Shown here: piece by piece, positions 1-56,458 of the stretch | How positions within the stretch are numbered: position 1 is the first letter of the stretch | Layout: each line of letters opens with the position of its first letter | Assembly: GCA_964607835.1 (NCBI GenBank) | Contig: CAZSLL010000007.1 | Span: 1-56,458, forward strand | Source: an uncultured archaeon | GTDB taxonomy: Archaea > Aenigmatarchaeota > Aenigmatarchaeia > QMZP01 | Length of the DNA stretch: 56,458 nt | Reading direction: 5' to 3' | Made by a program: the position numbers and the translations under genes | The notes under the pieces: model-generated | The model's database searches: none | What the model saw: only the letters and a program-made list of their open reading frames with translations | What the model was told of the DNA's origin: nothing

Positions 1-3000
1 AACTGGAATGCCCCGGTGCAGGCACTTGACAGGAACCTGGACTCAGGAAACTGGGACGACACTGACATATTCAGTCCCTGCGTGATTAAGGACGATGACG
101 TTTACAGGATGTGGTACAGCGGAGACACAAGCGGTGTGCAGAGGATACTCCACACCAAGACCAGCTTCATAGACTCCAGCGGCAACAGGAACCCGGGCAT
201 GTCCTGGGGCAGCTACCTCCCCACGCTGGAGGACTCGGGGACAGTGGGCTTCCTGGGCAACAACACATATGACTTCGATGGCGGGGACTACATCAGGCTC
301 AGGGAGATTGACCTCACTGGTGAGTGGACCGTGGCCTACTGGTTCAACCAGGACACCAATGACAGGATGACCGTGGGCAAGAACGGCGAGACAGCCAACT
401 ATTTCAGGCACATAAGCGATGGCGCCACGCTGAGGATAAACTACAATGACGACAGCAGCAAAGACCTCTCTGTGGGAGGAAGCCTTAACACGTGGCACCA
501 TCTTGTGGTGACCAGCAACGGCTCCTCGAGCGGGCCAAACATCACGGCCTACCTTGACGGCGAGCTTGTGGACTCCGCCACCCAACCCGACCCAAGGTTC
601 AGGATTGACAACATAGGCTTCCCCTACACCAGCGGCTTGCAGTGGGACGGCGGCCTGGATGAGATAGCGGTGTGGAACCGCACACTCTCGGATGCAGAGG
701 TCTCAGAGATATACGGGAGGCAGGACATGAGGTTCACGGGCAACTACACCTCCCAGGCATTCACGCCAGGCTACAGGGTGGCCTGGACCAACCTTACCTG
801 GCTCAACACCACGGACTCATCCTCCACAATAGAGGTTCGGACCAGGACAAGCAACAAGCTGGACTGCTCCGGTGACTGGACGCCCTGGTCAGAGCCCCGC
901 ACCAACCCCTCCAGCCTCATAAATGTTTCTGCCAACTGCCTTCAGTACAGGGCGGTTTTCACCACCACCAATATGTCAGAGGACAACCAGCTTGAGCTGG
1001 CAAACATGACATTCGGCGACAGGCCCAGCGACTTTGACTGCTGGGACGAGGAGACTGATGACGAGACCAAGCCTCCTCCACCATCCGGCTATGTTGAACA
1101 GAATGTGTACGAGGACACTGACGTGCACTTCTGGGCCAACTTCACCGAGGACCTCACGAGCAAGATAATTGGAAGGACTATAACCAGGGTTGACCTTGAC
1201 AACTACATATACAGGGTGGAGGCAGGTGACATAGACGGGGACTCCAAGCCCGAGCTGGCTGTGGGAAGGCTGAGCGGGGGCAATGAGCTCAGGGTGTACG
1301 AGAATGACGGCACACAGAAATGGGTCAACAACACAGACGGCAGCGTGTACGGCCTGGCCATGGCTGACCTCGATGGTGACGGCAGCCTGGAAGTGGTTTC
1401 AGGCTCCACTGACGGAATGGTAAACGCCTTCGACAGCGCAGGTGACCTCATCTGGCCCTCCAGGTATGATGCCGGAGAGGACGTTCAGGTCCTGGCAGCC
1501 TCTGACGTGGACGGAGACAACACGCCGGATGTCATTGTGGGGACCAGAAACCAGACAGGCCATGAGCTCAGGGTGCTGGACGGCTCTGACGGCACCCTTC
1601 TCTGGAGCGAGGACATGAACGAGTCTGTCTATGACCTGGACGTGGGGGACCTTGACGGAGACGGCGTGGACGACATAGCAGTTGGCATAAAGGATGGCTA
1701 TGTTTATGCATACAACGGTTCCGGAGCAAAGCTCTGGGAATATGCTGCAGGGGGCAAGGTCATGTCAGTGGTCATAGGCGACGTGGGCAGCGACGGAAGC
1801 AACGAGGTCGCCATAGGTCGTGACGTGGGGAGCTATGAGTTCAGGCTCCTTCACGGCAGCAGCGGCACCCTTGACTGGCAGAAAGACCCCGGCAGCAGGG
1901 TGGGATACGAGTGGTTCTCAGAGGAGATAATAGCCATAGGCGACGTTGACTCTGACGGAAGCAATGACGTTGTGTTCGGCTCATGGGACGGATACGTCTA
2001 CGCTTATGACTCCTCAGGAAGCTCCCTGTGGAGCTACAACGCAGACGCCCCTGTTTTCGCCGTGAGCATGGAGGACACTGACGGCGACGGGGGCGTGGAG
2101 GTAGCTGTCACCGTGGATGATGAGGAGAAGGCCCTCAAGGTGGTGGGACCCACGGGCTCATCAGAGTGGTGGATGGGCTTCACAGAGAACATGTTCGACC
2201 TGGAGTCCCATGACATTGACAGTGACGGCATCAAGGACGTGGTCACAGGCTCTTTTGATACCCACGCCTACGCCCTGAGAGGGGCTACGTGCAGGATATG
2301 GTTCAATGACACTGCCACATGGACATACATGAACTGGAGCTATGAGGACAACCTCTGGAGCCACAGCAGGGTTTTCGAAGACCCGAATGAGTACGAGTGG
2401 AACATGTCCTGCTCATTCGGCAACTACCAGTACCAGTACAGGTACTCCAACATAACCATTATGGCTGTGGAGGACCCGCCTGACCCCAAATTTGTTGACC
2501 CCACCCCTGAGAACGAGACCAAGAGGAAGCTTGACTGGATTCACGTGAGGGTGTTCTCTGACAAGGAGATTGGCACGTGCACCCTGAACTGGATAAACAG
2601 CTCAGGCAACGTGAACATAACCATGACCAAGGAGGCATCCGGGGTGTACTGTAATAAGAACATGACCGGACTCGGCAACGAGGACCACTACTTCAGGGCC
2701 TACGTGAGCGACACCTCAGGCAACCTTAACGTCACAGAGGACAGGGAGGTCACCATAGACACAGTCACCCTGGCGCCCAGGTTCATATCACCCACGCTCT
2801 CCAACACATCCACCACCCCCCACAACTGGCTTTACATAAACGTTTCAGGCGGAAAGGCTATTGACACGTGCTACCTTGACTGGCCCGGTTCAGGGAACGA
2901 GAGCATGTTCGTTGACGGCTCATACTGCTACCTTAACAAGACCGGCCTATCTGACAGCTCCTACTATTTCATGGTATGGGCCAACGACACCACGTTCGGG

Positions 3001-6000
3001 AGCTTCAACTCAACAGAAGACAGGGAACTCACAGTGCAGACAGGCCTGGCCGACTGCGTTGGGGCCGCTGTGGGAGACCCTGTGGCCACCTGCCACAAGT
3101 GCGGCGTGGACTATGCCAAGCTCACCATCATAGGCCCGACCGGGACTGGCTCCTACGGCCCCGTGAGCATGGGCTTTGACTCCCAGACCGGAGCCTGCAC
3201 GGCTGCTGACGCCAACAAGACCAACTGGACCTATGACCTGGGATACGCCTTCTGCCCTGCAGAGGGACAGTACAACGGCAGCGTGACCTTCAACGCAGAG
3301 GGCGACACCAACGTTGACGAGAACACCGGAACGGACTGGCCTCTCTACAATATTGTATACGATGACACCCAGGGATGGTGCGAGTGTGCTGATTATGAAT
3401 GGATGACCGCGGCTGACTCAGGGAACGGGGAGTGCTGCGGCGACGACGGGGCCTCTGACACATTCGGCAACGCCACTGACGGCTACACCTGCAGCTACTG
3501 CGACTCCGGGGTCTCAACAACCAACACCCCGCCCAACATACCCGCCACGGGTTCCACCAGTCCTGACTATGCCTATCCAGAGGACAACGTGACCGTGAGC
3601 TCTGTCATAACAGACCCTGACTCTGATGATGTACATGTCCTGGTGTACGACACCCCTGAGAGGGACACCCTGCTCTGCACGGGAAGCACGGTTTCCTCGG
3701 GCCAGTCCTCCTCCTGCAAATTCAGCGCACCTGACGCGGGCTGCATCAACGGCACCTGCGTGCTCTACCTCTACGCCAACGAGTCCACCGTGGACTATTG
3801 CGGGGACACCAAGATGAACGAGAGCTATGGCACAGCAGAGTTCCAGTACGACGCAAGCCCTGAGATAACCGTGATTAACCCTGAAAACACCTCCTACCAG
3901 ACCCAGCTGTTGGACCTCAATGTGAGCACCAAGTACGCCTCCTCTGCCTGCCTCTACAATCTGGACGGGGGAAGCAACACCACCCTGCAGAACGACTCCT
4001 CATCCAACTGGTTCTATGCAATGGACACCGGCGGGAGCGGGCTTTTCGAGCTCCAGGTCTACTGCAACACCACCACAGGGGTCTGGGGTATGGAGACACT
4101 CTGGTTCACTGTGGACAACTCGCCACCAGCCATAACACTTGCCTCTCCCTCCAACAGCTCCTACAGGACCACCTCCATAGACCTCAACGCCTCTGCCAGC
4201 GAGGAGGTTGAGGCCTGGTGGTACGAGCTAAACAATGACGGGGTGAACCGCTCATTCACGCCCAACTCCTCCATAACCACCACCCTGGAGGGCCTCAACA
4301 ACATCACTGTGTGGGCCAACGACAGCGCGGGCAACAACGGCTCCACCTCCCTGGTGTGGTTCACCCTGGACAGGTTCACTCCTCTGATAGACTGGGTTGA
4401 CCCCACCCCCACTGACGGGGTTTACAGAAACAAGAGCTGGGCCCACCTAAACACCACCGTGACAGACAACACCACGACCTCAGCCTTCCTCGACTGGAAC
4501 TACTCCCTGGTGGGATACTGGTCCATGGACCACTACTCCTCTTCCGGGGTTTACGATAACTCCTCCAACAACTGGTTCGGAACCTGGTACGGCGGCCTGG
4601 GGACAGACAACATCACAGAGGGCAGGTTCGGAAAGGGCCTGGACTTCGACGGCTCTGACGACAGGGTTGTGATAAACGGGGACAGTCCTTTCCCGGTGAA
4701 CTTCTCAGATAAAGGACTAACGGTAACTGCCTGGATCAAGACCTCTTCCACAGGGACAAGGAAATCCGTATGGGGAGGCAACGGGAACAGTGCATATTAT
4801 AATCTGAGAGTGGATGACGGGGAAAGGGCAGAGTTCTGGCTGGGATCCAGTCCATCAAATAACCTTGTGGAGGGAACAACCACACTGCAGCCAGGTACCT
4901 GGTACTTCCTGGTGGGTGTGTGGGACCCCTCTGTCCCCGAGCTCAGGGTATACGTTAACGCGACCGAGGAGGACTCCGGCTTCAACGGCAACTACCCGAA
5001 CAACCAACAATATGCCAGGAACTGTATAGGACAGAAGAATAATGACGAGAGGATGCACGGGGTCATTGACGAAGTCCGCATATACAGCAGGGCCCTCTCC
5101 CCAGAGGAAATCAACGCCTCTTATGACAACAGCCTCTACCGCCTCAACGCCAACATCACAGGCCAGGCAGACGGTTTCTACAATTACTCTGCCTACGTCA
5201 TTGACTCAGCAGGCAACATGAACATAACAGGCACCAGGAACGTCACCCTGGACGCCACCAAGCCCGTGATACAGTGGGAGGACCCCACCCCGCCGGACGG
5301 AAACATCACCGGCAACGACTGGGTGTACCTCAACACCACGGTTACTGACACCACAGGAACCTCGGCCTTCTTTGACTGGGACTCCAGCCTCCTGGGCTAC
5401 TGGTCAATGGACTCCTACAACTCCTCAGGGGTCTTCGACAACTCAAGCTACGGCGACTTCATGGCCTTTGATAGCATAACAAGCGCCAACATAACAGAGG
5501 GCCGATTCGGCAACGCCATGGACTTCTCAGGGTGCTCAGGAAACCTCACCGCTGCTGCCTCAGCCTCACTGGGGGACAACGCCAGCTACACTCTGGAGGC
5601 ATGGTTCAAGAGGAACGATGTCTCAGGAAGGGAGGACATCCTGTACGCGTCAGTGGCGGCCAGGCAGCTGGACACCTCCAACTCCGCACTGCAGGGCTCC
5701 ATAAGGAACGGGACCACCTGGACGAGTATAACCGGAGGGACAATAACAGCAGGCCAGTGGCACCACGGGGCCGCGGTCTTCGATGAGGAGAACAGGAACT
5801 TCACCATATACCTGGACGGGGAGCTGGTGAACTACATCGTGCTTACCGGGGGAACCATTGCATCCACCAGTTCATACACCATAGGCGGCGTGCCCAGCCT
5901 GAGTTTCGACGGCTTCATAGACGAGGCCCGGGTACACAGCCGCGCCCTCTCCCATGATGAAATCAGGGCCTCCTACGATAATGATGCAAACCGCCTCGAG

Positions 6001-9000
6001 GGCAACATCACAGGTCTATCAGACGGCTCCCAGAGTTACAGGGCCTTTGCCATCGACAGGGCAGGCAATCTGAACATCACTCCCTCCAGGGACATCACAA
6101 TAGACCTCACCAACCCGGCAGTGACCTGGGAGGACCCCACCCCTGACCCTGACGAGACCATCAAGAATGACTGGGCCTACCTCAACACCACCATAACCGA
6201 CCACTCCATGACATCGGCATTCCTCGACTGGGACTACTCCCTTGTGGGCTACTGGTCAATGGACTCCTACAACTCGACTGCTGTCCTGGACAACTCCACA
6301 CATGACAATGAACTAGTGCTCGACGGGATAACCACGGGAAGCATAACCAAAGGTAAGTTCGGCAACGCCATGGATTTCTCGGGCAGCCTTGGCAACCTCA
6401 CAACCACCCCGTCAAACGGCATACTCGAGGACAACACCAGCTACACCCTGGAGGCCTGGTTCAGGAGGAACGACGTCTCAGGAAGGGAGGACATAATCTA
6501 CGCCTCCCTGTCAGCAAGGCACCTCGATACATATGATGACGAACTTGTCAGCTGGGTCAAGAACGGCTCTACCTGGGTATCTGCTAGAGGCGGCACCATA
6601 ACAGCAGGTCAATGGCACCACGCAGCAACTTCGTATGACGAAGACACAAGAAACCTCACCCTTTATATGGACGGTGATCTTGTGGACTACCTGCTCATTG
6701 GTGATGGGGCTATAGCGTCCAGTGGCAGCGATCAAATAGGCGGGGCAACTACCTATAGCTTCGACGGCCTCATAGACGAGGTTCGTGTGCACAGACGGGC
6801 GCTGAGCCATGACGAGATAAGGGCGTCCTACAACAACAGCATCTACCGCCTGGAGGGGAACATAACCGGCCTTGGCATTGGAAACCACAACTACACAGCC
6901 TACTCAATTGACGAGTTCGGGAACCTGGGAATCACGGGCGAGAGGAACGTTTCCTACTATGTGGACAACGAGCCCCCTGTTATCACAGTATACTCCCCAG
7001 AGAATGCCACATACACATCCGGCTCCATACAGCTTAATGTGTCAGCGGACGACGGCACTGATACCTGGTGGTACGAGCTGAATTCAAACGGCACCAACGT
7101 CACGTTCACCCCCAACTCCACCATATTCACGGGATTTGACGGTCTCAATAACATAACTGTGTGGGCCAACGAGACCAACGGCAACACCAACTCCACCATT
7201 GTCTGGTTCACCCTGGACACCATAAAGCCAGTTATATTGTGGGAGGACCCCACCCCAACTGACGGGCATTCAGGGAGCGAGAACTACGCAGAGCTCAACA
7301 CCACCATACTGGACAACACCACAACGACCGCCCTGCTCGACTGGAACTACTCCCTGGTGGGATACTGGTCCATGGACCACTACAACTCAACAGGGGCATA
7401 CGACAACTCAAGCTATGAGAACTTCGCCACCTACACTAACGGCGTGTCTGATTCAGATATGGAAAGGGGCATGTTCGGCAAATGCGTTTCCCTCGATGGA
7501 AGCTCTTACCTGAACGCTGGCAACGGCAGCAGCTTTGACATAACAGACGAGATAACGGTCTCGTTCTGGATGAAGCACAACTCGGCAAGCCAGAAGCAGA
7601 TACTGCTCGGAAAGGATGATGCCTATGCGTTCTGGTTCAACGGGACTGACGTGAGGTTCGCTGTCTGGATAAGCAGCAACTACAGGGAATCAGGCTACAC
7701 CAGCATAACCATGCAGGAGGGCGAGTGGTACCATGTCACGGGCAGGTTCAACGGAAGCCAGGTCCAGGTATGGGTGGACGGCACCAAGGAGAGCTCAGGG
7801 GACTTCTCAGGAAGCATTGACACCTCTGTCCATGACTTCAGGATAGGCGGGGACATCTCGCTCTGGGAGGACAGGTACTTCAACGGGTACATTGACGAGG
7901 TGGCTGTGCACAGCAGAGCCCTCTCCCCCCAGGAGATAAACGCCTCCTACGACAACAGCCAGTACAGGCTCATGGGAACATTCTCCTCCCTTACTGAGGG
8001 CAGATACGAGTATTACGCATACGCGAATGACAAAGGAGGCAACCTCAACATGACCGGCATGAGGTCATTCAGCATTGACAACAACCCTCCTCACGCGATA
8101 GAGTTCGTGTCCCCGACCCCCAGCAACAACACCCGCCAGACAGGGAACTCCCACGAGATAAACGTGACAGTATCAGACGCCCTGGCTGACATTGACGCCT
8201 GCCTGCTGGACAACGGCACGGCCAACATAACCATGACCATGGAGGGTTCAGGCACTGACGTCTACTGCCACTACACCCTCTCCACTACTGACGGCACTGA
8301 CTACAACCTCACAGTGTGGGCCAATGACACGGGTGGAAACCTCAACCAGTCAGCCCAGCTCAACTTCAGGGAGAACGATGAGCCCTCCATAACAGGCGTT
8401 GACGTGACCCCAGACTCCCCCTCAACCACGGATGACCTGCTCTGCACGGTGTCCGGCTGGTCAGACTCAGAGGGAGACTCCCAGCAGTACTGGTTCTACT
8501 GGTACAGGGATGATGTTCAGCAGATGGCCTTCCTGCAATCCGGGACCACCCACACCCTGCTCTGGGGCAACACCTCCTCGGGTGAGGAGTGGAACTGCAC
8601 GGTCATCCCGTATGACGGATTCGAAAACGGCACGATCATGGACGACACCGTTACCGTGAGCCAGGGATGCGTCATAGACACCCACGTGACCCTGTCAGCA
8701 GACCTTGACTGCACAGGGCACAGGCTCAACATAACCTCCTCTGGCGAGCTCGTTGCGGGGGCCTACAACGTCACGGCTGACAACGCCACAATAAAGGGCA
8801 ACCTTACCTCCACCACAGGAAGCCTCAACTTCACGGACTCCTCTGGCGTCATTGTCTTCTCGGGCTGCAACGTGACCGCAGGCTCAGGGCCTGACTTCCT
8901 GGGCTCCCTGAACGTGGACTCGGGCGGCGAATACAGCGCCACCTCTGATACAACGGAAATCGAGACAGACTGGAACATCTCGGGCACCTTCACCCACAAC

Positions 9001-12000
9001 TCAGGTATCGTGGAGCTCACGGGAACCGAGAACTCTGCCCTAATCGGCACAGATAGCCTTTACACCCTGCTCATAAACAAGGCCGCAACCGCTGACATAT
9101 GCACCCCGCAGAACGCCCTATCCATAAGCAACAACCTCACCATAGAGGAGGGCGAGTTCAACGCCACGGGCTTCACCCACGCGATAGGCGGCTCCCTGAC
9201 CAAGACAGGGGGCTCCCTGAGGCTCTACAGCGATTCATCCTACCTCAACATCGAGGACCACCTAATATCCACGGGCGGGACCCTGACCGACGCCTCTTCC
9301 TCCAGGATATACGTGAAGGGAGACGTCCACATAACAGGGAGCTCGCTAAACATTTATCCAGCAAGGCTATACCTGGACGGCAACAGGAACTCCACCATAT
9401 ACTCACCGGACAGCCAGGTGGGTTATGCCCTTAACATAGAAAAGGACACGGGCTACAAGGTCACTGCAGAAAGCGACCTCAATTACCGGCACCTTTTCCA
9501 CCAGAATGGTTATTTCGATGTGAATGGCCATACTGTTGACGGCTACGGCGTGTACTACGCATACTCGGGGGCAATCCTGATGATGTCCTCAGGGACCCTC
9601 GAGGTTGGTAATAACGGCTACAATGGGGGGACATACAGCCCCTGGTACTGCGGAAACGGCTGGAGCGAGGAGATTTCCGGGGGCACTATCCAGGTCTACG
9701 GCAGCATAAACGGAAACGGCTACGGAACAGCCCACTTCGCCTCGGGCTCTGACTTCACGCCCTCAGGAGGACTGTTCAGGCTCATAGGAACGGACGATGG
9801 AGAGATACAAGTCCTTGAGTCCACGAACTTCGGTTTCCACGACCTGGAGATTGACAGGACTGGCCAATGGGTGAAATGCTCTGAAAATCAGGAAATGGTA
9901 GTAAATAATGATTTCAACATAACAGCCGGAACTTTCATCACCAACGGCAACGATGTTTCCACCGCATACCTCAATGTTTCCTCAGGCGCCTCCCTGAACG
10001 TGACCAACGAGAGCACCCTGACCATGACGGGCAGCCTCATACTCGAAGGCTCGTTCAACGTGAACAACGGAACCGCGAAGAACATCACCCTGAATGGAAC
10101 AAAGTTCACGGTTTCAGGCGAGGCCGTTCGCATCGAGAACTACCTCTCAGAGCCCGCGGACGGCAACGGCATACACAATATCTCCAAGTACGTCAACCTC
10201 ACTGACCTGGGAGGGGGCTCATTCGGTCTTAACGTCTCCTACGAGGACTCTGACCTCGGCTCTGTACCCGAGGCGAGCCTCGAGATGTATAGGCACTCTG
10301 GCAGCTGGGGCCTCGAGGCGGGCTCTGGCGTGGACCAGGAAACCAACACAGTGGAGGCCACAGGCATATCCAGCTTCGGCCTGTTTGCCCCCATGGGCAA
10401 CAACGCCCCCAGTATAACGAGCATAGATGACTCACTGGAGACCCTGGAGCCCACTGACACCCAGACCATAACCCCCTCAGGCCAGGCAGACGCTGACTCA
10501 GACGCCCTTGACATGTACTGCTGCGTGGACGGTTCGGACTCCTGTACCCCCACCGCGGCCAACAACAACTGCACAGGAGGCAACTGGGAGGACCAGGCGT
10601 CCCCCTACGGCTCCATGGATTGCACTTATCCCGCTGGCTCCTCCCAGGGCACTGAATACGTGAGGTGCAGGCTCTATGACGGAAACGATTACTCTTCCAC
10701 GGTATCTGAGAGCTACACCATAGGCCTGGCCGGACCAACCTCGCTTTTGGTTTCCATAAACGATACATATGCCCTGAATGCTGAACTCGGCGGCCTGGCT
10801 CTTTCCTGGACAGATGGCTCCAGCCAGGAGGACGGCTATTACCTCTATCGCTCACAAGACAACTCCTCATGGAGCCTTCTTTCAACAGAGTCTGCCGACA
10901 CTCAATCATACTCTGACATAGACGTGAGCGACAACGCCCTATACCATTACAGGGTAAGGGCATACAAGGGAACCGAGAACTCATCCTACTCAAACGTGGC
11001 CTGGAACATGACTGCTGACAGGACAGGCCCGGAGCAGCCCAATCTCACGGCATCGGCGGACAACTCTGGTAATCAGGTGCTCCTCGACTGGGTCCAGGAG
11101 GATGAAGGGCTCCTGCTTTACGCCCCAATGGAGAACGTGACAGGGGACGGCACAGAGGACTGGAGCAATTACAGCCACTCCATCATCCCCCAGAGCGACC
11201 CTGCCCAGCAGGAGGGGATATTTGGGAACGCTGCAGAGCTTGATGGTAATGATGCATTCAACGTGACAGGCGACCTGGGCAACTCCTCTGAAATGACCCT
11301 CATGATGTGGTTCAACGCCACTGACCACAACAGCGGGACTCAATACCTCGCAGACGGAAGGGCAGGAGGAGGCTCCTGGTGGTTCATATCTGATTATACA
11401 GGAGGCTATTGCGGGGCTGACACCGAGGGCAACCTCTGCTTCGAGAACCTGGTCATGGTGCATTCTGACAACCTGTCCAGCAACGACTGGTACCATGTCG
11501 CTGTCACCCAGGACGGCTCTGCAACCAAGATATACCTGAACGGTGTTCTCATGGAGACAGGCTCGGGCTCTGACCCTGACATAGGGGAGGGCATGAGGAT
11601 AGGCAGCAGGTACACTGACGCCAGCTATTTCGACGGCCTTATTGACGAGGTCAGGGTGTACGGCAAGGTCCTGGGCCACTCTGACATAATCGACGACTAC
11701 CAGTCTGGCCTCATCAACCACGCCCTTTACAGGGCAGAGTCTTATTCAGGGCCCTACTCGTTCGTGAACACATCCTCAAATCTGCTCATCAACCCCGGCT
11801 TCGAGGCAGACTCCACCTGCCTGGAAACCGACCCGACTGGATGGACCCATGTCTCCCCATCAGGCGACTGCTGGGAGGTAGAGAGCGGGGTTGTAAATAG
11901 CGGGTCACAGGCCTTCGGCAACAGCTACGGATGCGACGCTTACTGTGATGACGAGGGCCAGGCAGGCTCATGGCCCGACATCTATGTGTACCAGAATGTG

Positions 12001-15000
12001 AGCGTCTCCGACCCCGGGACTGTATATGCCTCAGCCTATATTTACCTGAGCGGAGACCCATCGACATGCGGTGAATGTGGTGACCCGTATCACTGCATAC
12101 TGGAGGACGATGGAAGGATACACCTCTACGCCTATGATTCTGACGGGAATCTGCTCGATGAGTTCAAGGGAGACTGGGGAGGCGACTACAGATACTCCTC
12201 AGGGTGGAACCTTTTCGAGGAGACCTGGATTCCGCCAGAGGGCACTGCAAAGATAAGGATGCAGGTTGACGGAAGCGATAACAACAACAACTGCCTCACA
12301 GACCCGGGATCAGAAGGGGATTATGACGAATCCGGCATAGGCAATACAGCCCTCTACGTGGATGACGCTGTGCTCTATACGCTCCCTGCGACCAACAATC
12401 TCACAGACACTGAGGCCACGGACACCTCCCCGCCTGACTCTCCCTCTATAGCAGCAACCGCCCACAACCAGACCCAGATAAACATTACCTGGACCAATCC
12501 ACAGGACAACGGAAAGGGTTACTACTATTATCTCTCATCATATGATGATGAGGGAAACATCAACGACTACTTCACTGACTCCAACGTGGTCACCAACACA
12601 GATCTGGACACCGGCTGGTCAAAGGGCTATACGAGCGACATACAATGGAATGACATTGACCCGCCGCTTGGAATCAACGCAGAGGTGGTTAGCTTCGTGG
12701 ACGAGGACAGCTCCGGCTCATGCTATTGGTACAGCTACGGGGACTACGCGCCCCAGGACAATGACACCACCTATGTTGTCTCGCTCTGGGTAAGGACTAA
12801 CAGCTCCTCTGATGTTGAGGTGAGGTTCTACACAGCCGACAATAGCGAGGCAGACAGGACGACGGGAGAATACAGGTATGTCAATGCCTCTGAGGGATGG
12901 AAGCTCCTGGTTTGGGATGCCTTCACGACCGCCGACCCCACTGACAGCGACAGCCTGAGCTTCAATTTCAGGGAGATGGGCACATCAAGGCTCTGGCTTA
13001 GTGCCCCCCAGATGGAGCCGGCTGAATACCCGACTTTCATAGAGAACGACACCGTGACCACCGGCTTCAAGCAGCTGAGAATCCAGACCAACTCAAGCGG
13101 GTCGTGGAGCGACATTGACACCGATTCCTCCAGTCCGTTTGTCCATGGTGGGCTTGACCCGCACACAGAATACTGCTACAGGGCATACTCAGCGGACAAT
13201 GCAGACAACGAGAACCCCACTGTATCGGCCTATACCTGCGCGGAGACCGAAAACTCTGTTCCCTACATGACCGGGATAACCAGCACCAAAGACCCTGTTC
13301 AGGGGGGCTCACAGCAGGAAATCAACGCCACCAGCCCGGAGGACGGGGACTCTGACGCGCTCACCTTTTACTGCTGCCTTGACGACTCAGACACCTGCAC
13401 CCCCACGGAAGCCAACCAGAACTGCACATCAGGGGCCTACAGCTCTGTTGCCAGCCCCTACACGGACATGGGATGCTTCTTCGATGTCCCCCAGTATGAC
13501 GGGACCCATTATGTTCGCTGCAGGCTCTGGGACGGGTACGACTACTCTCCCGAAGCCAACACAACCTCATTCGTCATCGATTCTGCTCCCCCATACTCCA
13601 TTGAGTTCGTGTCCCCGACCCCCAGCAACAACACCCGCCAGACAGGGAACTCCCACGAGATAAACGTGACAGTATCAGACGCCCTGGCTGACATTGACGC
13701 CTGCCTGCTGGACAACGGCACGGCCAACATAACCATGACCATGGAGGGTTCAGGCACTGACGTCTACTGCCACTACACCCTCTCCACTACTGACGGCACT
13801 GACTACAACCTCACAGTGTGGGCCAATGACTCAGTGGGCAACCTCAACCAGTCAGCCCAGCTCAACTTCAGGGAGAACGACGAGCCCTCCATAACAGGCG
13901 TTGACGTGACCCCAGACTCAGCCACCACGGATGATGACCTGCTCTGCACGGTGTCCGGCTGGTCAGACGCTGACGGTGACAGCGAGCAGTACTGGTTCTA
14001 CTGGTACAAGGATGATGTTCAGCAGATGGCCTTCCTCCAGTCCGGGACAACCCACACACTGCTCTCTGGCAACACCTCCTCAGGAGAGGAGTGGAACTGC
14101 ACGGTCATACCATATGATGGCCACGAAAACGGCACCTCCCATGATGACACAGTGACCATAGGCAACAGCCCGCCGAGCCTGGACCAGACCGAGCTCTACC
14201 CCGCTGCCCCTGACACAGCGGACAGCCTTGAGCTCAACGCCACCTGCTCTGACAACGATGCGGGCGACTCGCTGACAGTTTACTGGTACATATGGAAGAA
14301 TGATACCATGGTGTCCGCGCTCACGGGCTCTTCAGGCGTGGCAAACGGTGACGAGGAGCTCGTTTACACCATACTGTCCTCCAACACCTCAAACAACGAG
14401 GAGTGGTGGGCAGAGGTGTGGTGCGATGACGGCACCACCAACACCTCGCACTCAAACACCACAAAGCGATACATAGCCAACACCCCGCCCTATATGCAAA
14501 GCATAAGCGAGTCCGATGACCCCATAAAGGGAGGGGATACCCAGACCATAACCCCATCAGGCCAGACAGATGTTGATGAAGACGCCCTTGACCTCGTGTG
14601 CTGCCAGGACGGTGACGACTCTTGCACCCCCACCACTGGCTCCAACATATGCACGGGCGGGAGCTGGGAGGACCAGGCTTCACCTTACGGCTCCATGGAC
14701 TGTACATTCACAGTCAATTCAGTGGACGACGCCACCTATTATGCAAGGTGCAGGCTCTGGGACGGGTACAGCTACTCCACTCAGGTGAACTCGACCTCAT
14801 TCGTGGTGGACTCCACAGCCCCCACCACCACGGACAACTCCTCATCGACCTGGGCAGACTCGGCCACTATCAGGCTAACCTGCAATGACGGTGCAGGCGT
14901 GGGGTGTGACACCGTTGCCTACTGCATTGACACCGATGGCGGCGGGGCTGACTGCTCTGTGGACACCTATACAGACATATCGGGCGGGATAGTTGATATT

Positions 15001-18000
15001 GACATACCCTGCCCGGCGAACCAGGTGTGCTACAGGTACGTGAGGTACCAGTCCAACGACACGGTGGGCAACCTGGAGACCCTCACTGACAGCAGCCAGA
15101 TAAGGATTGACAGGAAGAGCCCTGACTACAACGGGGTATCCAACATAAGCGGCCAGTCCTACAATGACACCACCACCGAGTACTGGGTGACAGGGGGAGA
15201 CAACTTCTCCATAAGCATAAACCACTCTGACGTGGGCTCTGGCATGAACAGGCAGTACTTCGGATTCAACCACGATGACTGCGGACCCAATTCCTGCGGG
15301 GGCGAGCCGGACGAGATAAAGTCCTACATCACCAACGGCGCCAGCTTCAGCGACTGGTCAGGCTTTGTCAATGACAGCTACGTGAACATACTCGAGCCGG
15401 GATGCGCTGACATCGACGGGGACTGCGATGACAATGATTTCGTTTACAACTGGACCACTGCCATAAACGCCTCCTGTCCTGACTGGGACTGGAAGCTCCA
15501 CACCTACGCACGCGACGACGTGACCAACGGTAGAGGCTACAATGACACCGGTGTATGGGTGTACGTGGACAACAGTGCTCCCAACATATCTTCTGTCTCC
15601 CTGTCTGCCTACTCAGCCAAGGAGGGGGACGAGCTCACGGTCACCAGCGACGGCGAGGACCAGCGGTCAGGCATAGGCACCTGCCACGCCTACCTGAGCA
15701 CTGACGCCTCCTATGACGGAGGAGACGATGACCTCGGGGACCTGGGAACTGACTGCGACGGGACCGTGAGCATTCCCTCAAAGGCAGACGGCACGTATTA
15801 CATAATAGTGAGGCCTGTTGACAACGTGGGCCTTTCATCCGAGTCAGCCAGCTCTGCCCTGAGCCTGGACAGCTCAGCATCCCTGATTGTGTGGGAGGAG
15901 CCCACCCCTGCAGAGGGTGCCTTCAGGGACAGTAACTGGGCCTACCTCAACACCACTGTGACAGACTCCCAAGAGACCTCTGCCTTCCTTGACTGGAACA
16001 ACTCCCTTGTGGGCTACTGGTCCATGGACTTCTACAACGCCTCAGGTGTCTTCGACAACTCCACCAGTGGCAACTTCGCGAACTTTGTGGGCGGCCCCTC
16101 AACGAGCGATTTAATTACAGGAAGGTTCGGCAGTGCAATAGAATTTGACGGCGAGAATGATTATCTCAACTCAGGGGCCAACCATGACCTGGAAACCAGC
16201 CATGGCACCATAGAGTACTGGATAAGATGGGCAGATGACACACAAAGCGGATCTGCGTTCCATTTCTATGAGTCATCCAGCTCGGATTACATACGTTCGT
16301 ATTACAATGGTGATGGGCGCATTGACCTGGTCATAGAGGACGGTGACTCAGCAATGGTTAGCGTAAACTACCAGCTTGACCCTGTGAACGGGACATGGTA
16401 CCATATTGTGTGGACCCAGGACGGTAATCAGGCGAGGCTTTACATAAACGGTTCTGCCAAGAGCCTGAGCGGGACCAACAGCGGCGAATGGTGGAGCGAC
16501 CACCTATCACTGGCAAGCACGAGAATAGGCGTTGGGTGGGGCTACTTCAAGGGAGCCATCGACGAGTTCAGGGTGTACAGCAGGGCACTCTCCCCAGAGG
16601 AAATCAACGCTTCCTACAACAACAGCGCATACAGGCTCAGGCACAACTTCACAAGTCTGGACGAGGGCGAGTATGACTACACTGCGTATGTCATGGATGC
16701 TGTTGGCAACCTTAACAAGACCTCCACAAGGAACGTTACCATTGACACCATAAAGCCTGTCATAGACTGGGAGGACCCCACCCCGACAGACGGCTCCTCC
16801 AGGCAGGAGGACTGGGCTTATCTCAACACCACAGTGAATGACAACACCACGACATCTGCATTCCTGGACTGGAACCACTCCCTGGCAGGGTACTGGTCCA
16901 TGGACTTCACCAACTCCTCGGGCGTCCTGGGTAATTCGAGCTACGGCCACTTCTGCCAGTACGTGGGCGGACTGTCCGGCTCTGACCTGGACGACGGGTA
17001 TTTCGGAGATGCCCTGAATTTCGACGGAGGGAATGATTACCTGCTCTGCGAGGGCGAAGACGGCAGCCTGGATATCACCGATGCCATAACAGTGGAGGCC
17101 TGGGTGAAGCCCTCCACCACAACAGGCTACAGGAGGATAGCCTCAAAGTCATACAACGGAATAACCACAGGAGCCAGCTGCTACCAGCTCGGGCTGAACA
17201 CGGACAACGAGTGGAGATGGAGCGTGGGTGGGGTTTTCGACGTTTCGCCTGCATCGCCAAAGCCCCAGGAAGGCAGCTGGTACCACTTCGTGGGTGTGTA
17301 CGACAGCTCAGAATCAGACTTCAGGATGTACGTTAATGGAAACCAGATATCATCGAGCTCGAGTTACAGTGACCCGATACGCTCCAACACCAGCGAGCCT
17401 CTCACCATAGGCGCCAACTACTATGACGGCTCGAGGAACTACGAGTTCGCGGGCATGATTGATGAGGTGCGTGTGCACAGCCGCGCACTGACAACAGAGG
17501 AGGTGAACGCCTCCTACAACAACGGCCTCTACCGCCTGGAGCGGAACTTCACATCCCTGTCAGAGGGCGACTACGACTACCAGGCCCGGGCCATTGACCG
17601 GTCAGGGAACCTCAACACCACCACATCCAGGACCGTGACCATTGACCAGAGCGCACCCTCGATAACCATACAGAGCCCGCTCAACCAGACCTACAACGAG
17701 TACACGGTCGACCTCAACGTGACCACGAGCGAGCCCGCTTCCGCCTGCCTCTACAATCTGGGCGGCGGGGCAAACCACACCCTTGACAACGACTCCACCA
17801 CCAACTGGTTCGCTGTCATAACCACTAACTCTGACAGCATATACCACCTCAGCGTCTACTGCAACGACACCCAGTCCAACATGGGACTCAACGATACCGT
17901 GTGGTTCACCGTGTCCACCACCAAGCTCAACATCACCAGATTCTTCAGCCCGGACCCGCTCTACGCAGGGGACAATGAGACCATAAGGGTCAACACCACA

Positions 18001-19770
18001 GTGCAGGTAAACCAGACCTCCAAGGATATTGTCCAGGTCAACATCACAGACCAGATACCCTGGGACTTCACCGCGCCCGATGCAGGGGACGTGAAGGTAT
18101 ACTTCGTGGACGATTCTGCCGGGACAAAGACAGACATCACAGAAGACGCCCCGGTGAGCGTGGCCATCCAGGACCAGGCCGGGAGCCTCGCCACCCTGCT
18201 CAGGGTAAACATAACGGACGTCTCGGCCACGAGCGCGGGAGACTACCTGGAGGAGAACGACTCCATACTGCTCTACTACACCATGGTGTCCTCGAAGCTC
18301 AACGCATCAGGCAGCAGGCTCATGTACACCAACGCCACTGTGACCAACAACGATTCCCAGGGTAAGACAGACTACATTCTGTCCAACCTCACTGCATACG
18401 ACGTCCTTCTCAGGGGCTACAAGACCATATGGGCCAAGGACCTGGCTAACCCACAGAACCTGAGCATAGAGATTATGTTCAGGGCAAGGGGAGGGCCGAG
18501 CAGCGGAATCTACATTGCCGACTACCTCCCCCAGGGCTCCACTGTGAAGGACCTAAACGTCACTCTCTACAACTCCTCGAAGGGCGAGTGGGTCCAGCTT
18601 GTCAACGGCTCTGACTTCTACATAGACCTTGAACACCCGGGCGCCACGGTCCTGCCTGACGGCCTGTACGTGGATATACACCACTATAACTTCAGCTACA
18701 TGTTCGCAAACTGGGACGGCAACCTCTACGACAACGATACCCTGAGGATAGAGTACAACATAACCGTGCTGGGAGGGGGCGAGTGGGAGCTTCCCACCAT
18801 AATAGCGGGCTTCGACCCTGAGTACAAGAAGCACATCAAGACCGAGATGTACGCATCTGCCAACGTGCCATCATTCGACATACTACTTGAGATGCTTACT
18901 GACAAGGTTACCCAGGGAGGCGTGGTCAAGGCCCTCCTGAGGATACTCAACGTGGGCGGGCCAAGGGCAAAGGTGGACGTTTTCGTGACCTATTCTGCCA
19001 AGACCCTGCAGGGCGAAATAGTCACAGAGAGGTCAGAGACACTTGCGGTGGTGGAGCAGAAGGAGAAGAGCCTGGACCTGCCCATACCCAATGACATTGC
19101 GCCTGGCACCTACACCTTCGAGAGCTACGTGACCTACACGGGGAGGGAGGCCCTGTCCACGGGCACCTTCAGGGTGGAGAGCGAGGGCGATGAGGCAGGG
19201 GTCATGGAGTATGGGCTGTACGTATTCCTTGTGGTCATCATAATAGTACTTACCGTGATGTATTTCAGGGCCACCAGGCGCAAGGGCTCATGCAGGCCCT
19301 CCATGCTGGTATGGCTCCTGCTGGCCCTGCTCCTGGCCCTGCCAGCTGTCTCGGGCATTTTCACAGGACGCATCACCGGGACCATGGAGGTCATCCAGGA
19401 CGAGCTCGATCCAGGGGATGAGCTCAAGGCCCTGTTCAAGCTCAAGAACCACGACTTCCGCGGATACAGGACAGACGTTTTCGTGGAATACTCCCTCTTC
19501 GACCAGGCCGGGCGGCTGGTGAAGGCCGAATCCGGCACCTTCCCTGTCTCTGACTCCAGGGACATACTCTTCAAGACTACAATACCCGGCGAGGCCGCGC
19601 CGGGGACCTACTCCCTTTCTGCCAACATGGAATACCAGGGCAACAGAAGCAGCTATTCTGACACCTTCGTGGTCAGCGGAGAGGAGAGCCCATTCATGCT
19701 ATACCTCGTGACCCTGCCCCTCATAGGGGCGGTGTTCGGGGTTTTGATTACAAGGAGGAAAGGAGATTGA
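1..19770 (+). CDS. Giant multidomain cell-surface protein/adhesin (>6,580 aa, 5'-truncated): partial propeller blade, 8 LamG domains, DxDxDG/FG-GAP propeller, Ig-like stalk repeats, beta-solenoid, FN3-like and CBM-like domains, Cys-rich repeats, 3 C-terminal TM helices
   Basis: Frame is open from base 1 (aac tgg aat gcc ccg GTG), so the true start is upstream. LamG motifs GYWSMD...FDG...W.H...DE(V/F)R.Y.RALS recur. Eight D-x-D-x-D-G-type loops at ~1195-2280. Very dense N-x-S/T sequons. Hydrophobic helices near the C-terminus, ending in RRKGD. Confidence 0.93.
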   Translation, partial: NWNAPVQALDRNLDSGNWDDTDIFSPCVIKDDDVYRMWYSGDTSGVQRILHTKTSFIDSSGNRNPGMSWGSYLPTLEDSGTVGFLGNNTYDFDGGDYIRLREIDLTGEWTVAYWFNQDTNDRMTVGKNGETANYFRHISDGATLRINYNDDSSKDLSVGGSLNTWHHLVVTSNGSSSGPNITAYLDGELVDSATQPDPRFRIDNIGFPYTSGLQWDGGLDEIAVWNRTLSDAEVSEIYGRQDMRFTGNYTSQAFTPGYRVAWTNLTWLNTTDSSSTIEVRTRTSNKLDCSGDWTPWSEPRTNPSSLINVSANCLQYRAVFTTTNMSEDNQLELANMTFGDRPSDFDCWDEETDDETKPPPPSGYVEQNVYEDTDVHFWANFTEDLTSKIIGRTITRVDLDNYIYRVEAGDIDGDSKPELAVGRLSGGNELRVYENDGTQKWVNNTDGSVYGLAMADLDGDGSLEVVSGSTDGMVNAFDSAGDLIWPSRYDAGEDVQVLAASDVDGDNTPDVIVGTRNQTGHELRVLDGSDGTLLWSEDMNESVYDLDVGDLDGDGVDDIAVGIKDGYVYAYNGSGAKLWEYAAGGKVMSVVIGDVGSDGSNEVAIGRDVGSYEFRLLHGSSGTLDWQKDPGSRVGYEWFSEEIIAIGDVDSDGSNDVVFGSWDGYVYAYDSSGSSLWSYNADAPVFAVSMEDTDGDGGVEVAVTVDDEEKALKVVGPTGSSEWWMGFTENMFDLESHDIDSDGIKDVVTGSFDTHAYALRGATCRIWFNDTATWTYMNWSYEDNLWSHSRVFEDPNEYEWNMSCSFGNYQYQYRYSNITIMAVEDPPDPKFVDPTPENETKRKLDWIHVRVFSDKEIGTCTLNWINSSGNVNITMTKEASGVYCNKNMTGLGNEDHYFRAYVSDTSGNLNVTEDREVTIDTVTLAPRFISPTLSNTSTTPHNWLYINVSGGKAIDTCYLDWPGSGNESMFVDGSYCYLNKTGLSDSSYYFMVWANDTTFGSFNSTEDRELTVQTGLADCVGAAVGDPVATCHKCGVDYAKLTIIGPTGTGSYGPVSMGFDSQTGACTAADANKTNWTYDLGYAFCPAEGQYNGSVTFNAEGDTNVDENTGTDWPLYNIVYDDTQGWCECADYEWMTAADSGNGECCGDDGASDTFGNATDGYTCSYCDSGVSTTNTPPNIPATGSTSPDYAYPEDNVTVSSVITDPDSDDVHVLVYDTPERDTLLCTGSTVSSGQSSSCKFSAPDAGCINGTCVLYLYANESTVDYCGDTKMNESYGTAEFQYDASPEITVINPENTSYQTQLLDLNVSTKYASSACLYNLDGGSNTTLQNDSSSNWFYAMDTGGSGLFELQVYCNTTTGVWGMETLWFTVDNSPPAITLASPSNSSYRTTSIDLNASASEEVEAWWYELNNDGVNRSFTPNSSITTTLEGLNNITVWANDSAGNNGSTSLVWFTLDRFTPLIDWVDPTPTDGVYRNKSWAHLNTTVTDNTTTSAFLDWNYSLVGYWSMDHYSSSGVYDNSSNNWFGTWYGGLGTDNITEGRFGKGLDFDGSDDRVVINGDSPFPVNFSDKGLTVTAWIKTSSTGTRKSVWGGNGNSAYYNLRVDDGERAEFWLGSSPSNNLVEGTTTLQPGTWYFLVGVWDPSVPELRVYVNATEEDSGFNGNYPNNQQYARNCIGQKNNDERMHGVIDEVRIYSRALSPEEINASYDNSLYRLNANITGQADGFYNYSAYVIDSAGNMNITGTRNVTLDATKPVIQWEDPTPPDGNITGNDWVYLNTTVTDTTGTSAFFDWDSSLLGYWSMDSYNSSGVFDNSSYGDFMAFDSITSANITEGRFGNAMDFSGCSGNLTAAASASLGDNASYTLEAWFKRNDVSGREDILYASVAARQLDTSNSALQGSIRNGTTWTSITGGTITAGQWHHGAAVFDEENRNFTIYLDGELVNYIVLTGGTIASTSSYTIGGVPSLSFDGFIDEARVHSRALSHDEIRASYDNDANRLEGNITGLSDGSQSYRAFAIDRAGNLNITPSRDITIDLTNPAVTWEDPTPDPDETIKNDWAYLNTTITDHSMTSAFLDWDYSLVGYWSMDSYNSTAVLDNSTHDNELVLDGITTGSITKGKFGNAMDFSGSLGNLTTTPSNGILEDNTSYTLEAWFRRNDVSGREDIIYASLSARHLDTYDDELVSWVKNGSTWVSARGGTITAGQWHHAATSYDEDTRNLTLYMDGDLVDYLLIGDGAIASSGSDQIGGATTYSFDGLIDEVRVHRRALSHDEIRASYNNSIYRLEGNITGLGIGNHNYTAYSIDEFGNLGITGERNVSYYVDNEPPVITVYSPENATYTSGSIQLNVSADDGTDTWWYELNSNGTNVTFTPNSTIFTGFDGLNNITVWANETNGNTNSTIVWFTLDTIKPVILWEDPTPTDGHSGSENYAELNTTILDNTTTTALLDWNYSLVGYWSMDHYNSTGAYDNSSYENFATYTNGVSDSDMERGMFGKCVSLDGSSYLNAGNGSSFDITDEITVSFWMKHNSASQKQILLGKDDAYAFWFNGTDVRFAVWISSNYRESGYTSITMQEGEWYHVTGRFNGSQVQVWVDGTKESSGDFSGSIDTSVHDFRIGGDISLWEDRYFNGYIDEVAVHSRALSPQEINASYDNSQYRLMGTFSSLTEGRYEYYAYANDKGGNLNMTGMRSFSIDNNPPHAIEFVSPTPSNNTRQTGNSHEINVTVSDALADIDACLLDNGTANITMTMEGSGTDVYCHYTLSTTDGTDYNLTVWANDTGGNLNQSAQLNFRENDEPSITGVDVTPDSPSTTDDLLCTVSGWSDSEGDSQQYWFYWYRDDVQQMAFLQSGTTHTLLWGNTSSGEEWNCTVIPYDGFENGTIMDDTVTVSQGCVIDTHVTLSADLDCTGHRLNITSSGELVAGAYNVTADNATIKGNLTSTTGSLNFTDSSGVIVFSGCNVTAGSGPDFLGSLNVDSGGEYSATSDTTEIETDWNISGTFTHNSGIVELTGTENSALIGTDSLYTLLINKAATADICTPQNALSISNNLTIEEGEFNATGFTHAIGGSLTKTGGSLRLYSDSSYLNIEDHLISTGGTLTDASSSRIYVKGDVHITGSSLNIYPARLYLDGNRNSTIYSPDSQVGYALNIEKDTGYKVTAESDLNYRHLFHQNGYFDVNGHTVDGYGVYYAYSGAILMMSSGTLEVGNNGYNGGTYSPWYCGNGWSEEISGGTIQVYGSINGNGYGTAHFASGSDFTPSGGLFRLIGTDDGEIQVLESTNFGFHDLEIDRTGQWVKCSENQEMVVNNDFNITAGTFITNGNDVSTAYLNVSSGASLNVTNESTLTMTGSLILEGSFNVNNGTAKNITLNGTKFTVSGEAVRIENYLSEPADGNGIHNISKYVNLTDLGGGSFGLNVSYEDSDLGSVPEASLEMYRHSGSWGLEAGSGVDQETNTVEATGISSFGLFAPMGNNAPSITSIDDSLETLEPTDTQTITPSGQADADSDALDMYCCVDGSDSCTPTAANNNCTGGNWEDQASPYGSMDCTYPAGSSQGTEYVRCRLYDGNDYSSTVSESYTIGLAGPTSLLVSINDTYALNAELGGLALSWTDGSSQEDGYYLYRSQDNSSWSLLSTESADTQSYSDIDVSDNALYHYRVRAYKGTENSSYSNVAWNMTADRTGPEQPNLTASADNSGNQVLLDWVQEDEGLLLYAPMENVTGDGTEDWSNYSHSIIPQSDPAQQEGIFGNAAELDGNDAFNVTGDLGNSSEMTLMMWFNATDHNSGTQYLADGRAGGGSWWFISDYTGGYCGADTEGNLCFENLVMVHSDNLSSNDWYHVAVTQDGSATKIYLNGVLMETGSGSDPDIGEGMRIGSRYTDASYFDGLIDEVRVYGKVLGHSDIIDDYQSGLINHALYRAESYSGPYSFVNTSSNLLINPGFEADSTCLETDPTGWTHVSPSGDCWEVESGVVNSGSQAFGNSYGCDAYCDDEGQAGSWPDIYVYQNVSVSDPGTVYASAYIYLSGDPSTCGECGDPYHCILEDDGRIHLYAYDSDGNLLDEFKGDWGGDYRYSSGWNLFEETWIPPEGTAKIRMQVDGSDNNNNCLTDPGSEGDYDESGIGNTALYVDDAVLYTLPATNNLTDTEATDTSPPDSPSIAATAHNQTQINITWTNPQDNGKGYYYYLSSYDDEGNINDYFTDSNVVTNTDLDTGWSKGYTSDIQWNDIDPPLGINAEVVSFVDEDSSGSCYWYSYGDYAPQDNDTTYVVSLWVRTNSSSDVEVRFYTADNSEADRTTGEYRYVNASEGWKLLVWDAFTTADPTDSDSLSFNFREMGTSRLWLSAPQMEPAEYPTFIENDTVTTGFKQLRIQTNSSGSWSDIDTDSSSPFVHGGLDPHTEYCYRAYSADNADNENPTVSAYTCAETENSVPYMTGITSTKDPVQGGSQQEINATSPEDGDSDALTFYCCLDDSDTCTPTEANQNCTSGAYSSVASPYTDMGCFFDVPQYDGTHYVRCRLWDGYDYSPEANTTSFVIDSAPPYSIEFVSPTPSNNTRQTGNSHEINVTVSDALADIDACLLDNGTANITMTMEGSGTDVYCHYTLSTTDGTDYNLTVWANDSVGNLNQSAQLNFRENDEPSITGVDVTPDSATTDDDLLCTVSGWSDADGDSEQYWFYWYKDDVQQMAFLQSGTTHTLLSGNTSSGEEWNCTVIPYDGHENGTSHDDTVTIGNSPPSLDQTELYPAAPDTADSLELNATCSDNDAGDSLTVYWYIWKNDTMVSALTGSSGVANGDEELVYTILSSNTSNNEEWWAEVWCDDGTTNTSHSNTTKRYIANTPPYMQSISESDDPIKGGDTQTITPSGQTDVDEDALDLVCCQDGDDSCTPTTGSNICTGGSWEDQASPYGSMDCTFTVNSVDDATYYARCRLWDGYSYSTQVNSTSFVVDSTAPTTTDNSSSTWADSATIRLTCNDGAGVGCDTVAYCIDTDGGGADCSVDTYTDISGGIVDIDIPCPANQVCYRYVRYQSNDTVGNLETLTDSSQIRIDRKSPDYNGVSNISGQSYNDTTTEYWVTGGDNFSISINHSDVGSGMNRQYFGFNHDDCGPNSCGGEPDEIKSYITNGASFSDWSGFVNDSYVNILEPGCADIDGDCDDNDFVYNWTTAINASCPDWDWKLHTYARDDVTNGRGYNDTGVWVYVDNSAPNISSVSLSAYSAKEGDELTVTSDGEDQRSGIGTCHAYLSTDASYDGGDDDLGDLGTDCDGTVSIPSKADGTYYIIVRPVDNVGLSSESASSALSLDSSASLIVWEEPTPAEGAFRDSNWAYLNTTVTDSQETSAFLDWNNSLVGYWSMDFYNASGVFDNSTSGNFANFVGGPSTSDLITGRFGSAIEFDGENDYLNSGANHDLETSHGTIEYWIRWADDTQSGSAFHFYESSSSDYIRSYYNGDGRIDLVIEDGDSAMVSVNYQLDPVNGTWYHIVWTQDGNQARLYINGSAKSLSGTNSGEWWSDHLSLASTRIGVGWGYFKGAIDEFRVYSRALSPEEINASYNNSAYRLRHNFTSLDEGEYDYTAYVMDAVGNLNKTSTRNVTIDTIKPVIDWEDPTPTDGSSRQEDWAYLNTTVNDNTTTSAFLDWNHSLAGYWSMDFTNSSGVLGNSSYGHFCQYVGGLSGSDLDDGYFGDALNFDGGNDYLLCEGEDGSLDITDAITVEAWVKPSTTTGYRRIASKSYNGITTGASCYQLGLNTDNEWRWSVGGVFDVSPASPKPQEGSWYHFVGVYDSSESDFRMYVNGNQISSSSSYSDPIRSNTSEPLTIGANYYDGSRNYEFAGMIDEVRVHSRALTTEEVNASYNNGLYRLERNFTSLSEGDYDYQARAIDRSGNLNTTTSRTVTIDQSAPSITIQSPLNQTYNEYTVDLNVTTSEPASACLYNLGGGANHTLDNDSTTNWFAVITTNSDSIYHLSVYCNDTQSNMGLNDTVWFTVSTTKLNITRFFSPDPLYAGDNETIRVNTTVQVNQTSKDIVQVNITDQIPWDFTAPDAGDVKVYFVDDSAGTKTDITEDAPVSVAIQDQAGSLATLLRVNITDVSATSAGDYLEENDSILLYYTMVSSKLNASGSRLMYTNATVTNNDSQGKTDYILSNLTAYDVLLRGYKTIWAKDLANPQNLSIEIMFRARGGPSSGIYIADYLPQGSTVKDLNVTLYNSSKGEWVQLVNGSDFYIDLEHPGATVLPDGLYVDIHHYNFSYMFANWDGNLYDNDTLRIEYNITVLGGGEWELPTIIAGFDPEYKKHIKTEMYASANVPSFDILLEMLTDKVTQGGVVKALLRILNVGGPRAKVDVFVTYSAKTLQGEIVTERSETLAVVEQKEKSLDLPIPNDIAPGTYTFESYVTYTGREALSTGTFRVESEGDEAGVMEYGLYVFLVVIIIVLTVMYFRATRRKGSCRPSMLVWLLLALLLALPAVSGIFTGRITGTMEVIQDELDPGDELKALFKLKNHDFRGYRTDVFVEYSLFDQAGRLVKAESGTFPVSDSRDILFKTTIPGEAAPGTYSLSANMEYQGNRSSYSDTFVVSGEESPFMLYLVTLPLIGAVFGVLITRRKGD
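8101..8655 (+). repeat. Intragenic direct repeat, copy 1 (first 228 bp identical to 13603-13830)
   Basis: Base-by-base comparison: 8101-8328 equals 13603-13830, and near-identity continues for ~330 bp more. Offset 5502 bp, in frame. Confidence 0.95.
10399..14811 (+). repeat. Three Cys-rich Ig-like repeats (CC.D..D.CTPT....CT.G....ASPY..M.C...RCRL.DG..YS) at ~10399, ~13252 and ~14479
   Basis: Conserved Cys spacing in three places in the translation. Confidence 0.85.
13603..14157 (+). repeat. Intragenic direct repeat, copy 2
   Basis: Same comparison as copy 1; both encode EFVSPTPSNNTRQTGNSHEINVTVSD...EEWNCTVIPYDG. Confidence 0.95.
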
Positions 19771-19771
19771 A

Positions 19772-19975
19772 ATGGTGTATGCCAAGTACATAACCCGGAA
19801 GGGCAAGGACGGCAAGCCAGTGAAGTACGGGCCCTATTACTACAAGAGCGTTCGCACAGAAGACGGAAGGGTCCGGAACATATACCTGGGTACCAAACCT
19901 GTCCGGGACAAACCCAAACCAAGCGGAAAGATGAACCTGAGGCAGATAAAGGACGTGCTCGCGAGCGTGTTCTGA
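19772..19975 (+). CDS. Small basic protein (67 aa) with GPYYY.SVR...G.V...YLG motif; putative nucleic-acid-binding beta-sheet protein
   Basis: Starts 1 nt after the giant gene stop, with GGAG upstream. Lys/Arg/Tyr-rich. Function is inferred from the motif only. Confidence 0.8.
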   Translation: MVYAKYITRKGKDGKPVKYGPYYYKSVRTEDGRVRNIYLGTKPVRDKPKPSGKMNLRQIKDVLASVF

Positions 19976-20218
19976 TATATAGCAGAGCAAGCAGATTGAG
20001 TATCGCGGGCGCGTCCCACAGCTTCAGTCCAGGGTATCCCGGGCACGGAGACAGCCGAGCCCTTCCAGCATGAGCAGAGGAGGCCCTGGCCAGGAAGGCG
20101 ATTTCCGCCACACTTAGAAAAAGGTCTTGGCAGCATTGCATTGTAACAAAAAGCAATTGCCCGGAGAACAATAAGAAAAATTAAAAACTGTTTCTTGTAG
20201 TAAGCACTACTTTAAATG

Positions 20219-20225
20219 AAAAAAA
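20219..20225 (-). terminator. Oligo-T tract just after the stop of the 490-aa gene
   Basis: T7 on the - strand, 4 nt after TGA at 20230, followed by a small hairpin (GTAGT-GCTT-ACTAC). Oligo-T termination is established for archaea. Confidence 0.5.
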
Positions 20226-20229
20226 GCGT

Positions 20230-21702
20230 TCAGGTGTAAACCCTGAGCCTGCTGTAGAGCTTCCTTATCCGCTCGTAGATTTCCCCTGCCTCCTGGTAGC
20301 TCTCTGCCCTGTTGAGCTGGTTGTACATGGAAAGGGCCTTCCTGTAGAGGTTCTTGGCCTCGTCCATGTCGTTTCCCTTGATGCTCTCCTCTGCCCTCTC
20401 GATTATGGAGTCTATTCCCTCCCTTATGCCATCCACTGACTGCTCGCCCTTCTTCGAGGGCGCCACTGGCACTGATTCCTTTCTGACCTGCCTGGCAGTC
20501 CCCTTTGCGCTTGCCCTGGGAACGTCAGCGAAGGAGCTCCTCTCCCTGCTCTCCTGGGCTTCCTGGCTGGCCTTCGCGAAATCCCGAACCTTCTCCTCTG
20601 CTGTGGAGGAGGCGGCCTTCCTGAGCTCCTCCAGGCTTTCCCTGAGGGAGTCAACCTCCTCCCTGGTGGCGAACATCTTGTCCACTTTGGACTTGCCCAC
20701 CTCCTCCAGGAGCCCCTTGAGCCCTGCCTCCTTGAGCGACTTGAGCAGGTCGCTCATGATGTCCTTCATCTCGTAAATCTTATCATCTGTCTTTGTCTCC
20801 ACCCCGCTTATCTTGTCCTCTATGCTGGTCTGGAAATTCTTGAAATCATCCTTCTTGACAAGTCCGCCCATCCTGGTCTCCAGCATGTCAGCCGACTTCA
20901 TGAGCTCGTGCATGGTCTCCTCGTTGAATGATATCTTGTCCTTGAAGCTCTGGAACTCAGCCAGCCTGCTGCTCATGTCAGAGAACATGCTCTCTATCTT
21001 GGCCGCTGTCCTGGATGCGTATTTCCTGTGCTCCTCGACCTTGTCCACCTTCTCCTGGAGGGTCTTTATTAGCTTTACCAGGTTCTTGACGTCCCTCACG
21101 TTCTCCAGAATTTCAGAGATGTCCTTGACCTCCTTGCGGGCCTCCTGCATCTGCATTCCAACCTTCTCGAGCCCTGCCTCGTTCTTCTCTATGCCCTCCT
21201 CGAGCTTGGCGAATCTGGAGGCAACCTTCTCGGGCTCCATGGCCTCGGCTGTTTCCTTTATCCTGGTGAATCCGCCCTGGAACTCCCTTATGAGCTTGTC
21301 CTTCTCCATTATGGAGGACCTGAGCTCGCCAATCTCCTGGTTGAGCCCGGAGAGCCGCTCTTCAAGCGCTCCCCTGGACTGTGCGGCCGCGTCGAGCTTG
21401 CCCTCGAGCTTCTCGGTCTTCAGGAGCAGCATGTCCATGCTGGTGCCGCCTGACTCCTTCCCTGATGATGACTTGGGAGACTCTTCTTTCTCGTCTTCCT
21501 TTGAGGCCTTCTTGAGCTTGATGCTCTTGCCTTCCTTCTTCTCCAGCTCATCGAACTCTGATGAGGAGATGACGTTCTCCTCGTGCTCAGAGTCCTTGTT
21601 CCCCTCTCCCTTGCCTGGCTTCCTGGCCTCTTTTTCCTGGGGCTTCTTTCCCTCAGAGCCGTCTGCCTTGCTGTTTTTCTTGACCTTTATCCCCAAAATC
21701 AA
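20230..21702 (-). CDS. Long coiled-coil cytoplasmic protein (490 aa) with charged N-terminus and helical C-terminal domain
   Basis: E/K/L-rich heptad pattern over ~300 aa, no TM helix. The TTG start overlaps the TGA stop of the upstream gene (TTGA), with GGTGA upstream. Confidence 0.88.
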   Translation of the reverse strand: MILGIKVKKNSKADGSEGKKPQEKEARKPGKGEGNKDSEHEENVISSSEFDELEKKEGKSIKLKKASKEDEKEESPKSSSGKESGGTSMDMLLLKTEKLEGKLDAAAQSRGALEERLSGLNQEIGELRSSIMEKDKLIREFQGGFTRIKETAEAMEPEKVASRFAKLEEGIEKNEAGLEKVGMQMQEARKEVKDISEILENVRDVKNLVKLIKTLQEKVDKVEEHRKYASRTAAKIESMFSDMSSRLAEFQSFKDKISFNEETMHELMKSADMLETRMGGLVKKDDFKNFQTSIEDKISGVETKTDDKIYEMKDIMSDLLKSLKEAGLKGLLEEVGKSKVDKMFATREEVDSLRESLEELRKAASSTAEEKVRDFAKASQEAQESRERSSFADVPRASAKGTARQVRKESVPVAPSKKGEQSVDGIREGIDSIIERAEESIKGNDMDEAKNLYRKALSMYNQLNRAESYQEAGEIYERIRKLYSRLRVYT

Positions 21703-24700
21703 TCACCTGACTTGATGTTTAAGTTTTGTTCGAGCGACGATATATAGATTTGCGCCATCCTGAACCTGCCCTGCTTGAGCTTGTCCTTGGCCAGCCTGAG
21801 CTCCAGCTCTATGTCAAATGTGTCCCTGCCTGACTTCTTCATCTGGGCTATGGTGGCCTCCACCTTCTCGAGCCTCTTCGCGAACTTCTTGTACAGTTCC
21901 ATGTCCTCTGCACTAATCTTGTGCGGGTTGTGCAGCGTGGGCCTGAAGTGGACGAAATATGGCTTACCGTCATTGTACTTGGGGTTCTGGAGCATGCCAA
22001 CGCCCACTCCCTGCCTGGAAATCTTCTTGGAGTACTCCTCCCCGTACTTTGTGGCCACCTTCTGTATGTCGGTCATGGACTTGGTGTTGAGCTGTATCTC
22101 TGTCAGGACATTGCCTGCGATGGCCTCCTTGAAGTCAGCCAGCACCTGGCTGCACATCACCATGCCTATTCCCCATTTACGGAACTCCCTGGCTGCCTTC
22201 TCCAGGGCCACGTACCCTCCCTTTCCCCCGTACTTCTCCAGGAGCCTGTGCACCTCGTCGAAAACCACCATGACCTTGAGTGTGGTGGACTCCTCCCATG
22301 TTCTCCCGAACATGGACTCGATGATTATGCTCACTGCCTCGTCGTACTGGCCTGGCTTGAGCTTATCCAGGGTGAACACCGTTATCTCACCGGGGTTCAG
22401 GTACCTGTCAAATCCCTCGCTCAGTGCCTTCTTGAGCTCCTGGGGGTCGGTCACCTCGAATATCATTCCCTTGTAGGGCTTGACTGACTTGGGGTCCATG
22501 CCGAAGTCAGGGTAGTACTTCCTCAGGTTGTCGTCCTCCAGGGCCTTCACGAATCCCGTCCACTGGGCAGTGGGATCGAAGGCCACCACAGGAATCTTCT
22601 TTTCCAGGGCCTCCTCCACGAACACTGACGCGCTCACTGACTTGCCCGCGCCTGTGGAGCCTGCCACCAGGAGGTGGGTGGTGAGGTCAGGGGGGTTGAA
22701 CCAGGCCTTGTTGCTGCTCTCTGCTATCTTGCCCAGCCAGAATGCGTCAGGGCCCTCCTGGGGAAGCTTCTTGTAGTCAAGCGGGAATATGTACCTGGAC
22801 TTCTCCCTCTTCCAGAGCCTGTACTTCTTGTAGAAGTAGTACCCTATGACAGCCATGCCCACCATGGCAATGCCCATGAGTATCATCCTGCCCTCCCACG
22901 ATGACCAGTATGGCTCCACCAGGTTGAACACTGCCACAGAGTTCACAGACCTGCCGTCAGCGAAGTATGCCCATATCTCAAGGTAGTACTGCCCCACCTT
23001 GAGCCCGGGCTCGTCCATTCCCATGCTCTTGGTGAAGACCTTGGAGTCCTCCAGGAATATGGTCTCCTCGTCCTCCTCTATTATTAGCTCCCTCTCGCTC
23101 TCCTTGATGAAGTACTTCATGCTCACGTTGAAGCCCGGCGGAAGCCCCAGGTTCCTGACGTCAACCGCGAACCTGAGCTTGCCCCCCGGATTGATGTTGG
23201 GGGTGAGTATGTTGATGCCCAGGGACAGGAGCTCAGTGGCAACTATGCTCACGGTCATTGATACCGGTATCTCCTGGCTCCTCGTACCAGAGGAAACCAC
23301 TATGCTTCCGGTGTAGGTTCCGGTCCCCATGTTCTCAGGAACCTCTACCATTATGTCCATGCTCCTGGTCTCGTTGTAGTCCAGCTCCAGTGTGCTGAAT
23401 TCAGGGATTATGTAGTCTCCCAGGCCCTCTACATCCACCCCAACGCTGAGGTTGCTGGAGAGCTTGTTCCTTACCGAGAAGAAGTAGCTCTTGTTCTCGC
23501 CAGGGTGGATATGTATGTTGCCTATGGAAGTGGTTATCTCGAATGGAAGGGTGGTGCTTGGTGTCACTGTTCCTGTGCTGGGGCTGCTGCTGGAGCCGCT
23601 TGAGCCCCCTGTGTCCTGGCTCCCGTCATCATCCTCGTCCCCATCTCCGTCAGCAGTTCCCTCCCACTCCGCAACCACGTATGCTGAGGTGCCGGAGGTG
23701 GTGAATGATATGGTGTCAGCTGAGGCGTTGACCGTGGTCTCTATGGAGGCGTTCTCGAAGTTCCCTCCGCTGCACGTCCTGGTGCTCATGTCCCAGTCAG
23801 AGCACCGGTAAACCCCGAAATTGTTCTCTGTGAGGTCAGCCCTCTCTCCCGGGGTCATCTCTGACAGTGCCTCCCCGTAATCCAGGGTGAAGAGTATGCT
23901 GGAGTTGACCCTGGAGAGGTTCTTCTCAATTGCCACTGCCATGAGCTTGTTGGTGGCCCCTGAAGGCAGAACCACGTTGGTTATGTCAGATGAGTTGATG
24001 GTGAAGTAGTCCAGGCTCATGGGGTTGGTAAGGTTCCGGGGGTCTGACAGGTTCCACTGGTCCACTGCCGATGCATTCAGGTCCACCCCGTAGAGCACCA
24101 CCTCCTGGTCGCTGAACTCCAGCCTCATGTCATAGACCCTTTTGTGGCAGACCCATTTGTAGTGGCCTGTCCCGTTGGTGGAGAACTGGTGTATCCTCCA
24201 CTGCGTGTTGTTCTTGTAGAGGCTCATGGTCACTCCCATTGGGTTCCCGTCCTTGTCGCGCAGGCTTCCGTTGAGATTTATGGGCTGGTATATGTCGAAA
24301 AGGCCCAGGAGGGTGCCGTTCGTCCTGTTCGAGTTGCCTGCAGGGTCAGTGGCGTTTATGATTATCTGGTAGTCCCCTGCGTCCATGGGGCTGGAGAAGT
24401 TGAATGTCCACACATACGGGGTGATGTTGTACATCTCTGTTGTGCTCTGGTTCTGGCCGTTGAAGTGCACGTCAGCGCTGGCGCCCTGCACCATTATGTT
24501 GTCGCTTATGTTGGCCCTAACCACTATCTCAGACTTTGTTCCGTACTCCACGTTTCCCTCTGCGTCTGCCCCCCACACCCATATGCTGTTTATGCTTGGG
24601 GGCGCCACGTCCACGTACCTGACGGCGTCCTCCTCTGTGACCGTGAGAACCGCGTCCTCAGGGGTGTATACCCCTGTGAGCTCCAGGTCATTGTATATGG

Positions 24701-27700
24701 GGTTGCCTGGTATTGAGGGGGCGGTGCAGTTCATGCTCCACAGCCCTGTGAAGTTGCTGTAGCTGCTCTGCAGCCCTGTGCAGGCCGAGCCTCCCAACTC
24801 CACGCTCCAGGTCATGTTTCCCTCCAGTGTGTCAGGGTCCCCGCTCAGTGTGGCGTTCACCGTGAGGTTGATTTTGTCCCCTGCGTACAGCGGGCTGGTG
24901 GGGCTGGTCTGGTTGGGAGAGAATATCCATATGGAGAGGTTTATGACCTGCAGGTCCACGGTTATGTTCCTGGAGTAGGGGACAGCATTCTCCTTGTTGG
25001 TTATCACTATGTTGCTGGTGTAGAATCCAGGCAGGTAGTCAGTGGTGCTGTTGTGGTATATCCTCAGGCTGTAGTAGCTTCCTGCGGGCACGCTGAACTC
25101 GCTTATTCCTGTTCTGATGTAGCTTGTGGTATTGAGGCTGAATACGCTCACGTTGAATGTCCATTCGTCCTCCTTGTTGTTGGTAACCAATATGCTGTCT
25201 ATGGTGCCGTTGAAGGGCATGAGGCCTATGGTCTTGTTGGCGTAGGTGTCTGACACGCTCCAGTCGTGCACAGTGACGTTGACCCTGAACTCAAGGGCGT
25301 CCTGGCAGAGCCCTGCCGGGCTGCAGAAAGAGCCCGTGGCGTTGGCTGTTATGTTGGTGACATATGTCCTTTCTGAAACGTTATTGGGCACGGTGAGGTA
25401 GACGTCCACGGCCTGCTGGCCATCGTGCGCTATAACCGGGACCGATGATGGAGAGAAGCTCACCCACTGGGACACGTTCCCTGAGTCCCCTCCTGACACG
25501 TTGAGCTCTGTGTCCCTGAGGTCTGTGTTTCCGTAGGACTGGATAATGAAGGTCCCTGCCTGGAAGGATGACCCTCCCCTTGGCATGGTGTAGTTCAGGT
25601 AGTCCTCTGAAATGCTCAGTATGGTGCTGTTCACCACGGTTATACCCCTGGTGTCCGAGACATTGTCCTGGGTGGTGTCTGCGTTCAGCCAGGTCACGTT
25701 GACGTCCAGGGGCTTGTATCCCTCGGTGGCAAGGTAGCTAACGTTCACCATAGAGGTCATGTTGCATCCTGTGTGAGGAAGCAGTGAGCCCGTCCCGCAG
25801 GTCACGTCCCCTGCGTAAACCCCCTCCTCTGTGCTTATCCTCACCTGTATGTTGTACATTCCCTCTGTGTCACCGATGTTGGTTAGGTTCACGTAAAGGG
25901 TGTAGCTCCTGTTGAGCTCCCTGGACAGGTTCTCGGCCTGGGATGACGGAACCAGGTTCAGGTCAAGGCTGGCGTTTGTGTTGCCTGACCTGACCAGGAA
26001 GAACGTGCTTGCAGTGTTGTTGCTGGTGTCGTTGTAGAAAACATTGCTGTCGTCTGTTATGTTGCAGGTTATGGTGTGGTTGTCCTCAATGTCAGATGAG
26101 TTGACCCAGTGGAATAGTGCCCTGCCTCCGGAGTCCGTGGTGTTGGAGCCAAGGTACTCCCCTGCGCCCCAGAAGGTCATGTTGTGGCCCTCAACGTAGC
26201 GGGACGTGTTTGCGTCAAACACGTAGCAGAATATGTCCAGGCTGGCGTTCTTCATGCACTCCCAGCTCTCGTCGAATGTGCAGTTGGTGGAGGAGAGGTT
26301 GCCCAGGGCAATCCCGCTCCACCCGTACATGTACATGTACTGGCTGTCCCTGTCAGGCGTGTAGTACGTTCCTGACACGTTTGCTATTATGTTTCTCATT
26401 CCCAGGGGCTCTGTTACAGGTATGCTCCACGAGGAGTCCTCGCCCGTGCCCAGCAGGTCCTCTGAGGTGGCTGTCAGGGAGTGGCTGAATCCTGAGTGCG
26501 GGTTCACGCATTCCCCGCTCTCGTCAGCCAGGCATATGTAGTCTATGTTAACGTGGCTGGAGTCCACGAGCCCTCCCCCTCCGAATCCGTAGTCATGGAT
26601 GGTGATGTTTATCCAGGTGGCCTCTGAGAAAGACTCGTTGTAGCACACCTGCTCCCTCCACACCCCCTTCCTGGAGAAGTCCAGGTCGCATGAGCCGTTG
26701 CCCGCGTATACCCTGAGGTAGGCGTCCCCTGTGGAGTTGTCGAACTCGCCTGTGGCGTTGAAGCCCACCCTTATCCTGTCATACCCAAGCTCCCTTCCCG
26801 CATAAAACCTGGCGCCCTGCACTGACTCAGAGCCCCCGTTGAAGTCTGATGAGAGGTAAAGGGTTCCATTTTCTTCAATATCCCTGGCCTCACACGCGCA
26901 GTAGCTTCCGTCGCACACGTCCCTTGACCATGCCCCTGTGCTGGAGTTGGAGCCGAAGCAGTCCCAGGGCAGAACAGAGCCTGACTCAAAACCCCCGTTC
27001 TCTATGTACGTGAAAGTGCCTGGCTCGCTGCTCTGGTTGTAGAGTATGGTGTAGCTCAGGTTCTGCCATTCTGACTGTGTGGCCAGAAAAACAAGCTCTG
27101 AGTGCTCGCCGAAGTATTCTTGTGACCAGTTCATAGAGCTCTTGATGGAGTCGTTCCATGGGTTAACCCTGCTGGGAACCTCAGAGCCGTCCTGGAACAC
27201 CCTGGTGCTGTTCATGGGCCAGTCCCAGAGGTCTATGTCCCTGGACTCCAGCCAGGTGCTGTTCACTATGACCGGGAAGGTCTCCTCATCGTAGCCGCCC
27301 TCCTTCCTCACCAGGAGGTCAAGGGTCCTCTTGCGCTTGAGGTACCAGCTCACTGTGTAGTCCCCCGGACCTGCCAGCTCGCAGGTGTCGTTGACACTGG
27401 AGCTGAGGTCTATGCTCTCCCCCTTATTGGATATACTGTACTCCTCAGGCCCTGTAACCGTTACATTGAGCCTGTCATACACATAAACGCTCCTGGAGTC
27501 CTCTGGGTTCCTTATTGAATAGGGCCCGTTCTCGTTGCTTATGGTTATGTTCATGTAGTGGCTTCCCCTTGAGTATGCGCACGAGGGCACCCAGTAGTAG
27601 TGGCACCTTCCGTCCCCCTCTGTGTCGTTTGAGCCCAGGTAGGCCCCGTCGAACCAGAACGAGCAGTTGAACCCTGACTGGTTGGCGTATTCCCCGTACT

Positions 27701-30569
27701 CGTCCACCAGCCTGCCCTCCAGGTGGTTGGTGGTGTTCTTCATTATCTTCCTTGCCCCGTATGGCCTGGTTATGCTGATATTCACAGCACCCATTATGTT
27801 GATGACCAGGTATTCTGTGGTCTCTGAGTCGTTGTAGTTGCTGTCCCCCCGGATACCTGCCCTCCAGAGCTGCTCGCCTGCGGAGTAGTTTCCGTCAGGA
27901 GTGAACCAGAACCTGCAGTATCCAGAGGAGTCTGTCAGATTGCTCATTCCCGAGTCGTAGCTGGTTCCGTTGCGGGTTACCCAGAGCCTGCAGCTGGCCC
28001 CTGCGTCTATGAACCCGCCCTCGTCAGAGTCTGCCACCCTCGCCACCAGTGGGGTGGATTCGGTCCTGTTGACGTTGCTTTCGTTCCCTGACACGTATCC
28101 TGTGCTGGTGTATCTCTTCCTGACCAGGGGACCTGAAGCCTCTGAGGTGTTGGTCAGACTGTGCAGGGGATACCCTGATGAGTTGAAGTCCTGGTAGCTG
28201 AAGAAGTACTTGTTGGCCCCTATCCAGCCCTGGCTGCTGGTTATGTTGAACCAGGCCGTTCCGTTGCCGTCGCTCACGGTCGTTGTGCCCCCGCTGTACC
28301 ATGTATCAGTTCCATACAGCCAGTAGTAAAGGGTCACGTTGGTCTCGTCCCCCTCTGTGTCATTGATGCGAATCGAGTAGTTGAACTGGTCTCCCCAGTA
28401 ACTGTGGTTCAGGGTGGCGTTGGGATTCTCTCCAAACGGCCTGAGATTCGTGGAGCCCCCTGCCGTGTAGGTCACGCCTGAGTCTGAATAGGGCTGGATC
28501 CACCTGAAGAAGCTTCCCTCCATGCAAACCTCAAAAGAGTCACCTCCGCAGTCAAGTGATGAATAGACCGGGCTTCCTGTATCGCATGCGGCGTTCTCTG
28601 AGGGAGGGGTGATGTTGCATGCCTGGCCATTCCAGGTCACGTTGAGGAAGTACTCCCCCCTTATGGAGGGGTCGCCTGTGGTGGTGTTGGCGTATATGTC
28701 ATAGAACGTGCTCTGGGTGTTGTTGAATATGGTCAGGTTCCTCCTGGCCCTGAAGTCGTCAGTGGTGTTGGTGTACCAGTATGCCCCCTCGCTTCCTTCC
28801 ACAGGCACGCCCACGCTCATGCTGCTGTCCCAGAAAAGGAATGATGAGGGAAGGCCCCCTGACGAGGAAACCGTGAAATTCGCCACGTTGCATGCGTTGT
28901 CAGCTCCCACTGCCAGCGTGGAATAGGATGTTCCGTTGAAGTCGCACCTGGTCTCGCCCCCCGGAATCTTTATGTAGGCCACCACGATGTCCTGCCCCGG
29001 GTTTCCTGTGAAGCTCACGTTCCTTGACTCGTTGCCCACGCTCTCGTTCACCTGTATGCCCGATGTCCTGGACCACTCCCCGGCCAGTGTGGTGTAGTCC
29101 ACTATGGAGCTCGCGTTGTACGAGTACTCGGCGGTTATGCTGGTCACGTTTAGCTTCCCTGCCCTGCTGGAGTTTATGTACAAGGGCACGCTGCACATGT
29201 CCTGCTGGCAGACAGAGTTCACGTAGTACTCCACTGCCCCTGCCAGGCCTGATGTTGTGGTGCTGGTCCTGAGCGAGCCAGCGTACTCCCAGTCAACTGT
29301 CCCGTTCTCGCCTACATCAATCTGGAGGTCAGTGGGGAAGTAGTCGAAGTTGAATGCGTAAAGGTTCCCGTCCCCGGCCCCAGCCACAACTTCGTTGCCC
29401 AGGTCAGAGGTCAGGTTGCCTACTGCTACTGTCTCTATGTAGCTCTCTGCCATGTAGTCCCATATGAGCGCCCCTGAGCCGCTGAGCGTGTACACCCTCT
29501 TGTCGTTGGACCCGGCCACGACCTCATTTCCTGCTGTCTGGCCCACCACATCGCCAATGGTCACACTTCTCACGTCATCCTGGGTGGTGTAGTTCCAGAG
29601 ATGGCTCAGCGATGAGTTCATGAGGTATACGCTGTAGTCTGCCCCGCCAAAGGCCACCTCGTCGTAGGGGCTCATGGTTACGTTGCCAACAGCTATGCTG
29701 CTCACCCCTCCTGCTCCCAGGTTCTTGCTGAGCACTGTGGCGCATGATGAGTTGACAATCCTTACGAATGAGCCCGTGGCAACTGCAATCTCCTGCCCCG
29801 GGTCTGACGTGAGGTTGCCCGCGTCCAGGCCGTTCACGGTCATGACGCTGCTGTTGCACACCAGGCTGCCCTGGTAATCGAGAATGTAAACCTTGTCAGC
29901 CCCTGCAATAACGTAGTTGTCCCCGTTGCCTGTGAGGTTGGCTATCCTCACGGCCTTCACGTCAGCGCTTGTGAGGTAGCTCCATGCCTCTGAGGCCCCG
30001 GAGTCAGTGACCTCGAGCACGTACACCCGGTTGTTCTCTGCCCCGAAAACCACCTCGTCTCCAGAGAAGCTGGTCACGTTGCCTGTGTCAGTTGAGAACA
30101 CGTCATTGTTCTGGCTGCTCAGGTTGTATGTCCATATCACTGATGCGTCCTGTCCTGAGAGGGCATACACGTTGGATGTTCCCGAGCCCTTGCTGCTTCC
30201 CGTGACTATCTCGTTCCCGGGGTTGGTTGTTATGTTGCCTATGGAAACCCCCAGAAGCCCGGGGTTGTTGATGGACTCCTGGTAGATGTACTGTATCTTG
30301 CCTGTCAGACCGAGCCCGAACGTGCCCACAGTGGAGTTCCTGCTCACGTTGACCCCCAGAGAGAAGCTGTCCCCGCTCCCTGTGAAGTCATGTTCCCTGG
30401 AGTGGGATGAGTCGCTGAACATGCCCTCCTGGTAGGAGAATGAGGGGCTGTCCAGGTCCAGGAGGAACCCTGTCTGCACTGAGGCCACAATGTCAGGGGC
30501 CCTCATGAGTGCCAGAAACAGGAGGGATATAACTAGGGCTAATATGGACAGCCGCCTGAATGGTACCAT
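21699..30569 (-). CDS. 2,956-aa surface protein fused via a single TM helix to a C-terminal HerA/FtsK/VirB4-type (DUF87-like) P-loop ATPase
   Basis: N-terminal signal/anchor helix, 7-blade propeller, and many sequon-rich Ig-like domains. TM at ~22830-22890. Walker A GSTGAGKS at 22638-22661, Walker B VMVVFDEVH at ~22248-22272, then REFRKWGIG...SQ. C-terminal helical hairpin. Confidence 0.92.
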   Translation of the reverse strand: MVPFRRLSILALVISLLFLALMRAPDIVASVQTGFLLDLDSPSFSYQEGMFSDSSHSREHDFTGSGDSFSLGVNVSRNSTVGTFGLGLTGKIQYIYQESINNPGLLGVSIGNITTNPGNEIVTGSSKGSGTSNVYALSGQDASVIWTYNLSSQNNDVFSTDTGNVTSFSGDEVVFGAENNRVYVLEVTDSGASEAWSYLTSADVKAVRIANLTGNGDNYVIAGADKVYILDYQGSLVCNSSVMTVNGLDAGNLTSDPGQEIAVATGSFVRIVNSSCATVLSKNLGAGGVSSIAVGNVTMSPYDEVAFGGADYSVYLMNSSLSHLWNYTTQDDVRSVTIGDVVGQTAGNEVVAGSNDKRVYTLSGSGALIWDYMAESYIETVAVGNLTSDLGNEVVAGAGDGNLYAFNFDYFPTDLQIDVGENGTVDWEYAGSLRTSTTTSGLAGAVEYYVNSVCQQDMCSVPLYINSSRAGKLNVTSITAEYSYNASSIVDYTTLAGEWSRTSGIQVNESVGNESRNVSFTGNPGQDIVVAYIKIPGGETRCDFNGTSYSTLAVGADNACNVANFTVSSSGGLPSSFLFWDSSMSVGVPVEGSEGAYWYTNTTDDFRARRNLTIFNNTQSTFYDIYANTTTGDPSIRGEYFLNVTWNGQACNITPPSENAACDTGSPVYSSLDCGGDSFEVCMEGSFFRWIQPYSDSGVTYTAGGSTNLRPFGENPNATLNHSYWGDQFNYSIRINDTEGDETNVTLYYWLYGTDTWYSGGTTTVSDGNGTAWFNITSSQGWIGANKYFFSYQDFNSSGYPLHSLTNTSEASGPLVRKRYTSTGYVSGNESNVNRTESTPLVARVADSDEGGFIDAGASCRLWVTRNGTSYDSGMSNLTDSSGYCRFWFTPDGNYSAGEQLWRAGIRGDSNYNDSETTEYLVINIMGAVNISITRPYGARKIMKNTTNHLEGRLVDEYGEYANQSGFNCSFWFDGAYLGSNDTEGDGRCHYYWVPSCAYSRGSHYMNITISNENGPYSIRNPEDSRSVYVYDRLNVTVTGPEEYSISNKGESIDLSSSVNDTCELAGPGDYTVSWYLKRKRTLDLLVRKEGGYDEETFPVIVNSTWLESRDIDLWDWPMNSTRVFQDGSEVPSRVNPWNDSIKSSMNWSQEYFGEHSELVFLATQSEWQNLSYTILYNQSSEPGTFTYIENGGFESGSVLPWDCFGSNSSTGAWSRDVCDGSYCACEARDIEENGTLYLSSDFNGGSESVQGARFYAGRELGYDRIRVGFNATGEFDNSTGDAYLRVYAGNGSCDLDFSRKGVWREQVCYNESFSEATWINITIHDYGFGGGGLVDSSHVNIDYICLADESGECVNPHSGFSHSLTATSEDLLGTGEDSSWSIPVTEPLGMRNIIANVSGTYYTPDRDSQYMYMYGWSGIALGNLSSTNCTFDESWECMKNASLDIFCYVFDANTSRYVEGHNMTFWGAGEYLGSNTTDSGGRALFHWVNSSDIEDNHTITCNITDDSNVFYNDTSNNTASTFFLVRSGNTNASLDLNLVPSSQAENLSRELNRSYTLYVNLTNIGDTEGMYNIQVRISTEEGVYAGDVTCGTGSLLPHTGCNMTSMVNVSYLATEGYKPLDVNVTWLNADTTQDNVSDTRGITVVNSTILSISEDYLNYTMPRGGSSFQAGTFIIQSYGNTDLRDTELNVSGGDSGNVSQWVSFSPSSVPVIAHDGQQAVDVYLTVPNNVSERTYVTNITANATGSFCSPAGLCQDALEFRVNVTVHDWSVSDTYANKTIGLMPFNGTIDSILVTNNKEDEWTFNVSVFSLNTTSYIRTGISEFSVPAGSYYSLRIYHNSTTDYLPGFYTSNIVITNKENAVPYSRNITVDLQVINLSIWIFSPNQTSPTSPLYAGDKINLTVNATLSGDPDTLEGNMTWSVELGGSACTGLQSSYSNFTGLWSMNCTAPSIPGNPIYNDLELTGVYTPEDAVLTVTEEDAVRYVDVAPPSINSIWVWGADAEGNVEYGTKSEIVVRANISDNIMVQGASADVHFNGQNQSTTEMYNITPYVWTFNFSSPMDAGDYQIIINATDPAGNSNRTNGTLLGLFDIYQPINLNGSLRDKDGNPMGVTMSLYKNNTQWRIHQFSTNGTGHYKWVCHKRVYDMRLEFSDQEVVLYGVDLNASAVDQWNLSDPRNLTNPMSLDYFTINSSDITNVVLPSGATNKLMAVAIEKNLSRVNSSILFTLDYGEALSEMTPGERADLTENNFGVYRCSDWDMSTRTCSGGNFENASIETTVNASADTISFTTSGTSAYVVAEWEGTADGDGDEDDDGSQDTGGSSGSSSSPSTGTVTPSTTLPFEITTSIGNIHIHPGENKSYFFSVRNKLSSNLSVGVDVEGLGDYIIPEFSTLELDYNETRSMDIMVEVPENMGTGTYTGSIVVSSGTRSQEIPVSMTVSIVATELLSLGINILTPNINPGGKLRFAVDVRNLGLPPGFNVSMKYFIKESERELIIEEDEETIFLEDSKVFTKSMGMDEPGLKVGQYYLEIWAYFADGRSVNSVAVFNLVEPYWSSWEGRMILMGIAMVGMAVIGYYFYKKYRLWKREKSRYIFPLDYKKLPQEGPDAFWLGKIAESSNKAWFNPPDLTTHLLVAGSTGAGKSVSASVFVEEALEKKIPVVAFDPTAQWTGFVKALEDDNLRKYYPDFGMDPKSVKPYKGMIFEVTDPQELKKALSEGFDRYLNPGEITVFTLDKLKPGQYDEAVSIIIESMFGRTWEESTTLKVMVVFDEVHRLLEKYGGKGGYVALEKAAREFRKWGIGMVMCSQVLADFKEAIAGNVLTEIQLNTKSMTDIQKVATKYGEEYSKKISRQGVGVGMLQNPKYNDGKPYFVHFRPTLHNPHKISAEDMELYKKFAKRLEKVEATIAQMKKSGRDTFDIELELRLAKDKLKQGRFRMAQIYISSLEQNLNIKSGD

Positions 30570-30588
30570 GTAGAAAATTATGATTTCC

Positions 30589-30599
30589 TATATAATAAA
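30589..30599 (-). promoter_or_regulatory. TATA-like box (TTTATTATATA) ~20 nt upstream of the ATPase-fusion start
   Basis: AT-rich box at a spacing typical for leaderless archaeal transcripts. Confidence 0.5.
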
Positions 30600-30720
30600 C
30601 GTTAACAGTTAATCGATTAATGGGAAGCATGCCGGCATGTTCTGGTCCGGATACCCGTCCATTAAGGCTTCACTGACGCAATAAGCGCAAATATTGATAA
30701 TACCAAGAAAACAGGGCAGT

Positions 30721-30951
30721 TTACTTTGAGGCCTTGGCGGCAGAGGGTTTCACGGCTTCCCTGAGGTTGGATATCTCCTTCCTGAGCTCCCTGAGCTCGT
30801 TGCTGAGTTGGAGCTCCTCTGCATCAAACTTCCTGGTTATCACTCTCAGCTGCCTGAACTCGAACTCCAGTATTATGAGGTAGACCACCACTACGGTGGA
30901 GAAAATGACCAGGAGCTCCAGTATGGGCACATCGATTCCGAATATGTACAT
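30721..30951 (-). CDS. Small bitopic membrane protein (76 aa): N-terminal TM helix plus coiled coil
   Basis: LLVIFSTVVVVYLIIL helix followed by ELQLSNELRELRKEISNLREA. Starts 14 nt after the upstream stop. Confidence 0.82.
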   Translation of the reverse strand: MYIFGIDVPILELLVIFSTVVVVYLIILEFEFRQLRVITRKFDAEELQLSNELRELRKEISNLREAVKPSAAKASK

Positions 30952-30965
30952 GCTCAGTCACGCTC

Positions 30966-33900
30966 CTAAATACCCTTCCTGAAGCCCGTGTACCCCTTGC
31001 TCCTTACCTCCCTCAGCCTCCTGAAGGAGAAGAAGGCGAGCACAGAGAGCACTATAAGTATCATGAGCGCCTCAAGGGCCCCGGGGATTCCTCCCTCCAC
31101 GCCCAGCACGTAGAAGTTCCCTGTGGAGGAGGCAAGCACTGCGAAGTCCTCCCTGAACCTTGCCTTTGCGATGTAGTTTCCTGCAGGGGCGGTTGCCGGG
31201 ATGACGAACTTCTGGTACATCTGGGACTTCTCCAGGGGCTCCATGTTCTCCAGCCTTGTTATGTCAGTGAATATAACATCCATTCCCGGGGTGTATATCT
31301 CCAACTCCATATAGGGGAAGTCAATCTTCTCCCCTCCGTTGATGACCAGTATCTCCAGGCTCACCGGAGCGTTGAGGTTGTATCTGTCCCTGTCAGGGGT
31401 GACTATGATTGTGGGGTAGCTCTCTACGTATGTTATGGACACTGTCTTGAGCTCCTGGGCGTCTATGCTGTCCACTGTTATGCTTGTGGTGTCCTTTCCG
31501 CCTGTGAACGCCATCTCGTTCCCGAACCCGTCCCTGGCCTGCTCTATCTTGCTGTATGATATGGGAAGGTTGAGTATGACGTTTCTGTAGTCCTCCTGGG
31601 CAAAGCTCTTTAGGTATACATCCATCTTGAGCCTTACCTTCTTCTCAGGGAGCTGCTCCAATACCTCCACGTCCCTGTCTATTTCCAGCACCTGCGGGGT
31701 GAGGACAGTGACCTCATAGTTTCTGGTCTCCAGCGGCTTCATGACCGTGTTCCATGTCATGAGCTTGTTGCCGTTGGAATCCTTCCTGAAGAGCACGGGC
31801 TCCTCCACCCTCCTGCCTGTGTCGCTTATGTAGCTGACATAGCCGTCAGATGCGTCCTCGAACACCTGGGTCCGGAACTCTGCGTCAATGGTCTTGGCGT
31901 TGGGGTTGTACACGTCGAATCCCTTGTTCCATATCACTGGCTTGCCCACTATGACTGTCTTGGACTGCCTGAGCTCCTCCTCATCTATCTGGAAAGGCAG
32001 GGTGGGCTTTGGAAGCACCACCTTGATAACGCCGTAGAATGACGTGTCCAGAGAGGCCCCGGTGTCAGGGTCGAAGGCCGCTATGGTCACAGGGAGCACG
32101 TACAGCCCTGGCTGGTTGTAGTTTATCTTGTAGCTCACCCTTATGTAGTCGTCATTGCCCAGGGTCCATGTGGTGTTGCCCTCTGATGATGAGTAGTTCA
32201 CGAACTCGAACATGCGCACATTGAGCCCGTCAGGGGTCTTTGCGGTTCCGTTGTCTGTTATCTCGTATTCATTGTTGGTGTGAAGGGTCCACTTGGTCTC
32301 TGCCCCTCCATCGTCAACATAATAAACGCTTACGTTGCCCACATAGTCAGAGTAGCTTATGGTGTTGGCGGGTACGTAGTCCATGAACTTGATGCCTGTT
32401 ATCCCGGTACCTGAGGTGTCCTCCACAGACAGCTTTATGGTGGAATTTATTTCAGTGGGCGAGCTGGGGTCGTAGGCCACCAGGTCCTTGTAACCGGTAA
32501 GCCTCTTTCCTGCCACCTGCACTGTCCTGTTGTTGAAGTATTCCCTGTCCTCTGTGTCAGTGCTGGAGTTGAGCTGTCCCGTGCCCCAGAATATGTAGGT
32601 GTCTCCGGTCTCCATCTGGCTGTTGGACTCCACCTTGAAGTTCATCTTTAAGTCCTGCCCTGTGTCAAGAATCCCCCCTACTGTCCCTCCTGCCGCGAGG
32701 TCGCATGATGCCAGGTCGTTCACTGTGAGTTGGACCAGGCCGTCGTCTCCCAGTGAGTCAGATGGCTGGGTTATGGTGACCACGCAGTTGGTGGAATCAT
32801 TGGCTATCTGGTAGGTGTTGTTCAGGTATATCTTGACGTCATCATGTATGTACCAGCCAAAAGACTCCCCGTTCTCGCTCCTGAAGTCGCCCAGGGTTGT
32901 GTTGGTGGGCACGTATGCCTTGATTTCCGCGAAACCAGGGTCAGTCTCGTCAGCCCCGGTGTTGTACAGTGTATAGTTGAGCGTGATGTTCTCGCCTCCC
33001 ACCTCAGGGGAAACGGTTCCTGAAGGGGCTCCCTGGAGGGCCACCAGGTCGAGAAGGTACAGGATGGGCATGTCCAGGCTCGTGTTTATGTATGTGAGGT
33101 TGTTCTCGCTGTTGGTGGCGTTCCATATTACCTCCCAGTCAAAGAACACCGATATGTATGGCTTGGTTGTTGAGGATGTGTTGTAGAGTGTGGTGTTGGA
33201 TGACTTGGAGTCGTTGGTGGTGTAAACCCTTCCGTCCGACACGCTCAGCTCGTTTGAGTCACCGCTTGCGTTGAACCCCCCGTACTGTAGCATGCTCTGG
33301 GGAGCCCCTGTCGCGGGGTCGACCTGGTATATCCTCCACTCAGTAATATTATATGTAAGGTTCTGGCCGCTGTCAGAGTTGCCCATGTGCTTTATGAAGC
33401 CCCTGACATACCAGTAACCGCCGTTCGCGGAGAGGTCCACTCCCTGCCTTATGGGGCCCCTGGCGAACTTGTCTTTCGCTGTGATGTCAGAATAAAGCGC
33501 CTGTGTTGTGTAATAGGTTGATGTTGTCCCCAGGTCAGCGGTGAACTCTGCCTCACCGTTGCCGTCCAGGTTCAGGCTGTCCCCTGTGAAATGGGTTGCG
33601 TGGGTAATGTTGATATCAATGGTCACATTGACTGACGCCCCTCCGGCCAGGGTGCCTGTCCACTGCATGTGGTCGTAGTCACCGTCAGCATCAGTGTCCT
33701 GTCTTACGGCTGTCCCGGCCTCTTCGCTGGGGTCTGATGTTATGTTGACCTCCCTTCCGGCTGCACCTGTTCCCCTGTCAAAATACATGTCCACTGTTAT
33801 GGAGTTGTCGTTTATGGTGTTTGTGCCGTGCTCGTTGGCTATGGTGAGCACAAGCCTGTACTCGTTGTGTGACTGGTCAATGTTCTCGTTATCATAAAGG

Positions 33901-34346
33901 TCCTGTCCTCCCCTCAGGTTGAAGTAATCCAGGGTCAGGTTGATGCTCGGGAACTCGTCTGTTATGTCATAGGTGGTGTCAGCATCATTGTCAGAGGTGT
34001 TGACGTATATCTGCTCCCAGTCATCAGCGTTTGGGAAGGATGCGAGGGCGTTCGCGTACTGGGTCTCGTTGTGGATGTTGGAGTATGTGTCGTATCCTGA
34101 GTTCAGCTCAATCTGTATGTACTGGAGAACGTCATCGTTGTTGGGCACAGAGACGTACATGGAGCCTGTCCTGGAGAGCCCGGTCTTCTCGCTCCCGTTT
34201 GGCCAGTAAGTGCACTCCAGCTCCTCCTGTACGAGGAACTTGGGTCCGTATATCTGGGCGCTTACTGCAGGGAATGCCAGCGATGCCACGAATAGAATCA
34301 AAGCTAATGCAGTTGCACTCTTCACCGCGCCGCCCATAAAACGCAT
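30966..34346 (-). CDS. Membrane-anchored surface glycoprotein (1,126 aa), paralog A
   Basis: Signal peptide (ALILFVASLAFPAVSA), Ig-like beta-rich domains, sequons, C-terminal TM with basic tail. Confidence 0.9.
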   Translation of the reverse strand: MRFMGGAVKSATALALILFVASLAFPAVSAQIYGPKFLVQEELECTYWPNGSEKTGLSRTGSMYVSVPNNDDVLQYIQIELNSGYDTYSNIHNETQYANALASFPNADDWEQIYVNTSDNDADTTYDITDEFPSINLTLDYFNLRGGQDLYDNENIDQSHNEYRLVLTIANEHGTNTINDNSITVDMYFDRGTGAAGREVNITSDPSEEAGTAVRQDTDADGDYDHMQWTGTLAGGASVNVTIDINITHATHFTGDSLNLDGNGEAEFTADLGTTSTYYTTQALYSDITAKDKFARGPIRQGVDLSANGGYWYVRGFIKHMGNSDSGQNLTYNITEWRIYQVDPATGAPQSMLQYGGFNASGDSNELSVSDGRVYTTNDSKSSNTTLYNTSSTTKPYISVFFDWEVIWNATNSENNLTYINTSLDMPILYLLDLVALQGAPSGTVSPEVGGENITLNYTLYNTGADETDPGFAEIKAYVPTNTTLGDFRSENGESFGWYIHDDVKIYLNNTYQIANDSTNCVVTITQPSDSLGDDGLVQLTVNDLASCDLAAGGTVGGILDTGQDLKMNFKVESNSQMETGDTYIFWGTGQLNSSTDTEDREYFNNRTVQVAGKRLTGYKDLVAYDPSSPTEINSTIKLSVEDTSGTGITGIKFMDYVPANTISYSDYVGNVSVYYVDDGGAETKWTLHTNNEYEITDNGTAKTPDGLNVRMFEFVNYSSSEGNTTWTLGNDDYIRVSYKINYNQPGLYVLPVTIAAFDPDTGASLDTSFYGVIKVVLPKPTLPFQIDEEELRQSKTVIVGKPVIWNKGFDVYNPNAKTIDAEFRTQVFEDASDGYVSYISDTGRRVEEPVLFRKDSNGNKLMTWNTVMKPLETRNYEVTVLTPQVLEIDRDVEVLEQLPEKKVRLKMDVYLKSFAQEDYRNVILNLPISYSKIEQARDGFGNEMAFTGGKDTTSITVDSIDAQELKTVSITYVESYPTIIVTPDRDRYNLNAPVSLEILVINGGEKIDFPYMELEIYTPGMDVIFTDITRLENMEPLEKSQMYQKFVIPATAPAGNYIAKARFREDFAVLASSTGNFYVLGVEGGIPGALEALMILIVLSVLAFFSFRRLREVRSKGYTGFRKGI

Positions 34347-34364
34347 ATAATAGATTTGTCGGTG

Positions 34365-34376
34365 TAAATATAAAAA
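34365..34376 (-). promoter_or_regulatory. TATA-like box (TTTTTATATTTA) ~19 nt upstream of the 1,126-aa gene
   Basis: AT-rich box in a 42-nt intergenic gap. Confidence 0.5.
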
Positions 34377-34388
34377 GGTTTATACCGC

Positions 34389-37300
34389 CTACTTCAGTTC
34401 CCTGAGTCTCTTCTTGATTTCATCGAACTCCCCTGACCTCTTCCTCTTCCATGCCCTTATGAGCAGGAATGCGATTATGGCCACAGCCACTCCCATGAAA
34501 CCAAGCCAGCTCACCGTGACCAGCATCCTTTCGGGGCAGTTTATGGTGAAGTCTGTCTGGGCCGCCATTATGGTCCCGAAGCTCTTCTTGTAGACCGCCT
34601 GGACGTAGTACCTGCCGTCAGGGAATGCGCTCACGTCCACGGTGACAGGTATCTCCACCTCCTCCCAGGGCCAGAGCTCCCTCAGTTCTATGAGCTGGGC
34701 GTTTATGGTCCTGAGTTCTGGTTCAGGCCCCACGACCTCGAACTCGATGTATGACTGGGATTCCCTCTGGGCAGGCACCAGGAGTATCTTCATCTCAGCC
34801 TTTTCAGCGCAGGTGAGCGAGGAGGATTCCATGGCAGCCATGAGTATGGGGGGCACCTGGCTGTACACCACTGTTATGGTCCTCTCCCATCCCGAGTCCA
34901 TGTCCCCCAGGTATACCTCTGTGGTGAAGGGGTCGAATGTACTGTGGTTCAGGGGTTTTCCCTCTTCCCTCACGCTAACCACCCTGTCAGGCTCTGTGCT
35001 GAACAGGAGGGAGACATCATCATAATCGATTCCCGCGAAGTTCCTCAGGGTTATGTTGACCTCGAATGTTATCTCGGTCTCGCTGGACTCCATGACCTCC
35101 ACACTCCTGCTGGTCTCCAGTATGGGAGGAGTCACGGCCTCCAGGGCGTATGACCTGGTCTGCCCGGGCCCGAGCCTGAAGAGCATGTCCACGTAGGTGG
35201 AGCCGCTCTCCTTGAGCGCGAGCTCCTCCCTGGCTCCCTCCTGGGTAACCGAGTATGCGCTCATGGTGTCATCGAACACGTCGAAAGAGCGCACGTGCTC
35301 CATGGATGCGTTGTTCGGGTTGGTGACCTCCAGGGTCTTTACCCATTTCACGGGCCTTCCGGTGTATATCTTGTCATGTGTCCAGGGGCCCTCTGTGACG
35401 TAGGGGTCCTGGAGCTTGCCCTCCCTCCTCACGGGCACGTATATGTCCTCGAACATGTAGCTGTCCTCATAGTAGTTGTATGCGTTGAGCCTGGTTACCA
35501 GGAAGCTCGTGCCCACCGGGACAGTTGACTCGTACTCCACCTCGAGTTCATCCCTGTCATGGAGCACCAGGCTCTCCTCAAGGGTTCCCCTCTCCGAGGC
35601 CTTGATTATCTCATACTCCCTGTAGCTCCCTCCCCCGAACACTGTCATGCCATTGTCCTCCAGGTTGTAGTCCGTGCCCTTGATCCACTCTGTCCACTGG
35701 CCTGTTGATGAGTCCAGTATCCTTATGGACAGCGAAGAGGAGTCCATCCGTCCGTACTCTGGTATGTAGAGCAGGAGCCTGGTGTCCTTCACACCCTTGC
35801 TGCCTGTGTCATACACCCTGTAGAGCCCCCTGACCCTTACCTGGTTGTCTGCAATGAAGAACGCCTCGCCCTCTGCCCTCATTATGTCGGCGAAGAGCGC
35901 CGGGGCAACAGAGCCTCCTCCCCCGCCACCGCCGCCCTCGTCAGGGGGCACGTATCCTCCAACACCGGGTATTGTTATGGTCTCGCATGAGGTGCTTGAT
36001 GCTGGAGTCCCTGATTCTGTCACCATGGTGGATGTCTGGCAGAACTCGTAGTCCTGGTTAAGGCCGTGCGAGTCGCCGCTCACATCGAATGCCAGCCTTA
36101 TGTCCTCGTTCTGGCCCATGGGTCCGCCCAGGACTGATGAAACATCGGATATGTTGACGAACACCACGCCGTCTGTGCTCCCGGCCGCCTCTGTATATAT
36201 AGAGGCCTGGGCGGTTATGTCGGTCTGGTCAGTCCCGTTCACATGGTACACCCTAACGTTCGAGGGAGACCAGTCATTCTCCACCCCGCTCTCAGAAAGC
36301 CATGGAAGGCTCGCCGCTATCTCCACGCTCCCTGCCCCCAGGGACGCGTGTCCTATGTGCCTTGCAGTATCGCTTACGGATATGACAGTGTTGTTCTCTT
36401 CGTTGTTCTCAAGTATAAGCCCCCCTGATGACCACACCTCCATCTCGTAGAGGGTGGGCATCTCAAGCTCTGCCGTGCTGGAGCTGGAGTATACAGACAC
36501 GCCCCAGTCCACCTCCCAGTCCCAGGCCACAGAGTAGTACCCCGGGTCGCTGGAGCTCCCTGATGTCCCGGTGTCGTGCCAGTCAGTGTAAACGGTCTCC
36601 CCGGGGCCAGGGTCAGGAACGCTCCCAGAGTAGGCCACCGGGGAGGCCTCTCCAACCCTGTAGAGCTCCCATCCGTGGGTCACGTAGTCCAGGCCCCCTG
36701 CCATGTTGGTTATGAAACCCCTCACCGCCCACGTGCTCATGGTCATCAGGGTTATGCCCTCCCTGACCGGGCCCCTGGAGAACCTGTCAGAGAATGTTAT
36801 GTCAGTGTATGTCCCTGAGTTGTCCTGGTGGCGGGCCTCTGCCGAGCCCCCCTGGTCAAGGTCTATTGACAGGAGGCTCTCGTCAAAGGTGACCCCTGGC
36901 TCTGTGTCTCCTGCGAACCATATCTCCACACCCCCCGGTCCCACTGAACCTGTCCACCTTATGGTGTCGAACTCGCCGTCAGAGTCACCGTCCTGCTCCA
37001 TTGCGCTCCCGCTGCTGGCCCCCGCGTCCCTGAGGCTGAATGAGTCCCTTGAGCCCTGGGTGTTCCTTGGGAACCTTATGTACACAGTCACGCTGGAGAG
37101 GCTCATGGTGGAGTTCAGGGTTGCGTTGAACCTGAATGCGTTCTGCCCCCCTGCTGAGATGTCCGCCCCTCCCAGCTCGTTGGAGTGTTCCAGGTCAAGA
37201 TAGAGCACAGGGGTTATGGAGGGATTGGTTATCTCATAGCTTATGTTGCTCATGCTCGATGTGGTGTTGATGTAGAGCCTTGTCCTGCTTTCTATGGTGG

Positions 37301-37592
37301 GGGAGGCCGCTGCCCCCTTGTAGGCCACAGCTGACTGGAGGTTGGTGTCAGACATCTGGGGCACGTCCAGGTCCAGAAGTAAGTACTGCAGCACGTCCTG
37401 GGTGTTGGGAACCTCCACCTCCACGTACCCCCTTCGGGTCAGGGGCTCTGTGACAGCCCCGTCAGCGGAGTACCCCACTGATACCTCCTCTGTTATGAAT
37501 GATGCCGGGACCTCGGCCTCAGCGACAGCCGGATATAAAAGCAGGAGACACAAACTAATCACTAGGGCGGACGTCCGGTTTGGCCAAACCAT
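34389..37592 (-). CDS. Membrane-anchored surface glycoprotein (1,067 aa), paralog B
   Basis: Signal peptide and C-terminal TM. Colinear motifs with the 1,126-aa protein: VPN..DVLQY, F.RGP.R.G, DWEV.W, G.PV.W.K...V.NPN. Confidence 0.9.
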   Translation of the reverse strand: MVWPNRTSALVISLCLLLLYPAVAEAEVPASFITEEVSVGYSADGAVTEPLTRRGYVEVEVPNTQDVLQYLLLDLDVPQMSDTNLQSAVAYKGAAASPTIESRTRLYINTTSSMSNISYEITNPSITPVLYLDLEHSNELGGADISAGGQNAFRFNATLNSTMSLSSVTVYIRFPRNTQGSRDSFSLRDAGASSGSAMEQDGDSDGEFDTIRWTGSVGPGGVEIWFAGDTEPGVTFDESLLSIDLDQGGSAEARHQDNSGTYTDITFSDRFSRGPVREGITLMTMSTWAVRGFITNMAGGLDYVTHGWELYRVGEASPVAYSGSVPDPGPGETVYTDWHDTGTSGSSSDPGYYSVAWDWEVDWGVSVYSSSSTAELEMPTLYEMEVWSSGGLILENNEENNTVISVSDTARHIGHASLGAGSVEIAASLPWLSESGVENDWSPSNVRVYHVNGTDQTDITAQASIYTEAAGSTDGVVFVNISDVSSVLGGPMGQNEDIRLAFDVSGDSHGLNQDYEFCQTSTMVTESGTPASSTSCETITIPGVGGYVPPDEGGGGGGGGSVAPALFADIMRAEGEAFFIADNQVRVRGLYRVYDTGSKGVKDTRLLLYIPEYGRMDSSSLSIRILDSSTGQWTEWIKGTDYNLEDNGMTVFGGGSYREYEIIKASERGTLEESLVLHDRDELEVEYESTVPVGTSFLVTRLNAYNYYEDSYMFEDIYVPVRREGKLQDPYVTEGPWTHDKIYTGRPVKWVKTLEVTNPNNASMEHVRSFDVFDDTMSAYSVTQEGAREELALKESGSTYVDMLFRLGPGQTRSYALEAVTPPILETSRSVEVMESSETEITFEVNITLRNFAGIDYDDVSLLFSTEPDRVVSVREEGKPLNHSTFDPFTTEVYLGDMDSGWERTITVVYSQVPPILMAAMESSSLTCAEKAEMKILLVPAQRESQSYIEFEVVGPEPELRTINAQLIELRELWPWEEVEIPVTVDVSAFPDGRYYVQAVYKKSFGTIMAAQTDFTINCPERMLVTVSWLGFMGVAVAIIAFLLIRAWKRKRSGEFDEIKKRLRELK

Positions 37593-37636
37593 GTATATCT
37601 ATTGTCAGGGAACGATTAAATAAGTCGTGCAGTCAC

Positions 37637-38980
37637 ATGAAACCGAAGAGGATAATCATAATGGGAGCAGCCGGGAGGGACTTCCATAACTTCAACACCG
37701 TTTACAGGGAAGACCGCTCCCACAGGGTGGTGGCCTTCACCGCCACCCAGATTCCAAACATAGCTGGCAGGCGGTATCCCCCGTCCCTGTCAGGCCCCCT
37801 CTACCCACGGGGCATACCAGTATACCCTGAGGAGAAGCTTCCTGAGCTAATCAGGAAGAGGAATATTGACGCCGTCATATTCTCCTACAGCGATTTGAGC
37901 CACATCGATGTGATGCACAGGGCCAGCCTCGTGAATGCTTGCGGTGCAGACTTCATTCTCCTTGCCCCGGGAAGCACAATGCTGGAGTCAAGGAGGCCGG
38001 TCATAGCCGTGACCGCGGTGAGGACAGGCTGCGGAAAGTCCCAGACCACCAGGAAACTCGCTGCCATGATAAGGGACGCCGGGAAGCAGGCGGTGATAGT
38101 TCGCCACCCCATGCCATACGGAAGGCTTGACAGGCAGGTTTGCCAGCGCTTCGCAGCCTTCAGCGACCTGGACACCCAGAAATGCACCATCGAGGAGAGG
38201 GAGGAGTATGAGCCCCTCATCGAGGAGGGCGCCATAGTGTACGCTGGCGTGGACTACGGGAGGATACTCAGGGAGGCTGAGAGGGACGCTGACATTGTGA
38301 TATGGGACGGAGGCAACAACGACACTCCCTTCTTCAGCCCTGACCTCCACATGGTCATACTCGACCCCCACAGGCCAGGCCATGAAAAGGCATACCACCC
38401 GGGCGAGACCAACCTGAGGATGGCTGACGTGGCCATAATAAACAAGGAGAAGACCACCACGACCAGAAACATAGAGAGGGTCAAGTCCAGCATACAGGAA
38501 CTGAACCCCGGGGCGGCTGTGGTGGACGCCTGGTCAATAATCACAGTTAACGACCCCGCTGTCATCAGGAAGAAGAAAGTGCTGGTGGTGGAGGACGGTC
38601 CCACCCTCACCCATGGCGGCATGAAATACGGAGCAGGAATGATAGCTGCCAGGAAGTTCTCTGCCAGGCCAGTGGACCCCAGGCCCTTTGCCAGGGGCTC
38701 CATAAAGGCTGTTCTGGATAAGTACACCCACCTGTCCAATGTCCTCCCTGCAATGGGCTACAGCCCCGGGCAGGTGAAGGAGCTCGAGGCCACCATAAAC
38801 AGGGCAGAGTGCGACGCCGTGGTATCAGGGACCCCGGTGGACCTCAGGAGGATAATCAGTACCAGGAAGCCCATAGTCAGGATAAGGTACAACCTCGAGG
38901 AGCAGAGCGAGCCGGGTCTGGACGAAATCATCAAGCCCCTGCTCAGGATGAGGAAGGGAAAGCGCTCAACCAAGAGCTAG
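37637..38980 (+). CDS. Predicted GTPase, cyclic 2,3-diphosphoglycerate synthetase-like (COG2403 type)
   Basis: IIMGAAGRDFHNFN start, P-loop AVRTGCGKS, WDGGNND, VEDGPTLTHGGM. The ATG at 37637 is preferred over 37580, which overlaps the divergent gene. Confidence 0.85.
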   Translation: MKPKRIIIMGAAGRDFHNFNTVYREDRSHRVVAFTATQIPNIAGRRYPPSLSGPLYPRGIPVYPEEKLPELIRKRNIDAVIFSYSDLSHIDVMHRASLVNACGADFILLAPGSTMLESRRPVIAVTAVRTGCGKSQTTRKLAAMIRDAGKQAVIVRHPMPYGRLDRQVCQRFAAFSDLDTQKCTIEEREEYEPLIEEGAIVYAGVDYGRILREAERDADIVIWDGGNNDTPFFSPDLHMVILDPHRPGHEKAYHPGETNLRMADVAIINKEKTTTTRNIERVKSSIQELNPGAAVVDAWSIITVNDPAVIRKKKVLVVEDGPTLTHGGMKYGAGMIAARKFSARPVDPRPFARGSIKAVLDKYTHLSNVLPAMGYSPGQVKELEATINRAECDAVVSGTPVDLRRIISTRKPIVRIRYNLEEQSEPGLDEIIKPLLRMRKGKRSTKS

Positions 38981-39621
38981 AAAAGGGCCTCGACTGACTG
39001 GACCTCCTCCAGTGGGGACACTATGACCATCACGTCACCCTGCTGGATGGACTGTTTGGGCGTGGCCTTTATGTACTCCCCGTTCCTGAATATGGCCGCT
39101 ATGGTGAACCTCTCCTTTGCGTAGTCCCCTGCCTTCTTCCCGCATATCTTTGACTTGGCCTCCACAGAGCGCTCGAAAACCTCTGCCTTCTCCCCTGCCA
39201 CCAGGGTCACCAGCTTCTTTCCCGGCTCCTCCAGCATCCTCTTGAATGCCAGAATGCTGGTCACGGTGGTGTTTATGCTCGCGGTGATGCCCAGCTTGGA
39301 GAATATGGGGTCGTTTGAGGAGTCAGCCACCCTGGAAAGTATCTTCTCGACCTTGAAGTCCTTGGCTATCTCGCAGATGAGGAGGTTGGTCTTGTCATCG
39401 CTGGTCATGGCGATGAGGGCGTCTGACTTCTTTATGCTGCTGTCCTTGAGAATCTTCCTGTCCGTTCCGTCGCCGTGGAGGACGAGGGCGTCCAGGCTCT
39501 CGCCCAGGTACTCTGCCCTCTTGTCGCTCTTCTCCACGATTACCACGTTGTGCTTCTCCTTGACAAGGAGCTCTGCCATCTCGTAGCCCAGTCTCCCGCC
39601 ACCGACGATAATTACCTTCAC
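38977..39621 (-). CDS. trkA: TrkA-family potassium uptake regulatory subunit (RCK-N plus RCK-C)
   Basis: IIVGGGRLG Rossmann motif, LHGDGTD, ALIAMTSDDKTNL, C-terminal IQQGD. Confidence 0.9.
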   Translation of the reverse strand: MKVIIVGGGRLGYEMAELLVKEKHNVVIVEKSDKRAEYLGESLDALVLHGDGTDRKILKDSSIKKSDALIAMTSDDKTNLLICEIAKDFKVEKILSRVADSSNDPIFSKLGITASINTTVTSILAFKRMLEEPGKKLVTLVAGEKAEVFERSVEAKSKICGKKAGDYAKERFTIAAIFRNGEYIKATPKQSIQQGDVMVIVSPLEEVQSVEALF

Positions 39622-39671
39622 AAAAGCACCCTGATTTATTTAGTGGATGCTCCAAATATATATTGGTTCCA

Positions 39672-40865
39672 ATGATGTGGGTCGAGGACATAAGGAAGCG
39701 GGCCTCCCTGGGAAAGGCCCCGGTCATATCCGGGAGGTGCGCCAAGCTCGGAAGGGTGAGCTTTGACGACCTGGTCTTCGTGCCCGCCCAGCTGGCCAGG
39801 AGGCCACACGACTATTTCAGGGAGAAGATTTCATCCTCCACAATTATTGGCAGCATGAGCAGGAAGCCCCTCAGGCTCTCCATGCCCATCATGATTGCCG
39901 GCATGAGCTTCGGCGCTCTCTCCAAGGAGGCAAAGGTGTGCCTGGCCAGGGCCAGCTCCAGGGCAGGGATATCCACCAACACCGGCGAGGGGGGCATGCT
40001 CCCTGAGGAGAGGAAGGAGGCAAAGCTGCTGGTGGCCCAGTACTCCACAGGCAGGTTCGGGGTGGATGATGCCTATCTCAGGGCCGCTGATGCAGTGGAG
40101 ATAAAGATAGGCCAGGGAGCCAAGCCGGGCCAGGGCGGGCTCCTCCCGAAGGGCAAGGTCACCCCTGAGATAGTCAGGGTGCGAAAGCTTCCCAGACAGA
40201 TGGATGTGCACTCCCCTCCCTGCCATCCTGACATACACACCCCCAGGGACCTCAGGAAGAAGGTGGATTTGCTTCGCAAGAAGACCGGGGGAAAGCCCGT
40301 CATAATCAAGCTGGGTGCAGGTGACGTGGAGGCTGATGTCAGGCTGGCCCTGAAGGCAAGGCCTGATGTAATAGCCATAGACGGCATGTCTGGCGGGACA
40401 GGGGCCGCCCCTGAGATAATGCTCGATGACTTCGGGTTGCCTGTGCTTCCCGCGATAGTCCAGGCCCGGGCGGTCATGGACAGGGCCAGGGCAAAGCAGG
40501 AGCTCATTGTGGGAGGGGGCTTCTCCAAGGGAGCTGACATAGGAAAGGCCCTTGCCATGGGGGCTGACGCGGTCTTCATGGGATTCCCGATGATGATTGC
40601 CATGGGCTGCCTGTACTGCAGGCAGTGCTACAAGGGGGAGTGCCCCAACGGCATCGCCACCCAGGACCCCAGGAAGAGGAAGAGGCTCAACATGGAGCTG
40701 GCAACCCAGAACGCCCTCAACTTCCTGGTGTCCTGCAACGAGGAGATAAAGATGGCCGCCGCTGCGTGCGGCTGCCCGGACGTGCACGGTCTAAGGCCCA
40801 CTGACCTCAGGTCCCTTACCTTCGGCATGTCCAGGATTTCCGGTGTAAAGCTCGCCGGGGACTGA
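39672..40865 (+). CDS. FMN-binding glutamate synthase domain protein (stand-alone)
   Basis: MSFGALS, NTGEGG, EIKIGQGAKPGQGG, CLYCRQCYKGECPNGIATQDP Fe-S motif. The exact start (39663 or 39672) is uncertain. Confidence 0.9.
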   Translation: MMWVEDIRKRASLGKAPVISGRCAKLGRVSFDDLVFVPAQLARRPHDYFREKISSSTIIGSMSRKPLRLSMPIMIAGMSFGALSKEAKVCLARASSRAGISTNTGEGGMLPEERKEAKLLVAQYSTGRFGVDDAYLRAADAVEIKIGQGAKPGQGGLLPKGKVTPEIVRVRKLPRQMDVHSPPCHPDIHTPRDLRKKVDLLRKKTGGKPVIIKLGAGDVEADVRLALKARPDVIAIDGMSGGTGAAPEIMLDDFGLPVLPAIVQARAVMDRARAKQELIVGGGFSKGADIGKALAMGADAVFMGFPMMIAMGCLYCRQCYKGECPNGIATQDPRKRKRLNMELATQNALNFLVSCNEEIKMAAAACGCPDVHGLRPTDLRSLTFGMSRISGVKLAGD

Positions 40866-40960
40866 CAAACCCGGGGTTTTCCGGCAGTTTCGCATTAAGC
40901 GTGTGAGAAATAATTCTTCCGGTAACCCCCGGAATTTCTGGATTTCTCCCAGACAAGATA

Positions 40961-41473
40961 TTACCAGTATCCCACTCTTATCCTGAGGAGCTTCCCTGTG
41001 TCGCTCACCGCAGCCCTTTTCACCTCTGCGTAGGGCCTGCCCTGGGGAGGGGTGCCGCAGTCCACCAGCCTGGTCTCGCCGGGGTCGTCGAACCGGTCCA
41101 CGACCAGGCTCATGCCGTGGTATTCGGGGTCCACGTCCATGGCCCTGAGGAAGCCCTCGTAACCTGATGAGCAGAAATTATCCATGCTCAGGAGCTTCCC
41201 GGTGTCAAGCACAGGCCAGTCCTGGGCCAGGCCAGGCTCCTCCGGGATCATGTTCGGAGAGCTCCCTGACCAGTTTCCCTCTGTCCTCACCAGGGCCTCT
41301 GAGGCCTGCCACGCCCTGCTCTCCAGCACGCCCAGCCCGTGCTCCCTGGCGTACATGTTGACGTTGGTGTTCATGAATGATATGACGTACATCACGATGG
41401 CCAGAAAGAAGAGCGTGGCGATTATGAACTCGAACACGGTCTGGCCCTTCCTCTGCCCGGAGCCATGGTTCAT
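40961..41473 (-). CDS. Type IV pilin-like protein with class III signal peptide (170 aa)
   Basis: RKG/QTVFEFIIATLFFLAIV: basic residues, Gly at -1, Glu at +5, then a hydrophobic helix. Confidence 0.8.
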   Translation of the reverse strand: MNHGSGQRKGQTVFEFIIATLFFLAIVMYVISFMNTNVNMYAREHGLGVLESRAWQASEALVRTEGNWSGSSPNMIPEEPGLAQDWPVLDTGKLLSMDNFCSSGYEGFLRAMDVDPEYHGMSLVVDRFDDPGETRLVDCGTPPQGRPYAEVKRAAVSDTGKLLRIRVGYW

Positions 41474-41505
41474 AATAATATATATCTTCCGCCAATATAA
41501 TTAAT

Positions 41506-42564
41506 ATGCGGCTTGCCCTGCTTTCTCTGCCCCTGATGCTCATCCTCCTCACCTCTGGATGCACCAGCCTGGGCGGGTTCTGCATCCCTGGCTTCACCTG
41601 CGACACCCTTGTCGAGGAGACCGATGACGTCATTGTCATAGAGAGCCTGCAGGCACTCCCTGACAACATCCCGCCCGAGGGAACGCTCAAGCTCGTTGCG
41701 ATAGTGAGCAACGTGGCTGACGTGGACGCGGAGATTCAGGAGGTCCCTGTGTTCGTCCACCTCTATGATCACTGCTCAGGCATGTTCACCATACAGGACG
41801 TACAGGGCGGCGCTGAGGGCACTGAGGTTGTTGCCCAGGGCGTCGAGAAAAACAGCGCGGTCCAGAAGACCCTCCTCAGGGGCGAGAAGGCTCAGATAGA
41901 GTGGACCCTGAAGGCAGGGGGCAGGGAGAGCATCCCGGTGGAGAGCGAGTGCACATTCAAGGTCCGGGCCGCCTACCAGTACGCCACCAAGAGCCTCACC
42001 ACCCTGCACTTCATTGACTACCAGGAGATGCAGAGGCAGATAAGCGAGGGCGCATACAAGCAGACAGGCAGCTACATCTCCACAGGACACGGTCCCATAA
42101 AGCCCTACCTCAGGGTGGAGGGCACCCAGCCCATCCCTGTTAGCGCAGAAGGCGGGGGCGACACCAACCAGGTGAACACGGTACTGTCCCTCCAGGTGGT
42201 GAACAAGGGCAGCGGATTCTTGTCCTCGTGGTTCGGCCATGACCCCGATACAGAGGGGAATTCCATCAAAAAGGACCTCGTCAGCTTCCAGGTGAGCCAG
42301 GATACTCAGGGGTCGGGCTTCAAGAGCTTCCTGAATGAAGACTGCAGGGCAAAAATACCTGAGAAGGGCCTCAAGCTCATCGATGGCGAATCCACCAAGA
42401 TAATGTGCCCCATGGAGGACATGGAGATAGGAAAGGTCCCTGTGGAGTCCACCAGGACTATCCAGGTCTTGCTTGGGGAGACAGGCGCTGACGGCGACAT
42501 AACGCAGGGATACTGGTACGAGTTCAGGAAGCAGGCCACCGTGAAGGTGGAGCCCAGGTTCTGA
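41506..42564 (+). CDS. Putative lipoprotein, paralog 1 of 3 (352 aa)
   Basis: Lipobox-like LTSGC after a hydrophobic stretch. Shares R..Y.Y.T and final Y.Y motifs with the next two genes. Confidence 0.85.
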   Translation: MRLALLSLPLMLILLTSGCTSLGGFCIPGFTCDTLVEETDDVIVIESLQALPDNIPPEGTLKLVAIVSNVADVDAEIQEVPVFVHLYDHCSGMFTIQDVQGGAEGTEVVAQGVEKNSAVQKTLLRGEKAQIEWTLKAGGRESIPVESECTFKVRAAYQYATKSLTTLHFIDYQEMQRQISEGAYKQTGSYISTGHGPIKPYLRVEGTQPIPVSAEGGGDTNQVNTVLSLQVVNKGSGFLSSWFGHDPDTEGNSIKKDLVSFQVSQDTQGSGFKSFLNEDCRAKIPEKGLKLIDGESTKIMCPMEDMEIGKVPVESTRTIQVLLGETGADGDITQGYWYEFRKQATVKVEPRF

Positions 42565-42619
42565 AGCCCTGAAAGCGGAAACCAGGAAACTTATAAATTA
42601 GTTACAGGCCAAATATAAT

Positions 42620-43597
42620 ATGGTATTAATGGCGGCCATAAATTCTTCCGGCATGAGGAGCCTTTTTCTAATCCTGCCTCTCGCCGTGCTCGTTCTTGCC
42701 TCCGGGTGCACCACTGACAGCGGAAGCGGGGTGGCCTACGGAAAGGGCGTGATCATAGAGGGCTTCGAGTCTGACCTTGGCTCGCTTTCCATAGAGTCAG
42801 AGGACGCCGTGAGCCTCATGCTCAAGGTCAAGAACAAGGGCAGTGTGGAGGCAACTGACGTGGAGGCCGTGCTCATAGGCATTGATGTTGACGAGTGGGG
42901 AACCGGCTTCTCCTGGGACAGCGAGAAGGACCTGGGAGATTTGGTTGCCCCTGACCCCACCACCAGCACAGAGGGAGGCACCCGCCAGGTGCAGTGGAAC
43001 CTCGAGGCGCCCAACCTCCCCAAGGGCACTGAGTTCACCTACGAGCCCACTGTGAGGGTGTTCTACGACTACAAGACCAGGGCCACCAAGCCCGTCACCC
43101 TCGTGGACGTCGATGAATTGAGGAGAATCGTGCAGCAGGGCAAGACCCTCCCCGGCGGCTCCACCAGCTCCTCCGCAGGACCGCTTTCCATAGAGGTGAG
43201 GACCGGGGACTTCGTGAAGACCCAGGACTACAGGGACCCCTTCCCGCTCAACGTTTTCATAACCAATGACCTCTGGGAGAGCGGCGGCTCTGTCATAGAG
43301 GGCTCCGGCTACTACGGTGGATACGGCTTCGAGGAGCTGAGGTACCCGGTAAAGGTCACCATAACCCTTCCCGAGGGCATGAGCCTGGAGTCATCAGAGG
43401 GATGCAGCACATCCGGCGATTGGGTGGAGCTCTGGAAGGGCAAGTCAGCTGAGATGACCTGCGAGGTGAGGATTGACGACCCGCCAGAGTACAGGCAGGA
43501 TAAGGTCATCCAGGTCGAGCTCGAGTACAGGTACTACATTGACGCCTCCACAAGCATAAACGTGATAGGCACTGACGAGTCCTGGTCATGGAACTGA
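42620..43597 (+). CDS. Putative lipoprotein, paralog 2 of 3 (325 aa)
   Basis: LASGC lipobox, LKVKNKGSVEA, RVFYDYKT. The start may instead be the ATG at 42653. Confidence 0.85.
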   Translation: MVLMAAINSSGMRSLFLILPLAVLVLASGCTTDSGSGVAYGKGVIIEGFESDLGSLSIESEDAVSLMLKVKNKGSVEATDVEAVLIGIDVDEWGTGFSWDSEKDLGDLVAPDPTTSTEGGTRQVQWNLEAPNLPKGTEFTYEPTVRVFYDYKTRATKPVTLVDVDELRRIVQQGKTLPGGSTSSSAGPLSIEVRTGDFVKTQDYRDPFPLNVFITNDLWESGGSVIEGSGYYGGYGFEELRYPVKVTITLPEGMSLESSEGCSTSGDWVELWKGKSAEMTCEVRIDDPPEYRQDKVIQVELEYRYYIDASTSINVIGTDESWSWN

Positions 43598-43636
43598 GCC
43601 AACACATTAATACATTCCTGAACCAATTAATTACCA

Positions 43637-44563
43637 ATGAGACACCTCTTTGCCTTCCTGCTGACAGCCTCCATAGTGGCGGCATCCGGCTGCACCACCA
43701 GCCTGGAGACAGGCAATGGGGTGGCCATCCAGGATTTCTCGCCCACCCTGAGCGAGGTCAACCCGGGAGAGCCCCTGGAGCTAAACCTGAAGGTAAAGAA
43801 CATTGGCTCTGTTAAGGCGCAGAACGTGTTTGCCGAGGTGCTTGGCCTGGACGAGGACTGGGCAGCCTCCAGCGGACAGCCCGCAGCGGGAGGGGAGAAA
43901 CTCCCCCAGCAGGAGTGGTGCCGCTACACCGATGATTCGGGCCACACTGAGCTCATGCCCCCTGACATGGTTTTCGGCACAGAGGGCGAGACAGCCTCCT
44001 GCACCTGGCTCTACCGGACCCCCGGGGATTACCCCTCAGGTTTTGACCCCGAGTACAAGGTCACGGCCAGGGTTTACTATGACTACAGGACAGACCTTGT
44101 CAAGAGCATTGTGCTGGTGCCCACCAGGGAGATGATAGAGTACAACCGCCAGGGCCGCTCTCTGCCGGCTGACACCGTGAGCGCCACCCGTTCCCCTGTC
44201 ACTGTCACCGCAATCACTGACACCCCCATAAGGTTCTGGGAGAATGAGGCAGAGTTCCCCCTGAGGATAACGGTTTCCAACACAGGGGGCGGCATGGTAT
44301 GCCTCAGGGGAGAGTGCAAGAAGGCCCAGCACGGAACAGACTCCTGGAACAAGCTAACCCTGAAGGTACACGGGAATGGCTTCACAATCCCTGACAATTG
44401 CCAGGAAAGGGTGGTAAGCGTATGGCCGGGAAGGGACAACTCCATAACATGCGACCTCAGGGTCAGCACGGCAGACATAATGGGCAGGCAGGAGAAAACC
44501 CTGGGGATAACAGCGGAATACAGCTACTTCACTGACGCAGTGTCCTCGGTCACGGTAATCTAG
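43637..44563 (+). CDS. Putative lipoprotein, paralog 3 of 3 (308 aa)
   Basis: AASGC lipobox, LKVKNIGSVKA, RVYYDYRT. Confidence 0.85.
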   Translation: MRHLFAFLLTASIVAASGCTTSLETGNGVAIQDFSPTLSEVNPGEPLELNLKVKNIGSVKAQNVFAEVLGLDEDWAASSGQPAAGGEKLPQQEWCRYTDDSGHTELMPPDMVFGTEGETASCTWLYRTPGDYPSGFDPEYKVTARVYYDYRTDLVKSIVLVPTREMIEYNRQGRSLPADTVSATRSPVTVTAITDTPIRFWENEAEFPLRITVSNTGGGMVCLRGECKKAQHGTDSWNKLTLKVHGNGFTIPDNCQERVVSVWPGRDNSITCDLRVSTADIMGRQEKTLGITAEYSYFTDAVSSVTVI

Positions 44564-45831
44564 AAGTCCATTATGCTTCTCTGCTTGCCCTCGGGCGCGT
44601 TCTCCAGCACCCCTGTTCTTATACTCTCTCCATGAAAGAGGGGTTTCCCGTACTCCCCGTCATACCCTGGCTGGATTTTCACCAGGCCGTCCCTCACTTT
44701 CCTTATGGCCTCGGCTATCCTGGGGTCCACCACACTGGCCATGTCCCCCTGGGAGGCCTCCAGAAGGACCCTGTACTCTGAGCCGAATGCCTCCATGAGC
44801 TTTCCGTGCTCCTGCCACACCTTCTTCGTGGCCACCATACCTCCCCCTTTCATGGCCGCTATTATCTCAGAGAGGGGAATGAGGCTGGTGAAGGGCTTTG
44901 CGTTCTCGGGCCTGAATCCCTCCTCCCGGTCAGCCAGCTCCTCAATCCGGTTGAGCACCCCTATGGTCATGGGCCTCTTGCAGACCGGGCAGAGCTTCCC
45001 TGCATTGTTGGACTCTGCGGGCTCCATGCACACTTTGCACGCCCTGTGCCCGTCCAGATGATACTTTCCCTCTTCTGGGAAGAATTCTAATGTCTTAACC
45101 AGGTTTTCTCCTGTTCTGACGGAGTTGATGATATTCTTATATGACATAGATCCTGTAAATGCAGTTACCTCCCTTCCCAGCCTCCAGGGCCAGGCAGAAT
45201 GCGAGTCAGAGAATGAGACCAGCTGGAACCTGTCCAGCTGGGAGAGCCTCCAGTTCATGGCAGGGTCGCTGGAGAGCCCGGTCTCCAGGGCATGTATGTG
45301 CCTTGCCTGGTCCCCGAAGCACTCCTCCACTGAGTCGAACCCGCTCTTGCTTCCCAGCAGCCCGAACCACGGGGTCCATATGTGTGCTGGTATTACCTCG
45401 ATGTCATGGGAGATTTCCCTCAGTTTTTCCACCATCTCTATGGAGGAGAAACCGAATATGGGCCTTCCGTCGTAGTCCAGCCTTCCCCTGGAGCCCAGCC
45501 ACTCGTTGACCTGGTCCACGACCTCGAAGCTCGGCGCCAGGATGACGTGGTGCACGCGCCTGCCCTTGCCCCCTTGGGTGTAGATGAGGGAGATTTCCGC
45601 TGTGAGCATGAAGTCCATGCCGTTGTATCGGTAGATTCCGCTTCCCGGCCCTGTCTCCCTGAGCTTTGACTTGAGCTCCTTCAGCCATTCGGGGTGGGTA
45701 AAATCCCCTGTACCGAGAAGGTTGATTCCCTTGACCTTTGACCACTTGGAGAGCTCCTCGATGTTCATCATCTTGGAGGTTGCCCTGCTGTAGTGGCTGT
45801 GGATGTGCAGGTCAGCATATATTGTATTCAT
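44560..45831 (-). CDS. Endonuclease Q family / PHP-domain protein
   Basis: ADLHIHSHYSRATS, GTGDFTHP, PAHIWTPW, ETGLSSDP, SDSHS, and Zn motif C..C...CPVC. Confidence 0.9.
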   Translation of the reverse strand: MNTIYADLHIHSHYSRATSKMMNIEELSKWSKVKGINLLGTGDFTHPEWLKELKSKLRETGPGSGIYRYNGMDFMLTAEISLIYTQGGKGRRVHHVILAPSFEVVDQVNEWLGSRGRLDYDGRPIFGFSSIEMVEKLREISHDIEVIPAHIWTPWFGLLGSKSGFDSVEECFGDQARHIHALETGLSSDPAMNWRLSQLDRFQLVSFSDSHSAWPWRLGREVTAFTGSMSYKNIINSVRTGENLVKTLEFFPEEGKYHLDGHRACKVCMEPAESNNAGKLCPVCKRPMTIGVLNRIEELADREEGFRPENAKPFTSLIPLSEIIAAMKGGGMVATKKVWQEHGKLMEAFGSEYRVLLEASQGDMASVVDPRIAEAIRKVRDGLVKIQPGYDGEYGKPLFHGESIRTGVLENAPEGKQRSIMDF

Positions 45832-47062
45832 CTATAATATCCTCAAAGTCTTCAGTCTTGATTAAGCCAATTTTTTCCAGATTCCTATAATGTTCTATTA
45901 AATTATTTAATAGCTTTGGATATTGTTCTTCCTTGAACTTCTCCAAATCTGAATCTCTTCTCCTTTGATTACTGGGAAGGGAAAGGAATCGTTTTGCAAA
46001 CCTTAGATTGTTCCTTCGATTAAAGCAATATGCGTCTTGAAAAAGAAAAGCCTTGTTCTCTCCCCAACTGGGGGAAACAATCATCCTTGGTTGGGTACTC
46101 ACTATCCTTGTTTTGTATTTAGAGAAGATTTTGTCTAGAAGAGGCTTGGTTTTTTCATCGTATGTGATCTGGTGATTCAACACATGTTTGGTCTGCTGAA
46201 TTGGGCTTCCGTCTCCAGACAATAACCCGTTTATCAAAGGAAACCTGTTGGCTAACGGGGATTCCAGAACATATGTTATTAATCCAAGCATAAATTCTTT
46301 CAGAAGAATACTGCAGAAATGCAATTCCATAATTCCCTGAGGACATGTTACGTTTTTATTGAAATGAAGCGAATCTGAGAATCTTCGGATGCCTGTTTTC
46401 AAACTCCAGTATTCCTCAAGCAATTCCTTTTTGTCGTTAATATTCGGATTGCAGCATATTACTGCCTTTAACTCTTCCCTTTCAATGCAAAAATTTTGAT
46501 TAAGAAAAGACAAAGCACAATTAATGGCCTCAGGCCACGAATTGGTAAACGAGGCCACGGTTTTGCCACCATCAGCAATGTAAAGACCAATAGCAGAAAG
46601 TGTGTTATCATCGAATTCAAGCCCCTTTTTGATGACCAGTTCTTTTTTGCAATATCCTCCTAATATGTAGTAATCTCCGTAATCAAATGAATAAGTGGGA
46701 GTCTTTCCGTCAGTCTTTGCATGTTTAGGTATAACTTGATTGAATGGCTCTTTCATATGGCGCCTTTCTAATGCTCTTTTCTCTGATATTATATCCAAGA
46801 CCTTTACTTTTGGATTTTCCAAACCTTTCTCAGCTTTTAAAGAGATTGTCTTACTATTCGATTCCTGATAAAGCTTCTTGATCCTGATTTTTCTGGATTC
46901 TTTGTCTGAAATCTCTAATAGAGAAATTTCTCTCTCTTTAAATCTGCTTACAATTTCATAAGGAATTGATGCACGAAATCCATAACGAATATGAGGATAG
47001 AATGTATAGTCATCAATTACCTTGTATTTTTCTCTGGAGAAATTGAAACCCCTGTTATACAT
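45812..47062 (-). mobile_element. Free-standing two-motif LAGLIDADG-like homing endonuclease gene, AT-rich
   Basis: Motifs SAIGLYIADGG and LINGLLSGDGS. Sharp composition drop relative to both neighbours. Confidence 0.65.
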
Positions 47063-47127
47063 AGATTAAGCGTTAAACAATAATATAAGAAATTATGGAT
47101 AGGACGGTTCCGCTATTCCGCTAGGCC

Positions 47128-48318
47128 CTAATCATCGCCCTTCTTCTTTTTCTTCTTCTGCATTTCCTTGTAGCGCCTCTCGTACTTGTCCACCCACTCG
47201 GAGACCTTCTTGACCGTGTCGCCTGAGTCTCCCACCCCTGAGGTGTTGCCCACGCCGACCACTATGACCTTGCTTCCCTTCTTGGTCCTCTCCAGGCTCC
47301 TCTTGAGGGCCTGCCTGACCTCGGGCATGGCGTCCTTGATGGCCTTCCTCATGGGCATTATGGCCTCCTCCTGGCTCATCTTGACCACTATGGAGTCCAG
47401 CGGGATTTTCTTTTTGACCACTATCTCTTCTATGTAGGACCTCTCTACTCCGGGCCCTCCCATGGCCACCCCAACGCCCTCTGCCAGTGAACCTGTCTTC
47501 TCTCCCTTGAGCTTGGCAGCGGCGTCAATGGTTATGACCTTCTCCACTTTGTTCTTCTCCATGACCTTTCTCACGGCCTTGCCAGGGAAGCCTATTCTTC
47601 CCCCAGGCCCCTTGGCCTTCATGACTATGAGGGTCCTCCCGTCCATGGGAATCCTTGCCATCACCACGTCCTTGTCCGCCTCAGTGGTTTTTGTCTTGCC
47701 TATGAGGTCAGCAGCCACCAGCGGGCCGAGCCCGTCTCCGATGGGCTCTCCCTTGGAGAGCGCCTTGGTTCCGTTGTACATGGCCTTGGCTATCTTCTCT
47801 ATCATGGGCAGCTGCATCTGCAGCACCATGGCAATCTGGATGTTCTTGGTCTCCCTTACCATCTCAACATAATGCCTTACCACCTTTGCTATCTCGTTCA
47901 CTGTTATGCCCCCCGCCAGGCCCATCTGGAGATTGGCCTGCTTCTCCTTGTCTGCCTTGGGGGCCACCTGGCTCACGAAGTGCTCGAACCTGTCCCTCTG
48001 GTTCATTATCATGTGGTCGAGCCTTCCCACGTAGCCCGTGGGGTCCAGGCTTACCGGTGATATCATGAAGAACTCGAAGAACCTGTCCACAGAGTCCTTG
48101 GTAATCTTGTCAGGCTTCTTGGATATCTCACCGAGAACGTGCTTCCTGGCCTTGTCAGACATGCTCTCCAGGTCCCTGGCGGTCTTCTCGAGCTTCCACA
48201 TTATCTGCGAAACCATGAGCCTGGGGTAAAAGAAGAAGAACACGATTATGAAGAAGAACCAAAGAATCCACGATACCCAGTCACCCCCCGGGCCAATCTG
48301 GAAAAGCGCCTGAGTCAT
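47128..48318 (-). CDS. DUF1512-family archaeal membrane protein
   Basis: N-terminal TM, PIGDGLGP, KAKGPGGRIG, ITIDAAAKLKGEKTGS, VGVGNT. ATG at 48318 (TTG at 48321 possible). Confidence 0.8.
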   Translation of the reverse strand: MTQALFQIGPGGDWVSWILWFFFIIVFFFFYPRLMVSQIMWKLEKTARDLESMSDKARKHVLGEISKKPDKITKDSVDRFFEFFMISPVSLDPTGYVGRLDHMIMNQRDRFEHFVSQVAPKADKEKQANLQMGLAGGITVNEIAKVVRHYVEMVRETKNIQIAMVLQMQLPMIEKIAKAMYNGTKALSKGEPIGDGLGPLVAADLIGKTKTTEADKDVVMARIPMDGRTLIVMKAKGPGGRIGFPGKAVRKVMEKNKVEKVITIDAAAKLKGEKTGSLAEGVGVAMGGPGVERSYIEEIVVKKKIPLDSIVVKMSQEEAIMPMRKAIKDAMPEVRQALKRSLERTKKGSKVIVVGVGNTSGVGDSGDTVKKVSEWVDKYERRYKEMQKKKKKKGDD

Positions 48319-48427
48319 CAAATCACAATACAGAATTATATGTTCCCGCTTCTTTTAAAGCATATGCCTTTTGCCGGGGAAAACCGGAATATTAATAACC
48401 ATGCGCACAATTTAATATTGTGTTACC

Positions 48428-48982
48428 ATGTTCGACTGGAAGATAATGGCTGCCTCCTTCGCGGCCCTGCTCGTGGTCTCCTCCGTCCTTGTGGGGGGCT
48501 TCGGTTTCAACGACATCCTGGGCCAGCTCCAGGACTGGATGGGCGACTCCCCGCTGGACGGCCTCATATCCGCGCCCAACCTTGGCGGCGGCAACAACCC
48601 GGCCTCGGTTACCTTCTTTCCTGACTCTTTCAGCATGGAGGTCTCAGGGGCCAGCTTCGATGCTGGGGGCTCCAGCCTCTCCTCCTTTACAGGGGCCGTT
48701 AGCGCCAACATGTCATCCGACCAGCTAAACCTCCAGCAGGCTGACACAGATCTCATTATAACCGCCCCCCTAACCAGAACAGTGATAGAGGATGCCTCCA
48801 TAGCCTCGGTCTCCCTCGAAAAAACAAAGTTCACGGTGAAGAGCGATGCCCTGGAGACCTCCGGAGACGGGGTTTCCCTGGAGCTAAGGGGCTTCACAGG
48901 AAAGGTAACCCTCACCCCGGACTCTGTCCTGCTGGACGGCAACTTCACCTCTGTCCGCGGCAACGGCAAGGGCATTATCTAG
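48428..48982 (+). CDS. Hypothetical exported or membrane-anchored beta-rich protein (184 aa)
   Basis: Hydrophobic N-terminus, beta-strand periodicity, AT-rich promoter-like region upstream. Confidence 0.75.
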   Translation: MFDWKIMAASFAALLVVSSVLVGGFGFNDILGQLQDWMGDSPLDGLISAPNLGGGNNPASVTFFPDSFSMEVSGASFDAGGSSLSSFTGAVSANMSSDQLNLQQADTDLIITAPLTRTVIEDASIASVSLEKTKFTVKSDALETSGDGVSLELRGFTGKVTLTPDSVLLDGNFTSVRGNGKGII

Positions 48983-49013
48983 GGGGCATGAGCCTTTTCC
49001 CGGTTCCTGGCAT

Positions 49014-50927
49014 TCAAACCGCTATCTCTATGCTCCCCGCCGAGTCTGAAACGCTTTCGTTGAAAGAACTTGCATTAACTGCAAATGCGCCAGGAGAGGA
49101 GTAGTTTTGCGCCACGTAAACGAACACACCATCACCAGTTCCCAGGTATACACTCTCCTCCCCGCTCAGGCTACCCTCTCCGGTCTCCATGGTCCAGTTG
49201 AATCCCGTGGAGTCACCGAAATTGTTGAGGGTTATGAACCTGAACACTCTCTGCATCGACTGCTGGAAAATGCTCTCCAGACCGTAAGCAACCACGTTTC
49301 CTATGGGCGTGGTCATGGTTTCTGAGTCGCTCAGTTCTCCAGAGTAAGCAGTCGAATTAATCTCATAGATATTGCCATCGTTGTACACGTTCTCGAAATA
49401 GACGAACACCTCCTCTTTTGGGCCCAGTGACACATTTTCACTGCTCGTGATAATGGTTCCGTTGCCAAGGTCGAAAGACCAGCTGATGTTTTTGGTCTTG
49501 TTGTTGTAGTTGTTCCCTATCCGGAATCCGAATATGTTGTTCGTTGGCGTTGTTTCCAGTTTCTTGAGTTCGAGAACGTCCAGCGGGAAGAGTGCTGCAT
49601 ATGCATTTATCAATGGATATACCAAACCGCTTCCTGGATTATTGTTCATTGACTTTCCTTCATCGGAAATAAGTTCTCCTGTTTCAATGAGTCTATTTTC
49701 AACATCTATTGGTTCATAGTCAAACTCTTTCAGAGTCCAATATTGCATCAATAATGCAGATACTCCTGCAACTATAGGTGTAGATAATGATGTTCCACCA
49801 CTTTCTACAATTGCATCTGATATATTTATAGTAGTGATTTCATATCCTGGTGCAATAATATCTAGTAGATTGCCTCTATTGGTAAAACATGTCATATTAT
49901 TCTGACACGGAATCTCTGTACAATTTGAATCATTGAAATAAACGGGTCCTATGTCTGTATAATCATAGCTTGAGCCTACCGAAGTTGCATTTATAGCACA
50001 TGCTGGTACGGTAATATGAGTGCTGTTTCCTTCATTACCAGAAGATACCGTGACCAAAATACCATTCTCAACCGCATTGTTCACGTCTGTTGTAGAAGTT
50101 ATAAGTTCACAATCATAAGGGTCATCAAAATAATACATCACACTAGCACTAAGAGTTATTATATCAATGCTATAGTTATCTTTATTGTATGTGCACCAGT
50201 CTATTGCTTTTGATATATCTTCGTCATTTACATTTCCTTCCTTATCAGTGACCCTGACAGCTACAATATCCGAATCAAGAGCTACCCCTTTTGGATAACT
50301 GTTATAACCAAGAACCCCAACAACTCTTGTACCATGCCCATACTCATCTGTAGCATTTGCGTCTTCAGTTTCTCCATTGGGACAGCAACCAGTATCTGAT
50401 ATATTACAAAAACAATATTCAGCTTTCAAGTTCTTTATGAGTACTTCATTTTCCTTATCTACACCAGAATCGATAACACAAATGGTTATATTACTTCCAG
50501 TTATGTTTTCATTGTTTATTATAGTACTCCATGTTTCATCGACATCTATCAATGGTATAGAACTGGGCATTGTGAGTTTTGCTACTCTCGGATAATAAAT
50601 GCTATAGACCTCAGACATTTTACTTAATTTATCGAGTCCTTCGTTTGTAATAAATCCAGATAACCATCGTCCTTTTTTTGCAATATATGTTATCGATAGT
50701 TCTTCATTAGATATCGAGTCTTTTATTCTCAATAAAGCTTCTCTGTCTTCAAATATTATAGAAACTTTAACTCTTTCTTGAGAAGTCAGCTTTTCATGTA
50801 CATTTTTGTCAATAATGGGTTTAGATATCTTTGAATATGCTGCTGAAGTTGTTGAAATAATCAAAGAGTATATAAGAAGTACAATTATAGACGCTTTAAC
50901 ATAGTCTCTAATCATCATTGAAATCAC
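49014..50927 (-). CDS. Secreted subtilisin-like S8 serine protease with two C-terminal Ig-like repeats
   Basis: Catalytic triad motifs VIDSGVD, GHGTRV and GGTSLSTP; oxyanion SSGN; signal peptide and prodomain. Confidence 0.9.
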   Translation of the reverse strand: MISMMIRDYVKASIIVLLIYSLIISTTSAAYSKISKPIIDKNVHEKLTSQERVKVSIIFEDREALLRIKDSISNEELSITYIAKKGRWLSGFITNEGLDKLSKMSEVYSIYYPRVAKLTMPSSIPLIDVDETWSTIINNENITGSNITICVIDSGVDKENEVLIKNLKAEYCFCNISDTGCCPNGETEDANATDEYGHGTRVVGVLGYNSYPKGVALDSDIVAVRVTDKEGNVNDEDISKAIDWCTYNKDNYSIDIITLSASVMYYFDDPYDCELITSTTDVNNAVENGILVTVSSGNEGNSTHITVPACAINATSVGSSYDYTDIGPVYFNDSNCTEIPCQNNMTCFTNRGNLLDIIAPGYEITTINISDAIVESGGTSLSTPIVAGVSALLMQYWTLKEFDYEPIDVENRLIETGELISDEGKSMNNNPGSGLVYPLINAYAALFPLDVLELKKLETTPTNNIFGFRIGNNYNNKTKNISWSFDLGNGTIITSSENVSLGPKEEVFVYFENVYNDGNIYEINSTAYSGELSDSETMTTPIGNVVAYGLESIFQQSMQRVFRFITLNNFGDSTGFNWTMETGEGSLSGEESVYLGTGDGVFVYVAQNYSSPGAFAVNASSFNESVSDSAGSIEIAV

Positions 50928-50928
50928 A

Positions 50929-51306
50929 TTATGTTAGTTTAGCTGGACCACTAAACCCGACTGACTCAAGAATATCAAGATTGTTTAAGATACAGAACCA
51001 AATTTTTTCCTTACCCTCAGGTACATAGATTGTTGATAGCGAATCAAAACTTAGTGAGAGTCCTAAAGAATTGACTAAATGAGTGGCTTCTTCTTCGTTG
51101 ACATCGTCCACGAATCTTACATTTATCTCACCTGGATACTGAATTGCTATGTTAATATCGTCAACACACTCCTGATCAACGTTCATCTCGTGCCAGGCTC
51201 TCACAATGGCCTTGTTCGATAAAAGCAGGACGGTGCCAATAATAATAGTTATCAATATTATCGCCAAATATTCTTTCCTTATCTTCTTAATTTCTTTGAG
51301 TTGCAT
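50929..51306 (-). CDS. Small membrane-anchored protein (125 aa), possible stand-alone S8-prodomain-like fold
   Basis: TM LAIILITIIIGTVLLL, then PGEINVRF...EEEATHLVNSLGL...VPEGKE. Ends 1 nt before the protease start. Confidence 0.7.
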   Translation of the reverse strand: MQLKEIKKIRKEYLAIILITIIIGTVLLLSNKAIVRAWHEMNVDQECVDDINIAIQYPGEINVRFVDDVNEEEATHLVNSLGLSLSFDSLSTIYVPEGKEKIWFCILNNLDILESVGFSGPAKLT

Positions 51307-51313
51307 GAACTAT

Positions 51314-53338
51314 CTAAACCTTAGTGCCGTTGATGAAGCTGGCAACCGATTCGGTAATGCTTGTTGAAGTCATGTTGTTGTTTTCCCAAATGTAAACCAC
51401 ATTAGTAAGGTTGGCCATGTTCGTCCAGTTGCTTGTCGAGTCATTGCTCGTTACATAATTGAAGGCCCATGTCTGGTTCCCTGACAAGGCGACCCAATCG
51501 AATGCTCCTTGTTTTTGTTCACCATCAGAATACCTGATGTATATTTTCTGGTCAGGGTAAGTGTTATCACCGCTCAGGACATTGCAAATACCTTCCATTA
51601 TTGCACTGTCACCGTCTTCTTCATCTGCGATTTCGATTTCCTGTTCCTTGTCACCATAATCAATCAGCTGGTCTGTCATTGCGAGATATGATGCATTGAT
51701 CCAATCAGAAGAAAAATCTGTTTTACCAAACCTGACCTCATCAATATCAACATCCAGGAAATTCATAGGAGTTCCCTTGTTATGAACTGCGCCCAGAAAC
51801 ATTGGATACTGGAAGTTCGCGAAGTTGTCAGGCGCCATTCTATAATCGTATGTAATAGGTGATTGGGACACACCATCAAAAAATATGCCTATGGAGTTGC
51901 GGGAAGCATCTACCACAAAAACCAAATAGTGCCATGTACCGTCTGCAATATCCGTTATATCGTTGGTAGGGTTGGCGTTTACAACGTCATTGCTCTCATC
52001 ACCTATGTAGATGTATACTTTATCTTGGTCATCGCCAGTAACGCTTGAGTGGAGCATTATCATCAGCCTGGTGTTGGCGGGGGGATCCGCATCGTTCACT
52101 GAACCCAGAATGTTATCTTTCGTTTCCTGGGAAGTGTTGATCCACATCTCAATGGTAAAGGGCTCGTCCATGTTTGAGCCGAAGCTGCCCAATTTGGTTA
52201 TACTTAGGTAGTCATCTGTGCCATCAAAATCTTGGGCAAACCCAATCTTGCCAGTGTTCTCTGATGGTTCGTTGTCTCCCTTCTTTGTCCCGTGGTACCC
52301 ATTGACTGTGCTATCATTGGAAACAGATGTGTTATAATCGTTCATGTGATAGACTGCTTTGAAATTTGGGTCCCATACATCAGTATTTTGTTGGTTATCT
52401 TCTGCATAATCATTTCCATAATAATATGAGTAAACAGTGTCCTTAGAGGAGCTTATGTTAGCCTTGAACCATACATAGGAACTGCCGCTTTCATTCCACA
52501 ACTCAATTTCATATGGAACTATAGAGCCATCATCCCTGCAACCCGCATCAACTATTCTCAGGTCTTGTCCACTTGATTGGGTAGTATCATAATCTATTTT
52601 GGAATCATTGAGGGCGAGTAATAATGGAAAGTCTGTTAAATCAGAGCTAATTTTATCGTGGTCAATAGTGATATTCCTGCATGCACCCCAGCTTGAGTTC
52701 CACCATTTCCATTCATCTATTTTTACGCCAAAAAATGAAGGTATCCAGTCAATGTCGTTGCTCTTCAGAGAGGGCTTCTTCTTGCCAACGAGCTTCATGT
52801 AATACCGCCTGCCTTCTTCGAATGTCGTGCCCCAGAAACCGAATTTCCGGTACTCCTCTTTATATTTAGTTACCTCTTTGTATCCTGTGACAGATTCTCT
52901 CCAGCAAGTGCCTTTCTCCTCTGTCGCATTGTCTAATATGCAGGAATAACTCTGGTTACCTATGACGGGCAACCTTACGCTATAGGGGACTTCTTCCAGA
53001 ATCTCGAAATGGTAGCTCTTCAGGCCGTCCATCTCAGAGCCTGCCTTTATGAACTCCCATCTGAAGTCTCCATTCTCAGATGCAGGGGTCGTTATGTCCT
53101 GATGCGGTGTAAACTCCAGAATGGCAAAGCAATCAGCAAGGCACTGGTCCGTGTTGTCCACGAGCGTGACATCAAGGATAGGCTGTCCCAGTGCCGTCTG
53201 GATGCGTATCCGGTCTTCACCAAGAATGACCTTCTCGTAATCCATCTGGGCAGTTGCAGTGCTGTAGAGCATGAATGCAAAGAGGAATAGTGATAAGCTG
53301 AGAATCCCTGCAACGGAATATTTCGTTGAGGCCTTCAT
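51314..53338 (-). CDS. Exported DUF2341 plus LamG domain protein (674 aa)
   Basis: Signal/TM; WWNSSW..CRNITID...DFPL...DLRIVD...PYEIE.W...VWFK (DUF2341-like); AVYHMND...FDG...WHY...DEVR (LamG). Confidence 0.85.
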   Translation of the reverse strand: MKASTKYSVAGILSLSLFLFAFMLYSTATAQMDYEKVILGEDRIRIQTALGQPILDVTLVDNTDQCLADCFAILEFTPHQDITTPASENGDFRWEFIKAGSEMDGLKSYHFEILEEVPYSVRLPVIGNQSYSCILDNATEEKGTCWRESVTGYKEVTKYKEEYRKFGFWGTTFEEGRRYYMKLVGKKKPSLKSNDIDWIPSFFGVKIDEWKWWNSSWGACRNITIDHDKISSDLTDFPLLLALNDSKIDYDTTQSSGQDLRIVDAGCRDDGSIVPYEIELWNESGSSYVWFKANISSSKDTVYSYYYGNDYAEDNQQNTDVWDPNFKAVYHMNDYNTSVSNDSTVNGYHGTKKGDNEPSENTGKIGFAQDFDGTDDYLSITKLGSFGSNMDEPFTIEMWINTSQETKDNILGSVNDADPPANTRLMIMLHSSVTGDDQDKVYIYIGDESNDVVNANPTNDITDIADGTWHYLVFVVDASRNSIGIFFDGVSQSPITYDYRMAPDNFANFQYPMFLGAVHNKGTPMNFLDVDIDEVRFGKTDFSSDWINASYLAMTDQLIDYGDKEQEIEIADEEDGDSAIMEGICNVLSGDNTYPDQKIYIRYSDGEQKQGAFDWVALSGNQTWAFNYVTSNDSTSNWTNMANLTNVVYIWENNNMTSTSITESVASFINGTKV

Positions 53339-53366
53339 CGAATCAAATATGCCTTTGAATCAGGGA

Positions 53367-54476
53367 TTATAAAGCTATGTTTAAACTCTGGCTCCCCAGC
53401 GCCTTCCCGTACTCCCTCTCGAACCTCAGGACCTCTTTCTCCCAGGTGTGCTCCCTGGCCTCCTCCCTTGCCGCTTTCCCGAGCCTCCTCTTCCCTGGAA
53501 GGTCTTTGCACACCTCCAGAAGGGCCCTTTTCAGGCTCTCCCTTTCCGGCTCGCAGCGTAACCCGCTCTTCCCGGGGGTTATGTAGGGCAGTGAGGTGAT
53601 GATTATTCTCCCGGCTGCCTTGGCCTCCAGAATGGCAAGGGGCTGCCCGCTCTCTGTGCTTGGAAGCACGAATGCGTCCGCCTCCTTAAGGGCATCCCTG
53701 GAATCCATCCAGCCCCTGTACTCCACTCCGGGCTCCCCTTTGGCAAGTTCCCTGATCCGCTCCTCAAGGGTCCCCCTCCCGGCTATCAGCAGCCTCGCTT
53801 TGGGGCAGGACCCTCTCACCTTCCTGAAAGCCTCAATGAGAAGCCCCACACCCTTCACGGGCTCCAGCCTTCCCATGAACAGAAAGACAGGATTCCTGCC
53901 GCTTCTCTCAGGGAATGAGTAGTCCCCCAAATCAATTCCGTTGCTCAGCAGGGCATGAGGCCTCCCGGTCAGCGGGGAGAGCCTTTCCCTGGCCTTTCCG
54001 CTTATGAAAATGATTCTCCCGGCTCCCCTCAGGGCGCACCTCTGCATGAGCCAGAGCGCCTCCCTCGCCGGGAATCCCCAGTCCACTATCATGCCGTGCG
54101 GGGTGAACGCCACGGGCCTTCCTGTGAGCCTTCCCAGCAGGGCGCCGAAGAACCCCGCCACCACTGCGTGGCAATGGACAATGTCATGCCTTCTGGCCAG
54201 CCTTATGGAGAGCAGAAACGCAAGCATGTTGTATGTGAGCCCCCTGAGGTGCCTGCTCCTCATGTATCTGGTCCTGTGGATTCTCAGCCCTCCCCGCTCC
54301 TCGAATGCGGGCTGCCCGGGGAACCTTCTGGTAACTATGGTAACCCTGTGCCCCCTCTTCACCAGGCTCCTGGAGAGCCTGTCCACGTGCAGCTCTATTC
54401 CCCCGCCTGCCTTGGGATCGAACCTCGAGCTCACCCCGAAGGGGTATTCCTTGCTTCCCAGCATTAGCACTCTCAT
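53367..54476 (-). CDS. Glycosyltransferase family 4 (GT-B)
   Basis: GGIELHV, DIVHCH, SNGID, FMGRLEPVKG, FVLPSTE...ILEA.A.G. Confidence 0.9.
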   Translation of the reverse strand: MRVLMLGSKEYPFGVSSRFDPKAGGGIELHVDRLSRSLVKRGHRVTIVTRRFPGQPAFEERGGLRIHRTRYMRSRHLRGLTYNMLAFLLSIRLARRHDIVHCHAVVAGFFGALLGRLTGRPVAFTPHGMIVDWGFPAREALWLMQRCALRGAGRIIFISGKARERLSPLTGRPHALLSNGIDLGDYSFPERSGRNPVFLFMGRLEPVKGVGLLIEAFRKVRGSCPKARLLIAGRGTLEERIRELAKGEPGVEYRGWMDSRDALKEADAFVLPSTESGQPLAILEAKAAGRIIITSLPYITPGKSGLRCEPERESLKRALLEVCKDLPGKRRLGKAAREEAREHTWEKEVLRFEREYGKALGSQSLNIAL

Positions 54477-54558
54477 GATTAGAGTTTGCTAGGATATCAA
54501 TAAAAAGCGGTTAGCGGGGCTCCCCCGCCACCTCCACCATCAGGTGCTCATTCCCTGG

Positions 54559-54882
54559 CTACCCGTACTCACGCCAGGAGTGCTTGCACTTGGTGCACCT
54601 GAGGAACATTGTGGGGGCCTCGTCGCTCGACCTGGTCTGCTGTATCCACCAGGAGGCCTCCTTGTTCCCGCACTTGGGGCACACCACCTTGGTCTTTGGC
54701 ATGAATTCCTCGCTCTTCTCGATAACCACCACGTCGTCCAGAGGATTCTTCTCTATGTCCTCTGCTATCTCCATGGGCTTGTAGTCCTCCATCTTGGACC
54801 CGCACTTCCTGCACACCAGGATAGTCTTGGAGCCCTGCTTCTTTGCCACCATTACGCTGCCGCAATTGCTGCAGAAATCCAT
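54559..54882 (-). CDS. tfs: Transcription factor S (RpoM/TFIIS-like)
   Basis: Two Zn ribbons (C..C...C..C) and QTRSSDEAPT acidic hairpin. Confidence 0.93.
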   Translation of the reverse strand: MDFCSNCGSVMVAKKQGSKTILVCRKCGSKMEDYKPMEIAEDIEKNPLDDVVVIEKSEEFMPKTKVVCPKCGNKEASWWIQQTRSSDEAPTMFLRCTKCKHSWREYG

Positions 54883-55415
54883 GCTTGCACCCCCCTATTC
54901 AAGAATCCAGGCTTGAAGGCCCTGGCGCCTATGTAAGCCATTCCAATGATGGCCGCCCCCGCGAACACCCAGAGCATGTTCGGTAGCACGTACTGCATCA
55001 TCCCTATCTTTATCCACCCCAGGAACGGGATTATCATGATGACCCTTCCGTGCACCTGGGAGTGGTCTATGCTCTTCTCGTAAAAGAGCTGGCCGCTGTT
55101 TGCGTCCCCCTTGGTCTGGAAGGTCCCGTCGCTGTTGATTTCCACTACCCTGTGGACAACCGGGGTCCCGCCTGCCGGAGGGTCGAACACTATGATGTCC
55201 CCTATGGAAAGCTGCTCCTGGCCGGCTCCCTGGAGCATGAGCATGTCTCCCTTGTAGAACTCCGGAACCATGGAGTTGGATTCAACCGCCACTATGGGCA
55301 TGTCAGTGGACAGCCCGAACGCCAGGCCCTGGTTGATTCCCAGCGCCAGCACAACGCCCACAATTATGTAGAATACGCTGGAGTTGGTAAACCGGTCAAG
55401 ATTCTTTTTGTCCAT
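54852..55415 (-). CDS. Signal peptidase I (Sec11/SipW type)
   Basis: VESNSMVP (Ser), VVHRVV (His), TKGDAN, flanking TM helices. Confidence 0.9.
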   Translation of the reverse strand: MDKKNLDRFTNSSVFYIIVGVVLALGINQGLAFGLSTDMPIVAVESNSMVPEFYKGDMLMLQGAGQEQLSIGDIIVFDPPAGGTPVVHRVVEINSDGTFQTKGDANSGQLFYEKSIDHSQVHGRVIMIIPFLGWIKIGMMQYVLPNMLWVFAGAAIIGMAYIGARAFKPGFLNRGVQAWISAAIAAA

Positions 55416-55499
55416 CAGAATCCCCTCCCCGAACGGGGTTCAGCCATCTAATTTGTGATATTTGTCTATTTAAAACTATGTTTATGGCTATACAGGTCC

Positions 55500-55703
55500 T
55501 CACGATGCCGCTTCCTTCCTTAGCTTCCTCATCTTCTTGGATATGTAGCCCGCCAGGACGTTCCTTGTTCTCTTTGACTTGATTTTCTTTATGGTGGCCA
55601 GTGCCTTCTTGTTGGCATCGAAGTCAGGTGAAAGCTTGTCAGCGTGCTCGCTGATTATGTCTTCTCCCAGGGTCTTGACAGCAACGCTCTTCACTCTTCC
55701 CAT
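55500..55703 (-). CDS. rps17e: 30S ribosomal protein S17e
   Basis: MGRVK..VK...DFDANKK...SKRTRN.LAGYI; GGTGA SD upstream. Confidence 0.95.
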   Translation of the reverse strand: MGRVKSVAVKTLGEDIISEHADKLSPDFDANKKALATIKKIKSKRTRNVLAGYISKKMRKLRKEAAS

Positions 55704-55752
55704 GATTTCACCTTCTGGATAATCGCTTCCGATGCTTTATAAGCCTTTGGTA

Positions 55753-55893
55753 TGGGAGGAGTGGGAATCTCTCCCAGGCGCCTTAGGCGCCCAGCGGATT
55801 CGAACCCACGACGTCATGGTCTTCAGCTTCACAGACAGATAGCAGCAAACCGCTATTAGCCTCATGTGCTCTCCCGGACTGAGCTACCCTCCC
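55753..55893 (-). tRNA. tRNA-Phe(GAA) with two non-canonical introns: 35 nt at 30/31 (55828-55862) and ~32 nt in the T-loop at ~59/60 (55767-55798)
   Basis: Removing both inserts gives a 74-nt cloverleaf GGGAGGG...CATGG-CTGAAGA-CCATG...GTGGG-TTCGAAT-CCCAC-TCCTCCC-A. Intron 1 forms a perfect BHB (CACA/TGTG). The BHB of intron 2 is relaxed. Confidence 0.9.
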
Positions 55894-55981
55894 GTACCGG
55901 TTTCATGATTAAATGGATTGCATATATATTAATATATTATGCTGTTCCAGGGAAGCGTGCGCCAGAGCCTCTCTTCAGGAT

Positions 55982-56257
55982 TCAGCACGTCACGAACCCG
56001 ATTTCCTGCACCTTCTTGGTCACGACCTTTCCGGTTTCCTTCTCCGTGTTGATTTCCGTCAGAAAGAGGGGCATCCTGGTCTCGTAGTGGTGTGTGCAAA
56101 GGCAAACCACTGCAAGGATCCTGCTGTCCCTGGTTATCCTGTTCTCCTCCAGGAGGGTCACCTTCTTGGCCGGAGCCTTCTGGCAGCCCGGGATGTTGCA
56201 GAGCCTGTTCCTCCTCTGGAGGTCAAAGGACTCTGCAATCACCTGTGCCTTTGACAT
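55982..56257 (-). CDS. Hypothetical 91-aa protein with possible Zn finger (CxxxxC...CxxH)
   Basis: CNIPGC and CLCTHH. ATG lies 13 nt downstream of the tRNA-Asn 3' end. Confidence 0.65.
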   Translation of the reverse strand: MSKAQVIAESFDLQRRNRLCNIPGCQKAPAKKVTLLEENRITRDSRILAVVCLCTHHYETRMPLFLTEINTEKETGKVVTKKVQEIGFVTC

Positions 56258-56270
56258 GGGAAACTCCCAG

Positions 56271-56375
56271 CGCCCCAGGCTGGACTCGAACCAGCGACCT
56301 ACCGGTTAACAGCCGGGCGCTTTAGGCGCACAGGACAGGAACCCGTCCGCGCACTACCTGCTGAGCTACTGGGGC
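56271..56375 (-). tRNA. tRNA-Asn(GTT) with a 32-nt intron in the D-arm at 22/23 (56322-56353)
   Basis: Removal gives a 73-nt cloverleaf GCCCCAG...GCTC/GAGC...CTGTTAA...TTCGAGT...CTGGGGC-G. BHB helix AGGT/GCCT with 3-nt bulges AGT and AAA. Confidence 0.92.
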
Positions 56376-56402
56376 ACGCTTTCAGTGTTGTTGATGTGTT
56401 AA

Positions 56403-56410
56403 TTTATAAA
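56403..56410 (-). promoter_or_regulatory. TATA box (TTTATAAA) of tRNA-Asn
   Basis: Consensus TATA 27 nt upstream of tRNA G1, with purine-rich BRE-like AGAAAG upstream. Confidence 0.6.
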
Positions 56411-56458
56411 TGCTTTCTAATAAACCCGCCCCTTGTCCTTCAGGGCCTCCGCAAGGTT

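Follow-up and report, generated by a model that had tools for sequence, protein, structure and literature searches.

Gene content and conservation of the locus

A 37.6-kb stretch of the window analysed here, i.e. 56,458 nt of an archaeal contig, is devoted largely to very long surface proteins, and the question it raises is whether its genes build one envelope apparatus and, if so, of what kind. An undescribed, motor-driven contact machine of seven genes had been proposed. Six of these are real genes at the positions given below and form a conserved cluster centred on a fusion of a giant surface protein with a HerA-like ATPase anchored in the membrane; the seventh, a "small basic protein", is doubtful and unconserved. 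The products of the six genes agree with the original prediction of a lectin-studded protein of >6,580 aa, two anchored paralogs of ~1,100 aa, a TM/coiled-coil micro-protein, a surface-protein/ATPase fusion and a cytoplasmic coiled coil. The label "undescribed" holds only in part, as the fusion has already been published as SPEARE (PMC6642349, PMC10266531), whereas its linkage to partner genes looks new. No description of fixed SPEARE partner genes was found within the searchable literature, and the system is not described in the 2014 'dark matter' survey (PMC4158269). The source is most likely a DPANN archaeon, as had been supposed; among named relatives, Aenigmatarchaeota MAGs come closest.

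Within an Aenigmatarchaeota-like clade the genes follow the order 1,067-aa, 1,126-aa, 76-aa, fusion of ~2,950 aa, coiled coil and finally, in convergent orientation, a giant or 1,067-like gene. Neighbourhood comparison recovered the complete order in three genomes (L086, L087 and L088), in L088 within a different genomic context. The segment from the 1,126-aa gene through the 76-aa and fusion genes to the coiled coil occurs in 13 further loci of the clade, i.e. parts of the order are found in 13 or more loci. Recurrence of the same order in many independent genomes makes the linkage more than chance. Homologs of the set are co-inherited as one conserved module in related loci, so that the objection anticipated at the outset, namely that they might lie scattered and unlinked, fails. 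The accessory genes are limited to one clade, with the 76-aa gene in 11-13 loci and the multi-Ig (1,067/1,126-aa) family in 37 of the 85 loci surveyed.

The ORFs on the minus strand that could represent the "small basic protein" (19653-20171 and 19840-20136) partly overlap the giant gene and are Cys/Arg/Pro-rich, and for these reasons look spurious. A better candidate is a basic ORF of 67 aa on the plus strand (19772..19975), which has no Pfam match and only one weak relative, at the equivalent position in L020; it is itself doubtful and not a conserved component of the module. An Rfam scan of the 459 nt that separate the convergent genes gave no RNA gene.

The fusion protein and its ATPase

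The fusion (2,956 aa; 21699..30569, minus strand) consists of a signal peptide, an FG-GAP/PQQ beta-propeller head and Ig-like stalk, together an ectodomain of ~2,530 aa, then a TM helix, a DUF87/HerA ATPase and a helical tail. The ectodomain (about aa 26-2561; 22887..30494, minus strand) is kept end to end at 30-40% identity in 20 orthologs of 2,909-3,106 aa. Its recognisable domains are beta-propeller, Big_13 and NEW3-like, with no Laminin_G match at E<=0.01, and a family search of the fusion and three orthologs gave no match to any protease family. Hydropathy and an AF2 helix place the single TM at aa 2562-2580 (22830..22886, minus strand), followed by a conserved juxtamembrane motif, RYxFPxDYxKLP.

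The ATPase core (aa 2613-2885; 21915..22733, minus strand) is followed by a conserved C-terminal helical tail (aa 2886-2956; 21702..21914, minus strand). The fusion scores 36.8 bits against DUF87 (cutoff 23.2). The catalytic motifs are intact, with Walker A GSTGAGKS, Walker B FDEVH and REFRKWG invariant. In Foldseek searches the AF2 model (pLDDT 88) matches first the hexameric HerA DNA translocases (4d2i, E 8e-13) and then FtsK motors, with probability 1.00 for both. The family comprises 427 clusters at E<=1e-30, with ATPase identities of 50-75% across DPANN phyla. Two ATPase genes are present in 17 of the 85 loci, a single one in the locus described here.

HerA itself (Sulfolobus HerA, PDB 4d2i, and antiphage HerA) is the best sequence-profile and fold match, at 13-19% identity, and has in common with the fusion the RecA-type core, Walker A and B and a REGRKFG-type motif. 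The differences are considerable. HerA carries an N-terminal HAS barrel, whereas in the fusion the barrel is absent from the AF2 model, where a helix at residues 8-41 (the TM) is followed by ~20 residues and then the first strand of the core. The fusion has no NurA, Sir2 or DUF4297 partner and, unlike HerA, is membrane-anchored with an extracellular domain. HerA equivalog models score only 21-27 bits against cutoffs of 800-970. The ATPase is a distinct, highly conserved clade of the HerA/FtsK superfamily. A TM N-terminal to an NTPase of this superfamily is also found in FtsK/SpoIIIE, T4SS coupling proteins (TrwB/VirD4) and CedB/CedD, although those have two to five TM helices against one here, and matches to FtsK_SpoIIIE, TrwB_AAD_bind, CedD (36.4 bits against 600) and CedB (18.8 against 700) are weak and far under the family cutoffs. 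Type VII systems of the EssC type have two or three tandem FtsK-like ATPases, FHA and EssA/EssB/EsaA; the fusion, with its single ATPase domain, does not have this make-up.

Relation to SPEARE proteins

Judged from its sequence, the fusion belongs among the giant DPANN surface proteins published as the SPEARE family. Over 616 aa, its aa 2342-2953 align at 42% identity (E 1.5e-152) with the C-terminus of the Ca. Nanohalococcus occultus protein of 9,409 aa, and it also aligns with the SG9 protein. [quoted passage not shown] Weak ResIII-type matches were reproduced and explain the original 'restriction enzyme' label. SPEARE proteins were described by Hamm et al. 2019 (PMC6642349) as having at least one laminin-G domain, other adhesion domains and a serine protease domain, the last of which is disputed by Reva et al. 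2023 (PMC10266531); both papers propose host attachment together with translocation or secretion.

The nanohaloarchaeal SPEARE proteins (NAR1_1133 of Ca. Nanohaloarchaeum antarcticus, SVXNc_0300/0299 of Ca. Nanohalococcus occultus and AQV86_02330/02335 of SG9) resemble the fusion in the signal peptide, the very long beta-propeller/Ig-like ectodomain, the C-terminal-proximal TM, the P-loop ATPase and the helical tail, at 42-45% identity over ~600 aa, and in their loci too a coiled-coil homolog is encoded downstream. They differ in several respects. The length of the fusion is fixed at ~2,950 aa and its ectodomain is conserved throughout; there is one ATPase rather than a tandem pair of giant-fused and short ones; and no Laminin-G is detected in the fusion, the lectins residing on a separate giant without an ATPase. 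The 76-aa, 1,067-aa and 1,126-aa genes, conserved here, are absent from the nanohaloarchaeal loci.

Partner proteins

The coiled-coil protein (490 aa, 488 aa in the database; 20230..21702, minus strand) is predicted to be cytoplasmic, with neither TM nor signal peptide. The start of its gene and the stop codon of the ATPase share an overlap of 4 nt. With the gene present in 78 of the 85 related loci, and directly downstream of the ATPase in 70 of these 78, it is nearly always the partner of the ATPase. Profile searches of PDB and Pfam returned generic heptad matches only. A suspected homology of the ATPase's helical tail to the coiled-coil protein's C-terminal hairpin, MIT/TPR-like by eye, was rejected on an hhalign probability of 0.3%. 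A search of 150 representatives of the family and 8 of its long members gave no support for Rosetta-stone fusions of ATPase and coiled coil, the sole match (P0254, E 5e-7) being weak and at the coiled-coil level.

The giant gene (1..19770, plus strand) runs convergent to the operon from the window edge, and its product of >6,584 aa has no N-terminal signal peptide, and so is cut by the contig end. It contains FG-GAP/beta-propeller domains, eight ConA-like lectin (Laminin_G_3) stretches in repeats of ~290 aa, Big/Ig-like domains and C-terminal TM helices. In 13 loci a giant-like C-terminus is encoded downstream of the coiled coil, in convergent orientation. An additional C-terminal unit (aa 6430-6584; 19303..19770, plus strand), made up of a signal-peptide-like helix, an MG2-like Ig domain, a TM and RRKG, repeats the Ig+TM+RRKG unit just before it as an in-frame tandem duplicate (31% identity, E 3e-17). 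In L013, L017, L020 and L024 the homologs end past the first TM; the one in L012 is similarly extended.

The 1,067-aa (34389..37592, minus strand) and 1,126-aa (30966..34346, minus strand) proteins are paralogs (28% identity, E 5.6e-43), each with a signal peptide and a C-terminal TM helix; the latter is a type I membrane protein with an all-beta ectodomain. The AF2 model of the 1,067-aa protein is a string of ~10 Ig-like beta-sandwich domains, and a DxDxDG-like acidic motif is conserved in it. A class II (fusexin-like) fusogen was considered for this protein and rejected, since Foldseek yields only generic multi-Ig matches. The 76-aa protein (30721..30951, minus strand), with one TM helix by hydropathy and a coiled coil, is the best conserved part outside the ATPase (86% identity to L006). 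In the neighbourhood survey its gene always directly follows one of the 1,126 type, and often the two abut or overlap.

Homologous membrane-proximal domains in the big proteins, noticed at the outset, are evident in profile comparisons. An Ig+TM module is shared by the giant (aa 6286-6426) and the fusion (aa 2447-2585; hhalign probability 97.8%), and aa 6024-6285 of the giant match aa 444-724 of the 1,067-aa family (99.4%); between the fusion and the 1,067-aa family the similarity is weak (42%).

Proposed mechanism

We see about an even chance that the locus is a SPEARE-type cell-surface module in which a ring motor with integrin-like ectodomains moves a polymer at a site of cell contact. Its core would be a two-gene pair, the single-pass membrane protein and the translationally coupled cytoplasmic coiled-coil partner. 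The HerA/FtsK-like cytoplasmic domains would form a ring beneath the membrane, each subunit bearing an integrin-like ectodomain of ~2,530 aa, in which an Ig stalk carries the beta-propeller head. In this clade three co-anchored multi-Ig proteins may join the core, namely the lectin-rich giant, the 1,067-aa protein and the 1,126-aa protein, the last of these coupled to a 76-aa TM partner. As the giant and the ATPase subunit have a common last Ig+TM module, the giant plausibly docks beside the ring. The ectodomains could bind glycans or proteins on the surface of another cell, and ATP hydrolysis by the ring would drive the movement of a polymer at the site of contact, either across the symbiont membrane or at it. 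By analogy with HerA and FtsK, the closest structural relatives, DNA is the most likely substrate, with protein as an alternative. A further analogy, for which homology is not expected, is the gliding machinery of Mycoplasma mobile, in which Gli349/Gli521 form giant surface 'legs' and an internal F1-like ATPase acts as a motor unfused to the leg. There too giant glycan-binding surface proteins with adjoining genes are coupled to a cytoplasmic ATPase, although the motor is F1-like there and HerA-like here.

Against movement of a polymer, six (or twelve) single TM helices are a poor conduit for DNA, and hydropathy shows no polytopic membrane protein in the locus that could serve as a channel. 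Nor do nuclease, channel, pilin or other transport genes recur near the ATPase across the 85 loci. The family occurs in Hydrothermarchaeota too, which are not known to be symbionts, so that host contact may not be its universal role, and the restriction of the accessory genes to one clade also counts against the model.

Alternative explanations

The lack of a channel or substrate-processing gene would suit a coat or adhesin island free of transport, which we consider unlikely. Here the 1,067-aa, 1,126-aa and giant proteins would be S-layer-like or adhesive, and the ATPase ring and coiled coil would serve only to cluster, anchor or remodel the giant's ectodomain from within. Such action could proceed through oligomerisation, tension or turnover. 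The Ig-like string with C-terminal anchor of the 1,067-aa model is in keeping with this explanation, as are its Foldseek matches to archaeal S-layer proteins (7ptp, 8c8m), integrin legs and the Ig domains of the PrgB adhesin. However, the S-layer structures are among many generic multi-Ig matches, with very low TM-scores of 0.08-0.13 (7ptp and 8c8m 0.08). The presence of the family in Hydrothermarchaeota, not known as symbionts, also speaks for such an island. A purely structural island is nonetheless hard to reconcile with the catalytic motifs and the 65-70% ATPase identity among fusion orthologs, which argue for a demanding enzymatic role, and every characterised close structural relative of the ATPase threads polymers.

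A type IV secretion-like 'straw', as put forward by Reva et al. 2023 (PMC10266531), in which protein effectors are injected into the host by a VirB4/TraG-like ATPase, with the giant as the secretion channel, appears improbable for this locus. An N-terminal TM followed by an NTPase is the layout of coupling proteins, Pfam and NCBIfam give weak, sub-threshold similarity to TrwB_AAD_bind, T4SS-DNA_transf, TraC (21.7 bits against 567) and AAA_10, and cryo-ET is reported to show cytoplasmic bridges in a Nanohalococcus co-culture (PMC11001535). The best sequence and fold matches, however, are to HerA and not to VirB4/VirD4. The VirB4 N-terminal domain PF03135 has no match in the fusion at E<=0.01, and its published report for SVXNc_0299 was not reproduced, the domain being undetected at E<=1 both in that protein (P0088) and in P0021. 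Domain and neighbourhood searches also bear out the earlier remark that VirB/Ced channel, pilus ATPase and archaellum genes are missing from the locus; VirB2/6/8/9/10-like or CedA-like genes are absent from it and none recurs in the 85 neighbourhoods. Ced import needs the polytopic channel CedA together with CedA1/A2.

A membrane-remodelling device, in which the ATPase ring, coiled coil and FtsL-like 76-aa protein open or stabilise a cytoplasmic bridge or fusion pore without pumping a polymer, has little probability: the coiled-coil partner is universal, the 76-aa protein strongly conserved with charged TM residues, and bridges are reported in DPANN-host pairs (PMC11001535), but the FtsL match is faint (19.5 bits, cutoff 42), the 1,067-aa model has no fusogen-like fold, and apart from generic heptads the coiled coil shows no match to an ESCRT, PspA, dynamin or SNARE family.

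Implications for DPANN archaea

How DPANN archaea attach to their hosts and take up material from them is an open question for which SPEARE proteins are the main candidates. Discussion of these has until now treated each as a giant protein on its own, and the present survey gives a short parts list. To the known protein it adds the coupled coiled-coil gene that nearly always accompanies the ATPase and, in one large clade, a fixed set of co-anchored accessory proteins having a juxtamembrane module in common with the ATPase subunit. It also corrects the family assignment, the motor being HerA-like and not VirB4-like. Beyond the contact-site motor preferred here, we suggest, tentatively and as a possibility less likely to hold, that the SPEARE ATPase and its obligate coiled coil (here with the 76-aa and Ig+TM-sharing proteins) may represent a separate class of archaeal envelope machine, having only the motor superfamily in common with T4SS, Ced, T7SS and type IV pili, which would form or power a conduit for the exchange of DNA or protein between DPANN archaea and their hosts.

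Organization of the locus

The window has a GC content of 56%. Its coding strands carry a strong A-over-T skew that reverses at ~20 kb, in keeping with a convergent gene arrangement. According to the ORF listing and hydropathy, the giant lectin-rich surface protein is encoded on the + strand from the window edge, where its ORF is open (>6,584 aa), to 19770. Facing it on the - strand are the genes for the paralogous 1,067-aa (34389-37592) and 1,126-aa (30966-34346) surface proteins, a 76-aa micro-protein (30721-30951), the 2,956-aa surface-protein/ATPase fusion (21699-30569) and a 490-aa coiled-coil protein (20230-21702). Successive spacings on this strand are 42, 14 and 151 nt, and a 4-nt overlap with the 490-aa gene covers the stop of the fusion gene. 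The fusion and coiled coil, and likewise the 1,126-aa and 76-aa genes, show tight, operon-like coupling.

The original prediction also counted a small basic protein as a seventh gene. The - strand ORFs within 19653-20171 look spurious; they are Cys/Arg/Pro-rich and one runs into the 3' end of the giant gene. More like a real gene is a + strand ORF for a 67-aa basic protein (19772-19975), which has no Pfam match and a single weak relative in the same position (locus L020). Several homologous loci leave no space for any gene there, and the ORF was not counted as a system part.

The fusion protein and its ATPase family

The fusion begins with a PQQ/FG-GAP-type propeller followed by Ig-like domains (Pfam), and its TM helix (aa 2562-2580) leads into a DUF87/HerA ATPase with Walker A GSTGAGKS and Walker B FDEVH. 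Proteins 50-75% identical over the TM-plus-ATPase region occur in Aenigmatarchaeota, Woesearchaeota, Nanohaloarchaeota and other DPANN. Across GTDB, sampled at one genome per species, at least 569 relatives are encoded. The best of those with a name are from Aenigmatarchaeota; a few relatives are from Hydrothermarchaeota, and some of the source MAGs are probably mis-binned. An exhaustive profile search at E<=1e-30 gave 427 clusters (50% identity), in which the ATPase is nearly always C-terminal, in proteins of 600 to 7,900 aa. Orthologs of the fusion itself (n=20; 2,909-3,106 aa) are 30-40% identical end to end in the ectodomain and 65-70% in the ATPase. A subfamily comprising P0237, P0248, P0267, P0269, P0272 and P0282 combines an ectodomain of ~600 aa with a long, acidic extension at the C-terminus that bears repeated 'HV..KNDFADWI' helical motifs.

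In an AF2 model of the ATPase region (pLDDT 88) the TM helix is followed by a RecA-type core, and three helices make up the tail. The model's top Foldseek matches are hexameric HerA DNA translocases (4d2i, E 8e-13, 16% identity), followed by antiphage HerA and FtsK motors. Sequence-profile search against the PDB agrees, with HerA at 1e-9. NCBIfam matches to CedD, HerA, TraC and CedB are all far sub-threshold, and the HAS barrel is absent from the fusion ATPase. From the sequence comparisons and the predicted fold we conclude that this putative motor belongs to a clade of its own within the HerA/FtsK superfamily, one that is anchored in the membrane.

Gene linkage and the coiled-coil partner

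Linkage was surveyed in 85 loci around ATPase homologs and 3 around 1,067-aa homologs. The 490-aa protein, which lacks a TM helix or signal peptide and has coiled-coil matches only, has a counterpart in 78 of the 85 ATPase loci; in 70 of these 78 the ATPase lies on the same strand no more than 400 nt upstream of it. Clustering of neighbours recovered just four recurrent families: the coiled coil (78 loci), the ATPase, a multi-Ig family taking in the giant's C-terminus and the 1,067-aa and 1,126-aa paralogs (37 loci), and the 76-aa protein (11-13 loci). No recurrent nuclease, channel, pilin or secretion gene was found among these clustered neighbours.

Within the clade of ~2,950-aa fusions, a 1,126-type gene with the 76-aa gene at once after it lies just upstream of the fusion in 13 loci, and a giant-type gene is convergent beyond the coiled coil in 13 loci. 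The 1,067-type gene is upstream on the opposite strand (divergent) in 6 loci and takes the convergent position beyond the coiled coil in 6-8. The complete order 1,067, 1,126 (1,113-1,141 aa), 71-72 aa and ~2,950-2,990 aa recurs in L086, L087 and L088; in L088 the module sits behind EF-2 and ribosomal protein genes, and in the window the context is TrkA/GltB. The genes originally predicted to act together are therefore not scattered or unlinked in related genomes, and this recurring linkage and order mark the module as a co-inherited unit. That the parts of the locus form one functional module is very likely.

Surface proteins and their shared modules

The 1,067-aa protein is paralogous to the 1,126-aa one (28% identity, E 5.6e-43); both carry a signal peptide and, at the C-terminus, a TM helix. 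In a large protein database the 1,067-aa family has 29 members, of ~1,010-1,140 aa except one of 811 aa, and none carries a Pfam domain or an informative name. The AF2 model of the 1,067-aa protein (pLDDT 78) is all-beta, with about ten Ig-like sandwiches and then the TM helix. Foldseek matches, all with very low TM-scores, are PrgB Ig domains, macroglobulin domains, integrin alpha legs and two archaeal S-layer proteins. The model fits a stalk-like anchored surface protein; an S-layer role is neither proven nor excluded by these matches, and neither model nor matches give any sign of a fusogen or enzyme. The 76-aa gene is never seen except immediately behind a 1,126-type gene; apart from the ATPase, no component is as well conserved as its product (86% identity to L006).

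The giant is acidic (pI 4.05), with TM helices confined to its C-terminus, and contains eight Laminin_G_3 stretches as well as FG-GAP/beta-propeller and bacterial Ig-like domains (Pfam). Homologous membrane-proximal domains had been noted in the big proteins. Giant aa 5993-6393 matches the middle of both paralogs (BLASTP), aa 6024-6285 matches aa 444-724 of the 1,067-aa family (99.4% probability, profile-profile), and the last Ig+TM (aa 6286-6426) matches that of the fusion (aa 2447-2585; 97.8%). Between the fusion and the 1,067-aa family the match is weak (42%). At 19303-19770 (+) the last Ig+TM+RRKG unit of the giant is repeated in frame (31% identity, E 3e-17), with a signal-peptide-like helix ahead of the repeat. 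Homologs in L013, L017, L020 and L024 stop after the first TM, and the extra unit is missing from most homologs, with a similar one in L012; it looks like a tandem duplication or a former separate mini-gene. Also within the gene, a 300-nt segment occurs twice (8086-8385 and 13588-13887, +; 96% identity), which may reflect recent duplication within the gene or else a point where the assembly could have collapsed, alongside six to eight diverged lectin-module repeats of ~850-880 nt.

Variation among loci

Many other DPANN loci have two ATPases, whereas the window's clade has only one. The second, a short paralog (550-700 aa; Ig-like ectodomain, TM and ATPase), follows the giant-ATPase fusion, often with a 4-nt overlap (L001, L002, L003, L005, L025, L034, L048, L062, L083-L085), and suggests mixed rings. 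Nanohaloarchaeal loci L003 (13433-13759), L004, L083, L084 and L085 have, directly after the coiled-coil gene, a conserved gene, missing in the window, for a zinc-ribbon protein of ~108 aa whose C-terminus forms a TM helix. A 62-86-aa winged-helix-like protein adjoining the module in L024 (12694-12882), L028, L039, L059 and L065 may be a local regulator. In the non-DPANN Ca. Hydrothermarchaeum profundi JdFR-18 (L068, 1.9-Mb contig), a giant-ATPase fusion and coiled-coil gene occur together with a 271-aa ATPase-less Ig+TM gene; the system is either not restricted to symbionts or has been transferred.

Remainder of the window

A 466-aa protein (37580-38980, +; likely start the MKPKR methionine, ~37637) matches no Pfam family, and its GAAGRDFHNFN motif may resemble cyclic 2,3-diphosphoglycerate synthetase. 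Three paralogous lipoprotein-like genes (40961-44563; 352, 325 and 308 aa, the latter two 29% identical) have lipobox-like SGC/ASGC N-termini and adjoin a 170-aa protein with a weak DUF7287 match whose N-terminal sequence resembles the class III (pilin-type) signal peptides of archaea; this gene set also flanks the module in L086 and L087. A 423-aa PHP-type protein (44560-45831, -) scores below the TIGR00375 cutoff (197 bits vs 327). The stretch 46000-53500, low in GC (0.37-0.49 vs ~0.56 elsewhere in the window), encodes a secreted S8 subtilase (49014-50927), a 125-aa TM protein and a 674-aa secreted protein whose residues 282-551 resemble the giant's lectin repeats (27% identity, E 2e-8), and is possibly an acquired surface-protein island. 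A 105-nt tRNA (56271-56375, -; 54 bits, Rfam), unreported by ARAGORN, is presumably intron-containing.

Relation to SPEARE proteins and proposed mechanism

The locus had been put forward as a candidate undescribed machine, but its central fusion gene is of the published SPEARE type (PMC6642349, PMC10266531). Hamm et al. 2019 (PMC6642349) gave these proteins the name, found the conserved part to be cytoplasmic, and noted relatives in Woese-, Aenigm- and Micrarchaeota and Altiarchaeales. Reva et al. 2023 (PMC10266531) reinterpreted the cytoplasmic domain, taking it for a VirB4/TraG-like ATPase, and proposed a T4SS-like 'straw'. By its defining cytoplasmic domain and its topology the fusion is a SPEARE; the features tested place it outside HerA proper, VirB4/T4SS, Ced and T7SS. 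The published VirB4 N-domain PF03135 was not reproduced in SVXNc_0299 at E<=1, nor was the published protease domain in our domain search. SVXNc_0299 adjoins SVXNc_0300, the 9,409-aa published 'giant surface protein' of Ca. Nanohalococcus occultus, and in the first neighbourhoods compared, a giant gene that ends in this TM+ATPase module is followed by a short ATPase paralog and then by a homolog of the 490-aa gene. Relative to the searchable papers, three features appear to be new: a coiled-coil partner that is universal, a gene set that is fixed within the clade and has a juxtamembrane module in common, and a fusion ectodomain of constant length that is conserved throughout.

Topology, intact catalytic motifs, fold class and operon-like coupling are established. 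Beyond these, the HerA-like domains would form a ring, as in all close structural relatives, clustering six propeller-on-stalk ectodomains; the coiled coil may bind the ring from the cytoplasmic side, and proteins with the common Ig+TM module may co-assemble alongside it. If it works as HerA and FtsK do, the ring would thread a polymer, DNA being the first guess and protein the second, although any specific substrate is doubtful. The mechanism is weakened by the lack of a polytopic channel and by the family's occurrence in Hydrothermarchaeota. We give roughly even chances that these genes encode a contact apparatus with an ATP-driven translocation step.

Follow-up and report, generated by a model that had tools for sequence, protein, structure and literature searches.

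The leading candidates for the means by which DPANN archaea hold on to their hosts and draw material from them are the SPEARE proteins with a VirB4-like ATPase. SPEARE proteins are giant nanohaloarchaeal surface proteins of 5,000–9,400 aa with a VirB4/TraG/HerA-like ATPase (Hamm et al. 2019, re-analysed in PMC10266531). The described architecture comprises a Sec signal peptide, N-terminal PQQ/WD40-like beta-propellers, a long beta/Ig-like ectodomain, one transmembrane (TM) segment and a cytosolic VirB4/TraG/HerA-like ATPase followed by a coiled-coil element (PMC10266531). The same succession of elements, with the coiled coil in a separate gene, is seen in p2956, a protein encoded by the tiny symbiotic DPANN archaeon of the phylum Aenigmatarchaeota that is the source of the DNA studied here. 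It is by this described architecture that we set p2956 beside the SPEARE giants (PMC10266531), both belonging to DPANN symbionts.

The analysis was based on DNA and predicted proteins of the window, the whole stretch of 56,458 nucleotides; its sequence is present in three DNA metagenome runs from a microbial mat, and a run search returned no RNA runs that hold it. We know of no cultured representative of the Aenigmatarchaeota. The surface-apparatus locus in the window consists of genes for a giant surface protein, p1067, p1126, a 76-aa ORF, p2956 and p490:

16–19770, forward strand: giant surface protein, 6584 aa within the window, N-terminus beyond the window start
1288–2277, forward strand: beta-propeller/FG-GAP region of the giant (aa ~425–754), homologous to p2956 aa 97–428
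20230–21702, reverse strand: p490, a cytosolic coiled-coil protein whose start overlaps the stop of p2956
21699–30569, reverse strand: p2956, SPEARE-like, with signal peptide, propellers, long beta ectodomain, TM and cytosolic ATPase
21702–22829, reverse strand: HerA/VirB4-like ATPase of p2956 (Walker A GSTGAGKS at aa 2637, Walker B-like VVFDEVH at aa 2768)
22917–23231, reverse strand: pre-TM domain of p2956 (aa 2447–2551), followed by the TM at aa 2562–2580
29286–30281, reverse strand: PQQ-like beta-propellers of p2956 (aa ~97–428)
30721–30951, reverse strand: 76-aa ORF between p1126 and p2956, with one TM and a coiled-coil helix
30966–34346, reverse strand: p1126, with signal peptide, about 9–10 beta-sandwich domains and a C-terminal TM at aa 1090–1108
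34389–37592, reverse strand: p1067, with signal peptide, all-beta ectodomain and a C-terminal TM at aa 1027–1045

The genes for p1067 and p1126 are adjacent paralogues, single-copy and kept across the phylum, and both proteins carry N-glycosylation sequons. The slot of the 76-aa ORF is filled by a 72-aa ORF in one related locus (L003) and by a 79-aa ORF in another (L002). p490, in which no TM and no sequons were found, accompanies p2956 in every related locus, each time with the overlap of stop and start. The ATPase segment of p2956 is 50–57% identical to HerA/VirB4-like ATPases of Nanohaloarchaeota and Woesearchaeota; its C-terminal 433 aa match HerA/VirB4-like proteins of Ca. Nanohalococcus occultus and Ca. 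Nanohalovita haloferacivicina at 50–52% identity over 99% of the length. The nanohaloarchaeal matches are stand-alone ATPases of 620–630 aa. The locus does not match a type IV secretion system: the best NCBIfam matches (CedD, TraC, CedB, HerA) fall far below threshold, CedD scoring 36 bits against a cutoff of 600, and no VirB6/VirB3-like protein, pilin or relaxase was found among the window ORFs scanned.

The giant abounds in LamG, Big and FG-GAP/beta-propeller domains and carries 3.5 N-glycosylation sequons per 100 aa. No ATPase is found in it, its C-terminal end consisting of TM segments and short basic tails, and the giant is therefore not a SPEARE protein. Among homologues, conservation is limited to the last ~550 aa. 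The distal body shares with them only common repeat types in shuffled order, and its size varies widely: almost nil in 633-aa proteins, over 6,500 aa at the other extreme. Some genomes have stand-alone base proteins of 633–651 aa with their own signal peptide; in one locus (L001) a Peptidase_S74-bearing protein precedes each of them. The membrane-proximal part of the giant is laid out as follows, together with the corresponding regions of p1126 and p1067:

17548–19215, forward strand: conserved base of the giant (aa ~5845–6400), collinear with homologues at 41–56% identity
17920–18402, forward strand: beta-sandwich A of the shared module (aa ~5969–6129), containing VKVYFVDD... and RVNITDVS...
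18406–18768, forward strand: beta-sandwich B of the module (aa ~6131–6251), containing LRGYK and IADYLP
18769–18876, forward strand: closing stretch of the module (aa ~6252–6287), WELPTIIAGFDPEYKKHIKTEMY...
18877–19200, forward strand: pre-TM beta-sandwich 1 (aa ~6288–6395), CARDB/MG2-like, ending ...APGTYTFESYVTY
19210–19749, forward strand: membrane anchor, with TM1 (19210–19266), a short basic loop and TM2 (19306–19362), then a second pre-TM-type domain and TM3
19399–19692, forward strand: second pre-TM-type domain, between TM2 and TM3
19693–19749, forward strand: TM3, the last part of the anchor
32010–33020, reverse strand: module in p1126 (aa ~443–779), followed by three further beta-sandwich domains before the TM
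35421–36407, reverse strand: module in p1067 (aa ~396–724)

The base of the giant contains one collinear module of ~310 aa, made up of a pair of beta-sandwich domains with a conserved hairpin, that is homologous to regions of p1067 and p1126. The sequence-only reading had matched one block of the giant to p1067 and another to p1126. The homology holds; the separate partners do not, the two blocks being halves of a single unit that is complete in all three proteins. Every string quoted in support was located where it had been placed. In the giant these are VKVYFVDDSAGTKTDIT at aa 6026–6042 (nt 18091–18141), RVNITDVS...SILL at aa 6063–6086, LRGYKTIWAKDLANP at aa 6132–6146, IADYLP at aa 6167–6172 and WELPTIIAGFDP at aa 6257–6268 (nt 18784–18819). 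p1067 has VRVYHVNGTDQTDIT at aa 446–460 and FVNISDVSS...DIRL at aa 478–500, while p1126 has LTGYKDLVAYDPSSP at aa 616–630, FMDYVP at aa 654–659 and YVLPVTIAAFDP at aa 749–760, along with its own DVKIYLN...LVQLTVNDLASCDL block at aa 503–550. The motifs of the module are (L/V)xGYK, DY(L/V)P and LPxxIA(G/A)(F/Y)DP.

Pairwise similarity is modest: BLASTP aligns the giant with p1126 at 26% identity over 277 aa (50–52 bits) and with p1067 at 23% over ~310 aa (37–40 bits). Profiles show the homology to be highly significant. The HMM of the p1126-family module scores the giant at 92.8 bits, and the HMM of the giant-base family scores p1126 at 64.7 bits and p1067 at 32 bits. In hhalign, the giant-base family matches the p1126 family with a probability of 99.7% (E 2.4e-25, 327 columns) and the p1067 family with a probability of 99.0% (E 7.7e-18); the alignments span 250–330 collinear columns, and the three window proteins match at probabilities of 99.0–99.8%. 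Thirty column-shuffled controls reached at best 23.9, against 201.7 for the real alignment. A search with the family HMMs found one copy of the module in each of the three proteins (giant, p1126 and p1067). It gave no match in p2956 (hhalign probability 0.4–7.6%), and the module does not recur as a repeat in the other Ig-rich parts of the giant or of p2956. In all three proteins that carry it, the module lies in the secreted ectodomain, and a pre-TM beta-sandwich and then the TM anchor at the C-terminus come after it. Its predicted height above the membrane differs, with one intervening domain in the giant versus three in p1126.

A library-wide profile search returned 195 matches in 1.84 billion representative proteins. 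The 150 matches listed all fall within the giant-base, p1126 and p1067 families, which are of roughly equal size across both searches (71, 64 and 68 sequence clusters). The joint search profile (1,025 positions) includes p1126/p1067-specific columns, so the match list is tilted towards those families; the base family was recovered nonetheless. Genomes with the base module are almost all Aenigmatarchaeota. Searches of Pfam, NCBIfam and PDB sequences yielded no named family for the module or for p1067/p1126, and no PDB sequence matches the module. No DUF11 or CARDB match at E ≤ 0.1 was found in giant aa 5501–6584, p1126 or p1067; the sole Pfam match in that scan is a sub-threshold MG2 hit (23 bits, cutoff 32.8) to the second pre-TM domain of the giant, at aa ~6466–6552. 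The AF2 models are all-beta and multi-sandwich (pLDDT 77–78). Foldseek comparison with PDB and BFVD returns generic tandem Ig-like, MG and integrin-stalk neighbours at TM-scores of only 0.2–0.3, and therefore gives no functional lead. One of the BFVD matches is a DUF11 protein, which indicates an Ig-like fold and not family membership; the 'v.v.D.lP.G' strand motif is reminiscent of DUF11. The suspicion that the domain might be a generic DUF11/Ig fold thus applies to the predicted fold, a generic tandem Ig-like/DUF11-like beta-sandwich, and not to the sequence family, which is rare and specific. At 195 clusters in 1.84 billion proteins, the module can serve as a specific sequence marker for such loci in metagenomes.

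Conservation climbs toward the membrane in both families examined, and the module is not the best-conserved region in either. Gly, Pro, Tyr and Asp make up most of the residues that the families have in common; these are typically fold-determining, which fits a common fold rather than a common interface. Within the base family, the closing stretch has the top conservation (mean pairwise identity 0.69); it is modelled with low AF2 confidence in the giant, and the p1126 equivalent (aa 747–776) is modelled as a beta-hairpin.

The domains just before the membrane tell of two pairings. The pre-TM domain of the giant, present in two copies, matches its counterpart in p2956 (hhalign probability 96.7%, E 3e-10), and the pre-TM domain of p1126 matches that of p1067. 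Across the two types nothing significant was found (hhalign probabilities of 1% and 0.2%). The proposal of one similar pre-TM Ig-like domain in all four large proteins therefore survives within each pair and fails between them: the types are unrelated, which rules out a single common domain. The beta-propeller, found in the giant and p2956, is a second domain common to both transcription units.

Gene order connects the families further. The base gene directly adjoins p1067, p1126 or p2956-p490 in 15 of the 24 informative loci, in three gene orders, one of which sets it convergently beside p2956-p490, genes that carry no module. In the other nine, no cluster gene lies within the downstream DNA at hand, and one locus (L002) has p1059/p1125 without a base gene within 10 kb. 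The retained adjacency in 15 loci supports the view that the two transcription units are functionally linked. The sequence-only reading had gone beyond this, to a shared assembly or polymerisation module joining both units into one structure. Such a link is not borne out for all four proteins, since p2956 lacks the module. Identity between the module families is only ~20%, which makes the duplication old. Neighbouring paralogues may also simply have stayed together after a tandem duplication.

The reading that we favour, and hold to be reasonably probable, is that the module is a constant stalk shared by paralogous surface proteins that function together around a motor protein in one conserved locus. 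Under this reading, the giant, p1126 and p1067 would be three anciently diverged paralogues, each a membrane-anchored and probably glycosylated envelope protein with one lineage-specific ~310-aa 'pedestal'. In the giant family, pedestal, pre-TM domain and TM anchor form a constant base on which a hypervariable distal array is mounted; here LamG, Ig-like and propeller domains bring the array to over 6,500 aa. Most likely, the module would act as a rigid, constant stalk that brings the proteins into one zone of the envelope, around the motor protein, while the variable distal parts would contact the host. We infer the co-function of the locus proteins, and the persistence of these genes beside motor-bearing p2956 suggests joint work on the cell surface. 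Direct contact between modules is speculative, and some evidence points against simple lateral contact: the different heights, the better conservation of regions outside the module and the fold-type character of its conserved residues. A further-reaching proposal, which we regard as unlikely, would unite the giant, p1067, p1126, the 76-aa protein, p2956 and p490 in one trans-envelope host-contact machine, in which the pedestals would form a heteromeric collar encircling a hexameric HerA/VirB4-like motor, while the exchangeable distal array of the giant would set host specificity. If true, the machine would represent a 'feeding' or translocation apparatus of an archaeal symbiont, of a type that structural work has yet to describe.

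Could the likeness be no more than chance or composition among generic Ig-like domains? The low pairwise identity (23–26%) and the generic fold neighbours might suggest so, but the hhalign E-values (2e-25 and 8e-18 over 250–330 collinear columns) and the shuffles (at most 24 against 202) refute this explanation, whose probability we consider vanishingly small; the other Ig-rich parts of the giant and p2956 have no match, and the library-wide search (150 listed of 195) returned just the three families. Common descent without common function is harder to dismiss. The module would then be an inert spacer left by tandem duplication and domain fusion, the proteins independent adhesins and their adjacency historical. 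The neighbouring position of p1067 and p1126, the fold-type residues conserved across families, the better conservation of other regions, the unequal heights and the nine loci without linkage in the DNA at hand would all agree with this. Yet the duplication is old, and adjacency nevertheless persists phylum-wide in three gene orders, including the convergent arrangement with the module-free p2956-p490. The three families are also similar in number of sequence clusters, and the base is conserved at 41–56% identity where the body is not, which implies constraint beyond spacing. We place descent alone on the unlikely side.

An S-layer, in which p1067 and p1126 would be lattice subunits and the giant would insert through the same lattice or stalk module, appears quite improbable to us. 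Signal peptides, multiple Ig-like domains, C-terminal TM anchors, sequons and single-copy genes kept across the phylum are all compatible with it. However, it is unusual for S-layer genes to stand in an operon-like row beside the gene of a giant ATPase-bearing protein, as these do with p2956. Neither p1067 nor p1126 has an S-layer, MSTP or DUF1608 match in Pfam, and no S-layer protein is among the top 50 fold matches. A structure-prediction survey moreover places the S-layers of Aenigmatarchaeota in an MSTP-like beta-sandwich class rather than among Ig-like arrays (bioRxiv 10.1101/2024.05.28.596244).

For Aenigmatarchaeota, the locus supplies a defined and conserved set of parts: one SPEARE-like motor protein, a pair of conserved envelope proteins of ~1,100 aa, a base-plus-variable-array giant that shares their pedestal, and two small or coiled-coil proteins. 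The constant-base and variable-body anatomy makes the distal body the likely determinant of host specificity, and the base the part to target in localisation, pull-down and structural work.

Several known systems resemble parts of this locus. The tandem Ig-like stalks of bacterial adhesins connect a functional head to a cell anchor by a chain of beta-sandwich domains, as in the predicted fold of the module proteins; comparators include the Ig-like domains of PrgB (8BEG), the C-terminal domains of antigen I/II (3QE5/7L0O), DUF11/CARDB-type repeats, alpha-2-macroglobulin MG domains and integrin thigh/calf domains. The module differs from these in having no sequence-level membership among them and in being single per protein rather than a repeat array. 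Phage tail fibres and tailspikes with Peptidase_S74 chaperone domains likewise carry a hypervariable distal part on a base that stays constant, as the giant family does. Here, by contrast, the window has no S74 protein and no viral context, and the base of the giant belongs to a TM-anchored cellular protein; the likeness to tail fibres would be functional only. Literature searches yielded nothing specific on the module, on p1067/p1126 relatives or on a surface locus of Aenigmatarchaeota; the one relevant account is that of the nanohaloarchaeal SPEARE proteins. It describes neither the pedestal module nor the pair p1067/p1126, nor their linkage to the motor protein (PMC10266531). Relative to the SPEARE giants, p2956 is shorter (2,956 aa vs 5,000–9,400 aa), and the coiled coil that forms part of the same polypeptide in SPEARE is encoded, in this and all related loci, by the separate downstream gene p490.

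The large surface proteins of the window fall into two transcription units: the gene of the giant, on the forward strand, is convergent with a minus-strand row of p1067, p1126, a 76-aa ORF, p2956 and p490 (numbers give lengths in amino acids).

16..19770, forward strand: giant ORF, 6,584 aa, with its N-terminus beyond the window start
20230..21702, reverse strand: p490, a coiled-coil protein whose gene overlaps that of p2956
21699..30569, reverse strand: p2956
30721..30951, reverse strand: 76-aa ORF lying between p1126 and p2956, with one transmembrane segment (TM) and a coiled-coil helix
30966..34346, reverse strand: p1126
34389..37592, reverse strand: p1067

A hydrophobicity scan gives p1067, p1126 and p2956 an N-terminal signal-like segment each. 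The same scan places a single C-terminal TM in p1067 and in p1126, one TM (aa 2562-2580) ahead of a cytosolic tail of ~375 aa in p2956, three TM segments at the C-terminal end of the giant and none in p490. N-x-S/T sequons reach 1.0-5.0 per 100 aa in the ectodomains, against 0-0.5 in cytosolic ORFs of the window. Cysteine counts (97 in the giant ectodomain, 37 in that of p2956, 3-5 in p1126 and p1067) hint that the distal domains of the first two are disulfide-rich. ORFs of 72 and 79 aa occupy the position of the 76-aa ORF in two homologous loci from other genomes (L003 and L002, respectively), which makes a genuine small subunit probable.

The membrane-proximal base of the giant resembles the opposite-strand proteins, as the sequence-only reading had claimed from short strings, every one of which lies at its quoted position. 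BLASTP aligns giant aa 6132-6393 with p1126 aa 616-861 (26% identity, 50-52 bits) and giant aa 5993-6254 with p1067 aa 401-694 (23% identity, 37-40 bits). We compared family alignments of the giant base (40 homologues, 44-84% identical over the aligned part), of p1126 (32 homologues and the window's own protein) and of p1067 (45 sequences). The first two match over 327 collinear columns (probability 99.7%, E 2.4e-25), spanning giant aa ~5960-6284 and p1126 aa 402-776. The p1067 family matches the module of the giant base (probability 99.0%, E 7.7e-18) and that of p1126 (probability 99.8%, E 3.6e-30). Chance similarity is excluded by these E values and by shuffled controls: the module-trimmed giant-base alignment scores 201.7 against the p1126 alignment (E 1e-28), and 30 column-shuffled controls score at most 23.9. 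The similarity of the giant to both proteins therefore stands, but the assignment of one block to each does not; the collinear matches across all three families show that the two blocks are halves of a single module, complete and in the same order in the giant, p1126 and p1067. The earlier reading had noticed a genuine similarity and captured part of its extent. Among 213 six-frame ORFs of the window, family HMMs find the module once in each of these proteins and nowhere else, with p2956 and the remaining ~6,000 aa of the giant both negative; nine p2956 orthologues, profiled over the final 1,165 residues of the ectodomain, lack it as well.

An AF2 model of giant aa 5960-6400 (pLDDT 76.9) divides the module as follows, with a pre-TM sandwich after the closing stretch.

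aa ~5969-6129: beta-sandwich A
aa ~6131-6251: beta-sandwich B
aa ~6253-6285: closing stretch, of low AF2 confidence and the most conserved segment (WELPTIIAGFDPEYKKHIKTEMY)

In the p1126 model (pLDDT 77.7), of about 9-10 sandwiches, the module occupies aa 443-779, its closing stretch is folded as a beta-hairpin (aa 747-776), and three more sandwiches follow before the TM. Foldseek neighbours are generic: PrgB Ig-like domains, antigen I/II C-terminal domains, integrin thigh/calf domains, alpha-2-macroglobulin and complement MG domains, mastigoneme proteins and a viral DUF11 protein, all at TM-scores of 0.1-0.3, which points to an ordinary tandem Ig-like stalk as the predicted fold. Conservation increases toward the membrane in both the p1126 and the giant-base families.

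Conservation by segment
Module A: p1126 family 0.38, giant-base family 0.43
Module B: p1126 family 0.51, giant-base family 0.54
Hairpin: giant-base family 0.69
Proximal domain (p1126 aa 886-985): p1126 family 0.65
Pre-TM domain: p1126 family 0.68, giant-base family 0.61

The searches do not show a generic domain spread over many unlinked proteins. The module has no match in Pfam, nor do the giant-base and p1126 family profiles in a PDB sequence search, and a joint profile recovers only 195 of 1.84 billion representative proteins at E <= 1e-3. Of the proteins listed across the searches, BLAST classes 71 as p1126-like, 64 as p1067-like and 68 as giant base or body, leaving none unplaced; the p1126- and p1067-like proteins are uniform in length (~1,000-1,190 aa), and members of the giant family measure anything from ~440 to 3,960 aa, always with a C-terminal module. 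In a literature search, neither the module nor the p1067/p1126 family turned up in any paper. The window comes from a microbial-mat metagenome. MAGs of Candidatus Aenigmatarchaeota, a DPANN phylum, account for nearly all of the named homologues and of the 26 genome loci. A few homologue contigs carry Nanohaloarchaea or Methanosarcinales labels; the base-module contigs labelled Methanosarcinales (L018, L026 and L030) are probably mis-binned, or a symbiont co-binned with a possible host.

The base is constant and the body above it is not. Thirteen longer homologues are collinear with the giant only from aa ~5750-5975 (~5845 in most) to ~6360-6582, at 41-56% identity; outside the base they have in common with it only LamG/Big-type repeats at non-corresponding positions. 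The base-bearing ORF measures 633 and 651 aa in the two genes of L001, 712 aa in L004, 744 aa in L006, 1,047 aa in L013 (a complete 1.05-Mb chromosome), 1,426 aa in L020, 1,674 aa in L014, >3,514 aa in L015, >3,828 aa in L023 and >6,584 aa in the window. The presence of a separate hydrophobic signal segment at the N-terminus of the 651-aa protein shows the short forms to be real genes. On the 270-kb JGI contig L001 (7118-19304), both base genes follow genes for Peptidase_S74 (tail-fibre chaperone-type) proteins of 938 or 1,450 aa, and a p1067 orthologue is next in line, an arrangement suggesting that the distal fibre can be encoded apart from the base. On two unrelated contigs (L001 16714-17289, L004 9359-9934), the base gene is immediately preceded by a 191-aa ORF with no Pfam match and no similarity to the large proteins of the window.

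Six-frame ORFs of 30 loci were compared with the window proteins, and adjacency was counted in the 24 loci whose DNA continues for at least 1.5 kb past the base gene. A cluster gene immediately adjoins the base gene in 15: the convergent p490-p2956 pair, as in the window (L007, L008, L010, L011, L016, L023, L027, L029); p1067, then p1126 where the contig goes on (L001, L004, L013, L014, L026); or p1126, then p2956 (L022, L024). The remaining nine have no cluster gene within the flanking DNA at hand, so linkage is frequent, not universal. L003 repeats the order of the window: TrkA, a gene of no known kind, p1064, p1141, the 72-aa ORF, p2962 and a p490 homologue. In L004 (15458-18326) the p1126 orthologue occupies two overlapping ORFs of 441 and 518 aa, either a frameshift or pseudogene or an assembly error.

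The locus encodes three TM-anchored envelope paralogues that share one specific stalk module; in one of the three the distal array is expandable, and linkage to the gene of a SPEARE-like motor has been conserved. Adjacency survives three rearrangements while the module families are mutually only ~20% identical; this argues for selection on co-function, not only a remnant of duplication. Pure paralogy, with the proteins functioning independently, is a less likely but still plausible account. The interpretation drawn from sequence gains partial support, for a functional link between the two transcription units but not for polymerisation. An S-layer role for p1067 and p1126 is weakened by a structure-prediction survey placing Aenigmatarchaeota S-layers in the MSTP-like class (bioRxiv 10.1101/2024.05.28.596244) and by the lack of an S-layer signal for either protein in Pfam or fold matches. 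Under co-function, the giant, p1126, p1067 and the linked proteins would work together in a single surface apparatus, with the module and membrane-proximal domains as its constant envelope-embedded part and the distal arrays as a host-facing, fast-evolving one. That the module itself is a hetero-oligomerisation interface is speculative, and three findings count against it: its predicted height above the TM is one domain in the giant versus three in p1126, other parts of both families are better conserved, and cross-family conservation falls mostly on Gly, Pro, Tyr and Asp.

The similar Ig-like pre-TM domain proposed for all four large proteins holds within two pairs and fails across them. The giant carries it in two copies (aa 6290-6395 and 6462-6561) and matches p2956 aa 2447-2551 (probability 96.7%, E 3e-10); the domains of p1126 and p1067 match one another; between the two types nothing significant is found (probability 1% and 0.2%), and the common P..G.Y ending is a resemblance at motif level only. 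Giant aa 425-754 (1288-2277, forward strand) and p2956 aa 97-428 (29286-30281, reverse strand) also have in common a beta-propeller/FG-GAP region (24-25% identity, 55 bits). Together with the pre-TM type, this makes the two transcription units a mosaic of shared domains.

The C-terminal end of the giant (19210-19749, forward strand) comprises TM1, a basic loop, a signal-peptide-like TM2, the second pre-TM-type domain and TM3, and has the look of a small 'SP-domain-TM' gene fused in frame. The equivalent of this unit is a separate 161-aa ORF in L021 (834-1316), and the L001 base proteins are without this terminal unit. Directly after the stop codon of the giant lies a small basic ORF of ~66 aa (19772-19972, forward strand; MVYAKYITRKGKDGKPVKYGPYYYKSVR...), whose YGPYYY motif is reminiscent of DUF6788-type proteins. 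At ~46000-52000, GC falls to 0.37-0.49 from ~0.56; genes here include those of a sequon-rich subtilisin-like protease (49014-50927, reverse strand) and a sequon-rich 674-aa ORF (51314-53338, reverse strand), and the region may be a laterally acquired island with more surface proteins. A Peptidase_S8 giant likewise lies upstream of the base gene in L004.

Besides PQQ-like propellers and Ig-like domains, p2956 contains a DUF87/HerA-type P-loop domain; its Walker A motif (GSTGAGKS) is intact, and VVFDEVH is Walker B-like. Its best NCBIfam matches (CedD, HerA, TraC/VirB4 and CedB) are all far under cutoffs, and its PDB matches are HerA-like hexameric ATPases at 18-29 bits. Stand-alone proteins of 620-690 aa from Nanohaloarchaeota, Woesearchaeota and Aenigmatarchaeota match its last 433 aa, the ATPase segment, at 50-57% identity over 98-99% of that segment; among them are proteins of Ca. 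Nanohalococcus occultus (VirB4/TraG-like in UniRef) and Ca. Nanohalovita haloferacivicina. The nanohaloarchaeal SPEARE giants consist of a signal peptide, an Ig-like domain, two WD40/PQQ propellers, ~75 Ig-like domains, a TM, a cytosolic VirB4/TraG-like ATPase and a coiled coil, with a second VirB4/TraG-family ATPase gene immediately downstream, and their authors proposed a secretion 'straw' (PMC10266531). Together, p2956 and p490 have the same architecture, differing in that the coiled coil is on a separate, overlapping gene. The 6,584-aa giant has no ATPase and is therefore a different protein from SPEARE. We rate the locus as the Aenigmatarchaeota version of the DPANN giant-surface-protein/SPEARE theme, to which it adds a previously undescribed, highly specific pedestal module common to three envelope proteins.
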